Shown here piece by piece: positions 1 through 64,000 of a stretch of DNA of 64,000 nt (positions are counted from its first letter, which is position 1; each line of letters opens with the position of its first letter). The position numbers and the translations under genes are program-made. Below the pieces are notes generated by a model. That model was not told the DNA's origin. It saw nothing but the letters and a program-made list of their open reading frames with translations, and did no database searches. This DNA comes from a phage: the sequence record PZ171032.1. One strand, 5' to 3'.

Positions 1-450
1 GATACCCTGATCCAAGAACAATAGATATGTGCTTTCAACACCATTGTGTACACTGATCACATCGAAAGTGTCCACCATGCTGAACGGGGCCTTTGAACCA
101 ACACCTTTATTACCCACCAGAGCGTTGCTGTTGCGCTTGGTTGACTCTCCGAGGTTCATGAAAGTGTTGCGGACCATCTCTTCTGACATGCCTAATCCAA
201 CGTCCTGCACAAAGAAGTATGGTTCAAGGTCTGTAGGAGAGTGAATGATGATCGGTACATCGCCCCGTCCAGACTCAACATGAGAGTCCACAGCATTGAA
301 GATTGGTTCACGGCAGCTTGCCAGCACCTTATCTTCGTAAATCCCTTTAATGATTAGCCCAAAAGTCTCTTTGTTCAGAGAAATTGAGCCCCTGGTGACC
401 TCCATATTTCCAGTTAGCACTGCTTTAGTTTCATTACTGTTTACAATCAT
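1..450 (-). CDS. hypothetical protein, partial (C-terminus lies beyond window start)
   Basis: Hand translation: ATG at 450-448 with AAGGAG RBS, ATGA overlap with stop of upstream gene; frame open for all 150 codons to position 1. Absent from ORF track because no stop in window. Confidence 0.5.
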   Translation of the reverse strand, partial: MIVNSNETKAVLTGNMEVTRGSISLNKETFGLIIKGIYEDKVLASCREPIFNAVDSHVESGRGDVPIIIHSPTDLEPYFFVQDVGLGMSEEMVRNTFMNLGESTKRNSNALVGNKGVGSKAPFSMVDTFDVISVHNGVESTYLLFLDQGI

Positions 451-947
451 TTATTGCGCTCCTTGTAGTAGATATGACTCCCGAATTGAGCTGTCCTCTG
501 CATCTTTTTTGCCCATTTCGGTCGTACTTTGGTCGTATGGTAGTGTGTTGCTCCACCTGTTATATCCATAGCCATGTATGCAACATGGTTGTTATTATAG
601 ACCTTTAGAAGCATCTTTGCAAGACTTTTAGCGTGATCCCATGAATCTTTTTCTGTCACCTTAAAAGTTTTGCCGTAGTTTGTCCACGAAAACTGATTAG
701 GTTGGTAGACAATCTTTCTTATAGTGTCCGGGTATTTGGGATGAGATTTCCTGTTTAGGGTGGCAAACCCAGATGCCAGCATACCCATCGTGCCATCCCC
801 TCTAGCTTCCCTGTAGATATTGCATGCTAGAATGTTTTCCTTAGTATCTGATGGCTTGCAAGTATGGTATACTTTTTGTTTTGGTGCTGCAACAACAGGC
901 AGCGATAAAAATGCGCTCAAAATAATAGCAAAGATCTTAATTTTCAC
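447..947 (-). CDS. SleB/CwlJ-like cell wall hydrolase with N-terminal signal peptide (endolysin candidate)
   Basis: 166 aa; hydrophobic N-terminus MKIKIFAIILSAFLSLPVVAAP; motifs YREARGD, TLNR, VYQPNQFS resemble the SleB (Hydrolase_2) family; GTG start with GGAG RBS. Confidence 0.65.
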   Translation of the reverse strand: MKIKIFAIILSAFLSLPVVAAPKQKVYHTCKPSDTKENILACNIYREARGDGTMGMLASGFATLNRKSHPKYPDTIRKIVYQPNQFSWTNYGKTFKVTEKDSWDHAKSLAKMLLKVYNNNHVAYMAMDITGGATHYHTTKVRPKWAKKMQRTAQFGSHIYYKERNK

Positions 948-960
948 AATGACTCCAAAT

Positions 961-983
961 AGAAAATCCCCGCCGAAGCGGGG
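961..983 (-). terminator. rho-independent terminator (hairpin CCCCGC-CGAA-GCGGGG followed by U-run on minus strand)
   Basis: Perfect 6-bp GC stem with CGAA tetraloop just downstream of stop of gene 997..1377; AUUUUCU on transcribed strand. Confidence 0.55.
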
Positions 984-996
984 GAGGTCTTAGAAA

Positions 997-1377
997 TTAA
1001 TCGTAGTGTGCCAAAATCTCTCCATCGTTGCAAGTTCCCTCTACAAAGTTATGAAGATTCATGCACTCATCTTGATAGAAGAATTTACCGCTTTTCAGCC
1101 GTAGGCCAAACAACTCCGCATCTCCACGATGGCAAGCCTCTACAAGTTCATAGATTTCATACGGCAACTCTCCGTCGTCATGGAAGAATCCAGCCTTATC
1201 GTTGACATAAATGAAGAAATAATCACTGCTATCGCAAGCGTCCAATATTTTAAACCAGATTTCATCTACATCTTTTTCTCGGATATCGATCACGCAAGTG
1301 GAGCTGCATTCGTACTCCTTCTCCGGCTCCTCGGTCAATACCACCAGGTAGTTTCCCCGCTTACCTACTTTAGCCAT
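997..1377 (-). CDS. hypothetical protein
   Basis: 126-aa ORF in codirectional operon; acidic; no recognised motif. Confidence 0.5.
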   Translation of the reverse strand: MAKVGKRGNYLVVLTEEPEKEYECSSTCVIDIREKDVDEIWFKILDACDSSDYFFIYVNDKAGFFHDDGELPYEIYELVEACHRGDAELFGLRLKSGKFFYQDECMNLHNFVEGTCNDGEILAHYD

Positions 1378-1386
1378 ACAACCCCC

Positions 1387-2571
1387 TTAAGCTTTAGCCA
1401 AAATGGCGCTAAACTCTTCACCAAACTCTTTTACAATCTTCATCAGGTTTGGGTATGCTTTGATCAACTGAGCAACAATCTTGTCACGCCCTTTACCGAT
1501 AAGCAAGGCATTTCCTAAGGCGTTAGGTTTCATCATCGCCATAAAGACTGAGAATACAAAATCTCGGTTCTCGTCCTTGAAATTTTCCCAAAGGAAATCG
1601 AGGAAGTTTGCCACACAGCTAACAAGATCTTCGTCGGAGATACTTGCATTTTCCATCATATTGCGAATAGCGATACAACCTTCAGATCCAAGAATCCACA
1701 AAATGTCTGGCTGCTTAGGACCTACGTATTCTTTGCAGCCACCTGCCATAATCCGACCGATTTCCGGTAAATTACGTTTCTTGGTGTGGTAAGTCCAGAT
1801 CTCTACCGCTGCAGTGTGACCAATAGCACCTTGTAGAAGAACACGGGCCATAGCGTCAGAAATAATACCGCTGTCAAAATCGTGCAAGATGTCAGATGCA
1901 GCAACCCAAGATCGCGGTGTGGCAAAAGATGGACAATTAATCTCAGCCATAGCCTCATAATTATCAATAGCTGAGGGAACTCTTTTCAAATATCCAATTA
2001 CAGAGGAATGCACCCCATTAAGGAATGCGTAGTCCTCAATAAACACCTCTGCATTGCTTGTAACCTCTACAATGATAAAACGGTTAGCCAGAGGGGCTTC
2101 GAGCGCCGAAAGAACCGCACCATCTGTAGAACGGTTACCCGCAGCCACAAAAACAGAACCCTTAGGGAATGCATAGGTGCCGCACTTGTGGTCAAGCATA
2201 ATTTGCATTGCAACCTTTTGCAGGTAGTTATCTGCATGAGTGAGCTCATCCAGAAAGATAATTCCGCTCCAGTCAGGATCCGCAGGCCAAAATTCTGGAA
2301 TTGCAAACACTGTACGTGTAGTTCCATCCGCTTCTACAGGGATAGGTAGCCCAGATAAGTCGGCAGGATCTTTATCTGACAGTCGCACGTCAACAAGGTT
2401 GTCATCTCGCTCACCGAACATATTATCAGCGATCTGCTTCATCACCTGGCTTTTACCCACACCCATTGGTCCCAAAATTAGGACAGATCGGCTATGACGT
2501 TGGGCAAACTGAATAATAGCTGGCAACTCACGGACAGTGATTTGACCACTTTCGAATACGTTTCTTGACAT
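1387..2571 (-). CDS. MoxR-like AAA+ ATPase
   Basis: 394 aa; Walker A LILGPMGVGKSQ, Walker B-like IIFLDELTHA, size and layout typical of AAA_5/MoxR (CobS-like) ATPases. Confidence 0.7.
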   Translation of the reverse strand: MSRNVFESGQITVRELPAIIQFAQRHSRSVLILGPMGVGKSQVMKQIADNMFGERDDNLVDVRLSDKDPADLSGLPIPVEADGTTRTVFAIPEFWPADPDWSGIIFLDELTHADNYLQKVAMQIMLDHKCGTYAFPKGSVFVAAGNRSTDGAVLSALEAPLANRFIIVEVTSNAEVFIEDYAFLNGVHSSVIGYLKRVPSAIDNYEAMAEINCPSFATPRSWVAASDILHDFDSGIISDAMARVLLQGAIGHTAAVEIWTYHTKKRNLPEIGRIMAGGCKEYVGPKQPDILWILGSEGCIAIRNMMENASISDEDLVSCVANFLDFLWENFKDENRDFVFSVFMAMMKPNALGNALLIGKGRDKIVAQLIKAYPNLMKIVKEFGEEFSAILAKA

Positions 2572-2840
2572 TAGTAAAAGTCCTCTACTTGTGTGTAAGT
2601 GTTTTCAAAGTTTTCCAAAACAGATATCACATCGAATCTGTCAATATCATACGTGACTCTCCAGTTGTACGCAACCCTTTCTGCTGTTGCCTCTTCTGGC
2701 GCTAGTCGTCTGCTGGCATAAAAGAGTGTTGGAGTACACTTTCTTGCTTGCCCTCTAACTTTCCCATAATAATATCTGTGAATATCTTTGTCAAAATTTA
2801 ACTCTTTTTCTGCACGAAGTTCATATTGCTGGTATAACAT
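2571..2840 (-). CDS. hypothetical protein
   Basis: 89-aa ORF, start overlaps stop of downstream ATPase gene (translational coupling). Confidence 0.45.
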   Translation of the reverse strand: MLYQQYELRAEKELNFDKDIHRYYYGKVRGQARKCTPTLFYASRRLAPEEATAERVAYNWRVTYDIDRFDVISVLENFENTYTQVEDFY

Positions 2841-2884
2841 CTCTACTACTCCTTAAGCAGCATCCTTGCCGCCATTCCTGCCCA

Positions 2885-3265
2885 CTAAAATGCAGTCCGA
2901 ATCCAGACAAGGTTCTTATCTGCCCAATCATAGAGGCAAGTCATTGCACTATTGAATTGCTCACACGGAGGATAATCTTCTTCCATCTGGCGCATAGCAG
3001 AGCCTTGTGGGTAAAGCTCCCGTGCTGCAAACCACGCGTCGTAGTCATCAACGGTGTCGAAGTAGTATACAACATCCTCTAACTCAGGATCGAACTTTGA
3101 ACTATCAGGATCCAGTTGTTCAGGGAACTTGGAGCGTAACTTGCCAGCTACAATACTTGCCAACTCGCTAACATGCTTATTGTCCCACTCCACTAGCTTC
3201 CCGTCTTCAGTGATGCGTCCTAACCACTGATCATGAAGGTCAACTGTTGTCTTCCACTGGGCCAT
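2885..3265 (-). CDS. hypothetical protein
   Basis: 126-aa ORF in same operon; acidic. Confidence 0.5.
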   Translation of the reverse strand: MAQWKTTVDLHDQWLGRITEDGKLVEWDNKHVSELASIVAGKLRSKFPEQLDPDSSKFDPELEDVVYYFDTVDDYDAWFAARELYPQGSAMRQMEEDYPPCEQFNSAMTCLYDWADKNLVWIRTAF

Positions 3266-3267
3266 TA

Positions 3268-3525
3268 TCAGTCCACCTCTTCTTCTCGTTGTAGTTCAAG
3301 ATACCCGTAGGTCTGGACATCTTCAAGGGTGTGGAACTCCCCATCTGCCGCTAATGCACGAACAACTTGGCACAAAACCTTATGAGGAACTTCATCCAGA
3401 CCAAGATTCAGTGCAGGGAACACCTTATCTAAGTCAACAAAATAAATGAACTGTAGCTCACCAGCTTCAAAAGGTGTATCTTCAATAAACATCTTCTCGG
3501 CATTAGTCAAGATCTGCACTTTCAT
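3268..3525 (-). CDS. hypothetical protein
   Basis: 85-aa ORF, tightly packed with neighbours. Confidence 0.45.
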   Translation of the reverse strand: MKVQILTNAEKMFIEDTPFEAGELQFIYFVDLDKVFPALNLGLDEVPHKVLCQVVRALAADGEFHTLEDVQTYGYLELQREEEVD

Positions 3526-3881
3526 TATTCTACCTCCTCTTCTTTTTCTTCGGCATTAGTTTCATGGCTACCCCACTCCGGAGTTTCCACCTCGATAGTA
3601 AACTCACGCACTACACGGTAATTGCCCATGAAGCGCTCTACTTCGTCAAGGCTTATGGAGAGGCCATTGGCAACCAGGTCTGCAGCACCCTCTTCTACCA
3701 GGTAGTCCAGATTGGCTTCCAGAGCCTCAGGTTCAAACCCTGTCAATGCAATCAGATAACCTTCCCCTTCATCAGGGAGGACAATACAGCCCAATTGATT
3801 TTCTTTAAAAAGGCAGTGACCATCATTATTGATTGGGTGTTCATTGCAGTAAATAGCTGCACGATAAGTAACTTTAGACAT
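3525..3881 (-). CDS. hypothetical acidic protein (start refined to MSKVTYRAA)
   Basis: ORF track 3525..3902; the internal ATG at 3881 is preceded by AAGGAGACC RBS, and the 29-bp initiation segment is repeated in gene 5212..6189. Confidence 0.5.
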   Translation of the reverse strand: MSKVTYRAAIYCNEHPINNDGHCLFKENQLGCIVLPDEGEGYLIALTGFEPEALEANLDYLVEEGAADLVANGLSISLDEVERFMGNYRVVREFTIEVETPEWGSHETNAEEKEEEVE

Positions 3882-3894
3882 CGGTAAGGTCTCC

Positions 3895-4173
3895 TTAGGC
3901 AATTGTCATTTTACATTCTTGAAATTTTAACACAAGACGGTGATTGTGTCTAGTGTCTAAAAAGATTTTTTCAACCATCAGGCACACGGTATAACCGTCC
4001 ATCTTGTTGACAACAAAATCTCCAGGATGAGGGAGGATGTCTCCCGGATTGGGGAAACATAGTCCACTCAGAAAGGCATCGTCAGTGGTGGACTTAATAG
4101 ATTTCCACACACTGTCTGCCTGAACATGTTCACCGACGTAATATACATTACCACATGCCTTCATCATAGTCAA
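3895..4173 (-). CDS. hypothetical protein
   Basis: 92-aa ORF. Confidence 0.45.
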   Translation of the reverse strand: MTMMKACGNVYYVGEHVQADSVWKSIKSTTDDAFLSGLCFPNPGDILPHPGDFVVNKMDGYTVCLMVEKIFLDTRHNHRLVLKFQECKMTIA

Positions 4174-5069
4174 ACCCTCGCATAAATTAAACTTGTATCA
4201 GTATACTTCTTTAATGGGTAAATATCCTGTCCATAGATGCAATCATTAAACACCTCATCTACCCAAAGGCTACACTTATATCCCATCATTTCTAAAACAC
4301 CCATCTCTTCTTCGGTAAACTTATCACCGCTCTTGCAAGATGTCAATACCTCATTCTGAACTCTTGCTACCTCGAAGCGGTTATTGGCAATATCGCTATT
4401 GGCGATCAAATACTCACCTAGAGGGTGTGCGGCATTAAAGATGCACAGTGGACGGCTGACGTAATAGTCTCCGGGTGTATAAAAATTGTTGAGGTCTTTC
4501 ACTAGAACATTCTTATCAGTCACTTCATTTATAACATCATGCATATCGCACATCTTTATATGTTTGAGGATTCCATCCCCCATCACAAAATAAAAACTTG
4601 CTGAGACACTTTCGGCATAGATCTTACTAGATCCGTTGTAGTTGTATTTTACTCGGATGCTAACGGGGGTTTTTCCTGTCGCGTTAGCCATCATCCAAAG
4701 AAATGGCAGCTCATACTTCTCCTCTGAGGAAACAAAAGGTGAGGTAGCCAGAGATCGAAAACCTCCAGAGAAGTTGAAAGTTACAGAACCGCTCCGGCGG
4801 TATGATACCGCGTATTCTACTTTTATATCGACATACCCATTGGAATAGGTGTGTCCTTCATTATCTAAATATGTCCACTTATCAGACCCAGATACCAATC
4901 TACGCTCAATAACCTTCATCACTATAGGAATTAATGGGTTGGTACAAACCGCTTTTGAAGTAGCTTTATCATCTAAAGCCTCGTAAATTGCAGAAAGGAT
5001 GTCCCCAGCTGAAAGATTGGTTGTTATGTCCTGTTTCCACCGCGTACTAAAACTGTTAAGATTTGCCAT
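4170..5069 (-). CDS. hypothetical protein (first gene of leftward early operon)
   Basis: 299-aa ORF; AGGAG RBS; lies immediately downstream of leftward promoter. Confidence 0.55.
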   Translation of the reverse strand: MANLNSFSTRWKQDITTNLSAGDILSAIYEALDDKATSKAVCTNPLIPIVMKVIERRLVSGSDKWTYLDNEGHTYSNGYVDIKVEYAVSYRRSGSVTFNFSGGFRSLATSPFVSSEEKYELPFLWMMANATGKTPVSIRVKYNYNGSSKIYAESVSASFYFVMGDGILKHIKMCDMHDVINEVTDKNVLVKDLNNFYTPGDYYVSRPLCIFNAAHPLGEYLIANSDIANNRFEVARVQNEVLTSCKSGDKFTEEEMGVLEMMGYKCSLWVDEVFNDCIYGQDIYPLKKYTDTSLIYARV

Positions 5070-5109
5070 AAGTAAGTGCTCCTATGTTAGTTTTCTTTCG
5101 AATGGGTGC

Positions 5110-5138
5110 ACTATATTGTGGAGTTAGAGTAAAGTCAA
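5110..5138 (-). promoter_or_regulatory. sigma70-like promoter, leftward (TTGACT-17 bp-TATAGT)
   Basis: On minus strand: -35 TTGACT (plus 5133-5138), 17-bp spacer, -10 TATAGT (plus 5110-5115); upstream of gene 4170..5069. Confidence 0.55.
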
Positions 5139-5151
5139 CACGTTTTTGATG

Positions 5152-5180
5152 TTGACATCTGTTGAGACAATTGATACGAT
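5152..5180 (+). promoter_or_regulatory. sigma70-like promoter, rightward (TTGACA-17 bp-TACGAT)
   Basis: Consensus -35 TTGACA at 5152-5157, 17-bp spacer, -10 TACGAT at 5175-5180. Lies inside the 5' extension of ORF 5146..6189, so the gene more likely starts at 5212. Confidence 0.55.
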
Positions 5181-5211
5181 TTCTTCACTTACAGAGCACG
5201 AGAGACGACTC

Positions 5212-6189
5212 ATGAATCTTGAAAAATATTATACACCAGAAGAGTTAGAGCGCTTGCTCAAAAAATATAGACGCAAACAGAATAACGCACGGAAACGAGA
5301 TATAGAGTTCGACCTGTCATGGGAAGAATACCTCCTATTTGGTAAAAAACTTTTAGGAGATGGAGTATGCGACTATACCCTTATACCTTTTGACATGCAC
5401 ACAGATGAAAACGGGCTGGGGAATCCTTTCTACCCATCTCTGGAGCGGATAGATGATGAAGGTCCTTATGCGGTTGATAACTGTTGTGTGGTGGGATTGA
5501 GATGCAACTCTCTAAAGGACTGTCTGGTAGATAAAAAGACTGCAGTCTTGATTAAAGACGAAACTGATCGAAAAATTGTCCAGCAGATGATGCTCCACCT
5601 GAGCGAAGAGCGTATGGAGAAATTGAAAGGTGATTATACTTTTGAAGATTTCATCTTGCAATATGGAACGGAAGAGGATAAACTAGCACTCTTTGACGAA
5701 GAAGAGGAGGAAGATATGCTACCGATGTCTAAAGTTACTTATCGTGCACCCAAGAAGCACATTTCCGACATTGTAAACGAGCCTATCACAGAAGAGATTG
5801 AAGAAATGACGCAACAGGTGCATGAAGAGGAAAAAGAGACTCAGGAGGTCGAAGAGGAGATTACAGAAGAGGTTCCTGCACTACCTGATGATGTTGAGAT
5901 TGCCAAAGCTTACACTTTCTATTGTCAAACGTTCTACGATGTAGGTATGAAAGTTGATCTGTCGTTCAGCCAATTTAAGAGTTCGTATATTCGCAAATGC
6001 TGTGCTTTAACTGGTGAACGTCTTGGAGCTGGACTTAAACCCCTGTTGGTGACCGACTGGAATAAAGGTTTCACTAAAGGAAACTTTATGGTAGTATCTC
6101 CAATTATGGAGAAAGCTATGACAGATCTTATGAAGACCACCCGCATGACAATGACCGAGTTGGCAGGTATTTTCAAACACGTTAAATAA
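5212..6189 (+). CDS. hypothetical protein with two homologous half-domains; possible internal start at 5716
   Basis: ORF track 5146..6189; start moved to ATG 5212 downstream of promoter. N- and C-halves share a DLSW/DLSF..C..T...VTD/ERID..G...N..VV pattern; acidic linker; internal GAGGAGG RBS + ATG at 5716. Confidence 0.5.
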   Translation: MNLEKYYTPEELERLLKKYRRKQNNARKRDIEFDLSWEEYLLFGKKLLGDGVCDYTLIPFDMHTDENGLGNPFYPSLERIDDEGPYAVDNCCVVGLRCNSLKDCLVDKKTAVLIKDETDRKIVQQMMLHLSEERMEKLKGDYTFEDFILQYGTEEDKLALFDEEEEEDMLPMSKVTYRAPKKHISDIVNEPITEEIEEMTQQVHEEEKETQEVEEEITEEVPALPDDVEIAKAYTFYCQTFYDVGMKVDLSFSQFKSSYIRKCCALTGERLGAGLKPLLVTDWNKGFTKGNFMVVSPIMEKAMTDLMKTTRMTMTELAGIFKHVK

Positions 6190-6201
6190 TGACAGGGGCC
6201 A

Positions 6202-7683
6202 ATGGCCCCTTCTGGAGTTTTAATGGATAGCAGAAGTTCAGAAATCATTGCCTCGCAGAAAGATGATGCCCTGAGAATGTTGCAGGCTGCACGTATGTAT
6301 CTCCTTGAAAAGCTGCCGTTTTATGGCACACTACTGTCAGGGTTGCAGTTCGTAGAAAACCACACATGGTGCTCCACCATGGCAACCGACCATAAACGCA
6401 TCTATTACAGTCCTGAGTTCATTATGGGATTGGCTGATGAGCGCAAGGCTATTCTTAAGGCTTCTCTAACTGACGAGCAGTTTGAGATGGCTGAAGTTTT
6501 CTATTCCCCAAAATCTGTGAAAGAGGTGGCCTTCCTTCTGTCACATGAGGTGGGGCATATTATCTGTGATCATCTAGTCCGTGGTAAAAGCTTTGAGCCG
6601 GAACTGTTCAATATTGCTTGTGATCACGTTATCAACACAGGCCTTGTGGTTGACTTTAGCAAACCTCCTTGTGTTTTCTTCCCGAAGGGGAAAAGCACTA
6701 CGTTCATGAAAGGTAAGCCTTTTGGCTTCTTAGCCAGCTGCTACTGTGACATGAGGTTTCATGGATGGATTGCTGAGAACGTTTATGCAGTTCTTGATAA
6801 GCAAAGAGATCAGAATAACGGTAAAAGTAAGAACGGTAAAGGTGAGAACTCTCAAAGTGATAAGCGACAAACCGATGATCACATGAGTGGGAACGGTGGC
6901 ACCAGTGATAATCTTGGAAAGGCTATGGGGTATGATCAGCCACAACCTGTAATCAGCCAATCTGATAAAGATCAGGCCATGCAGGACTCTGGTGATATGC
7001 TGGAGGCAGCAATGCAAGCTTCCGGAGGTCGTTGCCCTGAGGCGGTGCGTGAGTTTGTCAAGAACAGGGGTAAGCCTGTAATCAACTATATAGACATCAT
7101 TAAGCAACGCATGTTGTCTAAACGAAAGGCTGAACTGACCTACAGAAAACCTGGTCGCCGATCTGGGTCTTTGACCAGCACAATGCGAAAAGTTGGGGCT
7201 ATAAACAAGAACCAGCACGTTATTGTTCCCGGTCGTAATCCGGAAAACACCATAGATATTGTTGTAGCTTTAGACGTTTCTGGCTCGATCTCTCAAAGAA
7301 CTTTAAAGAAAATGTTCAATGAAATCACCGGATTGTGCAATCTGTATAAAGAGTTTAAGGTTACAATGTTCTGTTGGTCAACTGAGGTTGGAGAGGTTAA
7401 AGTATACACTCGCGGTAACATAGATGAGATGATCAACTATGAGGTCCACTCAACATGGGGCACAACAGCTGCTTGCGTGTTCGAGTATCTAGATGCCAAC
7501 ATACCAAATGCAAAAGATGTCATCGTATTGACCGACCTATACTTTGAGCATAACTTTGAACAAAAGGCTGTTGACAACAAGTGGAAAAAGTACGATACTT
7601 TATGGGTTCTCACCGAAGGGTATAATAAAAATTATATCCCTAGCTTTGGGAAAACTGTGGAATTAATCGAGTACGCTAAGTAA
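6202..7683 (+). CDS. VWA-domain protein with N-terminal HExxH metallopeptidase-like domain (DUF2201-like)
   Basis: 493 aa; HEVGHIICDH zinc-peptidase-like motif near N-terminus; C-terminal IDIVVALDVSGSIS (DxSxS MIDAS motif of von Willebrand A domains). Confidence 0.65.
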   Translation: MAPSGVLMDSRSSEIIASQKDDALRMLQAARMYLLEKLPFYGTLLSGLQFVENHTWCSTMATDHKRIYYSPEFIMGLADERKAILKASLTDEQFEMAEVFYSPKSVKEVAFLLSHEVGHIICDHLVRGKSFEPELFNIACDHVINTGLVVDFSKPPCVFFPKGKSTTFMKGKPFGFLASCYCDMRFHGWIAENVYAVLDKQRDQNNGKSKNGKGENSQSDKRQTDDHMSGNGGTSDNLGKAMGYDQPQPVISQSDKDQAMQDSGDMLEAAMQASGGRCPEAVREFVKNRGKPVINYIDIIKQRMLSKRKAELTYRKPGRRSGSLTSTMRKVGAINKNQHVIVPGRNPENTIDIVVALDVSGSISQRTLKKMFNEITGLCNLYKEFKVTMFCWSTEVGEVKVYTRGNIDEMINYEVHSTWGTTAACVFEYLDANIPNAKDVIVLTDLYFEHNFEQKAVDNKWKKYDTLWVLTEGYNKNYIPSFGKTVELIEYAK

Positions 7684-7698
7684 GAGAGGAGGTTATTT

Positions 7699-7962
7699 AT
7701 GGCAACAGAGTTAAAATTTGCATCAAACCGTAAAACTAAGAAGTATCTGTCCTCAGTAGCTCCAGGCACTGTGGTGATGTTTGTTGATGAACTTGGGGAT
7801 GTGAATACAGCACTTGTTGTAAAATCACATCCTGCAAACATATATGTTGGGGTATTTGACCTGTTCAGAAAGGTGTTTGTAGAACTGCCTCACAGTTTGG
7901 TTGTTACAGAAATGGATGCCTGCATAGAAATTCTTGGCGAAGTTATGGTGGAGGAACAATAA
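7699..7962 (+). CDS. small protein, tandem paralog family member 1 of 4
   Basis: 87 aa; strong GAGGAGG RBS; shares K..GTVV...ILGE pattern with next genes. Confidence 0.6.
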   Translation: MATELKFASNRKTKKYLSSVAPGTVVMFVDELGDVNTALVVKSHPANIYVGVFDLFRKVFVELPHSLVVTEMDACIEILGEVMVEEQ

Positions 7963-8225
7963 TGGCTACCAGCATTGTATTCAATTCTAAGGTGAAGAAC
8001 AAAAAGCGTGCAGACAGTTTTCCGTGTGGGACCGTGGTAAGTTGCGACGGAGACGGCATTCAAAACATAGTTATGATTGTCAAAACAGGAGAACATTGTG
8101 TGTGGGGGTTCGATTTAGAAAATAATGAGTTGTACGATCTGCCGCCAAACATGAAAGTTACAGAGCTTGACACCAAAATTACCATCCTTGGAGAGACAAG
8201 CTATTCAAAAGAAGGAGGAGAATAA
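7962..8225 (+). CDS. small protein, tandem paralog family member 2 of 4
   Basis: 87 aa; ATGA start/stop overlap with member 1; GGAGG RBS; conserved CGTVV and ITILGE motifs. Confidence 0.6.
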   Translation: MATSIVFNSKVKNKKRADSFPCGTVVSCDGDGIQNIVMIVKTGEHCVWGFDLENNELYDLPPNMKVTELDTKITILGETSYSKEGGE

Positions 8226-8488
8226 TGACCACAAAAATCACTATCGCAGAACCGAAAGCTAACACTCAGCCTATCGAAAAGTTTAAGTGCGGTGAGGTGG
8301 TAACATTCACACCAGATAATGAAGATGCTAAGATTTTCGCAATGGTCACAGCTGAGTGGATGTGTGACAACACCACACAGGTTCTGCGTTTTGACACCTA
8401 TCTTACCGATGAAATCAGGAACGACAAGATTGTGACTGGTGTGGATACTGAGATTGTTTTCTACAAGAGCTTTTTAGAGGGTTTCTGA
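8225..8488 (+). CDS. small protein, tandem paralog family member 3 of 4
   Basis: 87 aa; ATGA overlap; AAGGAGG RBS; KCGEVVTF motif. Confidence 0.55.
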   Translation: MTTKITIAEPKANTQPIEKFKCGEVVTFTPDNEDAKIFAMVTAEWMCDNTTQVLRFDTYLTDEIRNDKIVTGVDTEIVFYKSFLEGF

Positions 8489-8489
8489 T

Positions 8490-8723
8490 ATGGCAAAAAT
8501 TAGAAAATTATCTAGCAATCAGGTTGTGAAAGACTTCGAATCTGGAGAGATTCTTTATGTTCGTGATGCAGATGACGAAGGTGAAGATCTCGTTATGTTG
8601 GTGGGGCACGCTGAGGACGGATGCATCCAAGCTGTTTTTCTTGAAACAGCTATGGTGCACTGGATAGAGCTGGACCTGAAAGCACGAAAACCTAAAGCAG
8701 AAATCCTGATTTACGAAGATTAA
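8490..8723 (+). CDS. small protein, tandem paralog family member 4 of 4 (divergent)
   Basis: 77 aa; GAGGG RBS; same size class, weaker similarity. Confidence 0.5.
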   Translation: MAKIRKLSSNQVVKDFESGEILYVRDADDEGEDLVMLVGHAEDGCIQAVFLETAMVHWIELDLKARKPKAEILIYED

Positions 8724-8739
8724 CAAAAAGGAGATAGCC

Positions 8740-9189
8740 GTGTTGAGCAAACGTGAATGCGACAGCATTAGCCTGAATTCTTATAAGAAACAATGGTTTG
8801 GGGTGGAAGTTTGCCGACTGCGGCTAGGCTCCTACCTGAACTTCGTTTATTATGAGAGTGACAGTCGTATCGTTTCTTATGAAGTGTTCTACACTAAGAA
8901 CACATTCGAACTGCGCCGTAAAGTAGATGGCGGGAGAACTACCCCCCAGAATAATTGGGAAACTATTCTGCCTCCAGATGTTATAGGAAGTCCCCTGAAT
9001 GTATCTGAAGATGAAAATCTTATGGTTCATGCTATGATGGGACTTGACAGCTTAGAGCTGGCAATCTATGATATGTCCATCGAAGCAGTTAAGCTGGACT
9101 ACATCGAAAACACTTTAGAGGAAGGTATCAAGAAGTTTCTCAGTGAGAAATTAAAAGACCACTTTCATAAGGAGCTATATCTGTTATGA
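8740..9189 (+). CDS. hypothetical protein
   Basis: 149 aa; GTG start preceded by AAGGAG. Confidence 0.5.
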   Translation: MLSKRECDSISLNSYKKQWFGVEVCRLRLGSYLNFVYYESDSRIVSYEVFYTKNTFELRRKVDGGRTTPQNNWETILPPDVIGSPLNVSEDENLMVHAMMGLDSLELAIYDMSIEAVKLDYIENTLEEGIKKFLSEKLKDHFHKELYLL

Positions 9190-9431
9190 AGACCCGTAAA
9201 GAACGTAACAAAATTTTACCTGGAGCTCTCGAACACCTGATGAAGTGCAGATCTATTTGGCACTCTGCCAAGGAAGGGCAGAAGGTGGTTGTGGTTAGTG
9301 ACAATACCAACCCGTTTGGAGATTATACCACCATGATGGCCCCATATGTCCGTGATGGCGTTGTAGAAGTGGTCCCTTACAACGGTTTGCATGAACGGCA
9401 CTTTGAAAGCACTTTGCTAGTGGAGCTATAG
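9186..9431 (+). CDS. hypothetical protein
   Basis: 81 aa; start overlaps upstream stop. Confidence 0.45.
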   Translation: MKTRKERNKILPGALEHLMKCRSIWHSAKEGQKVVVVSDNTNPFGDYTTMMAPYVRDGVVEVVPYNGLHERHFESTLLVEL

Positions 9432-9433
9432 TC

Positions 9434-10000
9434 ATGGCGGTCAATGTGGCTTACAACACAGGAAAGCTTGACAGAGACATTGGGTGTCTTGTCCTTTCAG
9501 ATACAGAAGAGTATTGGGGTTATGGGTTGCTGTCAGACCCACACCCGAGCAACCTTGTATCAACAGTGCTATACCGCTACGACCCTGTGCCAACGGTACA
9601 CGACAAAGACATTCACGACCTTCGGATCAAGTGTCTGGAAGATCTGCTGAACAATGGTTGCAACGATCTGCGGGTAGCCAAGGAGAAGCTTACAAACATT
9701 CACAAAGAGGAAGTGATGAGTACCCTCAGTAAAAGATCAGTGCACAAAAAGATGATGCTGAACTTTGCAATGGGTATCTACATGGATGGGTATAAGGGAG
9801 GGGATCCGATCCTCAAGCTTCGCTGCCCGACACTGTGGGAAAGAGTGGTTGACAGTAAGGACGGTACTGCCCTGCTCGAACTCCACACTGCAGGTTGGAT
9901 TTGGCGGTATGTAGACGGATACCCTCTGTGGGCATGTGGACCTGGGGAATTTGTTGACAGACCTAGCGCGGTGGTGGACTTACTATTGCAGTTTGAATAA
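9434..10000 (+). CDS. hypothetical protein
   Basis: 188-aa ORF; the two overlapping plus ORFs in other frames (9444..9650, 9484..9732) are treated as spurious. Confidence 0.5.
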   Translation: MAVNVAYNTGKLDRDIGCLVLSDTEEYWGYGLLSDPHPSNLVSTVLYRYDPVPTVHDKDIHDLRIKCLEDLLNNGCNDLRVAKEKLTNIHKEEVMSTLSKRSVHKKMMLNFAMGIYMDGYKGGDPILKLRCPTLWERVVDSKDGTALLELHTAGWIWRYVDGYPLWACGPGEFVDRPSAVVDLLLQFE

Positions 10001-10057
10001 AAAGGTGAGTTATAAGGTATTCATACACCTACCAACAATACAACAGGAGAGACTAAG

Positions 10058-10333
10058 ATGACGAAAGAAGAGGCCGACGTATTAGATTTTGCACTAGAGG
10101 CTACGCAGGAGGCTTTGGTGTTAGCTTGGAAAATGAACCAGCGTGCTGCAGAATGCAACCGCCGCATCAATGAGATCTTGGGCATGTCTATGTATGATTT
10201 CACCATGCATGCCGGAGAGATTCCTGAATTAACTGCCGAGATGAATGATCTTGACGATAAAATTAATATCATTCTGAAGACAGCAGAAACAACTCACCAA
10301 ACCGCCCGTAAATTTATCAACGAGAAGGTGTGA
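10058..10333 (+). CDS. hypothetical coiled-coil protein
   Basis: 91 aa; CAGGAGAG RBS. Confidence 0.5.
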   Translation: MTKEEADVLDFALEATQEALVLAWKMNQRAAECNRRINEILGMSMYDFTMHAGEIPELTAEMNDLDDKINIILKTAETTHQTARKFINEKV

Positions 10334-10800
10334 ATATGGACTACAGCTACTGCGGGGAAGAAGTCCCTTTTAATTACAGCAATCTTACCACGAGCAATCC
10401 ATATGAGACTCGCCACGGCACGCACATCATTGCCATCGACTTTGATGGAACGTTTAATGCGAGCCCTTTCATCTTCTCCCGCCTGATCAGGGATCTGAAG
10501 AAGGAGGGGTGGACAGTCTACCTTGTGACTTTCCGATTCATTACTCAAGACAATGTAGACATTGAGTATTGGCGCAAGGAGCTCGATGTTGGTGTGTTCT
10601 ACACAGGTGGTGTTCAGAAGGCAGCCTACCTGGCGCAGTTTGATATCTACCCAGATATCTGGATTGATGATTCTCCGGCATGTATTCCGGCTAAGAATCA
10701 GTTAGAGTTTGCAATGAAGGAGATTGAGTATAAGTCTGAGGCTAAGCGGAACGGATGGCCCTTTATTATTGAAGATTACCCAGATCCTGAACCGGAGTAA
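10330..10800 (+). CDS. HAD-superfamily hydrolase (putative nucleotidase/phosphatase)
   Basis: 156 aa; motif I IIAIDFDGT (hhhhDxDGT), LVTFR (motif II-like), WIDDSP (acidic motif IV-like). Confidence 0.5.
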   Translation: MNMDYSYCGEEVPFNYSNLTTSNPYETRHGTHIIAIDFDGTFNASPFIFSRLIRDLKKEGWTVYLVTFRFITQDNVDIEYWRKELDVGVFYTGGVQKAAYLAQFDIYPDIWIDDSPACIPAKNQLEFAMKEIEYKSEAKRNGWPFIIEDYPDPEPE

Positions 10801-10805
10801 GAGCC

Positions 10806-10976
10806 ATGAGGCGAAGATATCATTACCTGATGTGGAAGTTATATCAAAATGCTGCCAAAGCCTATCATACCATGTTTGGCAATGACGATCACTACATCAT
10901 GTTACATCTCACCGCTATTGAGCATCACAATGAGTGGATTCATGCAATCGTGGCAGGTGATAAAGACTTTAAGTAA
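10806..10976 (+). CDS. small hypothetical protein (56 aa)
   Basis: Hand-found ORF below track threshold; GGAG ~9 nt upstream of ATG; fills intergenic gap. Confidence 0.3.
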   Translation: MRRRYHYLMWKLYQNAAKAYHTMFGNDDHYIMLHLTAIEHHNEWIHAIVAGDKDFK

Positions 10977-11026
10977 AGTATACCTCAAAAACGTATAGTG
11001 CGGCTTTCTAGACGGAGACTGATTAA

Positions 11027-11407
11027 ATGTGCAAGTGTAAATCCTATAATTGGAAAGTGAAAGGTGCCAATCATCCAAATGTTATCGTTGATGTGCCTAA
11101 AAATCTTCGTGACGGCAAAAAACGTGTGTGCCTTGATAAGTGTATGGCTAAGCCTATCATGAGTTTGTGGGCAGCAGGTTTGAAAACGCTAAACTGCTGC
11201 TGTGGTCATAACAAAGATATTCCAAGCATCATTATCCCAGAAGATGCAGATCCTAAAGCTTATGCCAAAATACTGACCCGCTATCCCAGCACCTTCCTGA
11301 TCGGAAAATGGTGTCACGATGAACTCCAATGGTGGATAGCCTATGGTAGTATAGGCACTACTTTTGGCTTCCCAGCTTTGTCAGAGCGCTATGTCAAAGT
11401 GTCATAA
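11027..11407 (+). CDS. hypothetical cysteine-rich protein
   Basis: 126 aa; CKCK, CLDKC, CCCGH cysteine clusters; GGAG RBS. Confidence 0.5.
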   Translation: MCKCKSYNWKVKGANHPNVIVDVPKNLRDGKKRVCLDKCMAKPIMSLWAAGLKTLNCCCGHNKDIPSIIIPEDADPKAYAKILTRYPSTFLIGKWCHDELQWWIAYGSIGTTFGFPALSERYVKVS

Positions 11408-11416
11408 TAGAATTTA

Positions 11417-11434
11417 AGGCCTCAAACGAGGCCT
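11417..11434 (+). terminator. hairpin AGGCCTC-AAAC-GAGGCCT (possible weak terminator)
   Basis: Perfect 7-bp stem right after stop of 11027..11407; only a weak U tract follows. Confidence 0.35.
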
Positions 11435-11511
11435 GTGCCTTCATAAATTTCCCCACCCTGTGCGATTGCCTTCCTGAATAAAATACCCTCTCAGATCTCT
11501 TAAAATTAAGC

Positions 11512-11540
11512 TTGACACCACCACCAGATCTATATATAAT
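11512..11540 (+). promoter_or_regulatory. consensus sigma70 promoter (TTGACA-17 bp-TATAAT)
   Basis: Exact -35 TTGACA at 11512-11517, 17-bp spacer, exact -10 TATAAT at 11535-11540; about 33 nt upstream of ATG 11573. Confidence 0.6.
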
Positions 11541-11572
11541 TCTCACCAACCAACCAAACAGAGGAGATCGTC

Positions 11573-11980
11573 ATGGATAATCTTGCAGATGTAAATGTCG
11601 AAATTGTTAAACTAAAGTTCTTGGGCTTTCGGGACCCTTATTCTTTAACAGCCATACTAATGGATACTCACTTCACACCAGGTAAAGAGTACACTGCCTT
11701 CCGTTATATTTGCGGAGATCACGAATCAGCTTACAGTGTGAATACAAACCTCGGCGAGGGATATTTCATCAGAGATATCACAGATCACTTGTGGGGCATG
11801 TGGGAGTTGGTGGAGGAAGAGAATAAATCCCTTCCTAAAGAGATTTGGGTGCACACCTTCCACACAGGTAAGTTTGGAGGTACGGAACATAAGTCTATCC
11901 ACTATGATGAAGAAAGTGCCATCAAACAACAAGCTGTGCTTGGTGGATCTATAGAAAAATTTGTTAAATGCGAGGACTGA
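11573..11980 (+). CDS. hypothetical protein
   Basis: 135 aa; GAGGAG RBS. Confidence 0.5.
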   Translation: MDNLADVNVEIVKLKFLGFRDPYSLTAILMDTHFTPGKEYTAFRYICGDHESAYSVNTNLGEGYFIRDITDHLWGMWELVEEENKSLPKEIWVHTFHTGKFGGTEHKSIHYDEESAIKQQAVLGGSIEKFVKCED

Positions 11981-11983
11981 GAA

Positions 11984-12184
11984 ATGGCTGATTTTTGTAA
12001 AGATTGCTCTGAAGAGTTGTTTGGCTTTGACTGCAAAGATTTGGAAGGTCTGATCACTGAGGATCAGTGGAAGGAAGGCTATGCAGCACCTGTTATTTGT
12101 GAAGGTTGTGGCTATACCTATGTTGACCATAAAGGTAAGCGCGTCAAGCCGTCTGAAGATGGGGCATGTTGGGAGTATTACTAA
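11984..12184 (+). CDS. small zinc-ribbon-like protein
   Basis: 66 aa; CKDC...CEGCG cysteine pairs. Confidence 0.45.
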   Translation: MADFCKDCSEELFGFDCKDLEGLITEDQWKEGYAAPVICEGCGYTYVDHKGKRVKPSEDGACWEYY

Positions 12185-12190
12185 CTATAA

Positions 12191-12218
12191 AAAGAAAGGG
12201 GCCGTTTGGCCCCTTTTT
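12191..12218. terminator. bidirectional rho-independent terminator between convergent blocks
   Basis: GGGGCC-GTTT-GGCCCC hairpin (12198-12213) flanked by A-run upstream and T-run downstream; sits between plus gene ending 12184 and minus gene ending 12232. Confidence 0.7.
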
Positions 12219-12231
12219 ATTTACCCCCTTG

Positions 12232-15200
12232 TTAACGAGAAAAGGTTGCGTAGGCTTCTAGACGATACTGCTGGTCACCAGGGAACATAACACCTATAGA
12301 GGCTGTCCCTAGAATCCTGCCTTCCTTTCCAGACTCCATTCTGAACCCTACCCATCCTGAACTCCTTGCAGCCTCGATGTTGTCGCTATACCCGAAAGTG
12401 GCAAGATCGTCAACACCAGCCCCAAACAGCAACTGAAGCTGACTTCTCGGAAGCCCTATAATTTCAGGAATATACGCACCAAAGTACACCATCTGCCCTA
12501 CCTTAGGACCGCTGCCGTACTCCATCGGTTTGCTTGTAGAGAAAGTCTTCATACCAGAAGTACCTGCCGGATTAGGGTATGCCCCGTTTGTTGCTGTACC
12601 TATCCACATTCTCCACTGTGGTGCCATCTGTTTGACAGTAAAAGATGTTGAAGACGTTTTGCGCCCTGCATCATCTGTAACTACAAACTTTATGGTGACA
12701 TTCCCAGTAGCTTTAAATGTTACCAGTCCTGTGGTGGCATCCACTGTTGCAATGTTGGTATTACTACTTTCCCAAGTCTTTCTAATCCCGGATACGTTGG
12801 AAGGGGTAATAGAAGGTTCCTGCATCTGCAGTTTACCGCCCACAATCCCTATGCCGTTGCCAGGATTATACAGTGCACCAACCTCGTCTATAATGTTCCC
12901 TGCTTTGAGACTATACTTCCTTGAGAAATTGTAGGTTCCGTTATAAGTGTGTGTCCCTGAGAAGGTGACATCTGCCTTCCCGTAAGAGATGCAAACCAAC
13001 GCATACTTCCTGTCAGGCAACGTTTCTCCAGTCTCTGGGTGAGTTTTACCTACCTGGAACACACTCGGGTCAGTAGAGTCGTGACTATCACTAACGGAGC
13101 TTGGACCGCCCATCAACTGTGACAAACAATTCCTTACCCATGTCCAGTTATTATCGCTGGAGAAGTCCACAGTCAAATCAAACACAACCCACTCATTTGG
13201 CTTCCACACAGGTGTTGTAATGGACTTGCCTACACCACCTCCTTGGAGTGTTGCCGACTGTTCAGTGATCAGGGCCGCATAGGCCAGAGTTCCTAAACTC
13301 AGAGTCTGGCTTGCTGTCCTCACTACCTTAGAATCAGCATCTGTGAAGTTGTTGATGATTTGGAATGTGCCATAAGTGTTTTTACAGGTAATTCTGGCGT
13401 TCAGTGTGTCAATCTTCCTCACATCTGCCATAGCAGTGTTAGACACAGAGAAGTCAGAAGCTTTAGCTGAGTTTGCCGCAACAGCAGGATCAACGTTAAG
13501 AGTTGCGTTGAACTGACAAGCAGGAGTAACCAGTAGCTTGTTATCACCTATTTGCTTCCATGAAACACTTTGAACAGGGAGATTCCATTTAATACCTGAG
13601 AAAACCTTAGCAACCCTTGGCCCCAAAGCTCCAGTCCTGTTGTCTTTACAGCACATAGACATGGTGATCGTTGACGGAGTGGCCTGACCAAATAATTGCT
13701 GTGCTTTTGCAGAGGACATAGTGTAGAAATTGTCCTTAACAAACTCATCAGCAGCTAAAGATCCATCAGCTCTCCACCACTGAACCTGATACCCTGTTTT
13801 GTCCCAACCACCGACCTGCTTCAAGTCCTCCCAGGAGATTTCCAGATCCCCGGTGGTAGGATTGATTGCAGCAGTTCCTGGTGTTCCAGATGACCATATT
13901 GGAATATCGAACCACGCTGGTTTAACCGACTGCACTGCGCTGGGACCTATTGCGGCAGCAAGTTGCTGGCCCATCAATACGCGAGCATCTTTCACCAGAC
14001 CCCACTCAATCATAGACCCAGAGTAACCTTCTTTCTTGTAGGCTGAGGATCCGTTCAAATGGATGAGTCGGCTTGTGCCAAAGTTATGTGCTCCACCACC
14101 GTTGTCGTCTGCAAAATTGGTTATGATTCTGTCCCTGATATTTTTCCATGCCCTGCCTCCAATCTCGTAGTCATGGTCATAACATCTTTGCAGTGTTGTC
14201 CAGCAAATGATCGCCATCCTTCTACCATTGCTGAAGCCAAAGGCCTGATCGTTAAGCTCTCTCCACAAGTAGCAGTTGGTGGTCCACATGGCCCTATGAA
14301 TGTTAAACCAGTTTATAGATTTGGCTGAGTTGTTCCACTGAGTCCCAGGTAATTCAGGCCATACTGCATTAACCAGCATGTCTTCTGTTCCTGCATCAAC
14401 CAGGAACCCTCTCACCTTCTTACCCATGCCTACCCTATCTTTTGCAATCCAACTGCCAAACAATCTCAGTTTTGGACCGTAGACAACATCTTCCGGATGC
14501 TCAAAAGAAATATATTTTAGGTATATTGTAGGGTCACCATAGGTGCCATCACAAACAGCTTTGTGCATGTTCTCACCAAGGTCTAGACGAAGTCCTGTTA
14601 CAACTCTAGACGTGTCGGTGAATTTGTCTGTTAAATCAAACTCATACCACCACCAACCTGCACCCAACAATACTTTCTTACAACGCTGTGCATCTGTATC
14701 AGATATTCTCTTATCGCCTGCAAAAGGTGAGTCAGCAAACTGATAGTGCAGAGCAACCTCAAAAGGATGTGTGGATGTCCCGTTTTCTGCAAGAACTTGT
14801 TTACCTATCAGGTCGCACTTAATGATCATCACAACACGTTTGTATCCGTTTGTTACCGGAATTTGCATGGACATGGATGTCCCATCCATGTTTGATCTCA
14901 GTGCAGTCATGATGATATAAGGGTCAACGGCATTGCCCAAAGTCTCAGGACCGGGGATTATCTTATACTTCTTGACCTGCCCCATGATGTAGTCACTTGC
15001 GTAAGTTGCCTCATTCAAGCAAGATCCTCCACCAGGTAACTCACCAGGTCCCCAGAAAAATGCGCCGTAACAGTTGTAGAACCACTTGTTAGGATCGTAT
15101 TTATTCTTGAAGGTCTGAACCTCGTTGGCCTGTTTTGTCAAGAAAACCTGCGTGTCTGTGAAGATTGCAGGGTTTACTCTCGCCTGTCTTGGAGGGTAAC

Positions 15201-17868
15201 CTGTAGTTTGGTTAAACCACAAATTACAAGAGTAATCCCTCATATAGTCATAATCAGAGTATTTGTTTACATCTTCGTTCCAACACATGTTTAGGTTGGT
15301 ACCGCCCATGCATACAATATATTCTGCGACATACTTATCACTTCTGGTAGGAATACCTATGAACCATCTGTTAACAGGCTCATCCCAAGCTGTGCGCTCA
15401 TCTTTAACGCAGATAGCAATCCAGTCATGTGTTCCTGTTTTCTTGCACACATCTCGCTTCATACCATAGTAGAACTCTTTAGTATTCGGCTCAGGTGCAT
15501 TTATCAGGTAACTCCATGCCTGATTTGCATAAGTTCCATTGGTGCGTGGATCATGATCAAAGGCATACATGATGATCCTTTCCCCACCAAGATGTTCGCC
15601 AAGAGTAACTTTGACATTCACATCGCCGTAACCATTGCGAACAACATCCATATTGTCAATAGAGATGCCTCTGGGAGTGTAGGCAATCTTCAGCGAGTTA
15701 TCCTCACTAGTGCCACCAAGTGTAATCCCTATGTTGTTTGTTGTCCCGTCGGCATATCTTACTGTGGCTTCCCAGCGTATTCCGAAATATCCTGCATCAT
15801 GGCTAACAATTTTCAGTGTACGAGCACCAGAGTTAGGTTTTCCAGGATCAGGCCAAGGATTTGGATGTTCATGGACAGTCAACGATGTCCCGTTTTGCTC
15901 GTTGACCTGCAACATTTTACCGCCTCTGCCGTTAGGGTTGAACTCCCACAAGGCTTGTGTTTTCACAATATTGTCATACGTGGTACGTCTCTGATCGTAG
16001 ATCTCCTGAGTCACATCGTAGGTTACAGACCCGGCATCCATTCTATGGAGTCGTACTATATACGATGTATCGCCTTCTACAGCAGGTTGAGCTGCGTTAA
16101 GCCCGAAGTATACAGTATCGTTGACATGGAACTGTTTGTTTCTACCGACAGTATGCCACTTGCCGTTGGACGGGTACGCTGGGACGATAGTGTTCCAGTT
16201 CAAAGTCCTTGTTGTGTGGGTTCTGCCTGTGCCATGTTTGTCATGATAGGTTATTTTTACAGAGTACAGTCCACGTCTGTTAACATTTCTGTTATATTGG
16301 GTAACAACAACTTCGTTGGCCCCGCCGTGGTTCCAGTTGGTGGAGAATTGGTAATTTGCATCTGTAACAACCGTGCCTGCAGCATTTACCAGTTCAATCT
16401 TGTCAATAATGAACGTAGCCCCCTCTGGCTGAGGCTTCAATTTCATCTTGACCGTGTCACCAATGTAAATATTGCTAACGCTGCTAACACCGTTAACTTC
16501 GAAAATATAATCAACACCCCAACTGTCTACTGGGACATTTTTATACCAATTCTCAGGAACCTCTGTGAACCCCTGGCTATTAAGTCTGCCGCCAAACAGG
16601 TTGTTAGATCCTGCAAAACTTCCCCTTGGGATGCCTGACCACCAAAGTTTACCATTAACAACAGTAAAGGTTCCTAAGAAACCTTCTCTGTGGATGCCTT
16701 GGAAATAAACACTCTCTGTCCAGCTAACTGGCAGGCGTTGCTCAACATATTTAGCTGTAGCAAGAGCTTGATAGTGGATAAAATTAGCCCTAGGGCTATT
16801 GTTTGCAGATTGTGCACCAATATCATTACACAAGTTGCGAGAGAATCCACGATACTGTTTAGTGCCATTATTGAAGAAAATGCCACTTGTGCCATATCCA
16901 CGAGCCATTATCACCTCATGGGTGTAGGTGATATTTAAGGAACGCCATGTGTCATCTCCCCAGACGTCTTGCCCGTAGAATACGTTAACAAGCTGCTGGT
17001 CATTGGGTTTGTGCATCCTCTGTGTGGCAATTATTGCCCCGTTAGGGCCACACATAAACCCTTTCCACTCCTCATCTGCAGGAATGCCCCTCAAATCGTT
17101 ACGAGTAATCTGCACAGGGGGCCAAACAAGGTCGTTTCTACTGTTATTTCTCAGAAAGTCGTATCCAGCAATCCAGAAACCCCTAGGACCACCGAAAATA
17201 ACAGAGTTGTCATGCACCTCACAGTTGATGCTTGGGTTTTTCCAAGGGCCTGTTTCAGGATTTTCCGATGTCTCACCAATCTTTACAGGGGTTGCATGCT
17301 GATTTTTATCTACATGCAAAGATCCGTAGGTGTTGTTACCAGATCCATACAGGTTAAGTATGCCAGTACCTTCTGCCTCTGCAATAACCCAGACAGTGTT
17401 GTTAATACCGCCCATCACCTCAATAAGGCGTTCTGGGTGGGTGTCAAGGTGCAATCCTTTAACAATCTGCTCTGGGAGTGGTGTCCACTCGTTTACGCAA
17501 ACATCATTACCGCCTGCCGCAGTGGATCCGATAAGACCTGCAGTGCAGCCGATGTAGAAAAACTGGTTATCAAAAGTCCGGATCACAAACGCGCGGTCTG
17601 CTCTCCACACATGATCAACATTCCAGGCTGTTTCGCTCGGATAGTTTATAGGGCTACGATCCCCAGTGCGGCACTCTCCGAACTTGTTATAGCCAGTAAT
17701 ATTAAGCTGACCATCATCAAAAAGTATAGCTAAGCTATTTACATAGGATACTGTGTTGCTTGTACCATCACTGTTGTCTATTGGGTATGACAGAACAGCA
17801 AGTTCCTTAATTCCACCCCTCTTATCGAGGAAATGACGACCAAGTTTTAGCAAAGGGATTGGAAGCAT
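12232..17868 (-). CDS. giant virion protein (1878 aa), putative tail fibre/tailspike with C-terminal Ig-like (Big_2-like) domain
   Basis: Uninterrupted 5.6-kb ORF at distal end of tail-fibre cluster; C-terminal segment ATVDATTGLVTFKATGNVTIKFVVTD resembles bacterial Ig-like group 2 domains; function not resolved. Confidence 0.55.
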   Translation of the reverse strand: MLPIPLLKLGRHFLDKRGGIKELAVLSYPIDNSDGTSNTVSYVNSLAILFDDGQLNITGYNKFGECRTGDRSPINYPSETAWNVDHVWRADRAFVIRTFDNQFFYIGCTAGLIGSTAAGGNDVCVNEWTPLPEQIVKGLHLDTHPERLIEVMGGINNTVWVIAEAEGTGILNLYGSGNNTYGSLHVDKNQHATPVKIGETSENPETGPWKNPSINCEVHDNSVIFGGPRGFWIAGYDFLRNNSRNDLVWPPVQITRNDLRGIPADEEWKGFMCGPNGAIIATQRMHKPNDQQLVNVFYGQDVWGDDTWRSLNITYTHEVIMARGYGTSGIFFNNGTKQYRGFSRNLCNDIGAQSANNSPRANFIHYQALATAKYVEQRLPVSWTESVYFQGIHREGFLGTFTVVNGKLWWSGIPRGSFAGSNNLFGGRLNSQGFTEVPENWYKNVPVDSWGVDYIFEVNGVSSVSNIYIGDTVKMKLKPQPEGATFIIDKIELVNAAGTVVTDANYQFSTNWNHGGANEVVVTQYNRNVNRRGLYSVKITYHDKHGTGRTHTTRTLNWNTIVPAYPSNGKWHTVGRNKQFHVNDTVYFGLNAAQPAVEGDTSYIVRLHRMDAGSVTYDVTQEIYDQRRTTYDNIVKTQALWEFNPNGRGGKMLQVNEQNGTSLTVHEHPNPWPDPGKPNSGARTLKIVSHDAGYFGIRWEATVRYADGTTNNIGITLGGTSEDNSLKIAYTPRGISIDNMDVVRNGYGDVNVKVTLGEHLGGERIIMYAFDHDPRTNGTYANQAWSYLINAPEPNTKEFYYGMKRDVCKKTGTHDWIAICVKDERTAWDEPVNRWFIGIPTRSDKYVAEYIVCMGGTNLNMCWNEDVNKYSDYDYMRDYSCNLWFNQTTGYPPRQARVNPAIFTDTQVFLTKQANEVQTFKNKYDPNKWFYNCYGAFFWGPGELPGGGSCLNEATYASDYIMGQVKKYKIIPGPETLGNAVDPYIIMTALRSNMDGTSMSMQIPVTNGYKRVVMIIKCDLIGKQVLAENGTSTHPFEVALHYQFADSPFAGDKRISDTDAQRCKKVLLGAGWWWYEFDLTDKFTDTSRVVTGLRLDLGENMHKAVCDGTYGDPTIYLKYISFEHPEDVVYGPKLRLFGSWIAKDRVGMGKKVRGFLVDAGTEDMLVNAVWPELPGTQWNNSAKSINWFNIHRAMWTTNCYLWRELNDQAFGFSNGRRMAIICWTTLQRCYDHDYEIGGRAWKNIRDRIITNFADDNGGGAHNFGTSRLIHLNGSSAYKKEGYSGSMIEWGLVKDARVLMGQQLAAAIGPSAVQSVKPAWFDIPIWSSGTPGTAAINPTTGDLEISWEDLKQVGGWDKTGYQVQWWRADGSLAADEFVKDNFYTMSSAKAQQLFGQATPSTITMSMCCKDNRTGALGPRVAKVFSGIKWNLPVQSVSWKQIGDNKLLVTPACQFNATLNVDPAVAANSAKASDFSVSNTAMADVRKIDTLNARITCKNTYGTFQIINNFTDADSKVVRTASQTLSLGTLAYAALITEQSATLQGGGVGKSITTPVWKPNEWVVFDLTVDFSSDNNWTWVRNCLSQLMGGPSSVSDSHDSTDPSVFQVGKTHPETGETLPDRKYALVCISYGKADVTFSGTHTYNGTYNFSRKYSLKAGNIIDEVGALYNPGNGIGIVGGKLQMQEPSITPSNVSGIRKTWESSNTNIATVDATTGLVTFKATGNVTIKFVVTDDAGRKTSSTSFTVKQMAPQWRMWIGTATNGAYPNPAGTSGMKTFSTSKPMEYGSGPKVGQMVYFGAYIPEIIGLPRSQLQLLFGAGVDDLATFGYSDNIEAARSSGWVGFRMESGKEGRILGTASIGVMFPGDQQYRLEAYATFSR

Positions 17869-17885
17869 TGTGTTCTCCAGATAAG

Positions 17886-17910
17886 AAAACCGCCCCGTCA
17901 GGAGCGGTTA
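17886..17910 (-). terminator. possible terminator hairpin (AACCGC...GCGGTT + U-rich)
   Basis: Hairpin then UUUUCUUAU on minus strand between genes 17917..19662 and 12232..17868. Confidence 0.35.
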
Positions 17911-17916
17911 GATATA

Positions 17917-19662
17917 TTAACGTTGTGCAATTACTACGTCTACAATATCACCAACACCACAATATGTTAATTGCAGCAGGGTAACACTGTTAGCCTTGTT
18001 GTTAATAACAGGTGTTGCCGACAGGATAGCATACTTATCGTGCAAAGTCACGTTGTGACCTACAGCATCCTGAATGACATAGATAACTGCAGTGAATGGA
18101 TAAGGTTTATCTTCCGCTGATGTCCCAGGCCACTGCCCTATTGTAAAATCCCCTTTAGCGTGGACAACATACATACTGGCCTGCCCGTTAGGTGTCCATG
18201 TCCCACTAGATGCGTCAACCTCCTCTAAGTCAAAGTCTACTTTTCCTGCATGGAAAGAAGGGGCGGTGATAGTTTTACCTGCCTCGATCTCTTGTGAGGT
18301 GGTTATCTTGCCACTAGAGTTGATACCATTACAGACAAAGTTAACATTAGAGAAATCTGGCAACCACCCTGTCACTGTGCCAGAAATCTCAAGGTTATGC
18401 AGGCGTGTTGTTCCTGTGCCGTTGTCATTTAAGCTAACATCACCATTTACCTGCAAGTTTCTGGTAACGTTGCAGTTTTCAGAGTTTGCAGTTGTTGCAG
18501 TTAAAGTGGTTGTTGTCAGCTCGGTAATTATGCCTTTGTTGGCTGTAAGACCTTCCCCTTCAAAAGTTGCACGCTCATTGACTCTCAGGGTATTCAGAGC
18601 TATGTTTTGGATAGAGGCTGTACCTCGAATAACTACAGACCCGCCAACCTCTAAATCGCCATTTACCAATGCATCGCCCGTGCTTTCAATGTAGCTAGGG
18701 TAGATCATGGTGCCATCGACAGAGTAGGTTATCCCTGTAACGGTGCCTGTCACCTCAAGGTTCTTAACCCTAGCGGTCCCATCGACCTGCAATGTCGGTT
18801 CGGTTGCTGCCTTCATGGCATTGCCACGAATGTACACGTAGTCAAAAAAGTTATTACCCAGACCATCAAAATGCACATCGTTATTATTAGCCACTGGTTT
18901 CCCAGAAGTTATAGTGTCAGCTATAATCCTGTGGGTGGACACTTCATGAGGTTGCAGCTCTGTGCTTCTCCAGTCTGCATGCTTAGGATCGCTCCACGCA
19001 AAAGTAAGTGTAGAAGTATTTGCCGTGAGGATCAGGTTCCTGAAGCGTGCATTGGAATCTGCTCCATTAACAGGCCCATGTAAGGTAAGTGTGCCCCCAA
19101 CTATGGTGTTGGCAAGTTCTGTAAGACCTTTTACCACCAAAGACCCTACAGTAACTTTCATCCCCTCCATGGCTTTAAATATACTATCTACATAGTCAAC
19201 AACAAACTCTGTGTTTGCTATAGACTCAGACTTATCGTCCATTGGAGGAGTAGGTACTCGCGGGTCACCTTCGAACCTTGGGCTGTTAAGTTTTGCGTAG
19301 TATTTTGCCATTACTGCAGAGTCGGTGTATAATCTCCAGTTTGGAGATTGTGAAGGATCTGCTGGCATTCTAACCGGGTTAGATTTTGATGCTGCGGGAG
19401 CGTACCACCACTGAGGGCCTGTGTCCCCTTTAAACTCATACAACTGGTTAAAAACTGTTGTGGATGCACCATACGCCCAAGGGATTGGTGGCGTTTTAAA
19501 ATAAAGGGTGTCAAGCATGGCTTTTCGTACCGTAGGGATAGTGGTCCCATCCTCTACGACAACTTCATCCACAGCGTTACCGTTGACAATCAAGTGCAAA
19601 CGTTCAGAATCAACAATTACTTGATCTACCGCCTGCTCGAAGCTTGTCATGTCTTGCGCCAT
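17917..19662 (-). CDS. tail fibre / tailspike-like protein
   Basis: 581 aa; Gly/Thr/Asn-rich beta-structure-like repeats; position in fibre cluster. Confidence 0.5.
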   Translation of the reverse strand: MAQDMTSFEQAVDQVIVDSERLHLIVNGNAVDEVVVEDGTTIPTVRKAMLDTLYFKTPPIPWAYGASTTVFNQLYEFKGDTGPQWWYAPAASKSNPVRMPADPSQSPNWRLYTDSAVMAKYYAKLNSPRFEGDPRVPTPPMDDKSESIANTEFVVDYVDSIFKAMEGMKVTVGSLVVKGLTELANTIVGGTLTLHGPVNGADSNARFRNLILTANTSTLTFAWSDPKHADWRSTELQPHEVSTHRIIADTITSGKPVANNNDVHFDGLGNNFFDYVYIRGNAMKAATEPTLQVDGTARVKNLEVTGTVTGITYSVDGTMIYPSYIESTGDALVNGDLEVGGSVVIRGTASIQNIALNTLRVNERATFEGEGLTANKGIITELTTTTLTATTANSENCNVTRNLQVNGDVSLNDNGTGTTRLHNLEISGTVTGWLPDFSNVNFVCNGINSSGKITTSQEIEAGKTITAPSFHAGKVDFDLEEVDASSGTWTPNGQASMYVVHAKGDFTIGQWPGTSAEDKPYPFTAVIYVIQDAVGHNVTLHDKYAILSATPVINNKANSVTLLQLTYCGVGDIVDVVIAQR

Positions 19663-19671
19663 GATTTCTCC

Positions 19672-19938
19672 TTAAGCTTTTTGCTCTTCGTTTTTAACGT
19701 GGTCAGGGTGCTGGCAACCCCACCGGAGCGAGATGAATTTGCTAATAAGCTGGGGGCAGGCTACTGAAGGTGCATATATCCACGCATACCATTCAGGAAG
19801 CGTATCATTATACCCCATATGAATAAACACCCCAGTCATCACCGCCATGCCTATGTTCGACCATAGCTTAGATTGGGATACTTTCGTAGGGTCATCAGAT
19901 GCCGCAACCAGTCCCCATAAAAACTGAGTTAGTTTCAT
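19672..19938 (-). CDS. small putative membrane protein (holin-like topology)
   Basis: 88 aa; hydrophobic segments NIGMAVMTGVFIHMG and WYAWIYAPSVA; charged C-terminus. Confidence 0.4.
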   Translation of the reverse strand: MKLTQFLWGLVAASDDPTKVSQSKLWSNIGMAVMTGVFIHMGYNDTLPEWYAWIYAPSVACPQLISKFISLRWGCQHPDHVKNEEQKA

Positions 19939-19949
19939 TTACCCTCTTT

Positions 19950-20996
19950 TTAAGCATAAGATATAGTGATCCATTGACCGTTTACAAGTTTTTGGATAGC
20001 ACCTGTCCAGTAATCACCTTGATAAGGGTGTTTATAAGCGTAGTTACCAGAGCACATCACATGTCCAGGGTAGACTCTTGACTCTCTGTAGGTGGTTTTG
20101 AAACGGTTCGCTATCCTTACATCGTCAACCCCTCTACTGGGCATAGGGACAGTAAGGTTACCACTACCGTCTGCGCTGTTACCGTTTACCCTGCGGACCA
20201 CGTTTCTTCCACCAACGGTTGCATATTGGCCTCTAACGGTTTCATCGTTACAATCAACTCTTCCACCTATTTGAGCGCTTCCGCAGGATTGTTGTCCGTT
20301 AACAGTGGCTCTTGGTATCGTGACCGCATTGGCATTTGCAGAGGAACTTTTTGCATCGTTGCATTCAAGATTTCCTTGGATAGCCAGTCTTGCACGGTTG
20401 GCAGTTATAGCATTGAGCTTCATAGCCGAAAACACAGTCTGCCCACCAGAAGGTTGAAATCTCCAACGGAACCCGTCTATTTGGTGAGAAGGATCATCAA
20501 GGTCTGTGCCGTCAGCACCACCGATGTTGTCCATAATCCAGAAGTCCATCGTCGTCTTGTCTGGAGTTATGGTGGTATATATTGCCGCATTGTCTGTTGA
20601 CGCAGATGCAAACTCGATTCTTTGAAGGCCTAAAGTTTGAGTCTGAGTCATTATGTCTCCAGACTTGTCAACATACAGATCGTCCATTTCTTCAGGCGAG
20701 TATACATTGAGAACTTGACGTGCAGCAGCTTTGTCTGGAACGTCTGCTAGATTATTAGTGACCCTTAAGAATCTATTATCCCATCCTGGGACAACATCTT
20801 CTGTTAAATGCTTTAACCACGCAGAAAGCATGTGAAGTTCAAAGTTAACAACTTCACATGCCACTCTTTGTGTCATATCCCAACCTTTCAATCTCTCTTC
20901 TTTTTTTGGTTGAGACTTATTCAACTCTCCCGTATTTTCAAGCACAACATCCTGATTGGCCCAAATATCAAGAGGGATAACTGGTTTAGTCATCAC
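19950..20996 (-). CDS. tail fibre protein (Stf-like), paralog 2
   Basis: 348 aa; N-terminus PLDIWANQDVVLENT and C-terminus LVNGQWITISYA near-identical to those of gene 22008..23048; centre diverged. Confidence 0.6.
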   Translation of the reverse strand: MMTKPVIPLDIWANQDVVLENTGELNKSQPKKEERLKGWDMTQRVACEVVNFELHMLSAWLKHLTEDVVPGWDNRFLRVTNNLADVPDKAAARQVLNVYSPEEMDDLYVDKSGDIMTQTQTLGLQRIEFASASTDNAAIYTTITPDKTTMDFWIMDNIGGADGTDLDDPSHQIDGFRWRFQPSGGQTVFSAMKLNAITANRARLAIQGNLECNDAKSSSANANAVTIPRATVNGQQSCGSAQIGGRVDCNDETVRGQYATVGGRNVVRRVNGNSADGSGNLTVPMPSRGVDDVRIANRFKTTYRESRVYPGHVMCSGNYAYKHPYQGDYWTGAIQKLVNGQWITISYA

Positions 20997-21052
20997 GTTC
21001 TCCTGAGAAAATTCCTTAGGACTATTTTAACACTTTAGGGAACAAAATGCAA

Positions 21053-21072
21053 GAACGGAGTCCTTTCCGTTC
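21053..21072 (-). terminator. terminator-like hairpin (GAACGGA-loop-TCCGTTC + U-rich)
   Basis: 7-bp stem directly downstream of stop of 21083..21397. Confidence 0.4.
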
Positions 21073-21082
21073 TGACCTTTGT

Positions 21083-21397
21083 TTACCTTTTACTATGCTC
21101 TACGAGCATGTGCAAAATCTTTTGTACATCGGCTCTGATGCCGGAGACATCTGTCCTGACATCCTGCTTAAGGTCGTTAATATCGGCCTCTAGCTTGCTT
21201 AACCGGGTCTCTATAACGGAATCAAGTTTATCTTTTGTAACCATACTGTTTTTCACTAAGATGAGGTCTTTCTCCAGCTCATCCAACCTCTTGGAAATGC
21301 CTTTCCATTTGGTGTGCCACTGGTTGAAAGCCCATACACAGATCGGGACAACGGTACCCATGCAGATACCGTACAATGCCGCCAAATCCAACTCCAC
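21083..21397 (-). CDS. membrane-anchored coiled-coil protein
   Basis: 104 aa; N-terminal hydrophobic helix ALYGICMGTVVPICVWAF then heptad-like charged region. Confidence 0.45.
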   Translation of the reverse strand: MELDLAALYGICMGTVVPICVWAFNQWHTKWKGISKRLDELEKDLILVKNSMVTKDKLDSVIETRLSKLEADINDLKQDVRTDVSGIRADVQKILHMLVEHSKR

Positions 21398-21408
21398 AAC
21401 ACCTCCTC

Positions 21409-21993
21409 TTAGAGGGTAGGTCGCTCCGGGAAGAAAATGTCAGGGGCTTTAGATGTATCTATTTCAAGAAGTTTTACCCTGTACATTTTCAAATCTCTGA
21501 TGTTACGTTTCTGGTCATCAGTAAGATCATATTCAAGGTCAATCATGTCTTGATAGGCACCAATTCTAGCAGTAGCCCAAGCAAGTTCTGTCTCTATGAC
21601 ACCCTCTGCCTGTTGAACAAAGAATTCATTATCTGTGACAAATTCATCACCAACTAAACGCAAAGCGTCGTGGTGAAGCATAATGTTTTCTGGTACCTCT
21701 TCTTTTTTGGCGATAACCACACGAAGACCTGGAGCAGGCCATAAGGCATCAGGTTCTTCTGTAGATGTCTTAAGAATTCCCTTCTCGTCAACAAGTAGGA
21801 AGATACAACCCGGATTTTCTTGTCGCAATGTTCGTGACTGCACATACCAATCGCCATCATCATTACGTAAAAAATACCCAGTGTATGCGGTGTAATCCTC
21901 AACCTCTTGAGGGGTCAGCTCCTTGGTTTCCTTGTTGGCGTGGTATTCGCCAGATCCCGGTTGGTAAAGTTTAAACTCTTTAAGTATTTTCAT
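21409..21993 (-). CDS. tail fibre assembly protein (Tfa-like chaperone)
   Basis: 194 aa; C-terminal motif ELAWATARIGAYQDMIDLEYDLTDDQKRNIRDLKMYRVKLLEIDTSKAPDIFFPERP resembles the conserved Tfa/gpG C-terminus; directly downstream of a fibre gene. Confidence 0.65.
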   Translation of the reverse strand: MKILKEFKLYQPGSGEYHANKETKELTPQEVEDYTAYTGYFLRNDDGDWYVQSRTLRQENPGCIFLLVDEKGILKTSTEEPDALWPAPGLRVVIAKKEEVPENIMLHHDALRLVGDEFVTDNEFFVQQAEGVIETELAWATARIGAYQDMIDLEYDLTDDQKRNIRDLKMYRVKLLEIDTSKAPDIFFPERPTL

Positions 21994-22007
21994 GCTAGTC
22001 CTCCGAT

Positions 22008-23048
22008 CTATGCATAATTAACAGTGATCCATTGACCATTTACAAGTTTTTGTAAAGGTCCTGCCCAGTAAGTTGAACCACGCATCTCTTTTTTGTCACC
22101 GAAATGCCAGCCTGTGACAACGTAGCCGTTGCGGATTGGAGATTCAGAAACGCCGTCCACAAGTCTTGCACCGATTCTGATGTCTTGCACACCCGTCTGC
22201 GGGATAGTGATCGTTACATCACCGTTACCGTTAGCCGTCACTCCGTTCACAGAGCGAACCACATTTCTGTTACCTACAACACAGTGCTGGCTTCTTACAA
22301 CCATACTGTCACAACTTGCACCACCATTAACATATACTGACCCAGCCGTCAACTGACTAGCCACATTACAGTTGGTGAATGTTGCGGTATTGCTGATAGT
22401 AAGGTTATTGCACCTCATGTTATCGACAACTTCAACATTGCCTACCACTTTCAACAGCGCACGGTTAGCCGTGATCGCGTTAAGGTACATCAAAGTGAAC
22501 TCTGGATTAATATCCGGCTGAGTTGGCTGGAATCTCCAACGAAACGCATCTATTGTAGATGTGCCACCATCATCAAACGACCCAAAATTATCACTTAACC
22601 CAAAGTCGAGAGTTGTCTTATCTGGGCCAATAGTTGTCTCTATCCAAGCCTTATCTGTCTCGGCAGCTTTAAAGTTGATACGTTGCAAACCCAATGGGCC
22701 TGTCATTGTATCACCTGTAACTTTTACATACCTAGCGTCTGCCTCTTCCTTAGTAATAATCCCAAGGTTTCTACGGGCAACAGGAATGTTCAAAAGATCA
22801 CTCAAGTTATTATCACGTACCAGATAACGGCCTTCTTGAGCGGGGATCTGCTCGTCAGCAATGTATTTTGCCCAAGTCCCGAGCATATTGAAAATATAGT
22901 TAAGCTCTTCGCATGAGGGCTTTTGACCAAGATCCCAACCTTTTCTCCACAAATCATCAATCGGGCGTAGCCTGTTCTGTCTGTGGGTGTTAGGCAGAAC
23001 CTGATCCTCCTCTGCCCAAATCTCTAATGGAAAACTAGGTTTTGACAT
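22008..23048 (-). CDS. tail fibre protein (Stf-like), paralog 1
   Basis: 346 aa; conserved termini shared with 19950..20996; followed by Tfa-like gene. Confidence 0.6.
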   Translation of the reverse strand: MSKPSFPLEIWAEEDQVLPNTHRQNRLRPIDDLWRKGWDLGQKPSCEELNYIFNMLGTWAKYIADEQIPAQEGRYLVRDNNLSDLLNIPVARRNLGIITKEEADARYVKVTGDTMTGPLGLQRINFKAAETDKAWIETTIGPDKTTLDFGLSDNFGSFDDGGTSTIDAFRWRFQPTQPDINPEFTLMYLNAITANRALLKVVGNVEVVDNMRCNNLTISNTATFTNCNVASQLTAGSVYVNGGASCDSMVVRSQHCVVGNRNVVRSVNGVTANGNGDVTITIPQTGVQDIRIGARLVDGVSESPIRNGYVVTGWHFGDKKEMRGSTYWAGPLQKLVNGQWITVNYA

Positions 23049-23060
23049 TTTATCTCCTGA

Positions 23061-25133
23061 TTATGAGAAGTCTGGCGGGACAACATCTTCTACATACCCT
23101 TTCAGAGCAACCTGCCCCATATGAAGCACGGTAGAATCTCTAGCGGTAACAGTGATGCTGTCAGACATTACTTGCGGGTATGCCCACACATACTGTTTTA
23201 CCTCAGGGTATCTATACTCTATAGTTGCCATGTTTCCGCAAATACATCTCCATAAAAATTCTTGGTAATTCCTAGTTGGGTCGTAGCCATATACCGGAGC
23301 AAGCTCTTTACTAGGAACGAACCCTGCAAGGTATTGTATTTCAGACGGTTGCCAACCTAACTTAACGATAGGTATGTTTACAGACTCTTTTGCCTTTTCA
23401 ATACCTCCCTGCATCACCCAATCGTAGCACTCAGTGCAGAAGAAATCAAGAGCACCTGCTTCCTTTTTATATTGGTCAGCAAGGTTCAGCTTTTGCGTAA
23501 GCTCGGTTTCCATAATGGTTGGGAAAAACAGCAAAGCTGTCATCTGAGCTGATGCAGCGTGTGCTTTTATTGCCTTTGAAATAGCCGCAATACGAGCGCC
23601 AAGCTTACCACGACAAAATGCTACATACTTGTCGTAAACACCGCCAGTTTTAGGATCGTCAATAGTCCCAATATCTAATGCATACTCGCCTGTCTCATCA
23701 TAAAACGCCTGTTTTGTAGGGTAATCATAAATACAAGGTCTACGAGTATCGGTATTGTACCACCACCACGGTTCACCAACCTGCATAATCACTGGCAGGT
23801 TGTTTCTCATAGCGGCTGATGCAAAATTCTTAAATACTGCAGTAAGGAAATTCATACCCTCTTCAATGGTTGGAGACAGGAGGTAGCTACAAGGTGTATA
23901 CCCTGTTTTAGCGTAGTTATCGTTCCAGTCTCTTTGGGTCCATTCCAACGGGCAGGCGTCGCTGAAAAGCTCAAAACTTACAGATTGCATAACGTCGAAG
24001 TTATGTCGTTTGGCATTGTACATAAAATCATCATGCCATTTATAAGCTGCAGCGTTTAGCGCTCCTGTTCTGTTTATAGACCATTGGGTTCCTGACCATG
24101 TGTAGTCATAATAATGACTCATACCAACATAATGGTTTATGGTTCCGGTATAGCCCAGACGCTTGATATTGTTCAACACCCTTAAAGGAGACACGTTCCA
24201 CATATCGTCATATGCGGTGCAGATCCCAACATCGTGCTCTTTAACCTGAATATTGTTAAGTTGCATCATTTTCCAGCCTGTGTCTGGCTGGAGCAGATCT
24301 AGGCGCAACTCACACTCTACATTTTCCGTTCTCGGGTCTGTGCTATTACTTACCCAGTCTTTAGGCATGAGCGGTATTAAAATCCTTCTCACCTGCCGAG
24401 GATCAACACCCATCATGTTGTTGTTCTGGTCCATCCCGACGCAGTCCTCAAAATCAATATGAATTTCTGCAACATTCTTATCCTCTGAGATGCTGACAGC
24501 ATATTGAGCTAAAGGAACATAGATGATTGTGCCATCAACAAGGTCTACAGTCATAATCATCTTTTCAGGAGTGGAGAAGTTGCTGGCGTTGGTTATTGAC
24601 ATTCTGAACCAAAGCTTGGTGTTTCTCATCTCATAGTGATCATCAAACCCAATACCGAAATGGTCATACTTGTCAACTGTTTCCCAAATGCACCCAGCCA
24701 TACCCCCATATGTTCTTGACACTAAACGGTTAATACAACAGTTGTTATCTGCAACAATACAGGTACTTTCAGTCTGCTGAGTAGTTGTAACCCAATACCT
24801 TGGGTGAAACATTCTCTCCTCAACAGTATCCCAAGATATCCTGTCAAGATTCTCATCTGAAACTATTGTACATTTCGCCCTTTGTGTTCCAATCATCACC
24901 CCTTGAGATTTTGATGAAAACTCCATAAAGAAGCTTCTTGGCAACCTGTTGGGTAATTTGTCAACAATTTCCACAGGGATCTCAATACTGGTTGCCCCAA
25001 TTGGGATAGTTACATCGCCCTCAACATGATTATAATCCCTACCAGGAACGGCAGTATCCTGAACTGTTCGGTAATGAAACTGTGCAGCCATTGTAGAGTA
25101 ATCACGGTAAGGTTTAAAAACAGCTGTTGCCAT
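23061..25133 (-). CDS. tail-associated protein with N-terminal Calx-beta-like motif (possible enzymatic fibre)
   Basis: 690 aa; N-terminal VPGRDYNHVEGDVTIPIGATSIEIPVEIVDK resembles Calx-beta; Trp/Tyr-rich remainder suggests carbohydrate-active fold (speculative). Confidence 0.4.
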   Translation of the reverse strand: MATAVFKPYRDYSTMAAQFHYRTVQDTAVPGRDYNHVEGDVTIPIGATSIEIPVEIVDKLPNRLPRSFFMEFSSKSQGVMIGTQRAKCTIVSDENLDRISWDTVEERMFHPRYWVTTTQQTESTCIVADNNCCINRLVSRTYGGMAGCIWETVDKYDHFGIGFDDHYEMRNTKLWFRMSITNASNFSTPEKMIMTVDLVDGTIIYVPLAQYAVSISEDKNVAEIHIDFEDCVGMDQNNNMMGVDPRQVRRILIPLMPKDWVSNSTDPRTENVECELRLDLLQPDTGWKMMQLNNIQVKEHDVGICTAYDDMWNVSPLRVLNNIKRLGYTGTINHYVGMSHYYDYTWSGTQWSINRTGALNAAAYKWHDDFMYNAKRHNFDVMQSVSFELFSDACPLEWTQRDWNDNYAKTGYTPCSYLLSPTIEEGMNFLTAVFKNFASAAMRNNLPVIMQVGEPWWWYNTDTRRPCIYDYPTKQAFYDETGEYALDIGTIDDPKTGGVYDKYVAFCRGKLGARIAAISKAIKAHAASAQMTALLFFPTIMETELTQKLNLADQYKKEAGALDFFCTECYDWVMQGGIEKAKESVNIPIVKLGWQPSEIQYLAGFVPSKELAPVYGYDPTRNYQEFLWRCICGNMATIEYRYPEVKQYVWAYPQVMSDSITVTARDSTVLHMGQVALKGYVEDVVPPDFS

Positions 25134-25819
25134 TAACCCTCCTGTCTAGTTGCGTTTACTGTAATACTTTCACAATAAATGGTTGTGGTGTCCCAATCAG
25201 GTCTTACGTCAGGAACATATAGCAAAGTAGCCAGCCCACCAACTCCGAATTGGTTTTCTTCCCACACTGATCCGAAGCCAAGAGCTGTGGAGTCCCCTTC
25301 AAAACCAAAAGCTTGCCCTTGCGATTCTGTAAGACGCAAATGACAAGGCAATGGTAGCATATCTAAGATCTGGTCGATAGACTGCAGTATGTCAAAGCAG
25401 GTTTTTCTAATGTTTATGTCAAACCTGAAGTTGTCTCCTTTCCACGTATCGAAATTGTCTCTTCCGAACAATTGTCGCAAGGTAGAGATGACATCTTCGC
25501 GAGTCCCGCCCCTTGATGCTGCGGCCTGCTGAATAATTAGTGTGGCACGAAAATCAGCATCTGAAAGTCCATTTCTAAGAATACCAAGTTGATTACCAAC
25601 TTCGTCAAGGTATCTTCCGCTGGCATTGTTAAGCAATCTTCCTTCAGCCAAACCTACCAGCATCTTATCAACATCCTCCAACCTTTTAAGGTACACGGTT
25701 AAGAATGTGACTAAATTAACCTTCTCAGCCAGAAAATCTCCAGGCAGGTAGTCAAGACCTCCCTGAACAAAATCTGGCAGAGTGTGGATGTGGTTAACAT
25801 CCGACTTAATCTCTGCCAT
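25133..25819 (-). CDS. tail/baseplate structural protein (putative)
   Basis: 228 aa; coupled (start/stop overlap) to flanking structural genes. Confidence 0.4.
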   Translation of the reverse strand: MAEIKSDVNHIHTLPDFVQGGLDYLPGDFLAEKVNLVTFLTVYLKRLEDVDKMLVGLAEGRLLNNASGRYLDEVGNQLGILRNGLSDADFRATLIIQQAAASRGGTREDVISTLRQLFGRDNFDTWKGDNFRFDINIRKTCFDILQSIDQILDMLPLPCHLRLTESQGQAFGFEGDSTALGFGSVWEENQFGVGGLATLLYVPDVRPDWDTTTIYCESITVNATRQEG

Positions 25820-25830
25820 ATCTCGCCGCC

Positions 25831-27321
25831 TTAAATAGTTTGTTGGAAAGTTATATTACTTTCGTCGAGGTCAAACACCTCGGTCATGTTCGCAACAATA
25901 TCGTTTGTAGTGTAAGCTTCATCAGAAGCTCCTACTGGTTTAACTTGAATTACCAGTCTATTAAATCTGCCTATTGACACAGCAGCAGATGCAGCACCGA
26001 CCAATTGGATATTATACAACGTATCTGCAACATCCAGTCCGTTAACAACCTGCAAAAGAGCCTCTACAATGGCATCTTTTTCGGTTGTGGAAAGCGCAGC
26101 ACCGGAGTAGGTAATTCTTACATCCAGTCGGTAGGTATTTGCCTTGGAATAATAAATTCTTTCAGTTTGACCGTCAGATGTAGTGACATCGTAGAAAATA
26201 TTACCATAAGTCCTGTTCGTACAGGCGATAGTTTGGTAAAGCGCTTGGCAAATGTCCTCCGTTGCACCACCAAACACAACCACTTGGAACTTGTAAGGAG
26301 GTATACCTTTAGCATCAGTTTTATCGGTGTTGTTGGAGAACACTCTCACTTTCTCAACACCTTTCACCTCGCTTACAGCGCTAAGGATTGCAGGACGAGT
26401 GGCCTTAGATGTTAACTGTTTTGTGCTGGAAGCTCTTAAGCGATACTCGGAGTCTTTCTCAACATCCCTGCCCTCATTGAATCTTTCTCGGTTGGTAAGT
26501 TTGATAAATCCACTGGGCGTAGGCGACATTGTTGTTACGGTTTCTGCCTCTCTTGACAGCTCACCAGCCTCGTTGGCGATAACATCCAGGGTGATAGTTC
26601 TTTCCCCTACAATCGGGGATACTCTGAAATCTACTCTACTATTAAGTCCAACTTGATCAAGATTCGAATTGTACCCTATCCACAACGTCCCTGTCAACAT
26701 ATCGATCTGAATCAAATCGTCGTTCAACAGGGTTGTATTATCGACAATGAATTGCTTAATCTCTCCGTAAAAGCTTGGCAAATCAGAAGAGTCCAGAGAC
26801 TTATCTGTTAAAACCAGGCTTTTTGTTTTGATACTTCCATCTGTCTGGTTGGTAATTTGGAAGTTGTATTTCCCAATCCTTAGGTCTGGAGCATTTATTC
26901 TGTGAGCAATAAGATTCCCTGCTACTTGCACATCGTTGCTAAGAACAAAGTTGCCACTGTCCAGCGTATAAGTTTTGGAATCATAAATCATATTGTACGG
27001 CACAGTTGTGTTGATTGTCAACTGGCAGGTACCTGATGATTTAGAACGGCCTCTTCGGTAAATACCCTGTCTTCCAAGAAGCTCATCTAGGTAAATACCT
27101 TCTGCCCCATACAGCGTCTGTGATGCGTATACAGATGCTGCCATAAGAATAAGTTGATACTCTCTCTCGTTGAAGATAGTGGTCAGCTTATCTGCAACGG
27201 AGTTACTCTGTACGTTGAAGTTTTCGCCAAAAGCACGGATCAGGCTTTGCTTAGTTTCAACGATTAGGTCATTTAGGGTTGGTATAACGAAACCAGCCTC
27301 TGTCAATCCATACTTAGCCAC
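25831..27321 (-). CDS. tail/baseplate structural protein (possible baseplate wedge J/gp6-like)
   Basis: 496 aa; position after central fibre gene; assignment by context only. Confidence 0.35.
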   Translation of the reverse strand: MAKYGLTEAGFVIPTLNDLIVETKQSLIRAFGENFNVQSNSVADKLTTIFNEREYQLILMAASVYASQTLYGAEGIYLDELLGRQGIYRRGRSKSSGTCQLTINTTVPYNMIYDSKTYTLDSGNFVLSNDVQVAGNLIAHRINAPDLRIGKYNFQITNQTDGSIKTKSLVLTDKSLDSSDLPSFYGEIKQFIVDNTTLLNDDLIQIDMLTGTLWIGYNSNLDQVGLNSRVDFRVSPIVGERTITLDVIANEAGELSREAETVTTMSPTPSGFIKLTNRERFNEGRDVEKDSEYRLRASSTKQLTSKATRPAILSAVSEVKGVEKVRVFSNNTDKTDAKGIPPYKFQVVVFGGATEDICQALYQTIACTNRTYGNIFYDVTTSDGQTERIYYSKANTYRLDVRITYSGAALSTTEKDAIVEALLQVVNGLDVADTLYNIQLVGAASAAVSIGRFNRLVIQVKPVGASDEAYTTNDIVANMTEVFDLDESNITFQQTI

Positions 27322-27390
27322 GTCACTCCTCCGGTATGAAAATCTCTACAAGGTATTTTACCAAATTTTGTAACAATAGTCAATCTGAGC

Positions 27391-27417
27391 ATAAAAATAA
27401 ACCCCGCCGAAGCGGGG
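27391..27417 (-). terminator. rho-independent terminator (CCCCGC-CGAA-GCGGGG + U-run)
   Basis: Same hairpin sequence as at 968-983; UUUAUUUUUAU follows on minus strand directly downstream of the J-like gene stop. Confidence 0.6.
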
Positions 27418-27426
27418 CTTTAAAGG

Positions 27427-30400
27427 TTAGTCGTGAGACTCGTTCCAAGGTCCCTGGAAGCTTGAGTTAGAACGGCTTACTACAACAGTAGGACAGGATA
27501 TTGCGACCCCTGTTACAGAAGACGTTGACCATGGTGTGTAGATTTCAACAACAATATCTATGGTTTGTTCACCAAGACCTGTTATCCCTACCGCACACAT
27601 GCCGTTGTTGTCGTTTCCGTACTTCTTACCTGCAAGGATTTGATGTCCGGCTATCCAAACGTTGAGCTGGGAGCTGGCAAGAGTACCATTCAGTTTAAAG
27701 AAGAATGTTACGTTCTTACCCTGACCTGAAACGTTATCTACGTATCTCCACCTCCAACGGCAAACCCTTTGCTGGGAGTTATATACTGGAGCACAATCCC
27801 CATAAGTCCTGTGTGCAACAATTGCACCTTCGAACTGGTTAGCGCGGATAACAGAAGCTTCTACACGACCACGGAAGGTACCTCCGGTTGCGTCTATGGT
27901 GCCTCTAAAGCTACCATTATTGGCATAAACATCCCCACGGAAGGTACCACTAGTGGCGTTAACTGCCCCTGTGAAGTTACCAGAACTGGCGTTGATGTTG
28001 CCTTTCACCCACACATCCATAAATTGGGCGTGCCCGTTCTTGTTAATATACCAACCGTATTTATGGTACCCGTTGCCATCGTAGTTGTTTGACGAAATTT
28101 CTTGTGCGATCTTGGCAGAGGAGATCGTGCCATTCTCTATAAAAGCGTCTTTCAAGAATGCTTGGTTGTTCTTGATTGCGAAAGCAAGGGTTGCTGTTCC
28201 ATTGCCTGGGTTGTATACCGCAAAATTGTTTGCACTAACCATGAAGTAGGATTGAACTTGGCCCCCAGACCCTTCCATCCCCAACTGGATACCTGCAACA
28301 TATTTATTCCCTGCGGAGTCTACCTGTATTTTTGTGCCCCACTGAGCATTTACTTTACCCTCTAAGTCGGTTACAGCCTTAGATGTTGTAGCTACTGCAG
28401 CCCTGATCTCGGACACATCCCCAACACCATCAATGATCTCCTGCTTAGCAACGGCAAGTTCTTGACGAATAGCTGACGCTGTGCCGTTAATCAGATCAAC
28501 AGTGGCGTTATTAGTTTCAGAAATATTCGCAGACAAGTCTTTCTTCGTCTGAGTCAGCTTATTGTCCAACCCAGTAATATTATTGGTGTTGGTTGTAATC
28601 TGCCCTTTAGCAGTGGTTAACTGCTCAGTCAAAGCTGCCGTTTTCTGATTCAACAGGTCAGTTGTGGCCTTGTTGGTGGTAGAAATCAACGTATTAAGAT
28701 CAGACTTGGCGGTGTTTATCTTACCATCAAGCGTGGTGTAGTTTTTGGACACTGTGGCGTTGGTCTGGCTAATCTTCTGGTCAAGAGTCTCAGAAGTTCT
28801 GTTCAGCAAGTCCACAGTGGCCTGGTTAGTGCTCAGAATGCTCGCATCCAACTCAGATCTTTGAGTATTCAACTTGCCCTCTAGGCTCTTATCACCAGCC
28901 AGATAGCCTTTTTCAACATCTCCGATCTGCTCAGTCAACTCGCCCTGTGCAGCAACCAGTTTTTCATCCAACGCCTCTGTTTTCTTATTAAGAAGATCAG
29001 TGGTGGATTTGTTGGTTGACTCAATCAAGGATGATAGTTTAGCACTCTCATTCTGCAGGTTGTTGGTCAACTCACCTTTCGTTGCTGTCAGCTTGCTGTC
29101 TAAAGCCTCGGTTTTCCGATTAAGGAGATCTGTAGTCGTTTTATTGGTTGATACAATCAGAGAGTTCAGCTCAGAGCTTTCCTGTGCTAAAGCATCTTCC
29201 AATTCACCCCTTGTTGAAACAATCTTCTCGTCCAAAGCTTCAGTTTTCTGATTTAACAGATCGGTTGTAGCTTTGTTAGTGGTCTGGATTAGAGAAGTCA
29301 ACTTGCCACTTTCTTTAGAAAGATCATTTGCAAACTTATTCTGAGTGGCTACCAGTTTCTGGTCTAGAGTGGTAAGCGTTCCATTAACGTCCTGGAAGTT
29401 GTCGTGGGTTTCTTGGATGAATATTCCAACCCTATCCCCCAACTGAGCATACAGCTTGTCTACTCTAGAGAACTCACCTTCCATGTGGTCAAAAGCCTCG
29501 TCAACTCTACCATCCATGTACCTGTTAAGTTCTGTGACACGATTTTCAACCTCTTCAATAGAGGAATCCAAAGTGCTCATCAACTCTTTATAAGTTTCTG
29601 TCTTTTTGAATTCAGCATCTATCTGAGGCATCAAATCCTCGATAGAGGTGTAGCAGCGTGCAGCGCATTCTACAAACTGAGAGCTACCAAAAGCGTTTGT
29701 GGTTCTAATATACCAATAATAAACCTTATCGTTCTGCAGGCCTTCAGATGTCCAAGTTGAACCAACACCCATACGGGTGGCGTTTGAAGTAACGGTTGCA
29801 TCACTGGTGTCGGGCAACCTTGTCATACCAGATGTCCAAAAGTCATACTGGGTGCTTACACTTGCTAAATCCCTGCTGTGTGGAATCAAGGTGATAGCAA
29901 AGTATCCCTGCTTAACCTCTACAGAAACAGGAGCTTCAGGTGCCTGAATGTTAAACTCGCAGTACGCTTCTGGAGATACACCACCTTTATAAGATGTTGC
30001 AACCACGGTTGCTGTGTATGATCCTTTGGTCAAGCCTTCTACTCGGACAAACTGCTCAACTGTCTGTGCTGTCCAAACAATCTCTCCGTTCTTTCTTACC
30101 TGTACAATATTTTGAGCGTAAGTTCCAACGTTGTCCCAAGCCAAAACACCGTGAGTTACTTCTCCGGCTTGGAGAACGGAATATCTGAAGTTTTGCGGTT
30201 GAGCTACACCAGATGGAGATATCGGAATATCTACATTGCCAGAATCCGGAAGTTGCCCTGTGGCATCATTCCACTCTTTAGCATCTTGACGAAGTTTTAC
30301 CTTGACACCACCCTTTTTGGTAAACTCCCATTCAAGAACCCTCATTTCTTGGCCCACTATACCAATACTTGGAAGGTTCATTGTAACGTAACGACCAGGT

Positions 30401-31572
30401 TTAAATTTAAAACCTCGCATATTGCAGGTGACTTCAATAATCCTGCCAGCTCTAGCGCGTCTTAAGAAGATTGCAGAAACACGCTGAGCTTGATAAGGAC
30501 TGGTAACAAAGCGATAGTCTATATCGATTATCTTTCTTTCTCCATCCTTCTCTATCCACTCTGGGACAAACACTGATGGAAAATCTGTTTCAGAATACCC
30601 TTTGGTCGGACTAGTGAATCTGCCAGTTATTGTGTTGGATCTTTTGTCAAATGAGGCTTCCGGATAGATCTTGACCTCACCACAGACACAATCCTCACTC
30701 AGCGTCATTGTTGCCGGGCCATAGTATGCACCAACCAGCAAACCATACTTACCAGCTACATAGCTGAGATCTGCGCCACAAGCTTTCAGCATTTCTGCCA
30801 TAATGCTTGCCGGAGCCTCGTCCATGTCAAACTCGCCATTAATGGTGTATCGGCGCTCACTGGTTCCGTCTGCGTTTTTTACCGCCTCGTCGCATATGTT
30901 AGCAGCCTCCTTGAAGGACTCCCAGTTGATGGTTTCGTCAGGACATTTAAGGTACGTTCTTAAATAGTCTAGAATCACCAAGGACGCGTTATTGGTATAC
31001 ACCTCTTTACTGATGCGAGGATCATAGCATTTTTTACCAACCTTGACGAGTGTAACGTTTGGCAACCCAAAAGGAAACTTGTTAGGGTCGAACTTGAAGC
31101 TGGCACGTAGCCAACTGATCCCTCTACCTATCATGTCTGGTGACCACGATGGGCAGTGTGTCCCCATGAAAGGATCAGCCGTTTTTCTGTCGTTATGTAA
31201 CTCCCACGATACCAAATCTCCATACGAGGAAATAGGATTACCATCGACAAGTATATCTTCTATACCTTCCAGAGGGTGATTGGCAAGAACAATAGCACAA
31301 TGGAGGGTTTTGTCTCTATCCTGCTCCAAAAACGCAAGCAATCCAGATGTGCGTGTCTTTCCATACACTACAGAGCAAGGTGCAGCAGAAGATCTGAGAA
31401 GCTTTTGTCTATCTTGCTGACTTCTGTAAGATTTGTTGCCCTCAAAAATCTTATCCAGAGTTCTGGTGGTAACAGTGTTCAGGCTGTCAGCCAGAGCTGC
31501 CTTGGATGCGTTCCAGTCATAACTTGAAGATCTTGCAGAAGCAACGATGTTATCAATCATTGCAATTGGCAT
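27427..31572 (-). CDS. lambda J-like host specificity / central tail fibre protein with coiled-coil repeat insertion
   Basis: 1381 aa; segments GYFAITLIPH, YYWYIRTTNAFGSSQFVE and WGTKIQVDSAGNKYVAGIQLGMEG match recalled lambda J motifs ([52 protein letters not shown]); about 330 aa of ~41-aa tandem repeats inserted. Confidence 0.75.
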   Translation of the reverse strand: MPIAMIDNIVASARSSSYDWNASKAALADSLNTVTTRTLDKIFEGNKSYRSQQDRQKLLRSSAAPCSVVYGKTRTSGLLAFLEQDRDKTLHCAIVLANHPLEGIEDILVDGNPISSYGDLVSWELHNDRKTADPFMGTHCPSWSPDMIGRGISWLRASFKFDPNKFPFGLPNVTLVKVGKKCYDPRISKEVYTNNASLVILDYLRTYLKCPDETINWESFKEAANICDEAVKNADGTSERRYTINGEFDMDEAPASIMAEMLKACGADLSYVAGKYGLLVGAYYGPATMTLSEDCVCGEVKIYPEASFDKRSNTITGRFTSPTKGYSETDFPSVFVPEWIEKDGERKIIDIDYRFVTSPYQAQRVSAIFLRRARAGRIIEVTCNMRGFKFKPGRYVTMNLPSIGIVGQEMRVLEWEFTKKGGVKVKLRQDAKEWNDATGQLPDSGNVDIPISPSGVAQPQNFRYSVLQAGEVTHGVLAWDNVGTYAQNIVQVRKNGEIVWTAQTVEQFVRVEGLTKGSYTATVVATSYKGGVSPEAYCEFNIQAPEAPVSVEVKQGYFAITLIPHSRDLASVSTQYDFWTSGMTRLPDTSDATVTSNATRMGVGSTWTSEGLQNDKVYYWYIRTTNAFGSSQFVECAARCYTSIEDLMPQIDAEFKKTETYKELMSTLDSSIEEVENRVTELNRYMDGRVDEAFDHMEGEFSRVDKLYAQLGDRVGIFIQETHDNFQDVNGTLTTLDQKLVATQNKFANDLSKESGKLTSLIQTTNKATTDLLNQKTEALDEKIVSTRGELEDALAQESSELNSLIVSTNKTTTDLLNRKTEALDSKLTATKGELTNNLQNESAKLSSLIESTNKSTTDLLNKKTEALDEKLVAAQGELTEQIGDVEKGYLAGDKSLEGKLNTQRSELDASILSTNQATVDLLNRTSETLDQKISQTNATVSKNYTTLDGKINTAKSDLNTLISTTNKATTDLLNQKTAALTEQLTTAKGQITTNTNNITGLDNKLTQTKKDLSANISETNNATVDLINGTASAIRQELAVAKQEIIDGVGDVSEIRAAVATTSKAVTDLEGKVNAQWGTKIQVDSAGNKYVAGIQLGMEGSGGQVQSYFMVSANNFAVYNPGNGTATLAFAIKNNQAFLKDAFIENGTISSAKIAQEISSNNYDGNGYHKYGWYINKNGHAQFMDVWVKGNINASSGNFTGAVNATSGTFRGDVYANNGSFRGTIDATGGTFRGRVEASVIRANQFEGAIVAHRTYGDCAPVYNSQQRVCRWRWRYVDNVSGQGKNVTFFFKLNGTLASSQLNVWIAGHQILAGKKYGNDNNGMCAVGITGLGEQTIDIVVEIYTPWSTSSVTGVAISCPTVVVSRSNSSFQGPWNESHD
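28450..29480 (-). repeat. in-frame tandem ~123-nt (41-aa) coiled-coil repeats inside J-like gene (7-8 units, approximate bounds)
   Basis: Protein repeats of the form LxSLIxSTNKxTTDLLNxKTEALDxKLxxAxGEL between about aa 700 and 1040. Confidence 0.6.
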
Positions 31573-32009
31573 TAATACCTCCAGACATCAACAACGATAG
31601 AATCTTTCATATCGAACATAAAGACCCCTTTATCACCTTTCGCCCAAATCTGGTTGTTCCAGAACACACCAGCGGTGAGCCCGTTCAGACCCTCGAAGAT
31701 AACAATATCGCCACGCTGAACCTGTTTAGGAGTATCTAGTCGAGTCATAAAGAGATCAAAAATAGTAGGCAGGTGTGTGGTTTTGAAACGGAGCATGCAC
31801 CATCTTTTGCTTTCCAACTCTGTTTTATACGTTCCTTCGAAGTTAGAAAGAAAATCTGTTCCGTATTGGGCATCAACACACTTAGCTGCAAAGGTGCAGC
31901 AATCGTGGAATCCCCATTCAAAAGGTATGGTGGCCTCTTCGTCAAACACTTTCCACAATCTTTCTTGCCAATCCACTAAACGAGGGTGTGTGCTCATTAA
32001 ACCTCCCAA
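31572..32009 (-). CDS. tail tip assembly protein, possible NlpC/P60-like (lambda K C-terminal-like)
   Basis: 145 aa; GFHDCCTF candidate catalytic Cys motif; immediately upstream of and coupled to J-like gene. Confidence 0.4.
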   Translation of the reverse strand: MGGLMSTHPRLVDWQERLWKVFDEEATIPFEWGFHDCCTFAAKCVDAQYGTDFLSNFEGTYKTELESKRWCMLRFKTTHLPTIFDLFMTRLDTPKQVQRGDIVIFEGLNGLTAGVFWNNQIWAKGDKGVFMFDMKDSIVVDVWRY

Positions 32010-32563
32010 ATGATCGGGCGGCTCGCCACCTGATCCACATATTTAAAAAATCTGTCATTATCGTTTCTTGAGCTGTGGCTTTCCTCCGTGTACCGATAAG
32101 GAAAACCTCTTAACCAGCTGTTGAAGATGGAAGAGATGGATATGGACAAAGCACTATTCTCACCTGTCTGAATAGCCATATCTGTTATAAGTCCGTCAAA
32201 CAAGCCATTAGTTGTAACAGGTAGACCATTCTCCATAGCGGTAATGTACAACGTGGCACGACAACCAGAATACTCCGTCTTCAGCAGATCACCCACATAC
32301 TTAGGATCAAACCCGTTTAATGTTGCTACCACAGATCCGAAGTTGGTGGCATCTTTCTCAGACACAGCAGTTAATGTTGCTGATCCCCCTATCCCTATAA
32401 AATGTTGCCCCTCAATTACTACAACACCAGTGCCTGAGCACACTCTGACAGTTCCTGTCGGTAGCTCCAGCTTTGCAGCAATTAAGATCTCAACACCATC
32501 AAGCTCCAGCTTTTCAAGAAATAAATTATCTAATGGCGCTCTGATCATCTTAGAAATCCTCAA
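31997..32563 (-). CDS. minor tail protein (tail tip complex, putative)
   Basis: 188 aa; overlaps neighbours by a few codons, consistent with coupled tail-tip operon. Confidence 0.4.
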   Translation of the reverse strand: MRISKMIRAPLDNLFLEKLELDGVEILIAAKLELPTGTVRVCSGTGVVVIEGQHFIGIGGSATLTAVSEKDATNFGSVVATLNGFDPKYVGDLLKTEYSGCRATLYITAMENGLPVTTNGLFDGLITDMAIQTGENSALSISISSIFNSWLRGFPYRYTEESHSSRNDNDRFFKYVDQVASRPIIWEV

Positions 32564-33140
32564 AGAAGTTGATAACTATATTATCACCTTTTTGCATAGC
32601 ATCGACTTTTTGCTTAATTTTATAAATATCTCTGATATGAAACCTACCCTTCGGGGATTGAGTTATTATCTTCATAGTGTCCCCTGCGGCAATAGGTTTT
32701 CTAAGTCTTGGAGATATGCTTATAACAGCAGACCCAACACCATCGCTACGCACTGGAGCTGTTACCACTTTCAATTCATCATTGACAGATATTTTATCCC
32801 CAGCTCTGGCTATGTCTCTGTTTGGCTCCCACCCAACCGTCTTCAAAAAATCGTCGTTACCAGTAGGCCCAAGGGCGATTGGCTCATTAGCTGTTACCGA
32901 GTGACCGTAAGTTTTAATAAGAAAGATGTTCCCATCTTTATACACCTGATCAACAAAGCTCTTAAGCTCTAGCAACTGTGACTCGCTGATATTGGAAACC
33001 GTCAAAGTGCCTTTCCAGTTGGGTGTGGCATAGGTTACTTTTTGCGTTTTACCTGTAAACGGACTTTTAAACGTAACAATATCTGCCAGCAGCTCCAATC
33101 TAATATCTGGAAGGTATCTAGGCCTTTCCCATAAAAACAT
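32550..33140 (-). CDS. minor tail protein (lambda L-like position, putative)
   Basis: 196 aa; third gene upstream of J-like gene. Confidence 0.4.
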   Translation of the reverse strand: MFLWERPRYLPDIRLELLADIVTFKSPFTGKTQKVTYATPNWKGTLTVSNISESQLLELKSFVDQVYKDGNIFLIKTYGHSVTANEPIALGPTGNDDFLKTVGWEPNRDIARAGDKISVNDELKVVTAPVRSDGVGSAVISISPRLRKPIAAGDTMKIITQSPKGRFHIRDIYKIKQKVDAMQKGDNIVINFFEDF

Positions 33141-33212
33141 TGTGCCTCCAGGTTAAACAATCATGATAATTATTTTACCAGATTTTGAGTTAATACGCAA
33201 TACAAACAAAAA

Positions 33213-33232
33213 GCCCCCGCCGAAGCGAGGGC
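33213..33232 (-). terminator. terminator hairpin (GCCCCCGC-CGAA-GCGAGGGC, one mismatch) + U-run
   Basis: Third copy of the CGAA-loop GC hairpin, directly downstream of 1270-aa fibre gene stop. Confidence 0.5.
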
Positions 33233-33239
33233 AAAACAG

Positions 33240-36200
33240 TTACTTCAGTTTCTCTTGCAACCCAGCAACAACCTCTGTCAATTTTTTAACCTGCTCCTCA
33301 AGGGCAGTTATTTTATCGTCCTGTTCCCTGCAAACCTGGACAAGCAAGCCTGTTACAGCTGCGTAATCCACGCTGTAGAATCTTTCCTCTGTTATTAAAG
33401 GAGTTCCATCCTGATCAGGGTTTGGGATTTCCTTGCTTTGCACGAAAGAGCTAACTGCTTCCGGCAGCGCTTCAAGCACTTCTTGTGCTATAACACCTGC
33501 ATAAGGCATACCATTCTCTTTTAAAGTGTAGGTATAGCCCTTCATCTTCCTGATAGCTTCTAACGCGTTAGGAATAACCTCTATGTTATCCTTCAGGTCG
33601 CGGTCAGAGTTTTGGTTCACAGATACACAGTTCACTGCACCGTTTACAGAAAGGTATCTTGATTTATCTGGCAAGGTACCACAATGCCATACCCAATTTG
33701 ATTGAGAATCGTCAAGAACCTTAAACTCCAACACGTTTGGACGATTTCCTGTACTGCCGTTGCCCCAATAGTGCATATGAGCGCTATTCGCAGGCATGTT
33801 GCCACCGTTATTAGTAACATGGCTTCCAGAAATATATACCTTTAACTCTGAGGTCGGTATTTCCCCTTCGGGAGTTGTTCCTCCATATCTGAAGCTAACA
33901 CCATTGCCACCTGTTTGGGTCCACGGGCCCCAAGTGAAGGTTTGTCTCACCATATTACCATAACGTATAAATCTATCGCCGTGATAGGTAATATACTCTT
34001 GAACACACCCATTACCGTTATTGGCGTTATTCTGCAACACAATAAGTGTTCCAGCTTCATTTACCGGATAATGACGATCATATGTTGCATCATTATTTGC
34101 CGATTGATGGTAAATGCCTTCCCACAACCCATTATAGGTGTCAAGGTCTGAGGTACCGAGACCCTGACCCCTGTGCTGCATAGCTTTATTCCAGGGGTGG
34201 TGATTACCGCCTTCTATAGACCTGGTGTATAAGTTACTTTGTCTGCCAGCAATCTGGAAAGCGTAGTTTCCCGAGAATCCTACAGATAAACCTCCTACAA
34301 CCATGGTGTCTTGTGGACCGTTAACATTACCAGCCATTATTTTTGACGGGTTATTAGGCCCGAACTGGTTGTTCCAGTCTCCACCAGTATGACATACAAA
34401 ACCACCTGGGGCTGAAAAAGTACCATCCTTATTGAAGTTGTAGAATCTATGAGCTGTGCCCACAACATCTCGAACAATAACTTGACCAGCCTCTGGAGTA
34501 GACCTGAACTCTGCTTGACCTTTAAGGCCAGCACCATTACCGCATTTAGAGGTAAACGTGCCGTTAGTTAGATCCTCTGTTCCATCTGATGCACACTGGA
34601 ATCCTGCGTTAGAGAATAGCGCCTTTCTAGGACCACTGTAGCACAAATAGTCAAAACCGTCAGCCCATAGCTCTACTTTAGGCATGTTCATTTTGCTCAT
34701 TATCGCATAGCGTTCAGCAGTGCCTATATAGTGCCACTGTGTGCCGCCGCCAGTGTAGAACCCTGAAGTCCCTTTGAAGTCAACAATAGGTCTAGTGTTG
34801 GTATTGTTATCTCCAAGAACAGCCAGATTTAAATCTGCTGACTGGAGAGGTGCAACGAACTTAACACCGTCCTGATTGTTTGTTACAGAGCCGACTTGAT
34901 AATCTTGCTCTCTGGTAAACACTTCGACAACATTTCTACTTGCGTATATGCTGACAGGGAAAGCACGAGCCTCTGCATAGAAAGCAACATACTCTTGTTT
35001 ACCCCTTGTTGGAGCAACCATCCCAAGAAGTGCTTTTTCATTTTGATAGAAATTCACTACCCCGTAGAAAGAGTCCCCTCTATCTGTCCAACCACCAGTT
35101 CTATAGTGACACTGTAAGGTGGCGCAGTTCATAGGGTCACCGCCGGATGACGATCTGGTGACTAGGGTAATATCAGTGCCAGTTGCTGGAGCATAATACG
35201 GATCTGTTCTAACGATGATTGGGTAGTATTTCCCATCTTCCATCCCTGCAGTTCTTGGCAGTGTTAAGAAATCTTTGACACCCGCAGCTATAGGAACTTT
35301 GAACAGATTCTGAGCATCTGCCAGGGTTGTAGCCCCTGTACCACCTGCTGCATGAGGTAAAGGTTCCCACTTAGCCTTCCGGTTGTTATAAACACCCCAC
35401 TCCAGACTTCCGTTACCGGATTCGTCCATCCCACCATCCCAGATAACCATCTTGGCGGCTTTCTTGGACCCCCAGAAGCCTCTTTCTGCTCCTGAACTAC
35501 GGATCCACTCTCCAAGTCCCCAGTTTGTCAGCTGACCAGTAAGATCCCCAACCTGCATGTATTTAGGGCAGTCTAATACACCGTCTTCGCGGAAACCTAG
35601 ATATCTATGAGTTTCAGATCCTTTTGCACCTTTGTGCAGGTGGATTGTCAACCAAGCTTTATTGTCGTTTCTTACCTCAGAGTAGATCCTATATCCATGC
35701 TCAAGGACACCGTCAGCGCTATATTTGTCCCCGTTAACAATACCGGATGCTGACTTAACATCAGCAGAACTTTGAGACAGGTAAAGGTGCCCGAAGGTAG
35801 GGGAGTTTCTAGACCCGAGACCGATGTGCGATCTAAAGGTATCATCGTTACGAGGTCTGACCATCGGCTGCCATGAAGTCCACTGGTTTGTGTTGGCCTG
35901 ATAGGTTCTCAAATACCAAACATCTACGTTAGAGAATGGATAGTATTCCTGACGACAGCCTGTACCGCCGTTAGCATTGTTCTGCCAAACAATCAAGTGA
36001 CCAGCACCAGAACCTGCAGGGTAACCATTTGCCTCGGTTGCATAAGCAGTCATCGGCTGATAGTATACACCATCCTGATTACCAGTCAAGTTATTGATAT
36101 TGAAATTTGGCTCAAGGGCTGCACGTTGCTTATAGAAAGCCCCTAAGTTAATGCGTGCACCTGCGGCATCTCTGGCCCCAGTACCGCCTTGCTCTATAGC

Positions 36201-37052
36201 AAGAGGTTGCCACGAAGCTGTTTGTTGGTTCCACATGCCCCAACGGCCTGTTGCATCAAGCTGCAAGTACCCTGCTGTGTTTAAATCATCTCCAGCACGG
36301 ATAACTGTTCTTGTTGGGTTGTTTGCCTCTAGGCGTTTAAATTCATCACGAAGTGCTATTCTTTTTGTTGTTGCTACACCGTTGGTTACTGCAATGGTAT
36401 ACATGGCTCCGGTGGTAGCGCCACGGAAAATACCATCAACAGTTGTAGTATCACGACGAGATACCACACCATTCAGAAATTTTTCACCAGCTGCTACAGA
36501 AGGGTAGTTGGTAGTTCTTCCCTCTTCAATAACTGCAGGACCAACAAAGTTATCAAGGTGAATAACATCACCTACAGTGTGCACTGTACCAAAATCTACA
36601 CGCTGTGCAAGTGCTTTAGCATCGTTAGCTGTCTGAACAGTAACATCCATTACATCCTGGACAGACTGCCCTTCGGCTGTCATAATCATAGATGCACCAA
36701 TGGTAGATTCCAGCTCCTCCCTTAGGGACGGGTCAGTATATACCATCCATGCAGCGTCAGTAATCCCACCATCTGAGTACGGTGAAGACAATGCAGGAAC
36801 AGTGTGTGGAAATTCGCCTTTCCAACGCAGGTAGAGGTCTTCCTCTTCGAAGTAGGCAAAATCCATTGGGCCGTTTAACTTACCACCTTCCTTAAAGGAG
36901 ATTACATGAGAAACAGTCCCATCAACATGGACAACATCGCCAATTTTTACACGACGGGTCAGGTCTGGTTGTTGAACAACCAGGTAATCATCCTCTGTCA
37001 CTGCGGTAGTGGCAGGAAGAGATTCAATTCTGACAACTTTAATATCAGCCAT
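33240..37052 (-). CDS. long tail fibre protein (1270 aa)
   Basis: N-terminal ~100 aa homologous to N-terminus of gene 39687..40355 (DDYLVVQQPDLTRRVKIGDVV vs DDFLVVNQTDGTRKAKIDDVV); Gly/Asn/Thr/Tyr-rich; C-terminal coiled-coil KITALEEQVKKLTEVVAGLQEKLK. Confidence 0.6.
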   Translation of the reverse strand: MADIKVVRIESLPATTAVTEDDYLVVQQPDLTRRVKIGDVVHVDGTVSHVISFKEGGKLNGPMDFAYFEEEDLYLRWKGEFPHTVPALSSPYSDGGITDAAWMVYTDPSLREELESTIGASMIMTAEGQSVQDVMDVTVQTANDAKALAQRVDFGTVHTVGDVIHLDNFVGPAVIEEGRTTNYPSVAAGEKFLNGVVSRRDTTTVDGIFRGATTGAMYTIAVTNGVATTKRIALRDEFKRLEANNPTRTVIRAGDDLNTAGYLQLDATGRWGMWNQQTASWQPLAIEQGGTGARDAAGARINLGAFYKQRAALEPNFNINNLTGNQDGVYYQPMTAYATEANGYPAGSGAGHLIVWQNNANGGTGCRQEYYPFSNVDVWYLRTYQANTNQWTSWQPMVRPRNDDTFRSHIGLGSRNSPTFGHLYLSQSSADVKSASGIVNGDKYSADGVLEHGYRIYSEVRNDNKAWLTIHLHKGAKGSETHRYLGFREDGVLDCPKYMQVGDLTGQLTNWGLGEWIRSSGAERGFWGSKKAAKMVIWDGGMDESGNGSLEWGVYNNRKAKWEPLPHAAGGTGATTLADAQNLFKVPIAAGVKDFLTLPRTAGMEDGKYYPIIVRTDPYYAPATGTDITLVTRSSSGGDPMNCATLQCHYRTGGWTDRGDSFYGVVNFYQNEKALLGMVAPTRGKQEYVAFYAEARAFPVSIYASRNVVEVFTREQDYQVGSVTNNQDGVKFVAPLQSADLNLAVLGDNNTNTRPIVDFKGTSGFYTGGGTQWHYIGTAERYAIMSKMNMPKVELWADGFDYLCYSGPRKALFSNAGFQCASDGTEDLTNGTFTSKCGNGAGLKGQAEFRSTPEAGQVIVRDVVGTAHRFYNFNKDGTFSAPGGFVCHTGGDWNNQFGPNNPSKIMAGNVNGPQDTMVVGGLSVGFSGNYAFQIAGRQSNLYTRSIEGGNHHPWNKAMQHRGQGLGTSDLDTYNGLWEGIYHQSANNDATYDRHYPVNEAGTLIVLQNNANNGNGCVQEYITYHGDRFIRYGNMVRQTFTWGPWTQTGGNGVSFRYGGTTPEGEIPTSELKVYISGSHVTNNGGNMPANSAHMHYWGNGSTGNRPNVLEFKVLDDSQSNWVWHCGTLPDKSRYLSVNGAVNCVSVNQNSDRDLKDNIEVIPNALEAIRKMKGYTYTLKENGMPYAGVIAQEVLEALPEAVSSFVQSKEIPNPDQDGTPLITEERFYSVDYAAVTGLLVQVCREQDDKITALEEQVKKLTEVVAGLQEKLK

Positions 37053-37087
37053 TCTTTCTCCTGAAAGGGGGCAAACAGCCCCCTATG

Positions 37088-39685
37088 TTAAAGGTACAAT
37101 CCACGGTATTGAGCATAGAGGCCCAGACCGCGAAGGATTTCGCCAGAGTGATAGCCTACCGGATCAGAAACTGCCCAGCAGCCGTTTAAAACATTATCCC
37201 CATTAATGAAGTGGTGCTTTTGCAGTAGCTTCACACAGGCTTCTACAACAATGTCTATTTGAGGTATTGTCTCTGAATACCCGCACAGACCTAGCCAGCA
37301 GCAACCTGCAAGCCATTCACCTACCACCCACATCCTGTCTCCTCTGTCTTGATAAGAATATCCCCCAGAGGTGTTAAAGTCTGTAGGCAGATTTCCTGAA
37401 TGAGATGACTGGAATCTGTTGAGGAACCATGCCCATTTCTGGCAGAACAGGAATAGTCTTTCATCAACAGGTTCTTTATGTTTCTTGAGCTCATATATTG
37501 TGCGGCACGCAGCAACAAAAGATCTTGACTGGAGCTTAGAGTTATCTACCATCTCCCACCAACCAGCCAACCCTTCATTACCTCTTTGCCATACATAACG
37601 TGAGGCAACTGGACCCTCTGTCTTAAATGTATTGTTATACCAGACTTGAGCGTCATACAGAAAGCCTATTGTATTTGACAATCTATGGCGATCTATGTTT
37701 TCTGCACCCATGCAGTAGACTGCTGGGTATTGCATGCCAGGATAGGGCCAATTTGGCCTTTCCTCTAAAAGATAGTTTTCCTTATCTATTACCTTTCCGG
37801 CAGGGAACACACCTGGTGTGTGCCTGTATGCACCTTGCTTGTAGTTTCTGACATAGCAATCGCCAACCTTAGCGGTTGATTCTGTCTTGCTTGCCATCCA
37901 CACGCTAAACCAGATTAGATAAGCATCTCTATCTGCAATATAGAATTGCGGCAGCGTGTTGACGCAATACAGATCAAACAAGCCATTACCTATCTGCCTG
38001 TCGCTTAGGCTGAAATCTACAGAGGTGAGCCCCTTAGGATTAGCAAAGAAAGGTTTAATCTCTTCTTCGGTGTGATGAGGTTGTGTCGGATCTAGTTTGA
38101 AATCTCCTAGAGTAAGAGTTTCTGTTATCCATTGTCCATTAGTGGCATATAGATCAGCATACCATAACCACCTGTCTTTGTCAAGAAATTTGACCCTTAC
38201 CATCTCATCATCTGATCGATAAGTTACTGAGTTTAAAGAAATCTCTCTCCCAAAATTGAAAGTTACTTTACCTCTTGCTATATTACAACGGGTGAAGTTG
38301 TCAGAGTGGTTGTAAATGTCTGTATCATACTGCATACTAACACTAGCGCCACCGCTTACGGCAATGTTTTCCTCTTTAGGTAAGAGATACGGATTACCGT
38401 CTTTACCAACTACCTCTACGAAATCAGTAACCTTGGCAACTATTTCTGTTACCTCTGCCCCTCCAAAAGGAACCCCTATCCTGTACTGTTTTTTGTTATT
38501 GTTGCCATCATTAAGGATGAAATGTGGCTGGAACAGAACCCCTTCTCCTCCGAAATTCATAACAATTTCAGCATCTCTGCCTATTTTGTATGTAGTCCCT
38601 TTTTGAATTATTTCGCAAGGCTGGCGTGCGTTCATTCTAAAATTGATATACCCGTCACTGTCCCTGCTCATGACAGGAACTGTTCCTGCAACAAGACAAG
38701 CACCATCTGTAAACGGTGCCTTAACCAACGTGGTCTTTCTAAACAGTTTGTCGTAGGCGTTTATGTCACTGAAATTAAGCAACTTGTTGTAAGACTGTTT
38801 AAACGCGGTGTAATACTTTTCCTCACCTGTCAAGGTGTAGAGTTGATAACAAGCGTCACACCACATTTCTTCCCCGTCCAACTCTGGGGCCTGATTATCT
38901 GCAACCACGTTTATAGGATTTACAATTACAGGGGATCCTGCAGGTATCACCGATCCACCCTGCTCTTGAGGTAATCTCACACAATAGGTTACCTTGTGGC
39001 TGCCTGTAACACCCTTATCTTGTAATTGGATTGTGCCGAACTCTACAGACGTATGACCACTATCGGCTATGCTACCGTTAGCCCAATAGCGGTTACCATC
39101 CCATGCTATATACCACTCAACCCACCAACTTAATCCGGATGTTGTCCAATCCGGGTTAGCATCTGTGCCGCCGTAAACATCAGAGTCTACAGTGTTTCTT
39201 CCTAACACACCGTTATACGCTTGGAATGCCTTGTCCAGGTATTCCCCCCATGTCGGAGATCCAGCTGGGATTTTTCCTCTACCATTGGTAAAAGACACCA
39301 CCACATCTTTAAACCCACCATGTGATGGAACCCCATCTGTGGATAGAGGGTAGTGGGACAATCTTTGCATTTTACTTTCTACTGCATATGCACCCAGAAG
39401 ATGGCTATTGTAAGCTTCCCAAGCATCTTTTGCCCTATCCAAGTAGAAATCGCTTTTCGATGCCCTGTATGCTTCAATGTACCCCAGAATCAACACAGCT
39501 TGGGACTCATGCATTGCCCAATCATTATTTATCTTATTACCTGACCACCCTGCAGCTATAAGACCATCAGGGTTTACTAGCTTATTTTGTGTAGGGGTGT
39601 TGGTAATACCTGTGTTGTTATCGAGGCACTTCCTGTGCCCCTCAATCATCTGAAATACGTTATCAATGTTGTGTTGAATACGCAT
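37088..39685 (-). CDS. tail-associated protein, possible glycoside hydrolase/depolymerase-like
   Basis: 865 aa; Trp/Tyr/Asp-rich; segment ILGYIEAYRASKSDFYLDRAKDAWEAY reminiscent of alpha/alpha-toroid glycosidases (weak, from memory). Confidence 0.35.
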   Translation of the reverse strand: MRIQHNIDNVFQMIEGHRKCLDNNTGITNTPTQNKLVNPDGLIAAGWSGNKINNDWAMHESQAVLILGYIEAYRASKSDFYLDRAKDAWEAYNSHLLGAYAVESKMQRLSHYPLSTDGVPSHGGFKDVVVSFTNGRGKIPAGSPTWGEYLDKAFQAYNGVLGRNTVDSDVYGGTDANPDWTTSGLSWWVEWYIAWDGNRYWANGSIADSGHTSVEFGTIQLQDKGVTGSHKVTYCVRLPQEQGGSVIPAGSPVIVNPINVVADNQAPELDGEEMWCDACYQLYTLTGEEKYYTAFKQSYNKLLNFSDINAYDKLFRKTTLVKAPFTDGACLVAGTVPVMSRDSDGYINFRMNARQPCEIIQKGTTYKIGRDAEIVMNFGGEGVLFQPHFILNDGNNNKKQYRIGVPFGGAEVTEIVAKVTDFVEVVGKDGNPYLLPKEENIAVSGGASVSMQYDTDIYNHSDNFTRCNIARGKVTFNFGREISLNSVTYRSDDEMVRVKFLDKDRWLWYADLYATNGQWITETLTLGDFKLDPTQPHHTEEEIKPFFANPKGLTSVDFSLSDRQIGNGLFDLYCVNTLPQFYIADRDAYLIWFSVWMASKTESTAKVGDCYVRNYKQGAYRHTPGVFPAGKVIDKENYLLEERPNWPYPGMQYPAVYCMGAENIDRHRLSNTIGFLYDAQVWYNNTFKTEGPVASRYVWQRGNEGLAGWWEMVDNSKLQSRSFVAACRTIYELKKHKEPVDERLFLFCQKWAWFLNRFQSSHSGNLPTDFNTSGGYSYQDRGDRMWVVGEWLAGCCWLGLCGYSETIPQIDIVVEACVKLLQKHHFINGDNVLNGCWAVSDPVGYHSGEILRGLGLYAQYRGLYL

Positions 39686-39686
39686 C

Positions 39687-40355
39687 TTAGATAGCTCCTG
39701 CGATAATCAGTGCCCCGTACCAAGTTAACCCGTTGTCGTAGGTTTCCAACTTGAAAATATCTGTTGCACCAGCTGTAAATGTTAGGATAGGATCTCTTCC
39801 GTAGGACCATTTAACATTACCAGGCCAATAGACTTTGTTGCCGCCAGAGGTCTGAGTAATGCATACGGTTATAGTTCTCGCCACTCCTTCAAGACCTTCT
39901 GTTTGATTTTCAAAAGAGATTGTGGTATTTGAAGTTAGTCGAACCTTAAAGGTATCCGCAACTTCAAGATCCATATCAAGCTGACCACCGATAGATCCGT
40001 AATCAACTATTCTGCCAGAAGAAGTTGCAGCAAGCTCACCAAAAACAGACCAGGCATTTGCAGACACACCCCCAGCACCCTCTACAGTGGAGTCTGGGAG
40101 GATTATTTTAGGATAATCCCCGTTCCACGTGTAGTAGCGCTTAGTTTCTGGGTCATAAGCAAAGTCCTTCTTGCTCTTAAGATAACCACCCTCTGTGAAA
40201 TAGACTATCTTAGTAATGCTAAGATCGTTGACAACATCGTCAATCTTAGCCTTTCTTGTCCCATCAGTCTGGTTGACAACCAAGAAGTCATCACTCAGGA
40301 CTGTTTCTGCATCTTCAAGATCTGGAATTGGTATTGTAGGATAAGCTACAGCCAT
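39687..40355 (-). CDS. tail fibre N-terminal anchor module protein (222 aa)
   Basis: Shares N-terminal module with 1270-aa fibre; coupled to downstream 865-aa gene. Confidence 0.45.
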   Translation of the reverse strand: MAVAYPTIPIPDLEDAETVLSDDFLVVNQTDGTRKAKIDDVVNDLSITKIVYFTEGGYLKSKKDFAYDPETKRYYTWNGDYPKIILPDSTVEGAGGVSANAWSVFGELAATSSGRIVDYGSIGGQLDMDLEVADTFKVRLTSNTTISFENQTEGLEGVARTITVCITQTSGGNKVYWPGNVKWSYGRDPILTFTAGATDIFKLETYDNGLTWYGALIIAGAI

Positions 40356-40364
40356 GATTTCTCC

Positions 40365-41081
40365 TTAGTTAACATCAATAGCACGACCAGACTGGTTGGC
40401 AATAGCCTCATCATTGGAGGTAGCAATAACACCAGAGTATTCGCGCTCATCTGGAGCAAGCGTCCAGGTATTGCGGTTAATGGTTTGTTCTGCCTCAGTC
40501 ATCAGCAGATCTTTATCCTGAGTCAACAGAGAGCCTACAGGGATCGGGTTTTCCATCTCAGGACCAGCATACTGGTTCCACCATGTGGCATCTCCGGTTC
40601 TAGGTAATCTGAAGTTGATCAGGTAGTACAGTTTATTAGCCCACTTAATCCAACCCTCATCATCACAGAGAGAGGTTGTCCCAGAATCAGGTTGTGGGTA
40701 GGTGAACTGATCAAGACCTACGAAAGCCAGCCTTACAATCTCGTTCTCTTTGGTAACAACCTCGAAGAACGCTTGGTATGTTCTCGATCTTCGGTCCATG
40801 GTAGACTGGAAGTTTATGATGTTTAGCACATCCGGCTCTTGTCTTGCCACTTCCATGATCTTGTTATCAAGAACAGTCTTCATGACCTTCTTGCTGAGAA
40901 AGTCCATATAAGGGAAGCCAAACAGCTCGTCAAAGTACCAGCTCCCCTTCCACGTATTAAACCTCATCCACAAGCGCTGGCGCAGACTTACCTGGTTTGA
41001 ATCTATCAACTCAAGACCTTTGTCTATCGCCAAATCGCCTGTCTGCGGGTCCATCAATATATCACTATAAAGCGTAGCCAT
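40365..41081 (-). CDS. baseplate protein, possibly gp25/W-like wedge
   Basis: 238 aa; N-terminal DILMDPQTGDLAIDKGLELIDSNQVSLRQRLWMRFNT...FGFPY resembles gp25/GPW-family pattern (moderate). Confidence 0.4.
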   Translation of the reverse strand: MATLYSDILMDPQTGDLAIDKGLELIDSNQVSLRQRLWMRFNTWKGSWYFDELFGFPYMDFLSKKVMKTVLDNKIMEVARQEPDVLNIINFQSTMDRRSRTYQAFFEVVTKENEIVRLAFVGLDQFTYPQPDSGTTSLCDDEGWIKWANKLYYLINFRLPRTGDATWWNQYAGPEMENPIPVGSLLTQDKDLLMTEAEQTINRNTWTLAPDEREYSGVIATSNDEAIANQSGRAIDVN

Positions 41082-41093
41082 GAAAGCCCTCTA

Positions 41094-41771
41094 TTAGTGC
41101 GGTCCACTTGTCTCGCCATCAGGGCAAGAGTGGGTATGACCTTTATATTCTGCATAGAATGAATCCAAATCCACACCTGCAGCAGTTATAATTCTACCAG
41201 ATGGGTCTATTGTAGCACCATTCATTCTGATATTCCCATCCACAGCAGCTCGCAAATTGGCAGCCCCGTTAGTGAAAGAAAACTCCCCGCTGCTGTCGCA
41301 CCGTAATGTCCCACCAGGTGTTTGAAGCTCAAAATCGCCAGAAGGTGTCAGTTTAAAATAAACTCTATCATTCCATAACTCTACGTTATCAGGATCGATC
41401 TGTAAGGCGTTTGAGTCTGAATGAACAGAGGTGATTGCCCACCCTGGAAACAGGCCGTGAGTTTGTTGATCGTCATTATTGTTTTCATTCCTCTCTGAAA
41501 ACTGCAATCCTACAACATCTCCAGCCTTAATAGGAAGTGTTAACCTTGCCTTTCCGCTGTTTGCAGACATCACCTGAATTGGAACGTCATAGATAAGAGG
41601 GTATCTCTCCACATCTCCGTCATCAAACGTGGTTTCAGCTATTGGCTGCACGGCTGCAGAAGGTATACTGTAGTCAACACTGACAACTCTGGCCCTGATA
41701 CTTGTGTGGTAATCCCTCATTATTTTTTCTATGAAGGATCTTACAGCAGCATCTTTCCTATTTATTGCCAT
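41094..41771 (-). CDS. baseplate central spike, gpV/Mu gp45-like (OB-fold with C-terminal HxH tip motif)
   Basis: 225 aa; C-terminus YKGHTHSCPDGETSGPH resembles the metal-binding apex of phage and T6SS spikes. Confidence 0.5.
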   Translation of the reverse strand: MAINRKDAAVRSFIEKIMRDYHTSIRARVVSVDYSIPSAAVQPIAETTFDDGDVERYPLIYDVPIQVMSANSGKARLTLPIKAGDVVGLQFSERNENNNDDQQTHGLFPGWAITSVHSDSNALQIDPDNVELWNDRVYFKLTPSGDFELQTPGGTLRCDSSGEFSFTNGAANLRAAVDGNIRMNGATIDPSGRIITAAGVDLDSFYAEYKGHTHSCPDGETSGPH

Positions 41772-42775
41772 TATACCTCCTCAGTTTTGTCAACAACTCC
41801 ACCCACTGTTTCCCCAAGGCCAAGCTCTGTAGTGTAATCACCTCCTTCTATGGTGCCCTTATGATGCACCGTGATCACCTTATAGAATCCTGTATATTGC
41901 TTGCTTTTAAGATAAATAGTGGACTCTGGGAGGATAGCTCCGTTAAGGCATGTGGTTACAGTAAGGCCAACATCCTCTCTCGGGTTTTTCTTTTTCTTTT
42001 TAGATGTCGAACCACCTTTGGCAGCAGCTTTAGCTTTTCGTTTTTTAGCAGGTTCTGGGTTTTTAGGGGTAGGCGATCCGTGCATCCCAGACTCTGCACT
42101 TATTTCAAACACAGAGTCTTTGAACCTTTTTCCAACCTTGGTCCAATACAAAGCTCCATCCTGAACGCTAAACGTGGAGTTGGTCAGCCTTGCAAACCTG
42201 CGTAGGTTCTCTGCAGTGTTTCCAGAGAAAGCCATAGAGTATTGCAAAGTCTGGTTTCCAAAACCAACAACCCTACCTTTTGGCAAGTTCATATCCTTCA
42301 GCAGGTCATTAAGCACAGAATTCAGAGGTGTTCCTTTCTGATAAGATCTTGTGCTTTGGCACTTAATGATGTTCTCAGTACCATCCCCAAAGATGAACTT
42401 AGTTTTTCTGGTCGGACCTTCCCACCTGTCTTCAACAAACTCTACAGTTCCGGAGAATATCAACTGGTTCTCATCATCATAGCCAGCCTCAAACATGACT
42501 GCAAGGGCATCAGCCTGATGCATATCCAGATAGTTAACTGTATCGTCAGACAGGTTGTAAACTGTCACATAACCTTTGTTTGGCTCTTTGGTATTGTCCT
42601 TTTGTATGTCAAACTCTATATTGGCAGCACCAGTGTCTGAGCTAACTTCATAAACTCCGGAATCACTATCCCCTTTCTTTTCAACAGATTTTGGGATATT
42701 GGTTTTTGATTTACCGCCATGTTCTACCGGACGACCAAACAATAATCGCCATGTTCTACGTCTGTACTCTGCCAT
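41771..42775 (-). CDS. baseplate hub-like protein with Lys-rich low-complexity insert
   Basis: 334 aa; located between TMP-proximal genes and spike; KKRKAKAAAKGGSTSKKKKKNPRE insert encoded by A/T homopolymer tracts. Confidence 0.4.
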   Translation of the reverse strand: MAEYRRRTWRLLFGRPVEHGGKSKTNIPKSVEKKGDSDSGVYEVSSDTGAANIEFDIQKDNTKEPNKGYVTVYNLSDDTVNYLDMHQADALAVMFEAGYDDENQLIFSGTVEFVEDRWEGPTRKTKFIFGDGTENIIKCQSTRSYQKGTPLNSVLNDLLKDMNLPKGRVVGFGNQTLQYSMAFSGNTAENLRRFARLTNSTFSVQDGALYWTKVGKRFKDSVFEISAESGMHGSPTPKNPEPAKKRKAKAAAKGGSTSKKKKKNPREDVGLTVTTCLNGAILPESTIYLKSKQYTGFYKVITVHHKGTIEGGDYTTELGLGETVGGVVDKTEEV

Positions 42776-43155
42776 TATTCTAACCCTTGCTGTTCCTTGT
42801 AAAGATCAACCGGAGTGCCGTATACAAGTTGTAGCTCAGATCTCGCCCCAAGGTTATATCTTCCAACCCTACCCCAATATTGATCGTCTTTAAACGACAG
42901 CACCATCAGTCTACCTTTCGGTAAATCATCTCTGTAATGCAGTCCGTCTAAAATATCTTGACAAGCTGTTACTTTTCTGGTTACTAAAGGGCTGTCACCT
43001 ACTGGACCAAGAGATAACCACCAGGACTCATCCCTCTCATTCCATTGCATACGCATTTCATACGTTTCGTTGTCTAAAACAACACGCATGGTTTGATCAG
43101 GAAAGCCGTCAATGTCCCACACAAAGGTGATTATGCACCAATCTTTAAGCTCCAT
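42775..43155 (-). CDS. tail/baseplate protein (hypothetical)
   Basis: 126 aa; coupled to flanking genes. Confidence 0.4.
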   Translation of the reverse strand: MELKDWCIITFVWDIDGFPDQTMRVVLDNETYEMRMQWNERDESWWLSLGPVGDSPLVTRKVTACQDILDGLHYRDDLPKGRLMVLSFKDDQYWGRVGRYNLGARSELQLVYGTPVDLYKEQQGLE

Positions 43156-43167
43156 TATACGCTCCCC

Positions 43168-44079
43168 TTATTTCCCGTTAACTCTGTTGTAGTTTCCCTG
43201 CTCAGATGGGACTATGGTAGAGGGTCTTCCATATTCCTGATAATACCAATCAGCAGCTGATTGGGTAACACCGTTTTCATCTGTCCACATCATGGATTTA
43301 TATGGCTGCCACTCCTCTGCAGCATTTGTGGATGCAGTGTCTGCAAATGCCCCTGTGTCCCTCTTGTTACCTACGTTACTACCATTCTTACAGTCGTTGA
43401 CAGCACCTTTTTGTTGGGTCTTGCCTACTTTCTTGGGATTGCTGTATACAGTTGCATTAACAACCTTGTTCAAGTAGAATGTGCGGAACTCTGTAAGTTC
43501 TACATCAAAAACCATTGCAGCACCTTCGCCAACAGACTTGCTGGCAGAAAGACTGGTTATGATATAGTTCTCAAGAAGTCTCTCCTCGGTAACCAAAGAA
43601 ACCAACTGTCGCTTATTAATGATCTCAGTCAAAGCCTCCAGTGCAGCACTTGGTCGCATAGATGCTGCGGGGTTTTTAGAGTCAGTATTCCTATCGATGT
43701 AGTTTTGCTCATAGATTATATGTGGAGATGTATTTACCCTACCAGTAAAAGAAAATACACCATCTTTAATTACAGCGTGGTCTGACAGGGTAGATTTATC
43801 TTCCACCGCAAACCCAGTCTTATCAACAGAATGTTTGAAAGAGTAATTCTCAACCTGATCGAAGATAATGGCAAGATCGTTAGTAAAGTTTTTACCCTTC
43901 ATCTCTATGTTGCGACCGCCATAGTTAAGACCGCTGACAAACATGGTGTACTTTACATCGCTTTCGGTTTGCTGCTCTGCCTTTTCAGCCTTTGGAGATT
44001 TAACCTCTCGAGGCTTGTACAGGTCTTTTTCATCAACTATATTACTTTGCATAACCTCTCCAGGACACTCCGATACCAT
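43168..44079 (-). CDS. distal tail / baseplate-associated protein (hypothetical)
   Basis: 303 aa; first gene after tape measure. Confidence 0.4.
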   Translation of the reverse strand: MVSECPGEVMQSNIVDEKDLYKPREVKSPKAEKAEQQTESDVKYTMFVSGLNYGGRNIEMKGKNFTNDLAIIFDQVENYSFKHSVDKTGFAVEDKSTLSDHAVIKDGVFSFTGRVNTSPHIIYEQNYIDRNTDSKNPAASMRPSAALEALTEIINKRQLVSLVTEERLLENYIITSLSASKSVGEGAAMVFDVELTEFRTFYLNKVVNATVYSNPKKVGKTQQKGAVNDCKNGSNVGNKRDTGAFADTASTNAAEEWQPYKSMMWTDENGVTQSAADWYYQEYGRPSTIVPSEQGNYNRVNGK

Positions 44080-44129
44080 CTAAATATTGTATCATAAAAT
44101 AGCCGTTTTTACAACACTGATAGAATAAA

Positions 44130-44145
44130 GGGGGCCAGAGCCCCC
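44130..44145 (-). terminator. hairpin GGGGGC-CAGA-GCCCCC + U-rich (terminator/attenuator after tape measure gene)
   Basis: Perfect 6-bp GC stem immediately downstream of TMP stop; UUUAUUCUA follows on minus strand. Confidence 0.45.
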
Positions 44146-44156
44146 TGCACAGTTTA

Positions 44157-46493
44157 TTACCAAAGGTCGGTAGACATGAAGTTGATATCTTTATTGTTCT
44201 CCCACTCCAGTTTTGCATCAAATATTTTGTTAAACTCACCCTCATCTATTGAAATCGTGATTTTCCCATCACTGATTTCTAAAGGTAACATTTCCATAGT
44301 TCTTAATTGAGAAGCAAAACCAGGGCCACCTGGTAACGGAAGAGTCCCGCCCGGCAAGGTGTCCAAAGGATTAACAAACCCGTTACCTCCTGATATGATA
44401 TCTTTGCGAATCATATCGCTGATAGTATCCAGCTGCTGATTTCTTTCACTCAACGGGTTGTAACGGTCATTAAACAATTCCCCGGCGCTTAGTATTGTAC
44501 CGATAATGCCTAACTTACCGAGCAGACCAACTTTGCCACCAGGTGTCTTGAGGCCACCTCCCCCCTTTCCTGCCGGAGCGCCACCACCAGATCCTTCTGT
44601 AGTAGCGGCACCCGCTGCTCCAGCTGCACCCCTTAGAGAGTTAAGGAATTTAAAGGTTTTTACAAGCATGGATGCCATGACAAAACCTTTTGTAAGGGCG
44701 TTCACTACCAGCATGATGGCAGCAGCAAACCCTGCCCATTTAGCATAGCTAAAGGTGTCATGAAGCTCTTCAGAATATTCCTTCGTCTTGGCTGTTATGA
44801 ATCCCCATTTAATCCCCCATTCAAGGAAAAACATGCGGATCTTGACTATAGTGTTGTTTAGTTCACCAACTACCCAGTTAAGGCCTCTCACAAATCCACT
44901 AACAAAATCACCAGAGGCATCCCACACAAATTGCAGAGTCTCGCCAGTGCGGATTAGTGTATAATAGAACTCTGTCAGTTCGTCAGACCAACGGGTGAAC
45001 AGTTTCTGACGAGTCAGTTCGATGAAGGTTTTCAGTCTGTTTTCTGCCAGCACGTTAGACTTCTGCATTCTTTCATAGCCAGCTGCAGATGCCTCGTTCA
45101 TGTACTTAGCCACATACTTCATGATCTTGGCTGTTTTAACCTCACCTTTCTTCATCATGTCCATGAACTGATCCATGGATAGTTCAGAAAGACCAAAAGC
45201 CTCTTTAGTGGCCTTGATAAAAGGTTCGTATGCACCCGGCAATGCTTCAGCAAGTTGTTGCTTCAGTTCTTCGGACATTACTTGTCCTTTCCCAAGCATC
45301 TGTTGGATTGCCATAATACCGCGCTGGTATTTTACCTCATCAGCACCATAAGCAGCAGCATACTGGGAGTATGCAGAAAACAGCTCATGCACTTCCTGAT
45401 TTGTCATCTGGTTTTTGGCGTTTACCGACATCTGGGCGTAACCTTGAAGACCAGATTTGAGATCAAAACCAAGACGCATAGCCTCTTGCTGGACAAACGC
45501 AACCTCACTGTTGGCTTTGTTTGGATCTCCAGTAACAGCAGTAAGAGCAGCACTTGCGCCCTCCATCATGTGACCGGATCTGTTAACCGCAGCAAATCCA
45601 GAAAAAGCTGTATACGCAGCTGTTGCATTAATAACAGATCTACGTAAGTCTCTCATGGCATCGCCTAGTGTAAGCGTTTGGCTGGTGGCACTTTTAAATC
45701 CAGACTGCAGCGCTGACAGGTGGGCGTTAAAGGTTGACTTTTTCATTTCCCCGCGAGCAAACCTGGACTCTAACTCTGAGTATCCTGGCAAGCTTCCACG
45801 GAATCCTGCCCCATACTTGGCAGAGAGTCTTATCGCAGAGTTGTAGAGGTGGGTTCTTCTTGCCTCACGATCCGACATAAGCCTATTATCCATACCAGCT
45901 TTACTGTCTCTTCTTAGCTGTCTATGATAACGATTCATAGCGGCTGTCTGGGCTTTCACAAGATTAGGATCTGAAGCCACCCCACCCATGTTCGGGTTGC
46001 CTGGAATATATCTGAAAGACTTGGCGTTAGCAAGAACTCTTGCCTTAGGTGCCTTATAACCCCCATAGGATACTGGTGCAGATTTGGCAGCTTTTTTAGC
46101 CTCTTTAGCTTGCTGCTGGTAGAACTTACGCATCCTAGCCATCTCTGGGTTTTTGGCGGTAAGATTGCCTACAGCTTGCCTACGTCTTGCATTCTCCCTA
46201 CGCTCTATTGCAGCCTTTACTGCAGCCTCTTTCTTGGCCTGAGCAACGCTCTCCCTGTGCAGTTTAGCATTTGCCTGAGATTGCTGTCTGGCAACCCTCT
46301 GCATTGTCTGCTGGGTTTTAACAGCTACCGCCTGCCATCTACTCATGGGGTTGGCTGAGTTAAAATCCTCGCCCAGTTTCCTGAACTCCCTCCCAATACT
46401 GCGAATTTTCTCTACAGCTTTTTTGTAGGAGGAGTTCTCTATCTCAAAGCCAATCTTGTTGACTGTTGTGGCAACTATTTTGTTTGTAGCCAT
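44157..46493 (-). CDS. tail tape measure protein
   Basis: 778 aa; Ala/Gln/Lys-rich helical N-terminal region, Gly-rich hydrophobic C-terminal region (GAAGAAGAATTEGSGGGAPAGKGGGG); lies downstream of chaperone pair with frameshift site. Confidence 0.8.
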   Translation of the reverse strand: MATNKIVATTVNKIGFEIENSSYKKAVEKIRSIGREFRKLGEDFNSANPMSRWQAVAVKTQQTMQRVARQQSQANAKLHRESVAQAKKEAAVKAAIERRENARRRQAVGNLTAKNPEMARMRKFYQQQAKEAKKAAKSAPVSYGGYKAPKARVLANAKSFRYIPGNPNMGGVASDPNLVKAQTAAMNRYHRQLRRDSKAGMDNRLMSDREARRTHLYNSAIRLSAKYGAGFRGSLPGYSELESRFARGEMKKSTFNAHLSALQSGFKSATSQTLTLGDAMRDLRRSVINATAAYTAFSGFAAVNRSGHMMEGASAALTAVTGDPNKANSEVAFVQQEAMRLGFDLKSGLQGYAQMSVNAKNQMTNQEVHELFSAYSQYAAAYGADEVKYQRGIMAIQQMLGKGQVMSEELKQQLAEALPGAYEPFIKATKEAFGLSELSMDQFMDMMKKGEVKTAKIMKYVAKYMNEASAAGYERMQKSNVLAENRLKTFIELTRQKLFTRWSDELTEFYYTLIRTGETLQFVWDASGDFVSGFVRGLNWVVGELNNTIVKIRMFFLEWGIKWGFITAKTKEYSEELHDTFSYAKWAGFAAAIMLVVNALTKGFVMASMLVKTFKFLNSLRGAAGAAGAATTEGSGGGAPAGKGGGGLKTPGGKVGLLGKLGIIGTILSAGELFNDRYNPLSERNQQLDTISDMIRKDIISGGNGFVNPLDTLPGGTLPLPGGPGFASQLRTMEMLPLEISDGKITISIDEGEFNKIFDAKLEWENNKDINFMSTDLW

Positions 46494-46547
46494 GGTTTCC
46501 TCATAATAAAAAGGGCCAGATCCCAGAAAAGGAATCCGGCCCTTAGA

Positions 46548-46913
46548 TTATCCTCTCCTGCGCTTAGCTTTCGCAGCAGCTGCGGCAGCCTTCTGCTCCC
46601 GCTCCATTTCCCTGTTTTGGACGGTATCTAGGAATTCTTCGATATCAAGATACTCACAGAGCTTCAGGAAATACGCCATATCTGCAAGATTTAGCGATTC
46701 AAAATTTTCCCCTTTGAAATTCTTGAGCACCCTGCACCAAAGAAAGTCGAACCAGTTGAGTGAACTATTCTTAGCTGCCCACTCACTGGCCCTCACAACA
46801 ACCTTGCTTATTCCTGCTCTTCCGGAGTCTGATCCAGGTTGTTCACCTGCTGAATCATACCCATCTGCTGTAACATCTCCAGAAGGCTTCCTAAACCGTC
46901 TTGTGTGAAAAAA
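46548..46913 (-). CDS. tail assembly chaperone, -1 frameshift extension (GT-like C-terminal part)
   Basis: The -1 frame relative to 46808..47281 is open from slippery site 46907-46913 through ORF 46548..46796; classic G/GT arrangement upstream of TMP. Confidence 0.55.
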   Translation of the reverse strand, partial: FFHTRRFRKPSGDVTADGYDSAGEQPGSDSGRAGISKVVVRASEWAAKNSSLNWFDFLWCRVLKNFKGENFESLNLADMAYFLKLCEYLDIEEFLDTVQNREMEREQKAAAAAAKAKRRRG

Positions 46914-47281
46914 CAGCCGTAGTTAACCTCCAGAACCTTACCTGCCAGCTTAATCATCTCCAGCAGATGCCCTGCAAACACAACATCAGGGTTAAGCTTA
47001 TCCACACCATCTACGGTAATATCTTCGAACAAGATTTTAAATAACTCTTCAATAGAGCTATCATCGAGTTCTTGGAACAGGTAAGCCAGAGCAGTAGGAA
47101 GGACCTCTGCCATATTCTGACCACCAGAGATAATAGATCCACCGATAGCACCTAGCGGGACAGCCACAATCTTACCGATTTTAGGCATGTTTTTCATTGC
47201 TTTCATCGGTCCCCAGTGGGTGATCACGAAGTTGTGCCCTGCTAAATCAATCTCTGTTGTAGGTCTAAAGTTTATAGCCAT
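46808..47281 (-). CDS. tail assembly chaperone (G-like)
   Basis: 157 aa, acidic C-terminus (TPEEQE); slippery heptamer T_TTT_TTC inside its 3' part. Confidence 0.6.
   Translation of the reverse strand: MAINFRPTTEIDLAGHNFVITHWGPMKAMKNMPKIGKIVAVPLGAIGGSIISGGQNMAEVLPTALAYLFQELDDSSIEELFKILFEDITVDGVDKLNPDVVFAGHLLEMIKLAGKVLEVNYGCFFTQDGLGSLLEMLQQMGMIQQVNNLDQTPEEQE
46907..46913 (-). promoter_or_regulatory. programmed -1 ribosomal frameshift slippery heptamer T_TTT_TTC
   Basis: Minus-strand codons TGT TTT TTC (Cys-Phe-Phe of GCFFTQDG) form X_XXY_YYZ; -1 frame downstream has no stop until 46548. Confidence 0.55.
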
Positions 47282-47443
47282 TTTATAGCATCCTTATTAG
47301 TCATGTTGTGCACCATATTTGTGTATTTTACCATGATTATGGTGCATTGTCAATTTAACCTTTCAAGCAATTCAAGAACGTGTGTCAAAACCATAAAAGC
47401 AAAAAGCCCCACCCGAAGGTGAGGCTTATGCTAAAGTGTGCCC

Positions 47444-47917
47444 TTAGATAATACCTGCAAGACCTGCGAGGCCAGTAAGAGCACCAGTGATGTTATCACG
47501 GTTGAGCCATGCATCCAGAATACCGATATCCCAGTCCAGTTGGCCTACTTCGGTTCCGTAAGTCAGGTCAGGCTGTTTCTGGATCCAACCGATTGTGGAA
47601 ATACCAGGACCCTGGCTACCTTCCAGCAGAACCGGGAAGAATACCAGACCAGTAATCGATGCCTGTTTCTGCCAGTCAGAAAGGTAAGCGTTCCATACAG
47701 AAGTGTTCTGCAAAGACACGGTCATAACACCAGATTGGTTACGGGACAGAGCTGCAGACATTTCACCATCCACACCAACGTGAGGATAAATGTTGTCTTC
47801 GTTTCTTGAAACAACAATCTTGGTGTCAGCAGCGAAGCCAGTGACACGCTGCTGCATCAGATACAGTTTGACCTTTTTAGGGTCATACGCATAAGGAGTT
47901 AAAATTTGAGTTTCCAT
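47444..47917 (-). CDS. tail tube protein (putative)
   Basis: 157 aa; immediately upstream of chaperone pair and downstream of 458-aa gene. Confidence 0.45.
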   Translation of the reverse strand: METQILTPYAYDPKKVKLYLMQQRVTGFAADTKIVVSRNEDNIYPHVGVDGEMSAALSRNQSGVMTVSLQNTSVWNAYLSDWQKQASITGLVFFPVLLEGSQGPGISTIGWIQKQPDLTYGTEVGQLDWDIGILDAWLNRDNITGALTGLAGLAGII

Positions 47918-47927
47918 CTAGGCTTCC

Positions 47928-49304
47928 TTATTCAGTCATTGCAACAGCATTGGTGGATTTAGAACCAACTTTGTCCAGAAGGACGTTGATCCGGATACGA
48001 ACGAAGTGCAGGGCGTTGTTATACACCAGTTCTACTTTCACACCTTCCAGAACACGAGCAGCCAACTGATTGGTTGGGATTTCTGCACGTTTAGGAACTG
48101 TGATGATCGGGTCGTAGAATACATTATTGTCTTCGTCGAAACCCGTCAGGATCGCACCATTCTTAATGCCAGTGTTGATTGGGTTGTTCATCAAGACAGA
48201 TTTGATAACCGGAAGATCATCATCAGACATCTTCATGCTTAAACCCATATTGGAGCGACGATGCATGTACCCAAACATGGATTCTTCAGATCTGAACTTG
48301 ATCCAGTGTGCAAAACGAATAGCGTCTGCATACTGACCTGAAGCACACTTGCCTTCCCAGAAAGCACCAACACCATTAATCATTCTGTAGAAGTTAACGT
48401 GGTTTTCCCAAATCGCCATACGCTGAGTTAAAGTCAGAGATGGGGCAATCACACCCGGCATCTGTTTTAAGTGCAAGCTGTCACCGTAAGACGGATCGTT
48501 GGATGCCATAGCGCCTACGATACCACCCTCTGGAAAATCTTTATCAGCACGAGGATCGTACATGCCAACACTGTCATACTGTGCAGCCATTAGCTTGGTG
48601 GCGATGTTATTATCTTTACCAGTCACATCTTCTGCAGTAGAGTAGACATGCAGCTTGTAGTTAGCCTGAGCCCACTTAGCACATGCTTCAATGTCGGTGT
48701 GGTCTTCATGGCACAGGAAGTACCAATTGTCACGCTCAGCATTGATCTTATCAACTACTGTCGAAGGTTTTTCAGCATTGGCGATATTTTTGATTGTATA
48801 GTTACCGGTATGATAACCAACAGTGCAGTCACCAGTGATGGTGAGAACACCTTCATCAGCCTCTACAGTGATATCGTTCAAGCTATCATCTGCTTCAATT
48901 TTAGTCTTCATTGACTCTGCAATCTGAGTTGCACCTGTTCCACCAGAGATAGGCACTATCAAAGAAGTATTGTAGCTACCTTTTGCAATAGTCATTACGA
49001 CATCGGTATCAGCTGCGGCAGCAATACCTTTAAAATCTACAGTGGTCTTTTCTTTGGCCTGTCTGCCGATCATAACATATTGTGGAGGGAATACACCACC
49101 AAAAGCTTTTGCTGCAAACTCATACGCTGCAGAGCCTTGTGCGAAACCATCTTCCACCATCTGGTCCAGCTCAGCATATACGCGAGCTCGCTCAGTAAAG
49201 TTATTGTGGATAGCGATGAACAGGGGAGTTTCGAAACCTACAGTGTCAATAGGCTGGGTTCCGAGGTTAACTGTAACATCTACCACTTTATCTAAATATG
49301 GCAT
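47928..49304 (-). CDS. tail sheath protein (putative; alternatively large major tail protein)
   Basis: 458 aa; order sheath-tube-chaperone-TMP, baseplate spike/hub-like genes downstream, strong AAGAGGAAACA RBS; no motif-level proof. Confidence 0.4.
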   Translation of the reverse strand: MPYLDKVVDVTVNLGTQPIDTVGFETPLFIAIHNNFTERARVYAELDQMVEDGFAQGSAAYEFAAKAFGGVFPPQYVMIGRQAKEKTTVDFKGIAAAADTDVVMTIAKGSYNTSLIVPISGGTGATQIAESMKTKIEADDSLNDITVEADEGVLTITGDCTVGYHTGNYTIKNIANAEKPSTVVDKINAERDNWYFLCHEDHTDIEACAKWAQANYKLHVYSTAEDVTGKDNNIATKLMAAQYDSVGMYDPRADKDFPEGGIVGAMASNDPSYGDSLHLKQMPGVIAPSLTLTQRMAIWENHVNFYRMINGVGAFWEGKCASGQYADAIRFAHWIKFRSEESMFGYMHRRSNMGLSMKMSDDDLPVIKSVLMNNPINTGIKNGAILTGFDEDNNVFYDPIITVPKRAEIPTNQLAARVLEGVKVELVYNNALHFVRIRINVLLDKVGSKSTNAVAMTE

Positions 49305-49344
49305 TTGTTTCCTCTTAATATCTGTGCACGGATATCAAACACGC

Positions 49345-49373
49345 AGTGTAATCATTACACTACACAATTATAA
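49345..49373 (-). promoter_or_regulatory. possible late promoter region: -10 TATAAT plus 8-bp perfect palindrome AGTGTAAT-c-ATTACACT in 5' leader
   Basis: Minus strand reads cgTTATAATtgtgtAGTGTAATgATTACACTgcg between neck gene stop and 458-aa gene start; no clear -35. Confidence 0.35.
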
Positions 49374-49376
49374 CGA

Positions 49377-49928
49377 TTACTGACCGCTGTCTGTAACCGC
49401 TTGACCAGCATCGGGTGAAGGGAAATGTGTGGTTACTTCAGCCTTGATTCCCTGGAGATCTTCAAAAGCCCCAATGTCTGTCTCAACAAACCTTACGTTA
49501 AATGTCAGCATTACTGTGGCTCTATTTTCATACGTCTGCTTATTCAACGGCACCCTTTGAGGTGAGATTGTTGAATTGTTGGAGTAGGCAAAGCACGACC
49601 CCAGAGGGAAATACTTGTCATAAAACATTGGAAGATTTATTGCTTGCAATACTCTACTCAGTGCAGCATATGCCCTGCCACGATAAGCTGTTAACAGATA
49701 AGTAACAGTGTAACTGTGGGTGACGTAAGCATTACCCTCCGCATCTTGAAACTCATTGTCTTCCCAAGTGGTGGGGTTGATCGCCAAAGTTTGTAAAAGT
49801 ACAAACTCACCTTCCGGCTTCGGTATAGTAGAACTTTCTGCCAGAACCACAGTTCTTCCTGTAGCAACCTTGACGAGTTTAGCAATAGTGGTTTCAAGAT
49901 CAGAAAAAACTTTTTCGAAAGCTTCCAT
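49377..49928 (-). CDS. neck / tail completion protein (putative)
   Basis: 183 aa; between head module and tail sheath/tube genes. Confidence 0.4.
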   Translation of the reverse strand: MEAFEKVFSDLETTIAKLVKVATGRTVVLAESSTIPKPEGEFVLLQTLAINPTTWEDNEFQDAEGNAYVTHSYTVTYLLTAYRGRAYAALSRVLQAINLPMFYDKYFPLGSCFAYSNNSTISPQRVPLNKQTYENRATVMLTFNVRFVETDIGAFEDLQGIKAEVTTHFPSPDAGQAVTDSGQ

Positions 49929-50353
49929 TAGTTTTCTCCTTCAGGCTCTTCTACCACAAAAAATCTATATCTCCCCCCGCCAGACGTGACATATGCATCA
50001 CACTTTAAAACGGTAAACCATTTCAAGTCACCACGGATGTCAGGCAGTTGAATTTGATCAGCCATTGCATACGTTCCTTCATCTGGACTATACAACTTGG
50101 TTGATGAGTAAACTGTAAAAGCCTCATACTGTCTGTCACCTTCAGGGTTTATTTGAGAGGAGTAATCTTTAGCTGCCCTTCCTGTCAACGGCTGCACAAC
50201 ACACTCTAAGACATCAAACTCTTCATACTCAAGTTCTAACCCCTCGTTGACAAAAGGCCCACCAGTTGTTTTGTTATACACTCTGTGGCGACCTTTGAAT
50301 GTTTTACGAGGTATTAGCCTGTTCTTTCCTATCAGCCTATAACCTGCTGCCAC
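49928..50353 (-). CDS. head-tail joining protein (putative)
   Basis: 141 aa; coupled to downstream gene. Confidence 0.4.
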   Translation of the reverse strand: MAAGYRLIGKNRLIPRKTFKGRHRVYNKTTGGPFVNEGLELEYEEFDVLECVVQPLTGRAAKDYSSQINPEGDRQYEAFTVYSSTKLYSPDEGTYAMADQIQLPDIRGDLKWFTVLKCDAYVTSGGGRYRFFVVEEPEGEN

Positions 50354-50362
50354 TCAACCCCC

Positions 50363-50827
50363 TTATTTTTGCTGTCCGATTTTAAAGGTTGCAGATTCAA
50401 GCAGCACATCGTAATGCCGCATAGCTTCGTTGAAGCCCTTCTCTTGTGCCCACTGCTCACTAACCGTAGGATTACTAAACTGCCCAGCCTCAATAACAAA
50501 CTGGATAGCTTTGGCCCCTGTATCCCCCATCTGCCTGAGAATGGCCTCTGCACTTGACCCTCTAGCCATAGCTCTCAACAATTTTTCTGTTAAGGTCTGC
50601 AGTTGAGTGCTGTGAAATGCAAAGGCTGTCTCCATAAAATTGCGAACAGGCAGCCCGTTCCAACCGAAGTTGTGAATAGCTGCCAATGTCGCCATATTTA
50701 AGCCCGAAGGGTGAGGTTCGTCATAAAAGCCGTAGGTTATTGTTTTGCTCTCAAGTTTCACAAGTTCTTTGTAAAAGCGATCTAAACGCTTTAGGTTGAA
50801 CCTTGTTTGACATTTAACCTTTAGCAT
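50363..50827 (-). CDS. head-tail connector/adaptor protein (putative)
   Basis: 154 aa; position. Confidence 0.4.
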   Translation of the reverse strand: MLKVKCQTRFNLKRLDRFYKELVKLESKTITYGFYDEPHPSGLNMATLAAIHNFGWNGLPVRNFMETAFAFHSTQLQTLTEKLLRAMARGSSAEAILRQMGDTGAKAIQFVIEAGQFSNPTVSEQWAQEKGFNEAMRHYDVLLESATFKIGQQK

Positions 50828-50881
50828 TATTATTCCTCACTAATGTATTTTACCACAAAGATGAATCAAAAGCAACAATTT

Positions 50882-51502
50882 TTAAAAGCTGCGTTTGCGT
50901 CTCGGGTGGCGAGGAGGTTGGTTATTTAGACCACTGATAGGTGTAATCCCCTGGACATCGAACGGTCCGTTGCTGTTTTCATTAAATTTAACCCGAATTC
51001 CTTCATCTACACGAACACCACCAATGATAATCATTCTGCTGTAAGCATCTAGCTCAGAGTCTACATAGTCTGGGTGTGCCAGCAGCCAATCAAGGAAATC
51101 TTTCCATTGGGCGTAGGAAGATCCACCACGAATCTCTATGGTCTCATCCCCTATTTTTTCCAGACGGGAAGTTATACTTGCATTACCGCTGGACACTTCC
51201 TGCATCATCAGCCACCGCACAAGCTGCACAAGCACATTGTACTTAAGCAGAGGTAGCTTATCAGGATCTGCCGGATAATTTAGTTTCAGCTTCTCCATGT
51301 CAAGGAATGTTTTAATTACCTCGTCAGAGAGGGTTTCCTCATCAACATTGCCAAGCAACAACCTAATAATATTAATAAGAGGTTGGTCTGGATCAGGTTC
51401 CGGAGGTACAGGATCTTCTTTTGGTGGTTCTTCTGGGGTATCAACTACACCATCATGGTTAGGCGGGGACGGGATAATCTCTTCATCTTCATACCATGCC
51501 AT
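50882..51502 (-). CDS. head completion protein (hypothetical), start refined
   Basis: ORF track 50882..51559; internal Met (MAWYEDEE) chosen; Pro/Glu-rich linker. Confidence 0.4.
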   Translation of the reverse strand: MAWYEDEEIIPSPPNHDGVVDTPEEPPKEDPVPPEPDPDQPLINIIRLLLGNVDEETLSDEVIKTFLDMEKLKLNYPADPDKLPLLKYNVLVQLVRWLMMQEVSSGNASITSRLEKIGDETIEIRGGSSYAQWKDFLDWLLAHPDYVDSELDAYSRMIIIGGVRVDEGIRVKFNENSNGPFDVQGITPISGLNNQPPRHPRRKRSF

Positions 51503-51561
51503 TTGAAAATACCTCGTAAAAATAAAGCCCCATTCCTGATTTGGAAGGGGCCTTAACAAAA

Positions 51562-52407
51562 TTATGCCAGTGCAGCCTCAAAATCTTTCATCATATTTTG
51601 GAAAGTTTTTGCCTTACTTAAGGTAACACCGTACTCTTTGGCGAAGGTTTGGAGTGCATCTTTTGAACCACTTTTGTCATCTTCGTTGTTAAGAGCTGCT
51701 GCCTGCTGTAGTATGGCATCAACATCACTACGAGAAGATCTTGATTCTTGTGCCTGTTCAGGATCCTGCTCAGTGCCTTCCTCAGGTACAGTCGGGCCTT
51801 GGGATTCTTCACCACCACCAGGTTCAGTAGGACCTACAGGCGGCTCCGGCTCTGGTTCAGGCGGTGGAGCTATCGTAGAGACCAGTCCAAGATTTACAAC
51901 CTGAGAACGTTTCTTAGGCCACTCAATGGTGAAAGTTTGGGTATCTTCTTCATAAACAATGTTGCATTCCTCATCGTTTATGGTCACTTTTTTAGGCATC
52001 CCTACAGGGTCCCATAGATGGCCCTCTGCCACGGAAACTTGGAAAGCCGCATCTACCTCTTTAAACACTGACGGGGTGAGTGTGATATTGACATCCCCGC
52101 TTTGCAGTGTTAAAGTGCTTTCATCAAGGTTCTCTGTGAAGAACAGAAGAATAACACCCATACGGATAGTTGAAATACCAGTATCAATTGGCAGGCCTGT
52201 GTGTTTTGCAATCTTCTCGAAGAAGTCTACAATCGTTCTACATGGATAGTGAACACTGCCGATAACGAATTCTGTTGGTGGCAGCAGGGCTGATAAACCA
52301 ACATTGATTTCTGGGTTATATTGTGCTAAAAATTGATAAAAACTTAACTGATTGTTGAAAACTCTTAATAGAGGATCATACTCAACTGGATATACGGCTC
52401 TCTTCAC
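51562..52407 (-). CDS. virion structural protein with Pro/Glu-rich linker (hypothetical)
   Basis: 281 aa; PPPEPEPEPPVGPTEPGGGEESQG linker; directly after capsid terminator. Confidence 0.45.
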   Translation of the reverse strand: MKRAVYPVEYDPLLRVFNNQLSFYQFLAQYNPEINVGLSALLPPTEFVIGSVHYPCRTIVDFFEKIAKHTGLPIDTGISTIRMGVILLFFTENLDESTLTLQSGDVNITLTPSVFKEVDAAFQVSVAEGHLWDPVGMPKKVTINDEECNIVYEEDTQTFTIEWPKKRSQVVNLGLVSTIAPPPEPEPEPPVGPTEPGGGEESQGPTVPEEGTEQDPEQAQESRSSRSDVDAILQQAAALNNEDDKSGSKDALQTFAKEYGVTLSKAKTFQNMMKDFEAALA

Positions 52408-52427
52408 GGGACACTCCTGTTAAACCC

Positions 52428-52465
52428 TAATAAATAAAAAGGGGAGGGGAGAACCCCCTCCCCAT
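52428..52465 (-). terminator. strong rho-independent terminator after major capsid gene
   Basis: Perfect 9-bp stem GGGGAGGGG/CCCCTCCCC with 5-nt loop, followed on minus strand by UUUUUAUUUAUU; A-run on other side. Confidence 0.7.
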
Positions 52466-52487
52466 ATGGGATGAATCACCTTAGTGA

Positions 52488-53498
52488 TTAGCCACCGTTT
52501 TTCAGAGTTACTTTAACAACCAGCTCTGGGCGGGTGTTAACTGCCAGCATAGAAGTTTCAGATTCAATCTTCTCTTCACGCAGGTATGCAGAGTGTTTGT
52601 ACCACATGTACAGTTCCTGTGCTGGAGTGTTTGCTTCGTTAACATCGTCTGCCGGAGCAAAGTGCAGCTGGAACATCTGATCAATACCCATCGGCAGGAT
52701 GCGAGCCTCTTTCTTAGGAATATTGCCAGAGATATCTTCGATAAAGGTGATACCTTTATGCTCAAACACACGGTATACGCTGTCTTGACCGCCAGCACCC
52801 AGACGGCGACGCAGAGGTTCCTGAGCAGAGCCGTAATAGGTGTATGCCAGTTCTACCAGAGGATGATGGGTAATAGCACTGAAGAACTCTGGTGAGCACA
52901 GGGCTACAATACGATAGCCAGCTGCGTTATCGCCAGCTTGCAGCGCGATGTGCAGACGAGCTTCTTCCAGAACCTCCATCGGATCCTGATCTGCTTTTGC
53001 AGGGTCAATCTCAACAGACTTCTGAGAAACACCCCACAGAGTGTAGTAGTCATACTGACAGGTTGTGTCGCCAGGTGCATAGGATTTACCCAGAATAGCC
53101 TGGAACAGCGCCTTCTCACGCAGTGCTTCATGAGAAACACGGATACGGCGAACAACGCGGGTTACTACATCCTGAACAGTTTTCGGAGCATCAGGGGTGA
53201 AGTAACGACGGAAGTTCTGAACATCTGCTGCGGTGATGCCTTTGTCCAGAGGGAAGAACGGGATGTTCAGGTTTTTAACCTGAGCACGTTCACTACCAAC
53301 GTAGTTACGCTCACCGCCACGACGGCGTGCCGGAATGTCGGTTACAACTTCATCAACACGCTCAATCTGGGCAATTGTTGAGGTGCCGAGACGGGTTTCG
53401 AACAGATCCATACCAGTAATCAGGCGGAATTGACGCGGAACAAGGTCCAGAGTAGCACCTAAATCAACAATGCCAAATTCATCTTTACGAGTAATCAT
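52488..53498 (-). CDS. major capsid protein (lambda gpE-like family)
   Basis: 336 aa (lambda E is 341); follows D-like decoration gene; strong terminator downstream; sequence resemblance to E family is recalled, not computed. Confidence 0.65.
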   Translation of the reverse strand: MITRKDEFGIVDLGATLDLVPRQFRLITGMDLFETRLGTSTIAQIERVDEVVTDIPARRRGGERNYVGSERAQVKNLNIPFFPLDKGITAADVQNFRRYFTPDAPKTVQDVVTRVVRRIRVSHEALREKALFQAILGKSYAPGDTTCQYDYYTLWGVSQKSVEIDPAKADQDPMEVLEEARLHIALQAGDNAAGYRIVALCSPEFFSAITHHPLVELAYTYYGSAQEPLRRRLGAGGQDSVYRVFEHKGITFIEDISGNIPKKEARILPMGIDQMFQLHFAPADDVNEANTPAQELYMWYKHSAYLREEKIESETSMLAVNTRPELVVKVTLKNGG

Positions 53499-53546
53499 TT
53501 ATTTCTCCAAAGTAAAACTTAAATATTTTCCCGAACAATTTAGGGC

Positions 53547-53936
53547 TTACTCTTCACCAAGAGTCTGGACGTGAACTTTGTTACCCAGAGCTTCCAGCTT
53601 TTCAAGAACAGCCTGCTTAGCTGCTTCACCGTTAGACCCCAGCAGCTTATCTTTTGCAAAGGTAACACCGTGAACTGCAACAACCAGTTTATATTTCTGA
53701 CCTGTTTGCAGAGGCTCAGCGAGATGAACTTTTCCTGCATCTTTTACCAGAGCTCGGTCTACGAGAACGCCATAAACGTCTGAGCCATCATCGTTAGCGA
53801 TAGTGCCAGTTTTTGTTACAACAGTACCAGCATGATGGTGCTCTGTCAGTGTAATTTCCATCTCTTTAAAATTGTAGCCAGCATCGCTAGAATCAACTTT
53901 GCCGAGCACGATATCAGAATATTGAGCGGTAATCAT
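53547..53936 (-). CDS. head decoration protein (lambda gpD-like)
   Basis: 129 aa, small beta-rich protein immediately upstream of capsid gene. Confidence 0.6.
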   Translation of the reverse strand: MITAQYSDIVLGKVDSSDAGYNFKEMEITLTEHHHAGTVVTKTGTIANDDGSDVYGVLVDRALVKDAGKVHLAEPLQTGQKYKLVVAVHGVTFAKDKLLGSNGEAAKQAVLEKLEALGNKVHVQTLGEE

Positions 53937-53956
53937 TTATTTCCCCCGTTAATGTC

Positions 53957-54934
53957 TTATTTGTTAGATTCTGCACGTGCACGAGCAAGTGCTTTTGCAA
54001 CGTTTTCAGCAAGAATTTCTTCTGCGGATTTTGCAATATCATCCACAACAGGTTCGCCATCATTACCATGTTCAGTGGTGGCAAACTCTTCTTTGGTTTT
54101 ATGCACCTCTGCTTCCAGCTCTTCAATTTTTGCTTGAGCTTTCTCCAGCATAGCTACGATAGGTTCGTTAGCTTTTTCCAGCATGAAGTCAACCAGGGTT
54201 GCATGATCTTCTTCACCAACAAAGCTTAAAGCTTGAGCCTTAGTCAGCATTTTAGCTTTTTCAACTTCAACCTGGGCCTTGATGATTTCTTCAGCTTTAC
54301 TCTGGGTTGCTTTCAGCTCTTCTACTTGCTTCAGCAGATCCAGATACTCTTTAGTTTTGGTTACGTCCACCGGATTCTCCTCGGTATTTGCGGATTTTGC
54401 AACATCATCCACCTCGGTAGTTTTATCCACCTCAGCAGGTTCCTGTACCGCCTTGATCAGGTTCCCTTCTTTATCGAAGAGATCAGCGGTTACTTGTTCA
54501 AAAATCTGTTGTGTTTTTAACAGGCTGTACTGATCTACCACACTAAGCTGCTTGCCTTCTTTTGCAGCCTTATGAATGGTCACGTTATCACAACGCTCTT
54601 CCAGCCATGCAATACAAGACTCTGCGTCAGCTTGCGCCCATTCCCAATCAGGATGCTCTTTAGCCCAAGCCTCCTCTTCAATCTCAAAACCAAGCATGTG
54701 TGCAAGTGCTTTAGCATCATCATACCACATATCGAAGAAACGACGCAGGTATTCTTCAAAACTAAGCTCCACAGTAACTTGGCGAAGTGCCTTAACAATA
54801 TCGTCTGTTAACTGCTCAGGCTTAAGATCACTCTTCATCAAAAGAGATACAGGTCTGTTGTTAGCGCTATAGCCTTGCGCCTTATGGCACAGGGCAATCC
54901 CCTTCTCTTTAATAGTAATCGTTTTTTCAGACAT
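53957..54934 (-). CDS. scaffolding protein (putative)
   Basis: 325 aa; long acidic Glu/Lys/Ala-rich C-terminal coiled-coil; between portal-proximal gene and decoration/capsid. Confidence 0.5.
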   Translation of the reverse strand: MSEKTITIKEKGIALCHKAQGYSANNRPVSLLMKSDLKPEQLTDDIVKALRQVTVELSFEEYLRRFFDMWYDDAKALAHMLGFEIEEEAWAKEHPDWEWAQADAESCIAWLEERCDNVTIHKAAKEGKQLSVVDQYSLLKTQQIFEQVTADLFDKEGNLIKAVQEPAEVDKTTEVDDVAKSANTEENPVDVTKTKEYLDLLKQVEELKATQSKAEEIIKAQVEVEKAKMLTKAQALSFVGEEDHATLVDFMLEKANEPIVAMLEKAQAKIEELEAEVHKTKEEFATTEHGNDGEPVVDDIAKSAEEILAENVAKALARARAESNK

Positions 54935-55365
54935 TATTCATTGCCCTCTTCTACAACACTGATCCCGAAGTTTACGTTGGTAATTTCACCAGTTTCTTCA
55001 TCAACATTACCTGTTGCCTGAATGCTTAGGCCACCAACAATGCCAGCCTTCTTAGCTTCCCATAATTCAGGATTATTGTATTTAACTTTAGCAACCCAAG
55101 AGCCAGCCTTGATGACCTGCTCAGTGCCAATTACTACAACATCAAACTCTTCTTGAATCCACGTCTTTTCAATAGTGAAAGCATCTGTAGAGGTCAAGTG
55201 AAAAAGGTTTTCAGAAACTAGGCCTGCGGCGTATGCTGCGTCCCAGTTATCTTTAGCCTTTTTGATGGTGTCTTTACTCATCCACTCACCGTGAGCATCT
55301 TTAGTGTCAGGCTCGTAGATGATTTCGTAGGAAATCATTTCTTCCTGTGGCATCTTATTCCCCAT
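54934..55365 (-). CDS. head morphogenesis protein (possible prohead protease), start refined
   Basis: ORF track 54934..55509 would overlap portal by 88 nt; internal Met at about 55365 chosen. Confidence 0.35.
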   Translation of the reverse strand: MGNKMPQEEMISYEIIYEPDTKDAHGEWMSKDTIKKAKDNWDAAYAAGLVSENLFHLTSTDAFTIEKTWIQEEFDVVVIGTEQVIKAGSWVAKVKYNNPELWEAKKAGIVGGLSIQATGNVDEETGEITNVNFGISVVEEGNE

Positions 55366-55420
55366 GTGGATTATTTTATCACGCCAAAGGAGGTTTTGCA
55401 ACCCCCTGTGTTGATAATTT

Positions 55421-56977
55421 TTAATTTTCCATGTTGGATATGGAATTATCTCTGGTTGATGACATCTTAGAAGTGCCGTTGCCAGTGGATCCTGCAGCCA
55501 TTCCATCACCAGCCCTACTGATGTCCTGGCCCAAGAGCTTCATCAGCTCTTCCTGATCCATGTCCTCGTCAAATCTTTCATCAAACCCGCCTACTTCAAG
55601 AATCTTATTAATTACTGCAGGAGTTTTTGGCAAGTAACCTACAGCACCGATCCTCTGGACAAACTTGGAGAAGCTCTCCATATCCACTTCTTCAATCAGA
55701 CCAGGTTTCAGTTTAGGCATATCATCATCTTCAAGGATGATACCATTCAATGCCAGAAGCTGCGGAATAAGATCTTTATTGAAGGCCTCAGTGATAATAT
55801 CTATATCACGCTGAACAAAATGACCATGGATAGACTGTTTTGACTCAGACAGAGAGAAGGACCCAACGTTATCGTTACCGAGGTTAATAAAGCCAGCACC
55901 GAAACGGTCAAGAATCGCCTTCTTACGGGCATCAATCAAATCTTTAGTGGAATACTGCTTACCCATACCGTCAACCCCCTTCAGGGTCATGGAGTAAAGC
56001 TCTTTACCAGACTTATCTCTATCAGACGGAAGTATAAAGAAACTTTGCTCACCACTATGGGCGTTTGCTGCGTCAAGCATAAGGTCTGCAACCATTCTCC
56101 CTTCCATTGAATTCGGGTCAATGCTGGCCTTGTTCAAAATATTGGAAGGAATTTTCAGCTCAAGCACACCACCAAGGTCTTTGGAACAGCCAACAACCTC
56201 AAGGTTTTCAATCAGAACTTTCTCACGGAAAGATCTGTAGCAACCTATCATCGGTGACACACCTGCAGGGTTAGATTCTGTTCCTGACAGGGTCATGAGC
56301 ATAAGCTTTTTAGCAGGGATGAAAATTTCAGGCTCATTAAAGCCTTTTGAAGGCATTGCAGCAAGAGGTCCAGCCCAGCGTGCATTCTGAGTGTTTAGAA
56401 ATGCATTAGGTGATTGATAAATACCTGTCAGTGTTCTACTATTCTTGTCAAAGACAAACGGCTCTGATCTGGACAAACTGGCCTGAGGTCGGAATGCAAT
56501 TTTATCAATAAGAAGCATCCCGGCATATTTACCTTCTTTCTCTCTGCGGTATACTTTCTCAAACAGTGAAAAACCATACTCGTTAAAGGTAGCTGCACTT
56601 CTTGCAATATCTCGAAGAGTTTGTTGGTTTGCCAAATTACGCAAAGAATACTCTATAAGCTCGGCAGCTTTCTTAGAGTCTTCACTTTTAACATTATAAA
56701 GGATCTTAAAATCATTAAATGCTTTCGTGATGAAAACATATTTTGTATCTAAGGCAGTAGCAACTGTGGAATCACATTTCATAGTCTCCACTGTAGCAAT
56801 CAGCTGAGGCCAACGCAATTCCTCAACCATCATAGATTGCGATTCTGCCATAATTTGGGAAAGTGCGCCAGAACCGATCTCACTCATACGAACATTATGA
56901 GTTGGTGCGCCTGCGTTCCCAGATTTATTCACAGTTTTGGCTGTGGCGTTGTGTTTCCTGCGGTTCTTTTTGGACAC
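55421..56977 (-). CDS. portal protein
   Basis: 518 aa; immediately downstream of terminase large subunit; basic N-terminus, acidic C-terminus. Confidence 0.7.
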   Translation of the reverse strand: MSKKNRRKHNATAKTVNKSGNAGAPTHNVRMSEIGSGALSQIMAESQSMMVEELRWPQLIATVETMKCDSTVATALDTKYVFITKAFNDFKILYNVKSEDSKKAAELIEYSLRNLANQQTLRDIARSAATFNEYGFSLFEKVYRREKEGKYAGMLLIDKIAFRPQASLSRSEPFVFDKNSRTLTGIYQSPNAFLNTQNARWAGPLAAMPSKGFNEPEIFIPAKKLMLMTLSGTESNPAGVSPMIGCYRSFREKVLIENLEVVGCSKDLGGVLELKIPSNILNKASIDPNSMEGRMVADLMLDAANAHSGEQSFFILPSDRDKSGKELYSMTLKGVDGMGKQYSTKDLIDARKKAILDRFGAGFINLGNDNVGSFSLSESKQSIHGHFVQRDIDIITEAFNKDLIPQLLALNGIILEDDDMPKLKPGLIEEVDMESFSKFVQRIGAVGYLPKTPAVINKILEVGGFDERFDEDMDQEELMKLLGQDISRAGDGMAAGSTGNGTSKMSSTRDNSISNMEN

Positions 56978-57077
56978 AAGCTTTACCCCTCAAAACAGTA
57001 TAACAAAATAGCCCTCGTCAGAGGGCTAGTATCTCCAATTACTTTATTGTACCACATCTAATTAAGATTGGCAACAC

Positions 57078-58166
57078 TTAGATAAAACGCTTGAACATAG
57101 AAGGTGATGAGATTGATGGAATCACACAAGGAAGTGCTACCTCCTCTTTCTCCAGGAAATTAATCGCAGAAGCTACACAGTCGGCCCAGTCGTCTTTTCT
57201 GTTAAATGTTGATCTTTCCCCGTTGAATTTTTCAAGTTCAGTCAGAAATGCTTCCAGAGTATCAGGATGGAAACTGGATTTTACAATCCTCACCATCCCT
57301 TGTTGGGCAAGATTGGCAAAAGGTGAGAACCTTGTCAGTTTAGATTTGTTGGAAGGCATTGGGTCTTCTTCAACCCTAAACCCTTCGGCGAGCAAGGATC
57401 TGGAGGAGGTTAAGAACTCACTCTTACCTGCCTGACCGGGGTCCACAGAGAATACGATTATACAATCATCACCATCAAACTGCGCCTGTTTCCTGATGAT
57501 CACATCTCGTTCACCAGCCTTTTTACAGAACTTACCTTCCAGACCTGTGGAATACCTCCCGTCATCCACGTTCTCAGGACAATAATCACCGGACAGGTAA
57601 TAAAAGCCGTCGCTATCTTTACTTACCTTAACACTGGCGGTAAAGTCAGGAAATTTATTACCGGAAGTTCTCTCGGTTCCTGCCTTATCCCATGCCCTAC
57701 AAGATACTGATCCAAGGGGTACTCTATCGGCATCACGAAGGAAAGATCTTTGAAAATAGTTTGCACCCTCAGGCTTTGCAAACCAGTTACCATGGAGAAG
57801 CTGAGCTTTTTCCAGCTCTGGTAGACCTTCGAGGAAAGCAAGGTATTCTGGGTTGTCTCTCAAACAGACAGGATTATCGAATATTGTTGCGCCTATGAAC
57901 GAGAATGACAACGGTCTTGGCTTGATCTCTACGCCAAGTCCGTTAACCGTGGTGTATTTCTCTATCAACTCTTCTTTAGAATCTCCCCAGATAAATTCAC
58001 CGTCGCGTCGGATAAAATATCTTTTCTTACCGCATTTCTCCGGGTCTGGATACCCTTCATCGTCCAACCACCATCTAACCAGTTTGGCAAGCATGTGCTC
58101 TGAATCGGGGTTACAGCTGATAACCATTCTTGATGGATACTTTGACTGAGATCGCAGACGAGACAT
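57078..58166 (-). CDS. terL: terminase large subunit, exon 2 (C-terminal nuclease domain)
   Basis: Begins RMVISCNP (coupling-motif-like) and has Asp-rich RNase H-like nuclease region; frame open upstream of first Met back to about 58195, so the true exon boundary precedes the annotated Met. Confidence 0.7.
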   Translation of the reverse strand: MSRLRSQSKYPSRMVISCNPDSEHMLAKLVRWWLDDEGYPDPEKCGKKRYFIRRDGEFIWGDSKEELIEKYTTVNGLGVEIKPRPLSFSFIGATIFDNPVCLRDNPEYLAFLEGLPELEKAQLLHGNWFAKPEGANYFQRSFLRDADRVPLGSVSCRAWDKAGTERTSGNKFPDFTASVKVSKDSDGFYYLSGDYCPENVDDGRYSTGLEGKFCKKAGERDVIIRKQAQFDGDDCIIVFSVDPGQAGKSEFLTSSRSLLAEGFRVEEDPMPSNKSKLTRFSPFANLAQQGMVRIVKSSFHPDTLEAFLTELEKFNGERSTFNRKDDWADCVASAINFLEKEEVALPCVIPSISSPSMFKRFI

Positions 58167-58169
58167 CAG

Positions 58170-59084
58170 GTAGTCTATCTGCTCCCATTCGAACTGTGTC
58201 GTTTATGTTCGGGCAAGGTCGCTAGTCTTGCCCCGCCATTTTCAGGCAGCTGCATGTCTCCATGCAGACCAGACTATATCTTATGAATGTGCAAATACTC
58301 TGCCGCTCTAAGAATAGTTTCCTCATCCTCTTGGAAGAAACCTAAAGCTCTGTTGCATTTATCACAAAGCAACCCTCTTACAGCACCAGTTTTATGGTCA
58401 TGATCAACACAAAAGAAATCTCTGTACCCTTGCGTCCTATACTCATCAAGAGATATTCTACAAATGGCACACTTATGATCTTGATCTGAGAGTAGACGAT
58501 AGTATTCATCTTTTGTTATGTGAAATTTCTTCTCAATCTGATAAAACTTTTCACACATCTTACACCTGTTCGTAACCAGATATACTTTACCATAGTCACG
58601 TTTTGTGTAAAAACTATCAGCGAGCATACTTTCATGACAAGATTTGCATTCAAAAAGTTCACCTTTCTTCAGCAAGTCTTGAATAAATAATGCTGCGTCA
58701 TCTCTCTTAACCATATTTTTGTTTCTACGAGATCCACCCTTCCTGTAGTACATATAGCATTCCTTGCATGTACCTGAGTATCCATCCTTGCTCTTAGATG
58801 ATAAAAAGAAATCATCAATAGGTAGAACTCTTTGGCAATCCATACATTTTTTAGTATTACACATTCACCCTCCCGTTTCGAATCGCTTGATTCTACGTCT
58901 TTCGACTAGTCGTTGAACGTTCATCCTCTCGGATGCTTCGCTGCGGATTATCTAAATTAACACACTGTTACCATACCTTCGATCTCTCTTCGAAGCCTCT
59001 GTCATGTTACCATGACAGGTTGGTGGTGTCAATAATAAAGATTTCCCCGCAATTAGGGAGGTTTTACGAGAGCTACAAATTAAC
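58170..59084 (-). mobile_element. group I intron interrupting terminase large subunit gene (approximate bounds)
   Basis: In-frame stop right after Walker B (FDEG*) at 59080; about 0.9 kb gap with free-standing HNH ORF; candidate P7 strands GACUAGUC (plus 58904-58911) and UAGUCUGG (plus 58269-58276) in transcript orientation; P9-like hairpin GCATG-GAGA-CATGC. Confidence 0.6.
58274..58864 (-). CDS. intron-encoded HNH (endonuclease VII-like) homing endonuclease
   Basis: 196 aa; C-terminal CAICRISLDEY...CVDHDHKTGAVRGLLCDKCNRALG closely parallels recalled T4 endonuclease VII core (CLICQ...DHDH...VRGLLCNLCNAAEG); N-terminal CxxC zinc-finger pairs; GGGAGGG RBS. Confidence 0.7.
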   Translation of the reverse strand: MCNTKKCMDCQRVLPIDDFFLSSKSKDGYSGTCKECYMYYRKGGSRRNKNMVKRDDAALFIQDLLKKGELFECKSCHESMLADSFYTKRDYGKVYLVTNRCKMCEKFYQIEKKFHITKDEYYRLLSDQDHKCAICRISLDEYRTQGYRDFFCVDHDHKTGAVRGLLCDKCNRALGFFQEDEETILRAAEYLHIHKI

Positions 59085-59508
59085 CCTCATCGAAGCAAAC
59101 CATGGTGTACTCAAGCCCCTGATGGTTAAGCTTATCTTGTACATACTCCATGTGGCAGTATTTTACAACAGCTCCCTTTTTGCTTCTATCCCACTTACCA
59201 GTGTTCGGATCAAACCGTGGAAAAATGAACTTATGATCCTTCTCTCTGAACTTTGGCTTAATGTTTTCAGGCAGATCACTATAAATAGCTACTGCTTTAG
59301 GCCATAGTCCACCCTCACCTTCCAACTGTGGGGTTGTTCTTCGGAACATAACCACAGAGCTGTGGGGGTCATCAATAATTTTAAGTGGCATCAACTGCAA
59401 GAGGAACGACTTGCCAGACCCTGCGGCACCGCCGATTACCAAAATATCTGCATCGTTTTCTAGGATCATCTTCTGCTTTTCAGAACACGGTCCGTAAATC
59501 TTAGACAT
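59080..59508 (-). CDS. terL: terminase large subunit, exon 1 (N-terminal ATPase domain)
   Basis: Walker A VIGGAAGSGKS, Walker B YTMVCFDEG; ends at stop inside intron. Confidence 0.7.
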   Translation of the reverse strand: MSKIYGPCSEKQKMILENDADILVIGGAAGSGKSFLLQLMPLKIIDDPHSSVVMFRRTTPQLEGEGGLWPKAVAIYSDLPENIKPKFREKDHKFIFPRFDPNTGKWDRSKKGAVVKYCHMEYVQDKLNHQGLEYTMVCFDEG

Positions 59509-59795
59509 TAACCTCTCTCCTTTGGAAACAGTGTTCTAATATAGTCTTGCAAAATGATCAATTTAGCTCTATCATTGCTACAAGACAGATTATTATCCCT
59601 CATAATGCCAGAATTCACTGCATCTGGCGCACCTTTCTTCAAAGGCATAGCTTTAGCAGGTGGTTTCATGGCACCTTCCGGGGGTTTAACAATCAACCTT
59701 CCTACATCCGGAGGGTCAATCTTGTATTCTCTCTCAACGCTGGTTGCACACCCACATAATAACAAGCACACAATAAACAGTGTAGCAACTCTCAT
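59508..59795 (-). CDS. o-spanin (Rz1-like outer-membrane lipoprotein)
   Basis: 95 aa; signal plus lipobox-like LLLCGC; Pro-rich mature region. Confidence 0.6.
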   Translation of the reverse strand: MRVATLFIVCLLLCGCATSVEREYKIDPPDVGRLIVKPPEGAMKPPAKAMPLKKGAPDAVNSGIMRDNNLSCSNDRAKLIILQDYIRTLFPKERG

Positions 59796-60190
59796 CTACC
59801 CTCCTGATTAATACTCTCATTATAAATATCTATAAGCTGATCAGGGAGTGTTGACTTCTTACCCTCAGGTGACTGGAGGTAAATAATCTGCTTTTCTTTA
59901 CCTGCCTTCTCAGCCATATTTAATTTATCCTGTAGATCAGAAAGGGATTTTTCAAGGTTTTTAACCTCCTCTGCGTGGCCCATTTTAATTTTGTCGGCCT
60001 GCTTTTGTTGCTGATCAAGGATCCGTTCCCACTTTAACTCTGTTGCTGACACACCTTCTTGGTAGGCATCATTAAGCTTAGAGTTAAACCAATACACGGC
60101 CCCAAGATAAGCTGTACCTATCGCAGCTGCAAAAACTAAACCTTTTATGATCCCTCTATACCTGCTCAGCCATGTTAAAACTGAAATCAT
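59792..60190 (-). CDS. i-spanin (Rz-like)
   Basis: 132 aa; N-terminal TM helix LVFAAAIGTAYLGAVYWF then charged coiled-coil; stop overlaps o-spanin start. Confidence 0.6.
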   Translation of the reverse strand: MISVLTWLSRYRGIIKGLVFAAAIGTAYLGAVYWFNSKLNDAYQEGVSATELKWERILDQQQKQADKIKMGHAEEVKNLEKSLSDLQDKLNMAEKAGKEKQIIYLQSPEGKKSTLPDQLIDIYNESINQEGR

Positions 60191-60206
60191 TTTAAGGCTC
60201 CAGAAA

Positions 60207-60239
60207 CGAAAAAACCCCGCAGCTATACAGCTAACGGGG
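60207..60239 (-). terminator. terminator-like hairpin (CCCCG...CGGGG then UUUUUU)
   Basis: Between gene 60296..60565 and spanin genes; large loop. Confidence 0.4.
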
Positions 60240-60295
60240 CGGGTTAAAATTGAGTAACCTAAATAGATCGAAACTAACTAAAAGGAGACTAATAC

Positions 60296-60565
60296 TTATC
60301 GAGGCACTCGGTGGATGATTCTAACAGTAACTGCATTTTCATTCATCAAGTATGCATCTACATCTCTGTAAATATAAAACTTCTGCTCACTATCAACAAC
60401 ACAAGCTACCGCCCCTTCAGAGTTGTCTTCAAAAAAGACCACCACTGCATCGCAGCTGAGTTCATGATATGACTCTCGAAGATTTACAGCCAGAGGATTG
60501 AAATCGTCACGAAAATCTACGGTATGGGTTGGATTTACACGCTCTACAATTTTAAGTGTATACAT
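60296..60565 (-). CDS. hypothetical protein (start refined to avoid tRNA overlap)
   Basis: ORF track 60296..60655 overlaps tRNA-Pro; internal Met MYTLKIV with AAGGAACC RBS. Confidence 0.45.
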   Translation of the reverse strand: MYTLKIVERVNPTHTVDFRDDFNPLAVNLRESYHELSCDAVVVFFEDNSEGAVACVVDSEQKFYIYRDVDAYLMNENAVTVRIIHRVPR

Positions 60566-60611
60566 TTTAAAGGTTCCTTTTGTTTGTATATGTTTAAAGT
60601 ATAACTGAAAG

Positions 60612-60688
60612 TGGTCTCCACGGAGTGATTCGAACACTCGACCTCCTGATCCCAAATCAGGCGCTCTACCAAGCTGAGCTACGCGGAG
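60612..60688 (-). tRNA. tRNA-Pro (anticodon UGG)
   Basis: Hand fold: acceptor CTCCGCG/CGTGGAG, D-arm TAGCTCAGCTTGGTAGAGC, anticodon stem CCTGA/TCAGG with loop UUUGGGA, T-arm GAGTG-TTCGAAT-CACTC, encoded CCA. Confidence 0.75.
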
Positions 60689-60699
60689 TATTTATTATT

Positions 60700-60774
60700 T
60701 GGTGGCCCTGGGTGGAATTGAACCACCGTCTGGCGATTATGAGTCGCTTGCTTGAACCTTCCAGCTACAGGGCC
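60700..60774 (-). tRNA. tRNA-Met (anticodon CAU; could be Ile-lysidine type)
   Basis: Acceptor GGCCCTG/CAGGGCC, anticodon loop CUCAUAA, T-arm GGTGG-TTCAATT-CCACC, encoded CCA. Confidence 0.65.
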
Positions 60775-60775
60775 A

Positions 60776-60851
60776 TGGTGCTGATGGCAGGACTTGAACC
60801 TGCAACCTATTGATTACAAATCAATTGCACTACCAATTGTGCTACATCAGC
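60776..60851 (-). tRNA. tRNA-Thr (anticodon UGU)
   Basis: Acceptor GCTGATG/CATCAGC, D-arm GCAC-AATTGGTA-GTGC, anticodon stem ATTGA/TCAAT with loop UUUGUAA, T-arm GCAGG-TTCAAGT-CCTGC, CCA encoded; 1-nt spacer to tRNA-Met. Confidence 0.75.
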
Positions 60852-60858
60852 AAAAAGG

Positions 60859-60955
60859 TGCTAGGTGATGGAATCGAACCACCTATGTATTCAACGACTA
60901 CCTCGTCTATTTTCAGGATTAAAAATCCTCGCCCTTGCCAAAGGGCTTACCTAGC
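60859..60955 (-). tRNA. atypical tRNA-like element (about 97 nt; anticodon loop UUUUUAA, so Lys-UUU if functional; possible pseudo-tRNA)
   Basis: Good acceptor (GCTAGGT/ACCTAGC) and T-arm (GGTGG-TTCGATT-CCATC) but about 30-nt variable region with internal hairpin and no encoded CCA. Confidence 0.35.
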
Positions 60956-61053
60956 TCAGTATGTTGACCATGTTGCTAGTCGGCGATGACGACTGTAACA
61001 TTTGATAATCCGGTTCTGCTTCCGGCTTTCGCTTAATTACAAGGTCAACAATA

Positions 61054-61144
61054 TGGCTGAGGGTAATGGAATCGAACCATCATCAAGTCATCCTCAACGG
61101 GACGGTTTTCAAGACCGCTTGAGCACCATTGCTCCCTACCCTCA
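61054..61144 (-). tRNA. tRNA-Ser (anticodon UGA), long variable arm
   Basis: Acceptor TGAGGGT/ACCCTCA, anticodon stem GCGGT/ACCGT with loop CUUGAAA, long variable arm, T-arm GATGG-TTCGATT-CCATT, encoded CCA. Confidence 0.6.
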
Positions 61145-61260
61145 TTTATAAACAATACTGATAATGACACTGATTTTCGAGCAGTTAGTGACTAGTATAA
61201 ACGACGATAAATATCAATGCCATTATCTGTATGATTTATGCATTTAAAAAAATATAAATT

Positions 61261-61348
61261 TGGTGGTGAGTGATGGAGTCGAACCACCCGAATCGCAATT
61301 ATAACAGATTTACAGTCTGCCCCGCTACCCCTACGGAATTAACTCACC
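61261..61348 (-). tRNA. tRNA-Tyr (anticodon GUA), long variable arm, irregular D-region
   Basis: Anticodon arm CAGACUGUAAAUCUG matches recalled E. coli tRNA-Tyr; acceptor GGTGAGT/ACTCACC, T-arm GGTGG-TTCGACT-CCATC, CCA encoded; D-arm pairing non-canonical. Confidence 0.55.
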
Positions 61349-61478
61349 TAAATACTAATATTTAAATTCTTTTTAAAATAGCTAGTGTTCTCACCACTAA
61401 CTATGAGGTATCGGTAAAGTGGTTACCGCCACTTGCCGAAGATTTACTCTGCTAAAGTAAGCTACATTAAAAAGAACT

Positions 61479-61553
61479 TGGCACCCCGTACTGGACTCGA
61501 ACCAGTGTCAACGGCTTAGAAGGCCGCTGCTTTATCCACTAAGCTAACAGGGC
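61479..61553 (-). tRNA. tRNA-Arg (anticodon UCU)
   Basis: Acceptor GCCCTGT/ACGGGGT (two G-U pairs), D-arm GCTT-AGTGGATA-AAGC, anticodon stem GCGGC/GCCGT with loop CUUCUAA, T-arm ACTGG-TTCGAGT-CCAGT, CCA encoded. Confidence 0.7.
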
Positions 61554-61649
61554 ACTGGGTGGCTTTCTTTTACACCTTAGCCGCCAGAAAAGGTGGGAGA
61601 CCATGTTTACAATATTACACTGTTAAGCAAAGTTTGTCAAGAAAATATT

Positions 61650-61990
61650 TTAGCTATTGCTAACAGGCTGTATTTCTGTAGTAAATGGCATAAAAGGTGC
61701 TGGTTTTTCAGCCTCTTCCACTACCACCTCTTCCTCTTCACCAAACATCTCATCATATTCTTCCTGCATTCGGTCTGCCTTATCAAGAACATACTCTGCA
61801 ATGCTTTGACGAATATTTTGTTTGGTTTTCGGGTCCAACATCAGCTCTCTTAAAACTTTGTGAGCTTCTGGAACCATCGCTATAAAAGATTCCTTCATAT
61901 CAAGGATGTTCTTCTCTAACTGAATGGCGTTGGACTCCTCTTTCAGAGGTCTGCCTCTACGGCGACGCTTTTTAGTTGTATCCGCCATGT
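61650..61990 (-). CDS. small basic DNA-binding-like protein (possible terminase small subunit; speculative)
   Basis: ORF track 61650..62108; start set at MADTTKKRRRRGRPLK with GGAGG RBS; basic N-terminus, acidic C-terminus; lies upstream (in transcription order) of tRNAs, spanins and terL. Confidence 0.4.
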
Positions 61991-62334
61991 TTCCTCCATT
62001 ATCACGTGATAGGTGGATTTTATCATAGCAAATACTGATTGTCAAGTTCGCCGCAGGGTGGTATTCCCTGCGACTTGTCCAGCGTCCTGGACCAGCAAGA
62101 CCCAACAAGTGGGTTACCAGAGGCCTATTACCAGCGCTTCGGCTCGACCTTGTTACAGGTTGGCTGGGGTCACATCGTCATGTGCTGGCTGCCCCTACCA
62201 TTTTAAGTGTGGTGCACTATCAAGCCCTCTAAGGGGAACTCAGTCTTCTCCGAACCCTGTTTCAAAGCATCCAGAGATAAAGCCATCAAATTCATCTTTA
62301 AATTGGATATTCATCATGATACACGAAAACAACC

Positions 62335-62577
62335 TCATTGTAAAGCACAAATAAATAAAACATACTTAATTTGTTTGTTATCAGGCTCAGGGTAGAAGTA
62401 GAAGATCTTGCTATCACCGATCTGAACACCACCATCCCAACAGCATAGCCCATAACCTGTATTCATACAAGCTAAGTCGTTGGCAAAATCTATTGCATCA
62501 TCCAGTGCACGAAATTCACCTTCATCTTCTAAATAATCCTCATTCATGGAACGAAAAACGAGCTTAACCTTAAACAT
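62335..62577 (-). CDS. hypothetical protein
   Basis: 80-aa ORF on block strand. Confidence 0.4.
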   Translation of the reverse strand: MFKVKLVFRSMNEDYLEDEGEFRALDDAIDFANDLACMNTGYGLCCWDGGVQIGDSKIFYFYPEPDNKQIKYVLFICALQ

Positions 62578-62653
62578 AGCATTACCTGTAGACCTCGTAA
62601 GTTAAAATTGCATCACATCATATTGCAGATCTTATCAGGTAACACTATTTTTG

Positions 62654-62863
62654 TCAACAGATTCCGGCCTTATCCTTCCTGTCTGCGTATTCTTTAATCG
62701 CAACCTCATCTGCATTAGTGACCAGGTCTTCAAAGTAACTCTCAAGCTCCTCGTCAATGTCAGGAGACCAGCTCTTTTTCCTGTCAGTGTGAATTGCAGA
62801 CTTGTTGAACTTATTACAGTTCTTTGCTACCGGGTTGTTCATTAAGCGCTCCTCAGCGTTCAT
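62654..62863 (-). CDS. hypothetical protein
   Basis: 69-aa ORF; start overlaps stop of upstream gene. Confidence 0.4.
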   Translation of the reverse strand: MNAEERLMNNPVAKNCNKFNKSAIHTDRKKSWSPDIDEELESYFEDLVTNADEVAIKEYADRKDKAGIC

Positions 62864-63431
62864 AGTAAATTTTATTTAACATTACCTCATCTTTTGCAGA
62901 AAGAATACCGAGATATGCATCACCGAATCTACCTGCAACAACCTCTGCATGATACATCACTTCGTTAATATCGTCAAGAGTGATAACTGGATGACCGTAT
63001 CTCTCTGAGTATTGTCTCAGAGTGCGATGTAGAGAGTCATCATCATAGGCAGACTTTTTAATATCACAAACACGACGAATAGCCTTGATGTCGAAAAACC
63101 CTGTACGATACCAACCAAGAAAAAGGTTTCGTGCAGTGTCAACATCTACATCAATACCATCAAGAACCTTATCTACAAGATAGCTGTCATCCTTTGGACC
63201 TGCTTCCTTAGTGCGAATGTAGTTGCCATCTTTTCCAGGTGACAGCTCCTTCTCATCACCAACCTGCATGCCATCATTTGGCGGTGTTAACCACTTATCC
63301 GGATGCTTACGATCACGAGCGTTAGAATGATTACGCTGGAAACCTGGCTTCCACTTGAAAGTTTTCTCCATCTGTTCTTCATTCTGATAACGTTTTGCAA
63401 TCTTTTCACGGTCATCTTTGCGTGGACTCAT
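62853..63431 (-). CDS. hypothetical protein (first gene of the leftward block)
   Basis: 192 aa; GAGGAGG RBS; preceded by ~490 bp of non-coding sequence containing GC-rich structured segment and repeats. Confidence 0.5.
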   Translation of the reverse strand: MSPRKDDREKIAKRYQNEEQMEKTFKWKPGFQRNHSNARDRKHPDKWLTPPNDGMQVGDEKELSPGKDGNYIRTKEAGPKDDSYLVDKVLDGIDVDVDTARNLFLGWYRTGFFDIKAIRRVCDIKKSAYDDDSLHRTLRQYSERYGHPVITLDDINEVMYHAEVVAGRFGDAYLGILSAKDEVMLNKIYYER

Positions 63432-63918
63432 AGCTGCCTCCTCTTCAAGTTATAGAAAAACTTACTGTATCGCTTTGTAACGAGCTTTTCTATCAAACTG
63501 GTGCGATTGCCTTACTTGGTATAGTTTATATGGCTGTGGAGCGATTTAGGGGCCTCATTGTCCGTTTCCACACATAAACTTTATCCAAACTCGCGCGGGA
63601 GGCTCTCAACCGACTCCTTACGGCGCTGGCAAGCTTTCGTCGGTGGTCCACATTAGTGCTCGGCCTTTGGCCTGCGCTATCGCTTCGCTCCCACACATGT
63701 TAACAGACCTGCATGTGTGCACTATGGAGGCCCGGCATCTCGCCCCTCGTAGGCGAGTGCCAATGAAGGGCCGACACTACCTATAGTAAGTAATAAATTT
63801 AAAACATGGTACTTAGGATCTAGTATATTCTACATAAGTTAAGTATATGTACTTTAGTACCATAAGTACTAGATCTTTTATTTTTTTATTATTTAGTTAT
63901 TTTAGTTATATTCTTTAT

Positions 63919-64000
63919 GTGTCCGTATCACGGACAGTAGTGTCCGTATCACGGACAGTAGTGTCCGTATCACGGACAGTAGTGTCCGTATCACGGACAG
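63919..64000. repeat. tandem direct repeats of a 21-bp unit GTGTCCGTATCACGGACAGTA (3.9 copies, truncated by window end)
   Basis: Exact copies at 63919-63939, 63940-63960, 63961-63981 and a partial fourth; each unit has inverted repeat GTCCGT-atc-ACGGAC. Confidence 0.9.

Follow-up and report, generated by a model that had tools for sequence, protein, structure and literature searches.

The window analysed here, a stretch of 64,000 nucleotides of phage DNA (sequence record PZ171032.1), comes from a Murica-type Vequintavirus, that is, an rV5-like E. coli myophage. A megablast search with positions 5100-10900 as query matched 121 phage records, all of which were rV5-like E. coli myophages of the genus Vequintavirus; 114 of the 121 showed at least 80% query cover and 90-99.6% identity, and the top matches were Alma, pangalan, CM1 and Murica. 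Four consecutive small genes, termed A to D here, lie inside a rightward operon composed of a promoter, an Srd-like gene, a hairpin, a DUF2201 gene, A-D and about 10 further small genes, which ends at a bidirectional terminator near 12195-12216. The GC content of the array is 0.38-0.43, ordinary relative to its flanks. The features referred to below are:

5152..5180, plus strand: sigma70-like promoter heading the early operon (TTGACA-17-TACGAT and a TG upstream; consensus scan)
5212..6189, plus strand: Srd-like 'anti-sigma factor' gene, the first gene of the operon (PHROG matches, many record annotations)
6194..6210, unstranded: hairpin rich in GC (GGGGCC-AAT-GGCCCC) that separates the Srd-like gene from the DUF2201 gene (sequence, scan)
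6223..7683, plus strand: gene for a DUF2201 putative metallopeptidase with a VWA-like domain, directly 5' of the array (Pfam)
7571..7599, plus strand: TTGACA-17-GATACT, a sigma70-like motif in the 3'-terminal part of the DUF2201 gene (scan)
7684..7692, plus strand: Shine-Dalgarno sequence of gene A, GAGAGGAGG (sequence)
7699..7962, plus strand: gene A (phrog_10698), 87 aa, in the variable slot
7962..8225, plus strand: gene B (phrog_10698), 87 aa, also in the variable slot; its start codon shares one base with the stop codon of A
8225..8488, plus strand: gene C (phrog_12861), 87 aa, ultra-conserved; its start codon shares one base with the stop codon of B
8490..8723, plus strand: gene D (phrog_12046), 77 aa, ultra-conserved and at the same time the furthest diverged of the family; it starts 1 nt past the stop of C

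The promoter at 5152-5180 is the counterpart of P11 annotated in rV5, and is likewise predicted in phage Gotham. The start of the Srd-like gene was taken from the Murica annotation, and its PHROG matches are the Srd anti-sigma factor and decoy of sigma70. The hairpin downstream of it is annotated as a terminator in phage Murica, and is possibly a terminator or an attenuator. The DUF2201 gene matched PF13203 (9e-28) and PF09967 (3.4e-11) in Pfam. The second sigma70-like motif is located about 100 nt 5' of gene A, and the 35-nt stretch around it is identical in the window, rV5 and two further related genomes (L011 and L017), even though the DUF2201 gene has just 74% nucleotide identity to that of L017. 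In the distant genome L027, both hexamers have moved by one codon and now read TTGACA-17-TATAAT. This motif, lying 3' of the hairpin, is a candidate internal promoter that may belong to the array itself. As judged from these host-type sigma70 promoters, A-D are probably expressed early; the array had been placed in an early region by the preliminary description, which agrees with an early-type operon whose promoter is equivalent to rV5 P11.

A-D are real genes, and they are annotated as CDS in the GenBank records of near-identical phages. Their coordinates and lengths (87, 87, 87 and 77 aa) were exactly as first described, while the junctions were not of the ATGA type claimed: A/B and B/C are joined by TAATG (1-nt overlap), and C/D is TGA-t-ATG (1-nt spacer). 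A near-consensus Shine-Dalgarno sequence had been assigned to every gene; strong ones precede A (GAGAGGAGG), B (GGTGGAGGA) and C (GAAGGAGGAG), and that of D (AGAGGG) is weaker. The sequence motif said to be shared by the four proteins is common to them but loose, as just three residues, M1, a Gly (G23 of A) and an Ile, are invariant in all four. Similarly, the basic N-terminus attributed to the whole set holds for A and B, whose first 20 residues carry +4, while C and D are barely basic (+1). All members are acidic overall (pI 4.2-5.7, net charge -1 to -9), the layout being an acidic barrel body with a short N-terminal arm that carries +1 to +4 in its first 20 residues.

The preliminary description had read the four genes as paralogues, and pairwise and profile alignments found significant mutual similarity among them. 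In blastp, A and B align end to end with 37% identity (E 2.6e-11). A profile made from sequences of the A/B type matched C with a probability of 89% (hhalign, P 2.5e-6, 76 columns), and singled out C at E 2.9e-5 in a search of 884 ORFs (hmmsearch). D is the weakest case in direct profile-profile comparison (P 0.008 against A/B and 0.03 against C); however, it scored 16.5 bits against a profile built from A, B and C only, a score that was matched by none of 5000 composition-preserving shuffles, and the reversed D sequence scored 4.6 bits. A fold predicted independently for D also matches that of B (see below). P0030, a single-copy relative in L027, is the sole ORF of its locus matching all three sub-profiles (1.6e-8, 0.016 and 0.03). 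Because of the A-B similarity, the profile match of C, the shuffle test of D and the bridging position of P0030, we accept A, B, C and D as one paralogous family. The gene gp018 (9186-9431), which has a 'GQKVVVV' motif, was considered as a fifth member and rejected, since 1947 of 5000 shuffles scored equally well, which is the chance level. At the DNA level, nothing beyond one 12-nt chance pair of repeats was found within 7600-8800, so there was no recent duplication.

The proteins had been described as belonging to no known family. Searches of NCBIfam and PADLOC gave no matches, nor did PDB sequences searched with the family profile, and Pfam gave just sub-threshold noise for A-D with no LSM/Hfq match at E up to 1. 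The description stands except that A-D are full-length members of three PHROG families of 'unknown function' (phrog_10698, phrog_12861 and phrog_12046; E 1e-41 to 1e-62). PHROGs treats these as three unrelated families, whereas here they form one superfamily. Remote homology searches returned solely family members and no remote link: all 28 clusters from a word-indexed search of 5.8 billion proteins belonged to the family, as did all 9 matches from an exhaustive HMM scan of 1.84 billion representatives. With the D alignment as query for related loci, two IMG/VR loci only were obtained. In five other genera of Vequintavirinae (represented by Av-05, PVP-SE1, BIS47, Hena1 and CB7), no ORF in the syntenic region of about 10 kb matched the profiles, and the DUF2201 gene is followed immediately by the gp017 homologue. 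Genes of 85-88 aa next to DUF2201 elsewhere (PVP-SE1 gp217, Av05_00169, BIS47_217, Hena1 gp133 and others) were also evaluated, and none of them scores as a member. DUF2201 homologues occur in 462 phage records, against 118 for the family. Since the protein scans return just members and the five other genera have none, the family is private to Vequintavirus-like phages and is their own invention. No literature was found under the rV5 locus tags or protein accessions.

The family has one, three or four copies per lineage. About 74 GenBank records are of the rV5 type, with a single first-slot gene (X, rV5 gp014) followed by C and D, and about 44 are of the Murica type, with A and B followed by C and D. 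L017 and L030, two divergent genomes from metagenomes or assemblies, have four genes each. The more distant L027 has only P0030, directly after the DUF2201 gene, and in L024 a solo C-type gene (78-81% identical) is found just 5' of the Srd-like gene and three genes from DUF2201. As far as the compared genomes show, the family arose and expanded (from one to three and then to four copies) inside one genus. Both C and D are present in every record that has a first-slot gene (118 of 118), C at no less than 95% identity in 117 of them, and the length, order and junctions of the array genes are kept across the 118 genomes.

Comparison between the window and rV5 locates the variation precisely. Identity is 91-100% for every neighbour gene and 99-100% for C and D, whereas A and B have only about 40% identity to X. 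DNA identity extends across the ribosome-binding site as far as codon 4 (ATGGCAACAGAG), then collapses, and returns exactly at the TAATG that starts C. The swap, which is set in a background of 96-100% identity, thus breaks at codon 5 of the first-slot gene on one side and at the TAATG leading into C on the other, and by these alignments the first slot is exchanged as a whole-gene cassette, X versus A+B, bounded at gene edges. Furthermore, the A+B block has a dS of only 0.21-0.27 relative to L030, for which the neighbour genes are saturated, and this indicates that the A+B block was recently exchanged.

C and D behave differently. Relative to L017, synonymous sites of the neighbour genes are saturated and their proteins have 37-82% identity, while C and D are 98% and 95% identical (dS about 0.63; dN/dS 0.024 and 0.043, respectively). 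Relative to L030, the neighbour proteins are 41-79% identical and likewise saturated, while C and D are 97% and 91% identical (dS about 1.3; dN/dS 0.013 and 0.032). Low dN/dS at a dS of about 1.3 reflects purifying selection on C and D, not recent transfer. Gene A is 94% identical to its L030 counterpart (dN/dS 0.12; 0.21 against L017), and gene B is 100% identical, with no non-synonymous and 12 synonymous differences (dN/dS 0). Positive selection on A and B was considered and is unsupported by these values (0.12 and 0 against L030). Between lineages, C and D evolve about tenfold more slowly than A and B. The array therefore has two evolutionary speeds, a swapped first slot and an almost frozen C and D. 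The 'diversifying' character suggested at the outset fits the first slot, where it takes the form of whole-gene cassette replacement without positive selection, and does not fit C and D, which are near-frozen (dN/dS 0.013-0.043).

Structure prediction gave all-beta models with the same strand order for B and D. The AlphaFold2 model of B is an all-beta barrel (pLDDT 77, pTM 0.62), and that of D, built from D's own shallow alignment, is all-beta with strands ordered as in B (pLDDT 68); the alignments behind these models were shallow (6-8 sequences), and four further D models had a pLDDT of about 50. The predicted fold and the order of secondary-structure elements agree between B and D, and an N-terminal helix is absent from both. 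The predicted family fold is a small SH3/Tudor/LSm-like beta-barrel, which is generic and by itself names no function. In Foldseek searches against viral models, the top matches were the family's own members, followed by uncharacterised small proteins from phages of the N4-like and phiEco32-like groups (BFVD; E 1e-3 to 2e-2, TM 0.6-0.8). These proteins (for example N4 gp21 and SU7 A0A8F3C9H7) are like A-D in length (72-87 aa) and predicted fold, and their phage groups likewise encode DUF2201/VWA genes, but with 11-21% identity to the family there is no sequence-level link. The best structural matches of B are Tudor and ribosomal L2 SH3-like domains, not Sm proteins. Known barrels of the Tudor, SH3-like and Sm-like types (such as 4iup SAWADEE, 3pnw TDRD3 Tudor, 1c04 L2 and 1kq1 Hfq) have 2-20% identity and no profile match, and the likeness indicates a fold class rather than a family of defined function.

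The closest described analogue of A-D is the GoF/MotB.1/Frd.2 family of T4 (Tevenvirinae; PMC12152347). Both consist of small phage-private early proteins with several paralogues per genome and almost no sequence similarity, both are dispensable in the laboratory, and both are predicted to adopt a bent five-stranded beta-barrel of the SH3/LSm class (for T4, PMC12152347); the N-terminal bent five-stranded antiparallel beta-sheet by which the GoF family is recognized is seen in the A-D family models. However, the family profile showed no relationship to T4 GoF and MotB.1 (hhalign, probability 0.1%, P about 0.5). The T4 proteins have two domains (barrel NTD, linker and CTD; 119-141 aa) and are scattered in the genome, whereas A-D are single-domain (77-88 aa), tandem and coupled, and belong to another phage subfamily.

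Experimental data related to the array are available from a 2025 preprint on transposon sequencing of phage Bas54 (MaxBurger, MZ501093.1; bioRxiv 10.1101/2025.11.20.689424). In this phage, bas54_0054 is X (98% to rV5 gp014), bas54_0053 is C with one residue different from the C of the window, and bas54_0052 is identical to the D of the window. In the Bas54 tables drawn on here, X, C and D were classed as non-essential on E. coli K-12, with 17 of 17, 13 of 15 and 12 of 12 TA sites hit, respectively (bioRxiv 10.1101/2025.11.20.689424), which is what accessory genes would show. These data cover X, C and D, and redundancy between paralogues could mask single-gene effects. Conditional values were taken from one HIDEN-SEQ resampling table, which compares K-12 with one clinical isolate (CFE303 or CFE311; both clinical-isolate tables are headed with 27 significant genes). 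In that table, both X (log2FC +0.46) and C (+0.33) came out neutral; D (-1.32, q 0.68) did not reach significance, nor did bas54_0051 (-2.28), the gp017 homologue that follows D. The nearby MoxR ATPase was strongly required in the isolate (log2FC -7.23), and bas54_0055, the DUF2201 orthologue, was moderately required (-2.20, q 0.009). MoxR and bas54_0140 are reported in the same preprint as counter-defence genes against the system DS-28 (bioRxiv 10.1101/2025.11.20.689424).

The reading we prefer, at a probability of about 0.5, is that A-D are one family of accessory, acidic small barrels, coupled and early, that bind macromolecules and serve as host-takeover or counter-defence binders. Binding to macromolecules of the host or the phage is the most economical mechanism, as is the case for other small acidic early phage proteins. 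Under this reading, host-type sigma70 promoters would drive early transcription of A-D, and translation would proceed as a coupled chain. The proteins are accessory: they are dispensable on laboratory E. coli, as X, C and D are in Bas54, yet purifying selection on them is strong. Through the barrel surface and the N-terminal arm they would bind other macromolecules stoichiometrically. The near-invariant C and D would be aimed at invariant targets, and the first-slot genes (A and B in the window, X in rV5), traded as whole-gene cassettes, at variable ones. Host factors are the best guess for what A-D bind, which makes the four reasonable candidates for host-interaction factors; the strong conservation of C and D together with their laboratory dispensability could equally mean a role unrelated to defence.

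A more specific version, which we offer tentatively and regard as rather improbable in its full form, treats the array as a host-interaction module with two tiers. C and D would bind an essential, invariant host hub or a widespread defence component, and the first slot would be a swappable specificity cassette. Cassettes such as X, A+B, A'+B' or P0030-like genes would recombine at the conserved start codon and the TAATG junctions, and would thereby counter variable defences.

Alternatively, A-D might be RNA-binding LSm/Hfq-like regulators, possibly forming rings, that tune the stability or translation of early mRNA. RNA regulation has been hypothesised for the T4 GoF/MotB.1/Frd.2 family (PMC12152347), to which the family nevertheless has no profile similarity (GoF or MotB.1). 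The acidity of the members (net -1 to -9, pI 4.2-5.7) and of the barrel body makes RNA binding less likely. Unlike Sm, LSm and Hfq proteins, the models of B and D have no N-terminal helix, the sequences contain no Sm1/Sm2 motifs and no match to Pfam LSM/Hfq, and the structural matches of B point to Tudor and L2 domains instead of Sm. Together these observations make an RNA-binding role unlikely.

It is also unlikely that A-D are adaptors, substrates or regulators of the MoxR ATPase/DUF2201 module, which counters DS-28 in Bas54. The array directly follows the DUF2201 gene in the same operon, as P0030 does in L027, and in the preprint table described above both MoxR and DUF2201 were needed in the clinical isolate, with D and bas54_0051 trending alike without significance. 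However, the module and the array do not consistently occur together, as the five other Vequintavirinae genera have MoxR and DUF2201 without the array; insertions in X and C were neutral, according to the same table, in the isolate that requires MoxR; and the solo C-type gene of L024 is separated from DUF2201.

An obligate hetero-oligomer resembling an Sm ring, in which translational coupling would supply the subunits in equal amounts, seems quite improbable. The start and stop codons are coupled, the genes encode paralogous barrels, and the N-terminal strand in the B model could extend the sheet of a neighbour. A fixed assembly would be hard to reconcile with a copy number of one, three or four, with C alone in L024, with one X standing in for A+B, and with C and D evolving about tenfold more slowly than A and B. 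Finally, the idea that the ORFs, or a part of them, arose by chance or are duplicates in decay draws on their small size and lack of annotation and nothing else, and it is practically untenable, being refuted by the selection data (dN/dS 0-0.2 with many synonymous changes) and opposed by the length, order and junctions kept in 118 genomes, the strong ribosome-binding sites and the confident beta-barrel core of the models.

The array was already catalogued as three PHROGs, so what is new is their unification, the predicted fold class and the evolutionary pattern. As possible macromolecule-binding host-interaction proteins, A-D are a candidate that is well characterised but falls short of a discovery. 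Vequintaviruses infect a broad range of E. coli hosts and are used in therapy and biocontrol, while the majority of their early genes are uncharacterised; here, three 'unknown' PHROG families are merged into one small beta-barrel superfamily. Two handles emerge from this: C and D as an extremely constrained yet laboratory-dispensable pair, and a cleanly bounded site at which X and A+B are swapped between otherwise near-identical phages. The rV5-type and Murica-type BASEL phages are natural, isogenic-like pairs in which differences in host range or defence evasion can be sought; among them, Bas54 has X, C and D, and the Murica-type Bas51 WalterGehring (MZ501111) has A, B, C and D. If true, the two-tier module would represent a new family of anti-defence or host-takeover proteins that carries its own site for cassette exchange.

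Several features of the phage region around the four tandem paralogous small genes A-D were noted in addition to those genes themselves:

1387-2571, minus strand, gene for a MoxR-type ATPase (match to PHROG 'ATPase', E 2e-110)
6194-6210, GC-rich hairpin GGGGCC-AAT-GGCCCC between the Srd-like and DUF2201 genes
6223-7683, plus strand, DUF2201 gene (DUF2201 domains in Pfam; Bas54 orthologue bas54_0055)
7571-7599, plus strand, sigma70-like motif inside the DUF2201 coding sequence, at its 3' end
8508-8768, minus strand, antisense ORF of 86 aa overlapping gene D
11027-11407, plus strand, Cys-rich gp024 (phrog_12958, 'unknown function')
11512-11540, plus strand, sigma70 promoter sequence of perfect consensus (TTGACA-17-TATAAT), 5' of the gene at 11573

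For the DUF2201 gene, the mechanical ORF start at 6202 falls within the hairpin, while the annotated start at 6223 has a GGAG ribosome-binding site; the latter start is the more plausible. Both the window and other phages carry the gene unbroken, unlike the rV5 reference record (NC_011041, 2524-3985), where an apparent frameshift divides it into two entries, gp012 and gp013. The motif within its 3' end is conserved at synonymous positions among lineages, and in the distant single-copy lineage L027 its counterpart has moved by one codon and reads as a perfect TTGACA-17-TATAAT; the motif is a candidate internal promoter. Further downstream, a promoter was predicted in phage Gotham at the place matching 11512-11540.

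Conservation of gp024 in divergent lineages (94-95% at the amino acid level, dN/dS 0.05-0.07) equals that of C and D, and in L024, the lineage with a solo C-type gene, the gp024 homologue (9558-9986) lies directly 5' of that gene. It is possible that gp024 and C are co-conserved or functionally linked. The antisense ORF was annotated in none of the records examined and is most likely spurious. In L027/L028, a vequintavirus-like metagenomic phage genome, a TnpB-like gene (119-1258; domains OrfB_IS605 / Cas12f1-like_TNB) was found directly 5' of the Srd-like gene.

Some database labels also deserve caution. The Srd-like (5212-6189) and DUF2201 genes are named 'HNH endonuclease', and the gp017 homologue (8740-9189) 'tail protein', in RefSeq/PHROG product names, which appear to be propagated mis-annotations; because all three genes sit in the early operon, a tail role of the gp017 homologue is argued against. 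Similarly, 16 GenBank MG0656xx records labeled 'UNVERIFIED Campylobacter phage' are vequintaviruses, ~98% identical to E. coli phages over the compared region, and their host label looks doubtful.

The Bas54 orthologue of the MoxR-type ATPase gene, bas54_0063, is reported in a transposon-sequencing preprint (bioRxiv 10.1101/2025.11.20.689424) to counter the DS-28 defence system. Insertions in bas54_0055 are also underrepresented in a clinical isolate (log2FC -2.20, q 0.009). Extended Data Table 8 of the preprint has one resampling sheet for K-12 vs CFE303 and another for K-12 vs CFE311; both headers give 27 significant genes and the compared rows are identical, and the sheets as stored may be duplicates of each other. 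In this region, the pair of MoxR ATPase and DUF2201 genes is probably of more immediate interest.

Follow-up and report, generated by a model that had tools for sequence, protein, structure and literature searches.

rV5-like phages are frequently used in the typing of Escherichia coli O157 and in therapeutic cocktails. For rV5 (V5) itself, a phage with a contractile tail, two short tail fibre (Stf) paralogs that are 42.3% identical, a P22-like N-terminus in gp43 and an endosialidase chaperone domain in gp41 have been reported (rV5 paper, 2013). In the BASEL study (2021, PMC8594841), the group was described as having three sets of lateral fibres, the two Stf paralogs and three large fibre genes that occur in different alleles, most of the fibre locus was found to be highly conserved between genomes, and the gene-to-fibre assignment was called 'far from clear'. 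Phage LL12 requires the outer-core glucose I of the LPS (PMC7229145). No baseplate structure was found in the literature for Vequintavirus sensu stricto. Phage phi92 (Justusliebigvirus, the 'nanosized Swiss army knife') has the same baseplate core, and there fibre II is joined to the base of fibre I, with three fibres per wedge seen at low resolution (PMC13450770). In the structure of the Pectobacterium phage phiTE (Certrevirus, Vequintavirinae; PDB 9CUY/9MJN), the fibre N-termini are seen docked on wedge 1 and on wedge 2A together with the sheath initiator; the contact to the latter pair is made by residues 14-171 of the long fibre (PMC11972413). phiTE is flagellotropic, and its fibres are limited to a short one, a long one and a third, putative one.

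The 28-kb region and its relatives

The window analysed here is a stretch of 64,000 nucleotides of phage DNA (sequence record PZ171032.1), and its 28-kb region from 12,232 to 40,355 can with high confidence be regarded as the baseplate and tail-fibre operon, a late operon, of a Vequintavirus, i.e. an rV5-like E. coli myophage. The best DNA match of the region is ECML-10 with only 96% over 24.8 kb, and the phage is therefore a distinct isolate. Altogether 133 phage records match the region, 61 of which span at least 80% of the query with 90-99% DNA identity. The region is collinear with rV5 gp27-gp48 gene for gene, and the annotated maps of RudolfGeigy, rV5 and LL12 agree with it; gene content and order are identical in rV5 (gp27-gp43), ECML-10, LL12 and the BASEL phages Bas48-59. 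Protein identities to rV5 are 96-100% overall, and 98-100% for 20 of the 23 operon proteins (the per-gene identity table covers RudolfGeigy and rV5, and LL12 was compared gene by gene). The eight large ORFs of the initial annotation (865, 1270, 1381, 690, 346, 348, 581 and 1878 aa) and an additional one of 222 aa were confirmed in their coordinates and all lie on the minus strand, where together they occupy about 22 of the 28.1 kb. Pfam and PHROG scans covered 20 proteins of the region; NCBIfam names no protein except the lambda-J-like one. The framework of the operon consists of the following elements.

12195..12216, minus strand: terminator-like hairpin at the operon end (9 pairs, 6 GC)
17888..17909, minus strand: terminator-like hairpin between the 581-aa and 1878-aa genes (9 pairs, 6 GC)
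25133..25819, minus strand: 228-aa baseplate protein, rV5 gp35 (PHROG 4056 'baseplate protein')
25831..27321, minus strand: 496-aa baseplate wedge protein, rV5 gp36 (Baseplate_J, Pfam PF04865; PHROG 6)
27399..27420, minus strand: terminator-like hairpin 3' of the J-like gene (9 pairs, 6 GC)
33213..33232, minus strand: terminator-like hairpin 3' of the 1270-aa gene (8 pairs, 7 GC, T tail)

The rV5 annotation has a terminator at the site equivalent to 12195..12216.

Fibres, enzyme-like proteins and the number of receptor binders

When the 23 proteins encoded in the operon were compared with each other by BLASTP, the sole matches were between the two short fibres and between the following two proteins.

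39687..40355, minus strand: 222-aa protein, rV5 gp43 (anchor module in the N-terminal ~105 aa and a small C-terminal domain of ~110 aa)
33240..37052, minus strand: 1270-aa long fibre, rV5 gp41 (Pfam PF18668 and PF13884)

The N-terminal module that these two had been said to share is real (38% identity over 99 aa, E = 3e-18). It is the Pfam domain Tail_spike_N (PF18668; 41 bits in both proteins, cut-off 25), described in Pfam as 'TSP1/Gp66 N-terminal domain'. In the PDB, CBA120 TSP3 and TSP4 have matching N-terminal parts. Like in the case of the branched tailspikes of CBA120 (TSP1-4) and G7C (gp63.1/gp66), two different proteins of a virion have one docking module in common, but unlike in these spikes, a beta-helix tailspike body was not detected in the 222-aa protein. 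The latter is 100% identical to rV5 gp43; its C-terminal part (aa 109-222) has 42% identity to Justusliebigvirus proteins, and this domain is common to the phi92-like 'sialidase domain protein' / Phi92_gp140. Vequintavirus genomes match the 222-aa query at two places. In the 1270-aa fibre, the anchor module leads into a long shaft that is conserved, and the C-terminal tip is exchangeable and contains an intramolecular chaperone, Peptidase_S74 (PF13884, aa 1149-1200). The LL12 allele has 92% identity through the first ~1047 aa and then a different tip, which is 43% identical to the fibre tip of a Seuratvirus siphovirus. The tip found here occurs at 80% identity or more in about 49 phage records, its relatives at 47-55% identity belong to T5-like and T1-like phages, and compared with the relatives in the rV5 group it is one among several alleles. 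Modular exchange, as proposed initially, thus does take place at distal tips, as the LL12 allele shows; it does not extend to the centres of the short fibres, where it had been located.

The short fibres are encoded together with a tail-fibre assembly protein (Tfa) and two small proteins.

22008..23048, minus strand: 346-aa short tail fibre 1, rV5 gp33 (PHROG 4465)
21409..21993, minus strand: 194-aa Tfa, rV5 gp32 (Pfam Caudo_TAP, 45.8 bits)
21083..21397, minus strand: 104-aa protein, rV5 gp31 (PHROG 5345, function unknown)
19950..20996, minus strand: short tail fibre 2, rV5 gp30 (348 aa from a GTG)
19672..19938, minus strand: 88-aa membrane protein, rV5 gp29 (PHROG 1322 'membrane protein')

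From the next ATG, the start that is annotated in rV5, short fibre 2 has 347 aa. The two fibres are clearly paralogs (E = 9e-95, 43% identity over the full length), and both are kept at 98-99% in relatives. Near-identical termini around a swapped centre, the arrangement first described for them, were not found: identity per 30-aa window is 27-67% without a swapped central block, and near-identity is restricted to the last 12 residues (LVNGQWITVNYA / LVNGQWITISYA), corresponding to a stretch of 63 nt with 83% DNA identity. The N-termini match the short tail fibre of phiTE (fibre 1, aa 1-108, E = 1e-19; fibre 2, E = 2e-08), and the C-terminus of fibre 1 matches the Mu fibre protein S (8e-07). 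The 'duplicated Stf/Tfa units' are duplicated in their Stf part only. Caudo_TAP was found only in 21409-21993, and the all-against-all comparison of the 23 operon proteins gave no Tfa paralog. Neither of the small proteins matches Tfa. The 88-aa ORF follows the second Stf. In the 104-aa protein, visual inspection suggests a coiled coil that is preceded by a hydrophobic segment at the N-terminus, and gp31 is listed in the rV5 gene table (Table S3) as 'membrane protein, 1 TMD'. Probably both short fibres, the last 12 residues of which are nearly alike, are served by the single Tfa.

Two further proteins complete the 3' end of the operon.

17917..19662, minus strand: 581-aa lateral fibre, rV5 gp28 (PDB 9cuy_g, E = 1.8e-77, aa 8-325)
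12232..17868, minus strand: 1878-aa protein, rV5 gp27 (one Big_2 domain, aa 1682-1733, Pfam PF02368)

The 581-aa fibre begins with 325 aa homologous to that part of the phiTE long tail fibre which binds the baseplate, and continues with a beta-helix-like shaft. For this fibre and for the Stf pair, the relationship to the long and short fibres of phiTE is thus confined to the N-termini, and the distal parts are unrelated. The first ~76% of the 1878-aa protein is conserved and the C-terminal quarter varies among homologs, those with 45-58% identity spanning 76% of the protein; an AF2 model of aa 1-1200 (15 homologs) reached a pLDDT of 45, too low for a fold assignment. The gene is set apart from the other operon genes by a terminator-like hairpin.

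Two of the eight proteins are not fibres.

37088..39685, minus strand: 865-aa glycosidase-like protein, rV5 gp42 (by its modelled fold)
23061..25133, minus strand: 690-aa protein, rV5 gp34 (Pfam PF23845 270 bits, PF23844 48 bits, and PF03160)

The 865-aa protein, reported to be homologous to phi92 gp141 (PMC7229145), models as a globular, glycosidase-like protein with a split (alpha/alpha)6 barrel and beta-sandwich inserts; the model has the six-hairpin barrel fold at an identity of only 9-13% to solved (alpha/alpha)6 enzymes. In the 690-aa protein, for which homology to phi92 gp142 has been reported (PMC7229145), a Calx-beta domain is followed by the N-terminal domain and TIM barrel of the non-contractile sheath proteins (NCTSP) of phage N4 (PF23845 269.8 bits and PF23844 48.3 bits, cut-off 27 each), and there is a match to N4 gp64 in the PDB (E = 2e-24). 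It has these two domains in common with N4 gp64/gp65, but it belongs to the periphery of a myovirus baseplate and not to a short-tail sheath, and it has the additional Calx-beta domain. In a preprint, its homolog has been assigned as the receptor-binding protein (RBP) for the N4 glycan receptor (NGR) on the basis of homology and genetic screens, and N4 and this phage group both depend on the NGR glycan (bioRxiv 10.64898/2026.04.02.716166). The term 'fibre or spike-like' is therefore appropriate for five of the eight proteins (1270, 1381, 346, 348 and 581 aa), not for the enzyme-like globular folds of 865 and 690 aa, and the 1878-aa protein could be assigned to neither class.

In phi92, the published equivalences concern gp141, gp142 and gp147 (PMC7229145), and the homologs are gp141 for the 865-aa protein, gp142 for the 690-aa protein, gp147 for the short fibre, gp140 for the C-terminal domain of the 222-aa protein and gp150 for the N-terminus of the 581-aa fibre. 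The phi92-like locus L009 has one Stf and neither the 1270-aa fibre nor a J-type cassette, and its gene for the N4-like protein precedes the wedge genes, whereas it follows them here. phi92 also has an endosialidase, which is absent here.

Several of these proteins have been identified in the rV5 virion, and virion proteomics, which could have refuted the initial reading, does not do so. The mass-spectrometry table, in the parts available, contains from this region gp41 (8 peptides), gp34 (4 peptides, 10.3% coverage) and, more weakly, gp37 and gp27 (the latter with 3 peptides, 3.1%), and the text of the rV5 paper adds more, including gp30, gp33, gp42 and gp43. Very likely, the products of the operon form a multivalent adsorption apparatus that sits on the baseplate wedge. 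Judging from homology and the literature, the 690-aa protein would bind the conserved NGR glycan as primary receptor and permit passage past the O-antigen, the enzyme-like proteins may bind or cleave further surface glycans, adaptation to variable host surfaces may come from the long fibres whose tips are exchangeable (1270 aa, J-like and 1878 aa), and the one Tfa would act as chaperone of both short fibres. All proteins would be produced together, and multivalency, not switching, would broaden the host range.

How many of the eight bind receptors independently is another matter, and there is a little less than an even chance that only a minority does so. The receptor binders would then be three composite lateral fibres and the short fibres, an arsenal smaller than the ORF count, and the 222-aa, 865-aa, 1878-aa and cassette proteins would be adaptors, shaft segments, enzymes or accessory structural parts. 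A locus that is mostly highly conserved and has three sets of lateral fibres, and the effectively monovalent behaviour of the phages on E. coli K-12 (both PMC8594841) fit such a smaller arsenal, as do the three fibre densities per wedge in phi92 (PMC13450770), the 222-aa protein that is hardly more than an anchor module with a ~110-aa domain, and the globular shape predicted for the 865-aa protein. Against it, enzyme-like folds such as the GH-like barrel and the N4 sheath-like TIM barrel are typical of glycan-binding RBPs and several of the proteins have baseplate-docking N-termini of their own, and sequence alone does not give the number of independent binding specificities.

The siphovirus-type tail-tip cassette

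Between the 1270-aa fibre gene and the wedge genes lie four genes of a type known from siphovirus tail tips.

32550..33140, minus strand: 196-aa Dit-like protein, rV5 gp40, first cassette gene (PHROG 1302 'distal tail protein', E = 2e-50)
31997..32563, minus strand: 188-aa tail protein, rV5 gp39, second cassette gene (PHROG 2048)
31572..32009, minus strand: 145-aa DUF6950 protein, rV5 gp38, third cassette gene (Pfam PF22262, 115 bits)
27427..31572, minus strand: 1381-aa lambda-J-like protein, rV5 gp37 (Pfam PF09327 134 bits, PF24489 106 bits)

Seuratvirus (Queuovirinae) has the same four genes in identical order, a tip of the lambda gpM/gpL/gpK/gpJ type, with sizes of 194, 194 and 144 aa plus J against 196, 188 and 145 aa plus J here, and identities of 29, 38, 45 and 53%. 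In VogelGryff, a Seuratvirus, the counterpart of the 188-aa protein is encoded by the second gene after the tape-measure gene (38% identity), that of the 145-aa protein is a 'putative minor tail protein' (45%), and the J-like proteins are 53% identical over 694 aa. For the 188-aa protein, a solved relative was not found by sequence. The J-like protein has a hub-forming N-terminal part, Ig/FN3 domains, a coiled-coil stalk and a Phage_Tail_Tip domain, its Pfam domains score well above the cut-offs (22 bits for PF09327, 27 bits for PF24489), and it matches lambda gpJ in the PDB (E = 2e-28). With NCBIfam lambda_TipJ (NF049904) it scores 147.6 bits, far under the cut-off of 1950, and it is therefore a relative of the lambda tip attachment protein J and not an equivalog.

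Other than in siphoviruses, the cassette belongs to a phage with a contractile tail that encodes its own myovirus hub and spike besides it. It is also 11 kb away from the tape-measure gene (44157-46493) and does not have the siphovirus placement, as the hub, spike and sheath-initiator genes and three fibre genes lie in between. The J stalk, too, differs from the siphovirus tip in that it is lengthened by coiled-coil repeats of ~44 aa (DNA 28621-29283; repeat family D1, 132-nt spacing). These repeats are visible in a direct-repeat search and in protein alignment; Tandem Repeats Finder gave nothing on 12000-41000, because the repeats are too diverged in the DNA. The J-like protein has 1381 aa here, 1279 aa in rV5 and 1199 aa in LL12, and the additional 102 aa compared with rV5 are due to extra coiled-coil repeats. 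In tblastn, the Dit-like protein is found at 90% identity or more solely in Vequintavirus (119 records), and the listed matches below 60% are all from genomes of 42-83 kb; the cassette is missing from the one phi92-like locus examined, L009. Joint acquisition of the 1270-aa fibre with the cassette was considered as well and rejected, there being zero similarity to the Seuratvirus lateral fibre.

It is possible, though less likely than not, that Vequintavirus sensu stricto took the whole tip cassette from a Queuovirinae-like phage and that it is now a self-contained lateral appendage, the reach of which would be set by the number of J-stalk repeats. If this is true, two tail architectures work in one virion as a hybrid, and the cassette may be the source of one of the three sets of lateral fibres. 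The cassette could also be a mere passenger that was horizontally acquired and is expressed with little or no contribution to the virion or to infection. Its restriction to Vequintavirus among the records examined, with siphoviruses as the next relatives, would agree with this, and so would the two similar terminator-like hairpins that bracket it (those after the 1270-aa gene and the J-like gene resemble each other in a 28-nt direct repeat, D6, with 79% identity). The mass-spectrometric record of gp37 in rV5 is also thin (4 peptides, two of them non-tryptic), and gp38-gp40 are absent from the identifications in the available table parts and from the text of the rV5 paper. Still, gp37 peptides were obtained from rV5 virions, all four cassette ORFs are intact, the retention is wide (besides the 119 records for the Dit-like protein, 117 for the N-terminal part of the J-like protein at 80% identity or more), and the J-like gene has allelic and repeat-number variation as expected under host-driven selection, so that a passenger role is unlikely.

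Host range and the place of the locus in the family

The literature on this phage group bears out a multi-RBP, partly branched apparatus and a broad lysis host range, but a 'switchable' host range, which the initial annotation also suggested, is not supported. A switch that places alternative fibres or Stf paralogs in different progeny, like the Mu G segment or a diversity-generating retroelement (DGR), might be imagined from the two Stf paralogs near a Mu-U/lambda-Tfa-type chaperone and the C-terminus like that of Mu protein S, but it is extremely improbable, as the paralogs and all other listed fibre genes are co-oriented with their own starts, inverted repeats of more than 23 nt are absent from 12000-41000, the 20 proteins scanned gave no recombinase or reverse transcriptase family match, and both paralogs are kept in relatives. 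An invertible or diversifying switch (Mu G segment, P1 C segment, DGR) is ruled out at the sequence level.

The finding is real but ordinary, as the many RBPs of the family have already been described for rV5, LL12, the BASEL phages and phi92, and it is established already that rV5-like phages owe their broad lysis host range to the multi-fibre locus. What is gained is a narrower gene-to-fibre assignment: two docking types are tied to the solved homologous baseplate of phiTE, one 'fibre' (865 aa) is predicted to be an enzyme, globular and glycosidase-like, exchange affects the distal tips and takes place with T5-like, T1-like and Seuratvirus siphoviruses, and a siphovirus tip cassette lies within the operon. 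This may serve as a guide for host-range engineering, and it leaves the picture of the family unchanged.

The late baseplate and tail-fibre operon

The region at 12232-40355 is a Vequintavirus late operon that encodes the baseplate and tail fibres. With 12232-37052 as megablast query, 133 of 50,697 phage records matched, in 61 of which a single place spans 80% or more of the query, nearly always at 90-99% identity; the top match is Escherichia phage ECML-10 (96.2% identity, 100% coverage). The window is collinear with the annotated maps of RudolfGeigy (BASEL Bas52), rV5 and LL12, and as rV5 coordinates minus about 1265 give window coordinates, the region corresponds to rV5 genes gp27 to gp43. 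Upstream of the fibre operon, at 40365-46493, lie the genes for the tape measure, tube initiator, hub and spike. All ORFs named in the initial annotation are present on the minus strand with the lengths ascribed to them.

Features of the operon region, with rV5 names
39687-40355, minus, 222-aa protein (gp43)
37088-39685, minus, 865-aa protein (gp42)
33240-37052, minus, 1270-aa long fibre (gp41)
32550-33140, Dit-like 196-aa protein (gp40), cassette
31997-32563, 188-aa protein (gp39), cassette
31572-32009, DUF6950 145-aa protein (gp38), cassette
27427-31572, minus, J-like 1381-aa protein (gp37), cassette
23061-25133, minus, 690-aa protein (gp34)
22008-23048, minus, 346-aa short fibre (gp33)
21409-21993, gene with a Caudo_TAP chaperone domain
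21083-21397, minus, 104-aa putative membrane protein; by eye, hydrophobic N-terminal segment and coiled coil
19950-20996, minus, 348-aa short fibre (gp30)
19672-19938, minus, 88-aa putative membrane protein, small ORF past the short fibre
17917-19662, minus, 581-aa fibre (gp28)
12232-17868, minus, 1878-aa protein (gp27)

Strong terminator-like hairpins on the minus strand (44129-44146, 33213-33232, 27399-27420, 17888-17909 and 12195-12216) split the operon into modules, and are located in the gap just past the tape-measure gene and past each long fibre gene (1270 aa, J-like, 581 aa, 1878 aa). Outside the operon, a minus-strand tRNA cluster at 60612-61553 comprises Pro, Met, Thr, Ser and Arg tRNAs; it includes a 99-nt ARAGORN call at 60857-60955 with the four-base anticodon 'atcc' (35.5 bits against Rfam tRNA); another tRNA, at 61264-61348, was found by Rfam only. 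Among the matching records, 18 of the GenBank series MG0656xx (such as loci L005 and L007) are named 'Campylobacter phage' with Campylobacter jejuni as host. Those listed share 94-96% identity with the E. coli Vequintavirus region, both fetched records are marked UNVERIFIED, and they seem to be coliphages, either mislabelled or present as contaminants.

Fibre proteins, their anchors and the virion evidence

The N-terminal module that had been described as common to the 222-aa and 1270-aa proteins is indeed shared (38% identity over 99 aa, E = 3e-18). It is the Pfam domain Tail_spike_N (PF18668, 41 bits in each of the two proteins at a cut-off of 25), which also matches the N-terminal parts of tailspikes 3 and 4 of CBA120 as well as other solved tail proteins. 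The 1270-aa protein is a long fibre that combines this module with an intramolecular chaperone (Peptidase_S74) at the C-terminus. When 23 operon proteins were compared by all-against-all BLASTP, the only other match was that between the two short fibres. These are paralogs with 43% identity over their full length and 27-67% in sliding windows throughout, and they are near-identical in the last 12 residues only, the corresponding 63-nt stretch being 83% identical in DNA. As there is no exchanged centre, and as the Caudo_TAP domain occurs in one gene only, neither the near-identical termini around different central domains nor the duplicated Stf/Tfa units of the initial annotation could be upheld. 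The 88-aa and 104-aa ORFs, which alternate with the short-fibre genes inside the structural operon, showed no relation to Tfa in all-against-all BLASTP and in domain and family scans.

The N-termini of both short fibres match the short fibre of phiTE (E = 1e-19 and 2e-08), residues 8-325 of the 581-aa protein match its long tail fibre (E = 1.8e-77), and at its C-terminus the 346-aa short fibre is similar to the Mu fibre protein S. In the solved baseplate of phiTE, which belongs to the same subfamily, short-fibre N-termini dock on wedge 1 and long-fibre N-termini on wedge 2A and the sheath initiator (PMC11972413). The 690-aa protein carries a Calx-beta domain and two N4 non-contractile sheath protein domains (PF23845, 270 bits), and it matches gp64 of N4 in the PDB. 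In later work, NGR has been identified as glycan receptor, with the N4-like protein as its RBP (bioRxiv 10.64898/2026.04.02.716166).

Virion proteomics that places most of these proteins outside the virion is not found in the rV5 data, but the direct evidence, as far as the consulted parts of the source go, is thinner than the text of the rV5 paper implies. The mass-spectrometry table comprises 19 proteins, and its examined parts give from this region only gp34 (10.3% coverage), gp41 (8.1%), gp37 (4.2%) and gp27 (3.1%, with weak peptides), with no rows that match gp28, gp30, gp42 and gp43 by length (PMC3606486, Table S5), whereas the main text adds gp30, 32, 33, 42, 43, 36 and 45 as detected (PMC3606486). 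The same paper described in 2013 the two short-fibre paralogs (42.3% identical), a P22-tailspike-like N-terminus of gp43, an endosialidase-chaperone end of gp41 and the large gp37 (PMC3606486). Three LL12 proteins have been equated with phi92 gp147, gp142 and gp141 (PMC7229145), and the 2026 structure of phi92 has three fibres per wedge, with fibre I carrying fibre II as a branch (PMC13450770). A multi-fibre apparatus is thus already known for rV5-like phages. What had been observed in the window is largely real and its interpretation mostly right, but both are a textbook feature of these phages, and as the traits had been published earlier for the family, the interpretation repeats an established family property.

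Exchange at the distal tips

Compared with rV5 and RudolfGeigy, the least conserved operon proteins are the J-like, 1878-aa, 1270-aa and 581-aa proteins, and most others are 99-100% identical. The BASEL study reported allelic variation in three large fibre genes and two short-fibre paralogs that hardly vary (PMC8594841), and it considered the assignment of genes to fibres 'far from clear' (PMC8594841). The 1270-aa fibre is 92% identical to its LL12 allele (L003 34200-38971) up to residue ~1047, beyond which the tips differ: the final ~220 aa, together with the intramolecular chaperone, are replaced in LL12 by a tip of 432 aa, after which comes an additional ORF of 110 aa. The distal part of a lateral fibre from a Seuratvirus siphovirus (L008 12341-14467) is 43% identical to this LL12 tip, and the tip in the window, which has relatives at 47-55% in T5-like and T1-like phages, recurs at 80% identity or above in about 49 phage records. 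The tip replacement and the distribution of the relatives show that the proposed modular exchange is real and is located at distal tips, where it crosses phage families, while the N-terminal anchors stay fixed. A switchable host range, which had also been proposed, finds no support: all listed fibre genes are co-oriented and have their own starts, no inverted repeat within 12000-41000 exceeds 23 nt, and the 20 proteins scanned gave no recombinase or reverse-transcriptase family matches.

A siphovirus tail-tip cassette and the 1878-aa protein

Inside this myovirus baseplate operon, the four cassette genes (gp40 to gp37) match, in order and nearly in sizes, the four genes past the tape-measure gene of the Seuratvirus siphovirus VogelGryff. 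Identities are 29%, 38%, 45% and 53%, the last over 694 aa of the J-like protein, an alignment that takes in its N-terminal, hub-forming part. Among the records of the phage collection, 119 have the Dit-like protein at 90% identity or above and none at 60-90%, and every listed match below 60% is in a genome of 42-83 kb; for the J N-terminal part, 117 records reach 80% or above and none lie at 60-80%, and the listed matches below 60% come from genomes of 30-90 kb. Small (30-90 kb) genomes aside, the cassette is confined to Vequintavirus among the records examined, and neither the cassette nor the 1270-aa fibre nor a second short fibre is present in the phi92-like locus L009. Two terminator-like hairpins of similar sequence flank the cassette, and the baseplate of this phage has a hub and spike of its own. 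The J coiled-coil stalk (28621-29283) consists of ~44-aa (132-nt) repeats, four of which are detectable in the DNA and about six readable in the protein, and it is mainly this repeat region that differs between the 1381 aa of the J-like protein here, 1279 aa in rV5 and 1199 aa in LL12. Similarity to siphovirus PY54 has previously been recorded in the rV5 GenBank notes, and a full-text literature search gave no article dealing with this cassette's architecture in a myovirus.

The 1878-aa protein contains one Big_2 domain (Pfam), and its homologs, at 45-58% identity, span the conserved first 76% only; the variable portion is the C-terminal quarter, which includes Big_2. A terminator-like hairpin stands between its gene and the remaining operon, and AF2 gave no usable model of the protein. 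It is in the siphovirus tip cassette and in this 1878-aa protein that new biology may still turn up.

Follow-up and report, generated by a model that had tools for sequence, protein, structure and literature searches.

By sequence comparison, the 1878-aa protein encoded at one end of the tail-fiber cluster in the window (the whole 64,000-nucleotide stretch of phage DNA that was analyzed, sequence record PZ171032.1) is an orthologue of the 208-kDa protein gp27 of phage rV5, and the gene is already known, as an uncharacterized gene, from rV5-like Escherichia coli phages. We favor, with a probability of roughly 45%, the reading that the protein forms a sub-stoichiometric accessory adhesin fiber on the virion, possibly docked on the fiber encoded upstream. 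In this reading it is a thin, probably non-trimeric, "beads-on-a-string" adhesin rather than an enzyme-bearing tailspike. The gene and its surroundings contained the following features.

17917 to 19662, minus strand: upstream fiber gene (581 aa, rV5 gp28, phrog_4549, Pfam Phage_phiTE_241_N/C)
17920 to 18255, minus strand: conserved C-terminal ~100 aa of the upstream fiber, a candidate docking partner
17880 to 17909, minus strand: intrinsic-terminator-like hairpin with a T-run, between the upstream-fiber stop and the ORF
17875 to 17878, minus strand: ribosome-binding site GGAG, 7 nt 5' of the ATG, read directly from the sequence
12232 to 17868, minus strand: complete ORF (1878 aa plus stop, phrog_15684 member), one uninterrupted ATG-to-stop frame
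12195 to 12216, minus strand: strong terminator-like hairpin directly after the stop codon, annotated in rV5 as a rho-independent terminator

A random open frame of 1878 codons has a probability of (61/64)^1878, or about 1e-39, in this 44% G+C DNA, and the ORF is therefore not a chance product. It was the final gene of a late, minus-strand tail/tail-fiber operon; the genes past it, at 5146 to 12000, were on the opposite strand. The nucleotide sequence was 99.7% identical to that of Escherichia phage ECP2303, and rV5 gp27 (YP_002003529, labeled "Ig-like domain-containing protein") had the same length, position and neighbors and 94% amino acid identity, with nothing material that differed. phrog_15684 covered residues 1 to 1878 of 1878 (E = 0). 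The gene was found in 121 phage records, in 108 of them near full length, and in more than 100 Vequintavirus genomes. Its published labels range from "hypothetical" to "lateral tail fiber", including the BASEL annotation of bas48_0041 as a "lateral tail fiber protein with intimin domain", and a literature search for gp27 function, phenotype and mutations yielded annotation only. In comparisons with CarlMeissner and rV5, dN/dS was about 0.06 across the gene and 0.03 to 0.11 in each of seven regions, while dS formed a mosaic that ranged from 0 to 1.56 along the gene. As judged from these ratios, the entire gene is under strong purifying selection. The original prediction had described a single 5.6-kb ORF, one gene, at the fiber cluster's distal end, and the uninterrupted frame, the low dN/dS in every region and the position at the end of the operon bore this out.

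At least eight deposited genomes carried frameshifted, nonsense or partly deleted copies of the gene, counting two cases based on annotation. Small deletions introduced stops in naswa (1 nt, stop at aa 788), ime (2 nt, stop at aa 1056) and Alma (1 nt, stop at aa 239), and phita32 had a nonsense codon at aa 1439. About 1 kb was missing in V18, and aa 440 to 1479 were deleted in APECc02. In the cases known from annotation, the gene was annotated as two CDS (nomine) or had two features under it (YP-6). Errors in sequencing or assembly could account for part of the broken alleles. The original prediction had held that frameshifts or stops might reveal several genes; such lesions did occur in relatives. 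Independent lesions at different sites, together with an intact gene in ~100 genomes, point to dispensability rather than to several genes, and the gene appears to be dispensable in the laboratory.

To define the domains, we combined sequence and profile comparisons with AlphaFold predictions for two overlapping segments (aa 1 to 840 and aa 741 to 1878), each built from 16 to 17 homologues. The segment models were poor (mean pLDDT of 49.8 and 53.5), and the beta-sandwich domains alone were usable. Two further word-indexed searches for deeper alignments, one with a profile of the N-terminus and one with the last 289 aa, returned same-family fragments only. The resulting domain layout was as follows.

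17848 to 17868, minus strand: heptapeptide MLPIPLL, from motif alignment with positional orthologues
16534 to 17868, minus strand: RCC1-like N-terminal module of ~445 aa, a putative beta-propeller of the PF00415/PF25390 kind, from profile and sequence comparison
15349 to 16533, minus strand: about three domains, aa 446 to 840, from AlphaFold and Foldseek
13882 to 15348, minus strand: central orphan module of ~490 aa, aa 841 to 1329, from sequence comparison and AlphaFold
14494 to 14973, minus strand: beta-sandwich or jelly-roll insertion of the central module, aa 966 to 1125, modeled at pLDDT 70 to 85
13573 to 13881, minus strand: FN3-like beta-sandwich, aa 1330 to 1432, pLDDT 60 to 76, with a weak Pfam fn3 match
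12877 to 13572, minus strand: further beta-sandwich or Ig-like domains, aa 1433 to 1664, of which aa 1530 to 1660 were at pLDDT 75 to 90
12589 to 12876, minus strand: Big_2 (intimin-like) Ig domain, aa 1665 to 1760, with a Pfam match at aa 1682 to 1733
12235 to 12588, minus strand: C-terminal domain or allelic tip of ~120 aa, aa 1761 to 1878, from allele comparison

The RCC1-like module was the best-conserved part of the family, with 70 to 86% identity in relatives that averaged ~50% over the whole protein. Beyond the family, aa 1 to 197 were 41% identical to the last tail-cluster gene product of Phapecoctavirus and 30% identical to that of Seunavirus, and hhalign aligned aa 1 to 440 with aa 1 to 407 of Phapecoctavirus gp118 at a probability of 99.7% (E 7e-26). 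By profile comparison, homology is clear between this part of the window protein and the corresponding RCC1-like part of gp118, which exceeded the Pfam RCC1 cut-off (24.1 bits versus 21.7) and matched phrog_4219 over aa 1 to 400. The Seunavirus KE22 protein was also above the Pfam RCC1 cut-off. The window protein itself matched PF25390 weakly and below threshold (E 2e-4, 21 bits versus a cut-off of 150), and its Pfam match to RCC1_2 was weak as well (E 0.077). For aa 200 to 445, AlphaFold produced beta-strands at pLDDT 22 to 45 only, so no meaningful match to a seven-bladed propeller fold was possible.

Downstream of this module, aa 452 to 565 and 737 to 840 were modeled as beta-sandwiches at pLDDT 70 to 80, and aa 586 to 735 were uncertain. 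The family diverged strongly from about aa 1430 on. The Big_2-type Ig-like segment that had been predicted near the C-terminus was confirmed by the match of aa 1682 to 1733 to PF02368 (E 4e-8, 33.5 to 35.6 bits versus a cut-off of 22.8); matches to intimin in PDB and NCBIfam were weak. The accompanying statement that no other motif was recognizable was nearly true, the exceptions being the RCC1-like homology to gp118 and the suggested FN3-like domain. Within Vequintavirus, the C-terminal domain was the hot spot of allelic variation: identity to the AlexBoehm-type allele was 52 to 77% from about aa 1741 onward, whereas the remaining 60-aa bins were 83 to 100% identical, mostly 90% or more. An all-against-all hhalign comparison of eleven putative domain segments, which looked for internal duplication, produced no pair that reached 20% probability, and the beta-sandwich domains are thus not recent tandem repeats.

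Relatives that have the base module alone, or other distal modules, held the same position in five other genera. The positional orthologues were as follows.

Phapecoctavirus: gp118-type "tail protein" (phrog_11922), 890 aa
Seunavirus: PVP-SE1 gp040 and the KE22 protein, ~605 aa
Certrevirus and Septuagintavirus: phrog_15692 forms, ~420 aa
phi92: gp152, 202 aa, of which the first 7 residues align with the window protein

Each of these genes ends a tail-fiber cluster and follows a fiber gene with the conserved C-terminal domain and a hairpin. The N-terminal motif M-x-P-[IF]-[PA] was common to the window protein and all of the positional orthologues, an RCC1-like module to all but phi92 gp152, and Big_2 domains to all but the 420-aa forms. 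The window protein was 2 to 9 times longer than the others, and it alone had the 490-aa orphan central module, the FN3-like domain and its different C-terminal tip; gp118 instead ended in BspA-type LRR/DUF285-like repeats. In four genera, including phi92 gp152, the N-terminal heptapeptide followed the consensus M-[LFY]-P-I-P-[LIC]-[LF], and the Certrevirus N-termini were looser (MYPFAII or MIPFAII). Like the window protein and its Phapecoctavirus and Seunavirus counterparts, phi92 gp152 begins with MxPIPx[FL]; it contains Ig domains only, without a propeller. Certrevirus CR3 gp034 and DU_PP_IV p035 (~420 aa, phrog_15692) had the same position and were RCC1-like via phrog_4219. When the profile of the N-terminal module was compared directly with CR3 gp034, the match was not significant, and the link to CR3 gp034 is transitive because it runs via phrog_4219, gene position and the N-terminal motif.

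Two related ideas were rejected. phi92 gp152 and gp153 were considered as homologues of the N-terminal module, and just the first 7 residues of gp152 aligned. We also considered whether the N-terminal motif was common to short tail fibers, as P-[IF]-P-L occurs in two paralogues in the window; this idea was dropped because the short fibers of phi92 and Phapecoctavirus begin differently.

Across fiber types, only the final ~100 aa of the upstream fiber were conserved, with 44 to 54% identity even in phi92 gp151 and Phapecoctavirus gp119, the shafts of which are otherwise unrelated. A pair consisting of this ~100-aa fiber end, an intergenic hairpin and a downstream protein starting with M-x-P-[IF]-[PA] was present in Vequintavirus, Seunavirus, Phapecoctavirus, Justusliebigvirus and Certrevirus. 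The conserved fiber domain also occurred without the downstream partner, in Mydovirus (Klebsiella phage DP) and Asteriusvirus (SP27), which indicates that it has a docking-independent role. The gene was bracketed by two terminator-like hairpins. The intergenic one had 9 bp (6 of them G-C pairs), a 4-nt loop and a predicted stability of -16.7 kcal/mol, and GC-rich hairpins with a T-run and unrelated stems were located at the same spot in Seunavirus, Phapecoctavirus, phi92, Certrevirus and metagenomic relatives. A hairpin was present in every lineage examined, and its position was kept in six genera despite the differing sequences, which suggests that the putative terminator lowers the dosage of the downstream gene relative to that of the upstream fiber.

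Mass spectrometry of related virions has been published. In the rV5 virion table, gp27 is represented by 3 peptides, 9 spectra and 3.1% coverage; the three peptides are non-tryptic or semi-tryptic and have modest scores, and gp1 and gp228, which are in the same 19-protein list, were identified at a comparably low level. A published table also gives PVP-SE1 gp040 as a virion protein detected by mass spectrometry, and purified Septuagintavirus virions yielded 115 spectra for W70_106 (phrog_15692) and 996 for the adjoining fiber W70_107 (phrog_4549). These listings for relatives make a virion role for the window protein plausible.

In the accessory-fiber reading, the heptapeptide and the RCC1-like module would anchor the protein to the virion, and the most likely anchor site would be the conserved ~100-aa C-terminal domain of the adjacent upstream fiber, giving a branched fiber. 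The conserved intergenic terminator would keep the dosage below that of the upstream fiber. The chain of Ig-like domains would hold the variable C-terminal domain out to surface glycans, perhaps together with the central module, and reversible adsorption would thereby be increased in mucus or on natural hosts. The NGR/ECA-binding fiber and the LPS-core-binding short fibers would be enough for infection of laboratory strains, and we propose that the gene can therefore be lost without penalty in culture. It is doubtful that this amounts to a new branched-fiber design of Vequintavirinae and Stephanstirmvirinae in which a monomeric RCC1-like base plugs via its N-terminal peptide onto the knob of a trimeric fiber, a leaky terminator sets the dosage and the 208-kDa Vequintavirus arm carries a ~490-aa new fold that binds or cleaves glycans.

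The original prediction had suggested a giant tailspike or depolymerase, and our searches did not support this. Pfam (including searches of segments with E up to 5), PHROGs, NCBIfam and PDB sequence and profile searches detected no beta-helix, pectate-lyase, glycosidase, esterase or Peptidase_S74 domain. The segment-wise structure prediction and remote search for beta-helix or pectate-lyase folds that had been suggested were run and revealed no such fold, in models of low confidence: Foldseek against PDB and BFVD returned only tandem Ig, cadherin and S-layer arrays, and neither the propeller nor the central module received an informative match. Because the AlphaFold models were poor, the result of no beta-helix and no enzyme draws mainly on the sequence searches, by which tailspike or depolymerase features were not recognizable. 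A receptor-destroying enzyme (a depolymerase, glycanase or esterase) with the central module as a new catalytic fold and the Ig-like domains as spacers is nevertheless a reading that would fit the conservation of that module, which was 45 to 79% identical between family members and contained many invariant Trp, Cys and charged residues (e.g., E1162-D1163, N1186-W-F-N-x-H1191-R, R1228-C-Y1230 and E1280...E1288); a catalytic site could likewise explain why acidic, His, Arg, Tyr and Trp residues are invariant. The model placed about ten predicted helices around the confident beta-sandwich, and aa 841 to 1329 may perhaps form an alpha/alpha toroid into which a carbohydrate-binding beta-sandwich is inserted. 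The resemblance to toroid lyases or hydrolases (an N-x-H-R...Y-like motif) draws on helices at pLDDT 20 to 45 and is a lead only. Glycan-active domains also occur in neighboring fiber proteins of this phage group, and phi92 has the SASA-like esterase gp153 directly after gp152. However, Pfam, NCBIfam, PHROGs and PDB profile searches with all six members detected no enzyme family and, for the central module, Pfam and PDB profiles found nothing at all; an exhaustive HMMER search of 1.84 billion representative proteins with the central-module profile yielded 2 hits, both within the family; and APECc02 lacks the entire module. We therefore consider an enzymatic role unlikely.

About as unlikely is a protein that decorates the virion at another site (on the head, on the neck or on the tail surface) or a late protein that is not part of the virion, with Hoc-like environmental adherence or mucus binding or a role unrelated to host recognition; the junction with the upstream fiber gene would then be merely a recombination or regulatory linker. 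The apparent dispensability of the gene and the weak mass-spectrometry evidence for rV5 gp27 are consistent with this idea, as are the match of the C-terminal 290 aa to phrog_215, which PHROGs places under head and packaging, and the structural neighbors in BFVD, among them Hoc-like proteins and major tail or head proteins that bear Ig domains. In addition, the phi92 annotation describes the gp151 N-terminus as a potential capsid-binding domain, and a 2026 phi92 study compares gp151 to a head spike. Three observations speak against it: the position at the end of the tail-fiber cluster was kept in six genera, the N-terminal module is common to proteins that PHROGs labels "tail protein" (phrog_11922), and an allelic C-terminal tip is a typical property of parts that contact a receptor. 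Quite improbable is a classical trimeric lateral tail fiber, as the BASEL label implies, that forms one of the three lateral fiber sets of phi92-type virions, even though thin 70 nm fibers appear now and then in rV5 micrographs. Pfam, PHROGs and the models contained no trimerization module, beta-helix, collagen-like repeat or C-terminal chaperone, and DSSP of both models detected no long coiled coil (longest helix, 25 residues). Propellers of the RCC1 type and strings of Ig domains usually occur as monomers, phi92 has three fiber sets yet no full-length homologue, and the apparent dispensability of the gene also speaks against this reading.

Among coliphages with a broad host range, rV5-like phages are some of the most often isolated, and they are components of cocktails for biocontrol and therapy. 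If the protein is a dispensable, sub-stoichiometric arm, this would guide the assignment of fiber densities in cryo-EM, such as fiber II of phi92 and the third fiber of phiTE, would account for gene decay in laboratory stocks and would make the gene a safe engineering site, because it can lose its distal two-thirds. The central module is a clean target for fold discovery, because it has no relatives among the 1.84 billion representative proteins.

The protein resembles P22 gp9, the phi92 gp150 colanidase and the gp143 endosialidase in its genomic neighborhood and in what is generally expected of large genes in "Swiss-army-knife" fiber clusters, but unlike those beta-helix tailspikes it has no detected beta-helix, catalytic family or chaperone domain. 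In branched receptor-binding complexes, such as those of CBA120 TSP1-4, G7C gp63.1/gp66 and the K1-5 type, a fiber or tailspike docks via an N-terminal adaptor, and the components are trimeric enzymes of the beta-helix type, the adaptor folds of which are known. The arrangement proposed here would follow the same logic of a conserved N-terminal anchor, exchangeable distal modules and an adjacent partner gene, whereas a heptapeptide and an RCC1-like module would serve as the anchor, with docking proposed from co-conservation. Phage Ig-like domains may mediate adherence to mucus. Those of phage particle proteins, e.g., T4 Hoc and lambda gpV, were reportedly described by Fraser et al. in 2006. 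Hoc and the C-terminal Big_2 domain of gpV are likewise exposed Big_2/FN3-type domains on a structural-module protein, and, like them, the window protein appears dispensable in the laboratory, with presumed weak glycan adhesion. The window protein is far larger, has a putative propeller base and an orphan module, and is encoded at a tail-fiber rather than a head-gene locus.

The giant gene was a single uninterrupted ORF of 1878 codons with a ribosome-binding GGAG 7 nt upstream of its ATG, and on the minus strand it came last in the tail and fibre operon. The following window features are discussed here:

7699-7962, 7962-8225, and 8225-8488, plus strand: three ORFs that abut one another, each exactly 87 aa long, which look like tandem paralogues; their CarlMeissner counterparts (bas48_0052-0054) were annotated as hypothetical
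12232..17868, minus strand: giant gene
17917-19662, minus strand: upstream fibre gene (581 aa; rV5 gp28; phrog_4549; Pfam Phage_phiTE_241_N/C)
23061-25133, minus strand: 690-aa fibre protein, N4 gp65-like NGR/ECA-binding deacetylase fibre

The relatives of the 690-aa fibre carried Pfam NCTSP_N and TIM-barrel_NCTSP domains. Fibres of this type are discussed in BASEL and a 2026 preprint; on K-12, the 690-aa protein probably acts as the primary receptor-binding protein.

The window came from an rV5-like Vequintavirus, and the giant protein was the orthologue of rV5 gp27 (1878 aa, 208 kDa), for which we found no functional data in the literature. The giant gene showed 99.7% nucleotide identity to that of Escherichia phage ECP2303; for Murica and CarlMeissner the figure was about 97%. 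Of the 121 phage records that contain it, 108 reach coverage of at least 80%; records carry it under the labels "hypothetical," "Ig-like domain-containing," "structural protein with Ig domain," and "lateral tail fiber protein with intimin domain"; the gene is real and already catalogued. Compared with CarlMeissner and rV5, dN/dS was 0.03-0.11 in each of seven regions (0.06-0.07 overall), indicating one real gene, as originally proposed. In these comparisons dS changed along the gene, between 0 and 1.56, which is a recombination-mosaic signature. The original prediction of a long single ORF at the fibre cluster's distal end, with a Big_2-type Ig-like segment near its C-terminus, was confirmed by the uninterrupted ORF, a Pfam Big_2 match, and the terminal operon position.

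Only 15 homologue clusters (1711-1976 aa) emerged when 5.8 billion clustered proteins were searched. P0003-P0015, homologues from uncultivated Vequintavirus-like contigs with the window's gene order, were 45-58% identical to the window protein from aa 1 to about 1430 and diverged from it thereafter. The called start of P0015 (MENTMFPIPLL; 7001-7015 of its locus, L011) overlapped a ribosome-binding region (GGAGAACACAATG) whose sequence is conserved in the window; translation probably begins at the second ATG instead, giving an MFPIPLL N-terminus. Just downstream of the giant gene on another metagenomic Vequintavirus-like contig (L012, 14163-15008) was a gene for a YadA_anchor (PF03895) protein, a bacterial trimeric-autotransporter anchor within a phage genome. 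The giant gene was also present, with nucleotide identity of about 93%, in fifteen GenBank "Campylobacter phage" records (MG0656xx; host C. jejuni), which probably represent mislabelled or co-isolated rV5-like coliphages.

The giant protein was divided as follows:

aa 1-445: RCC1-like module
aa 452-565: beta-sandwich (model, pLDDT 70-80)
between the two beta-sandwiches: uncertain domain (model)
aa 737-840: beta-sandwich (model, pLDDT 70-80)
aa 841-1329: orphan module, without match in family databases
aa 1330-1432: FN3-like domain
aa 1433-1664: Ig-like domains
aa 1665-1760: Big_2 (Pfam match at aa 1682-1733)
aa 1761-1878: C-terminal domain

The best-conserved part was aa 1-450. In tblastn, aa 1-197 matched the last tail-cluster genes of Phapecoctavirus (Mt1B1_P17 gp118, 890 aa; 41% identity) and Seunavirus (KE22, 609 aa; 30%), and profile comparison aligned aa 1-440 with gp118 aa 1-407 (probability 99.7%, E 7e-26). 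Both gp118 and KE22 passed the Pfam RCC1 cut-off, phrog_4219 ("regulator of chromosome condensation") matched gp118 aa 1-400, and the window protein itself gave only a sub-threshold RCC1-like match. Because of this profile homology and these matches, we read aa 1-445 as an RCC1-like module, probably a propeller, a predicted fold that AlphaFold did not confirm (pLDDT 22-45).

Foldseek aligned aa 446-840 to three-domain Ig/FN3 strings; for the C-terminal part its matches were protocadherins, S-layer proteins, and phage proteins bearing Ig domains, PVP-SE1 gp40 and Hoc-like proteins among them. Two alleles of the last ~130 aa occurred within Vequintavirus, 52-77% identical to each other; the remainder of the protein was 83-100% identical between alleles, mostly at least 90% (60-aa bins). 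No internal duplication was detectable.

The original prediction also proposed a giant tailspike or depolymerase. No detectable fold or family bore this out: searches along the whole protein turned up no beta-helix, lyase, hydrolase, coiled-coil, or chaperone domain. The idea survives only in that the orphan module may be a new enzyme. This module matched no Pfam or NCBIfam family and no PDB profile, and when a six-sequence profile was run exhaustively with HMMER against 1.84 billion representatives, it returned two proteins, both family members, and no outside relative. A large number of its Trp, Cys, acidic, His, Arg, and Tyr positions were invariant, and in its model an inserted beta-sandwich of good confidence (aa 966-1125) was surrounded by helices of low confidence.

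All positional orthologues opened with M-[LFY]-P-I-P-[LIC]-[LF] (window, MLPIPLL; Phapecoctavirus, MFPIPIF; Seunavirus, MYPIPCF; phi92 gp152, MYPIPLF), and no other window ORF opened in this way. phi92 gp152 consisted of this peptide and two Big_2 domains, nothing else. The next phi92 protein, gp153 (L004, the phi92 locus, 17095-17982), had a WGQGEND-type motif, an FN3-like tail, and a weak Pfam SASA (sialate O-acetylesterase) match (E 0.008); it could be an esterase in the slot of the giant protein's distal part. The upstream fibre's similarity to phi92 gp151 and Phapecoctavirus gp119 was confined to its last ~100 aa (44-54% identity, E 1e-22 to 1e-26), the shafts being otherwise unrelated. 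In every lineage, the gap between the two genes held a GC-rich hairpin followed by a T-run (-14 to -18 kcal/mol), with stems unrelated in sequence: AACCGCTCC/GGGGCGGTT, AGCCTCTCC/GGAGAGGCT, GAAGCCCC/GGGGCTTT, AAGGCTGTC/GACAGCCTT, and AGCCCC/GGGGCT.

The pairing was tested on outgroups with the fibre C-terminal domain. In Certrevirus (CR3, DU_PP_IV), a hairpin again preceded the next gene, which encoded a ~420-aa phrog_15692 protein, RCC1-like via phrog_4219, opening with MYPFAII or MIPFAII. In Mydovirus the fibre gene was last, without a downstream partner, and in jumbo phage SP27 the next gene was unrelated. Thus, the pairing is frequent but not obligatory.

Mass-spectrometry support for gp27 in the rV5 virion was weak: the supplementary table listed 3 peptides, 9 spectra, and 3.1% coverage, the peptides were non-tryptic or semi-tryptic with modest scores, and gp1 and gp228 were listed at comparably low levels. 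The comparative table of the Septuagintavirus paper included rV5 gp27 and its Seunavirus orthologue PVP-SE1 gp040 among the proteins seen by mass spectrometry. In Septuagintavirus virions, W70_106 (phrog_15692, 44 kDa) gave 115 spectra and the adjoining W70_107 fibre (phrog_4549, 112 kDa) gave 996; after size normalisation the ratio is about 0.3 to 1, which is compatible with, and only suggestive of, one copy per fibre trimer. The rV5 paper showed major SDS-PAGE bands at 288 and 174 kDa, and gp27 was the only rV5 protein above ~140 kDa; either gp27 or SDS-resistant fibre trimers could account for these bands. Recent cryo-EM of phi92 and phiTE left one fibre without assignment.

Several deposited relatives carried broken giant genes, and the lesions were independent events:

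naswa: loss of 1 nt at nt 2284, frame ending in a stop at aa 788
ime: loss of 2 nt at nt 3155, frame ending in a stop at aa 1056
Alma: loss of 1 nt at nt 624, frame ending in a stop at aa 239
phita32: nonsense substitution, aa 1439
nomine: annotated as two CDS
YP-6: two annotated features, known from annotation alone
V18: four fragments, ~1 kb missing
APECc02: three fragments, without aa 440-1479

Some lesions may be sequencing errors, an unlikely source of the 2-nt deletion, the nonsense substitution, and the kilobase deletions. Together with strong purifying selection in intact copies, the broken copies indicate that the gene matters in nature, whereas laboratory hosts allow plaque formation without it.

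The results favour an accessory, low-copy, fibre-like adhesin. The heptapeptide and RCC1-like module would form its conserved anchor, and beyond it would lie a long spacer of beta-sandwich domains, the orphan module, and a variable tip. We infer from co-conservation that the anchor may dock on the upstream fibre, at its conserved C-terminal knob, and that the intergenic terminator may control dosage. These mechanistic claims are provisional because structure prediction failed for key modules. In its architecture, the giant protein is an unusual variant of the Ig-decorated phage fibre proteins.
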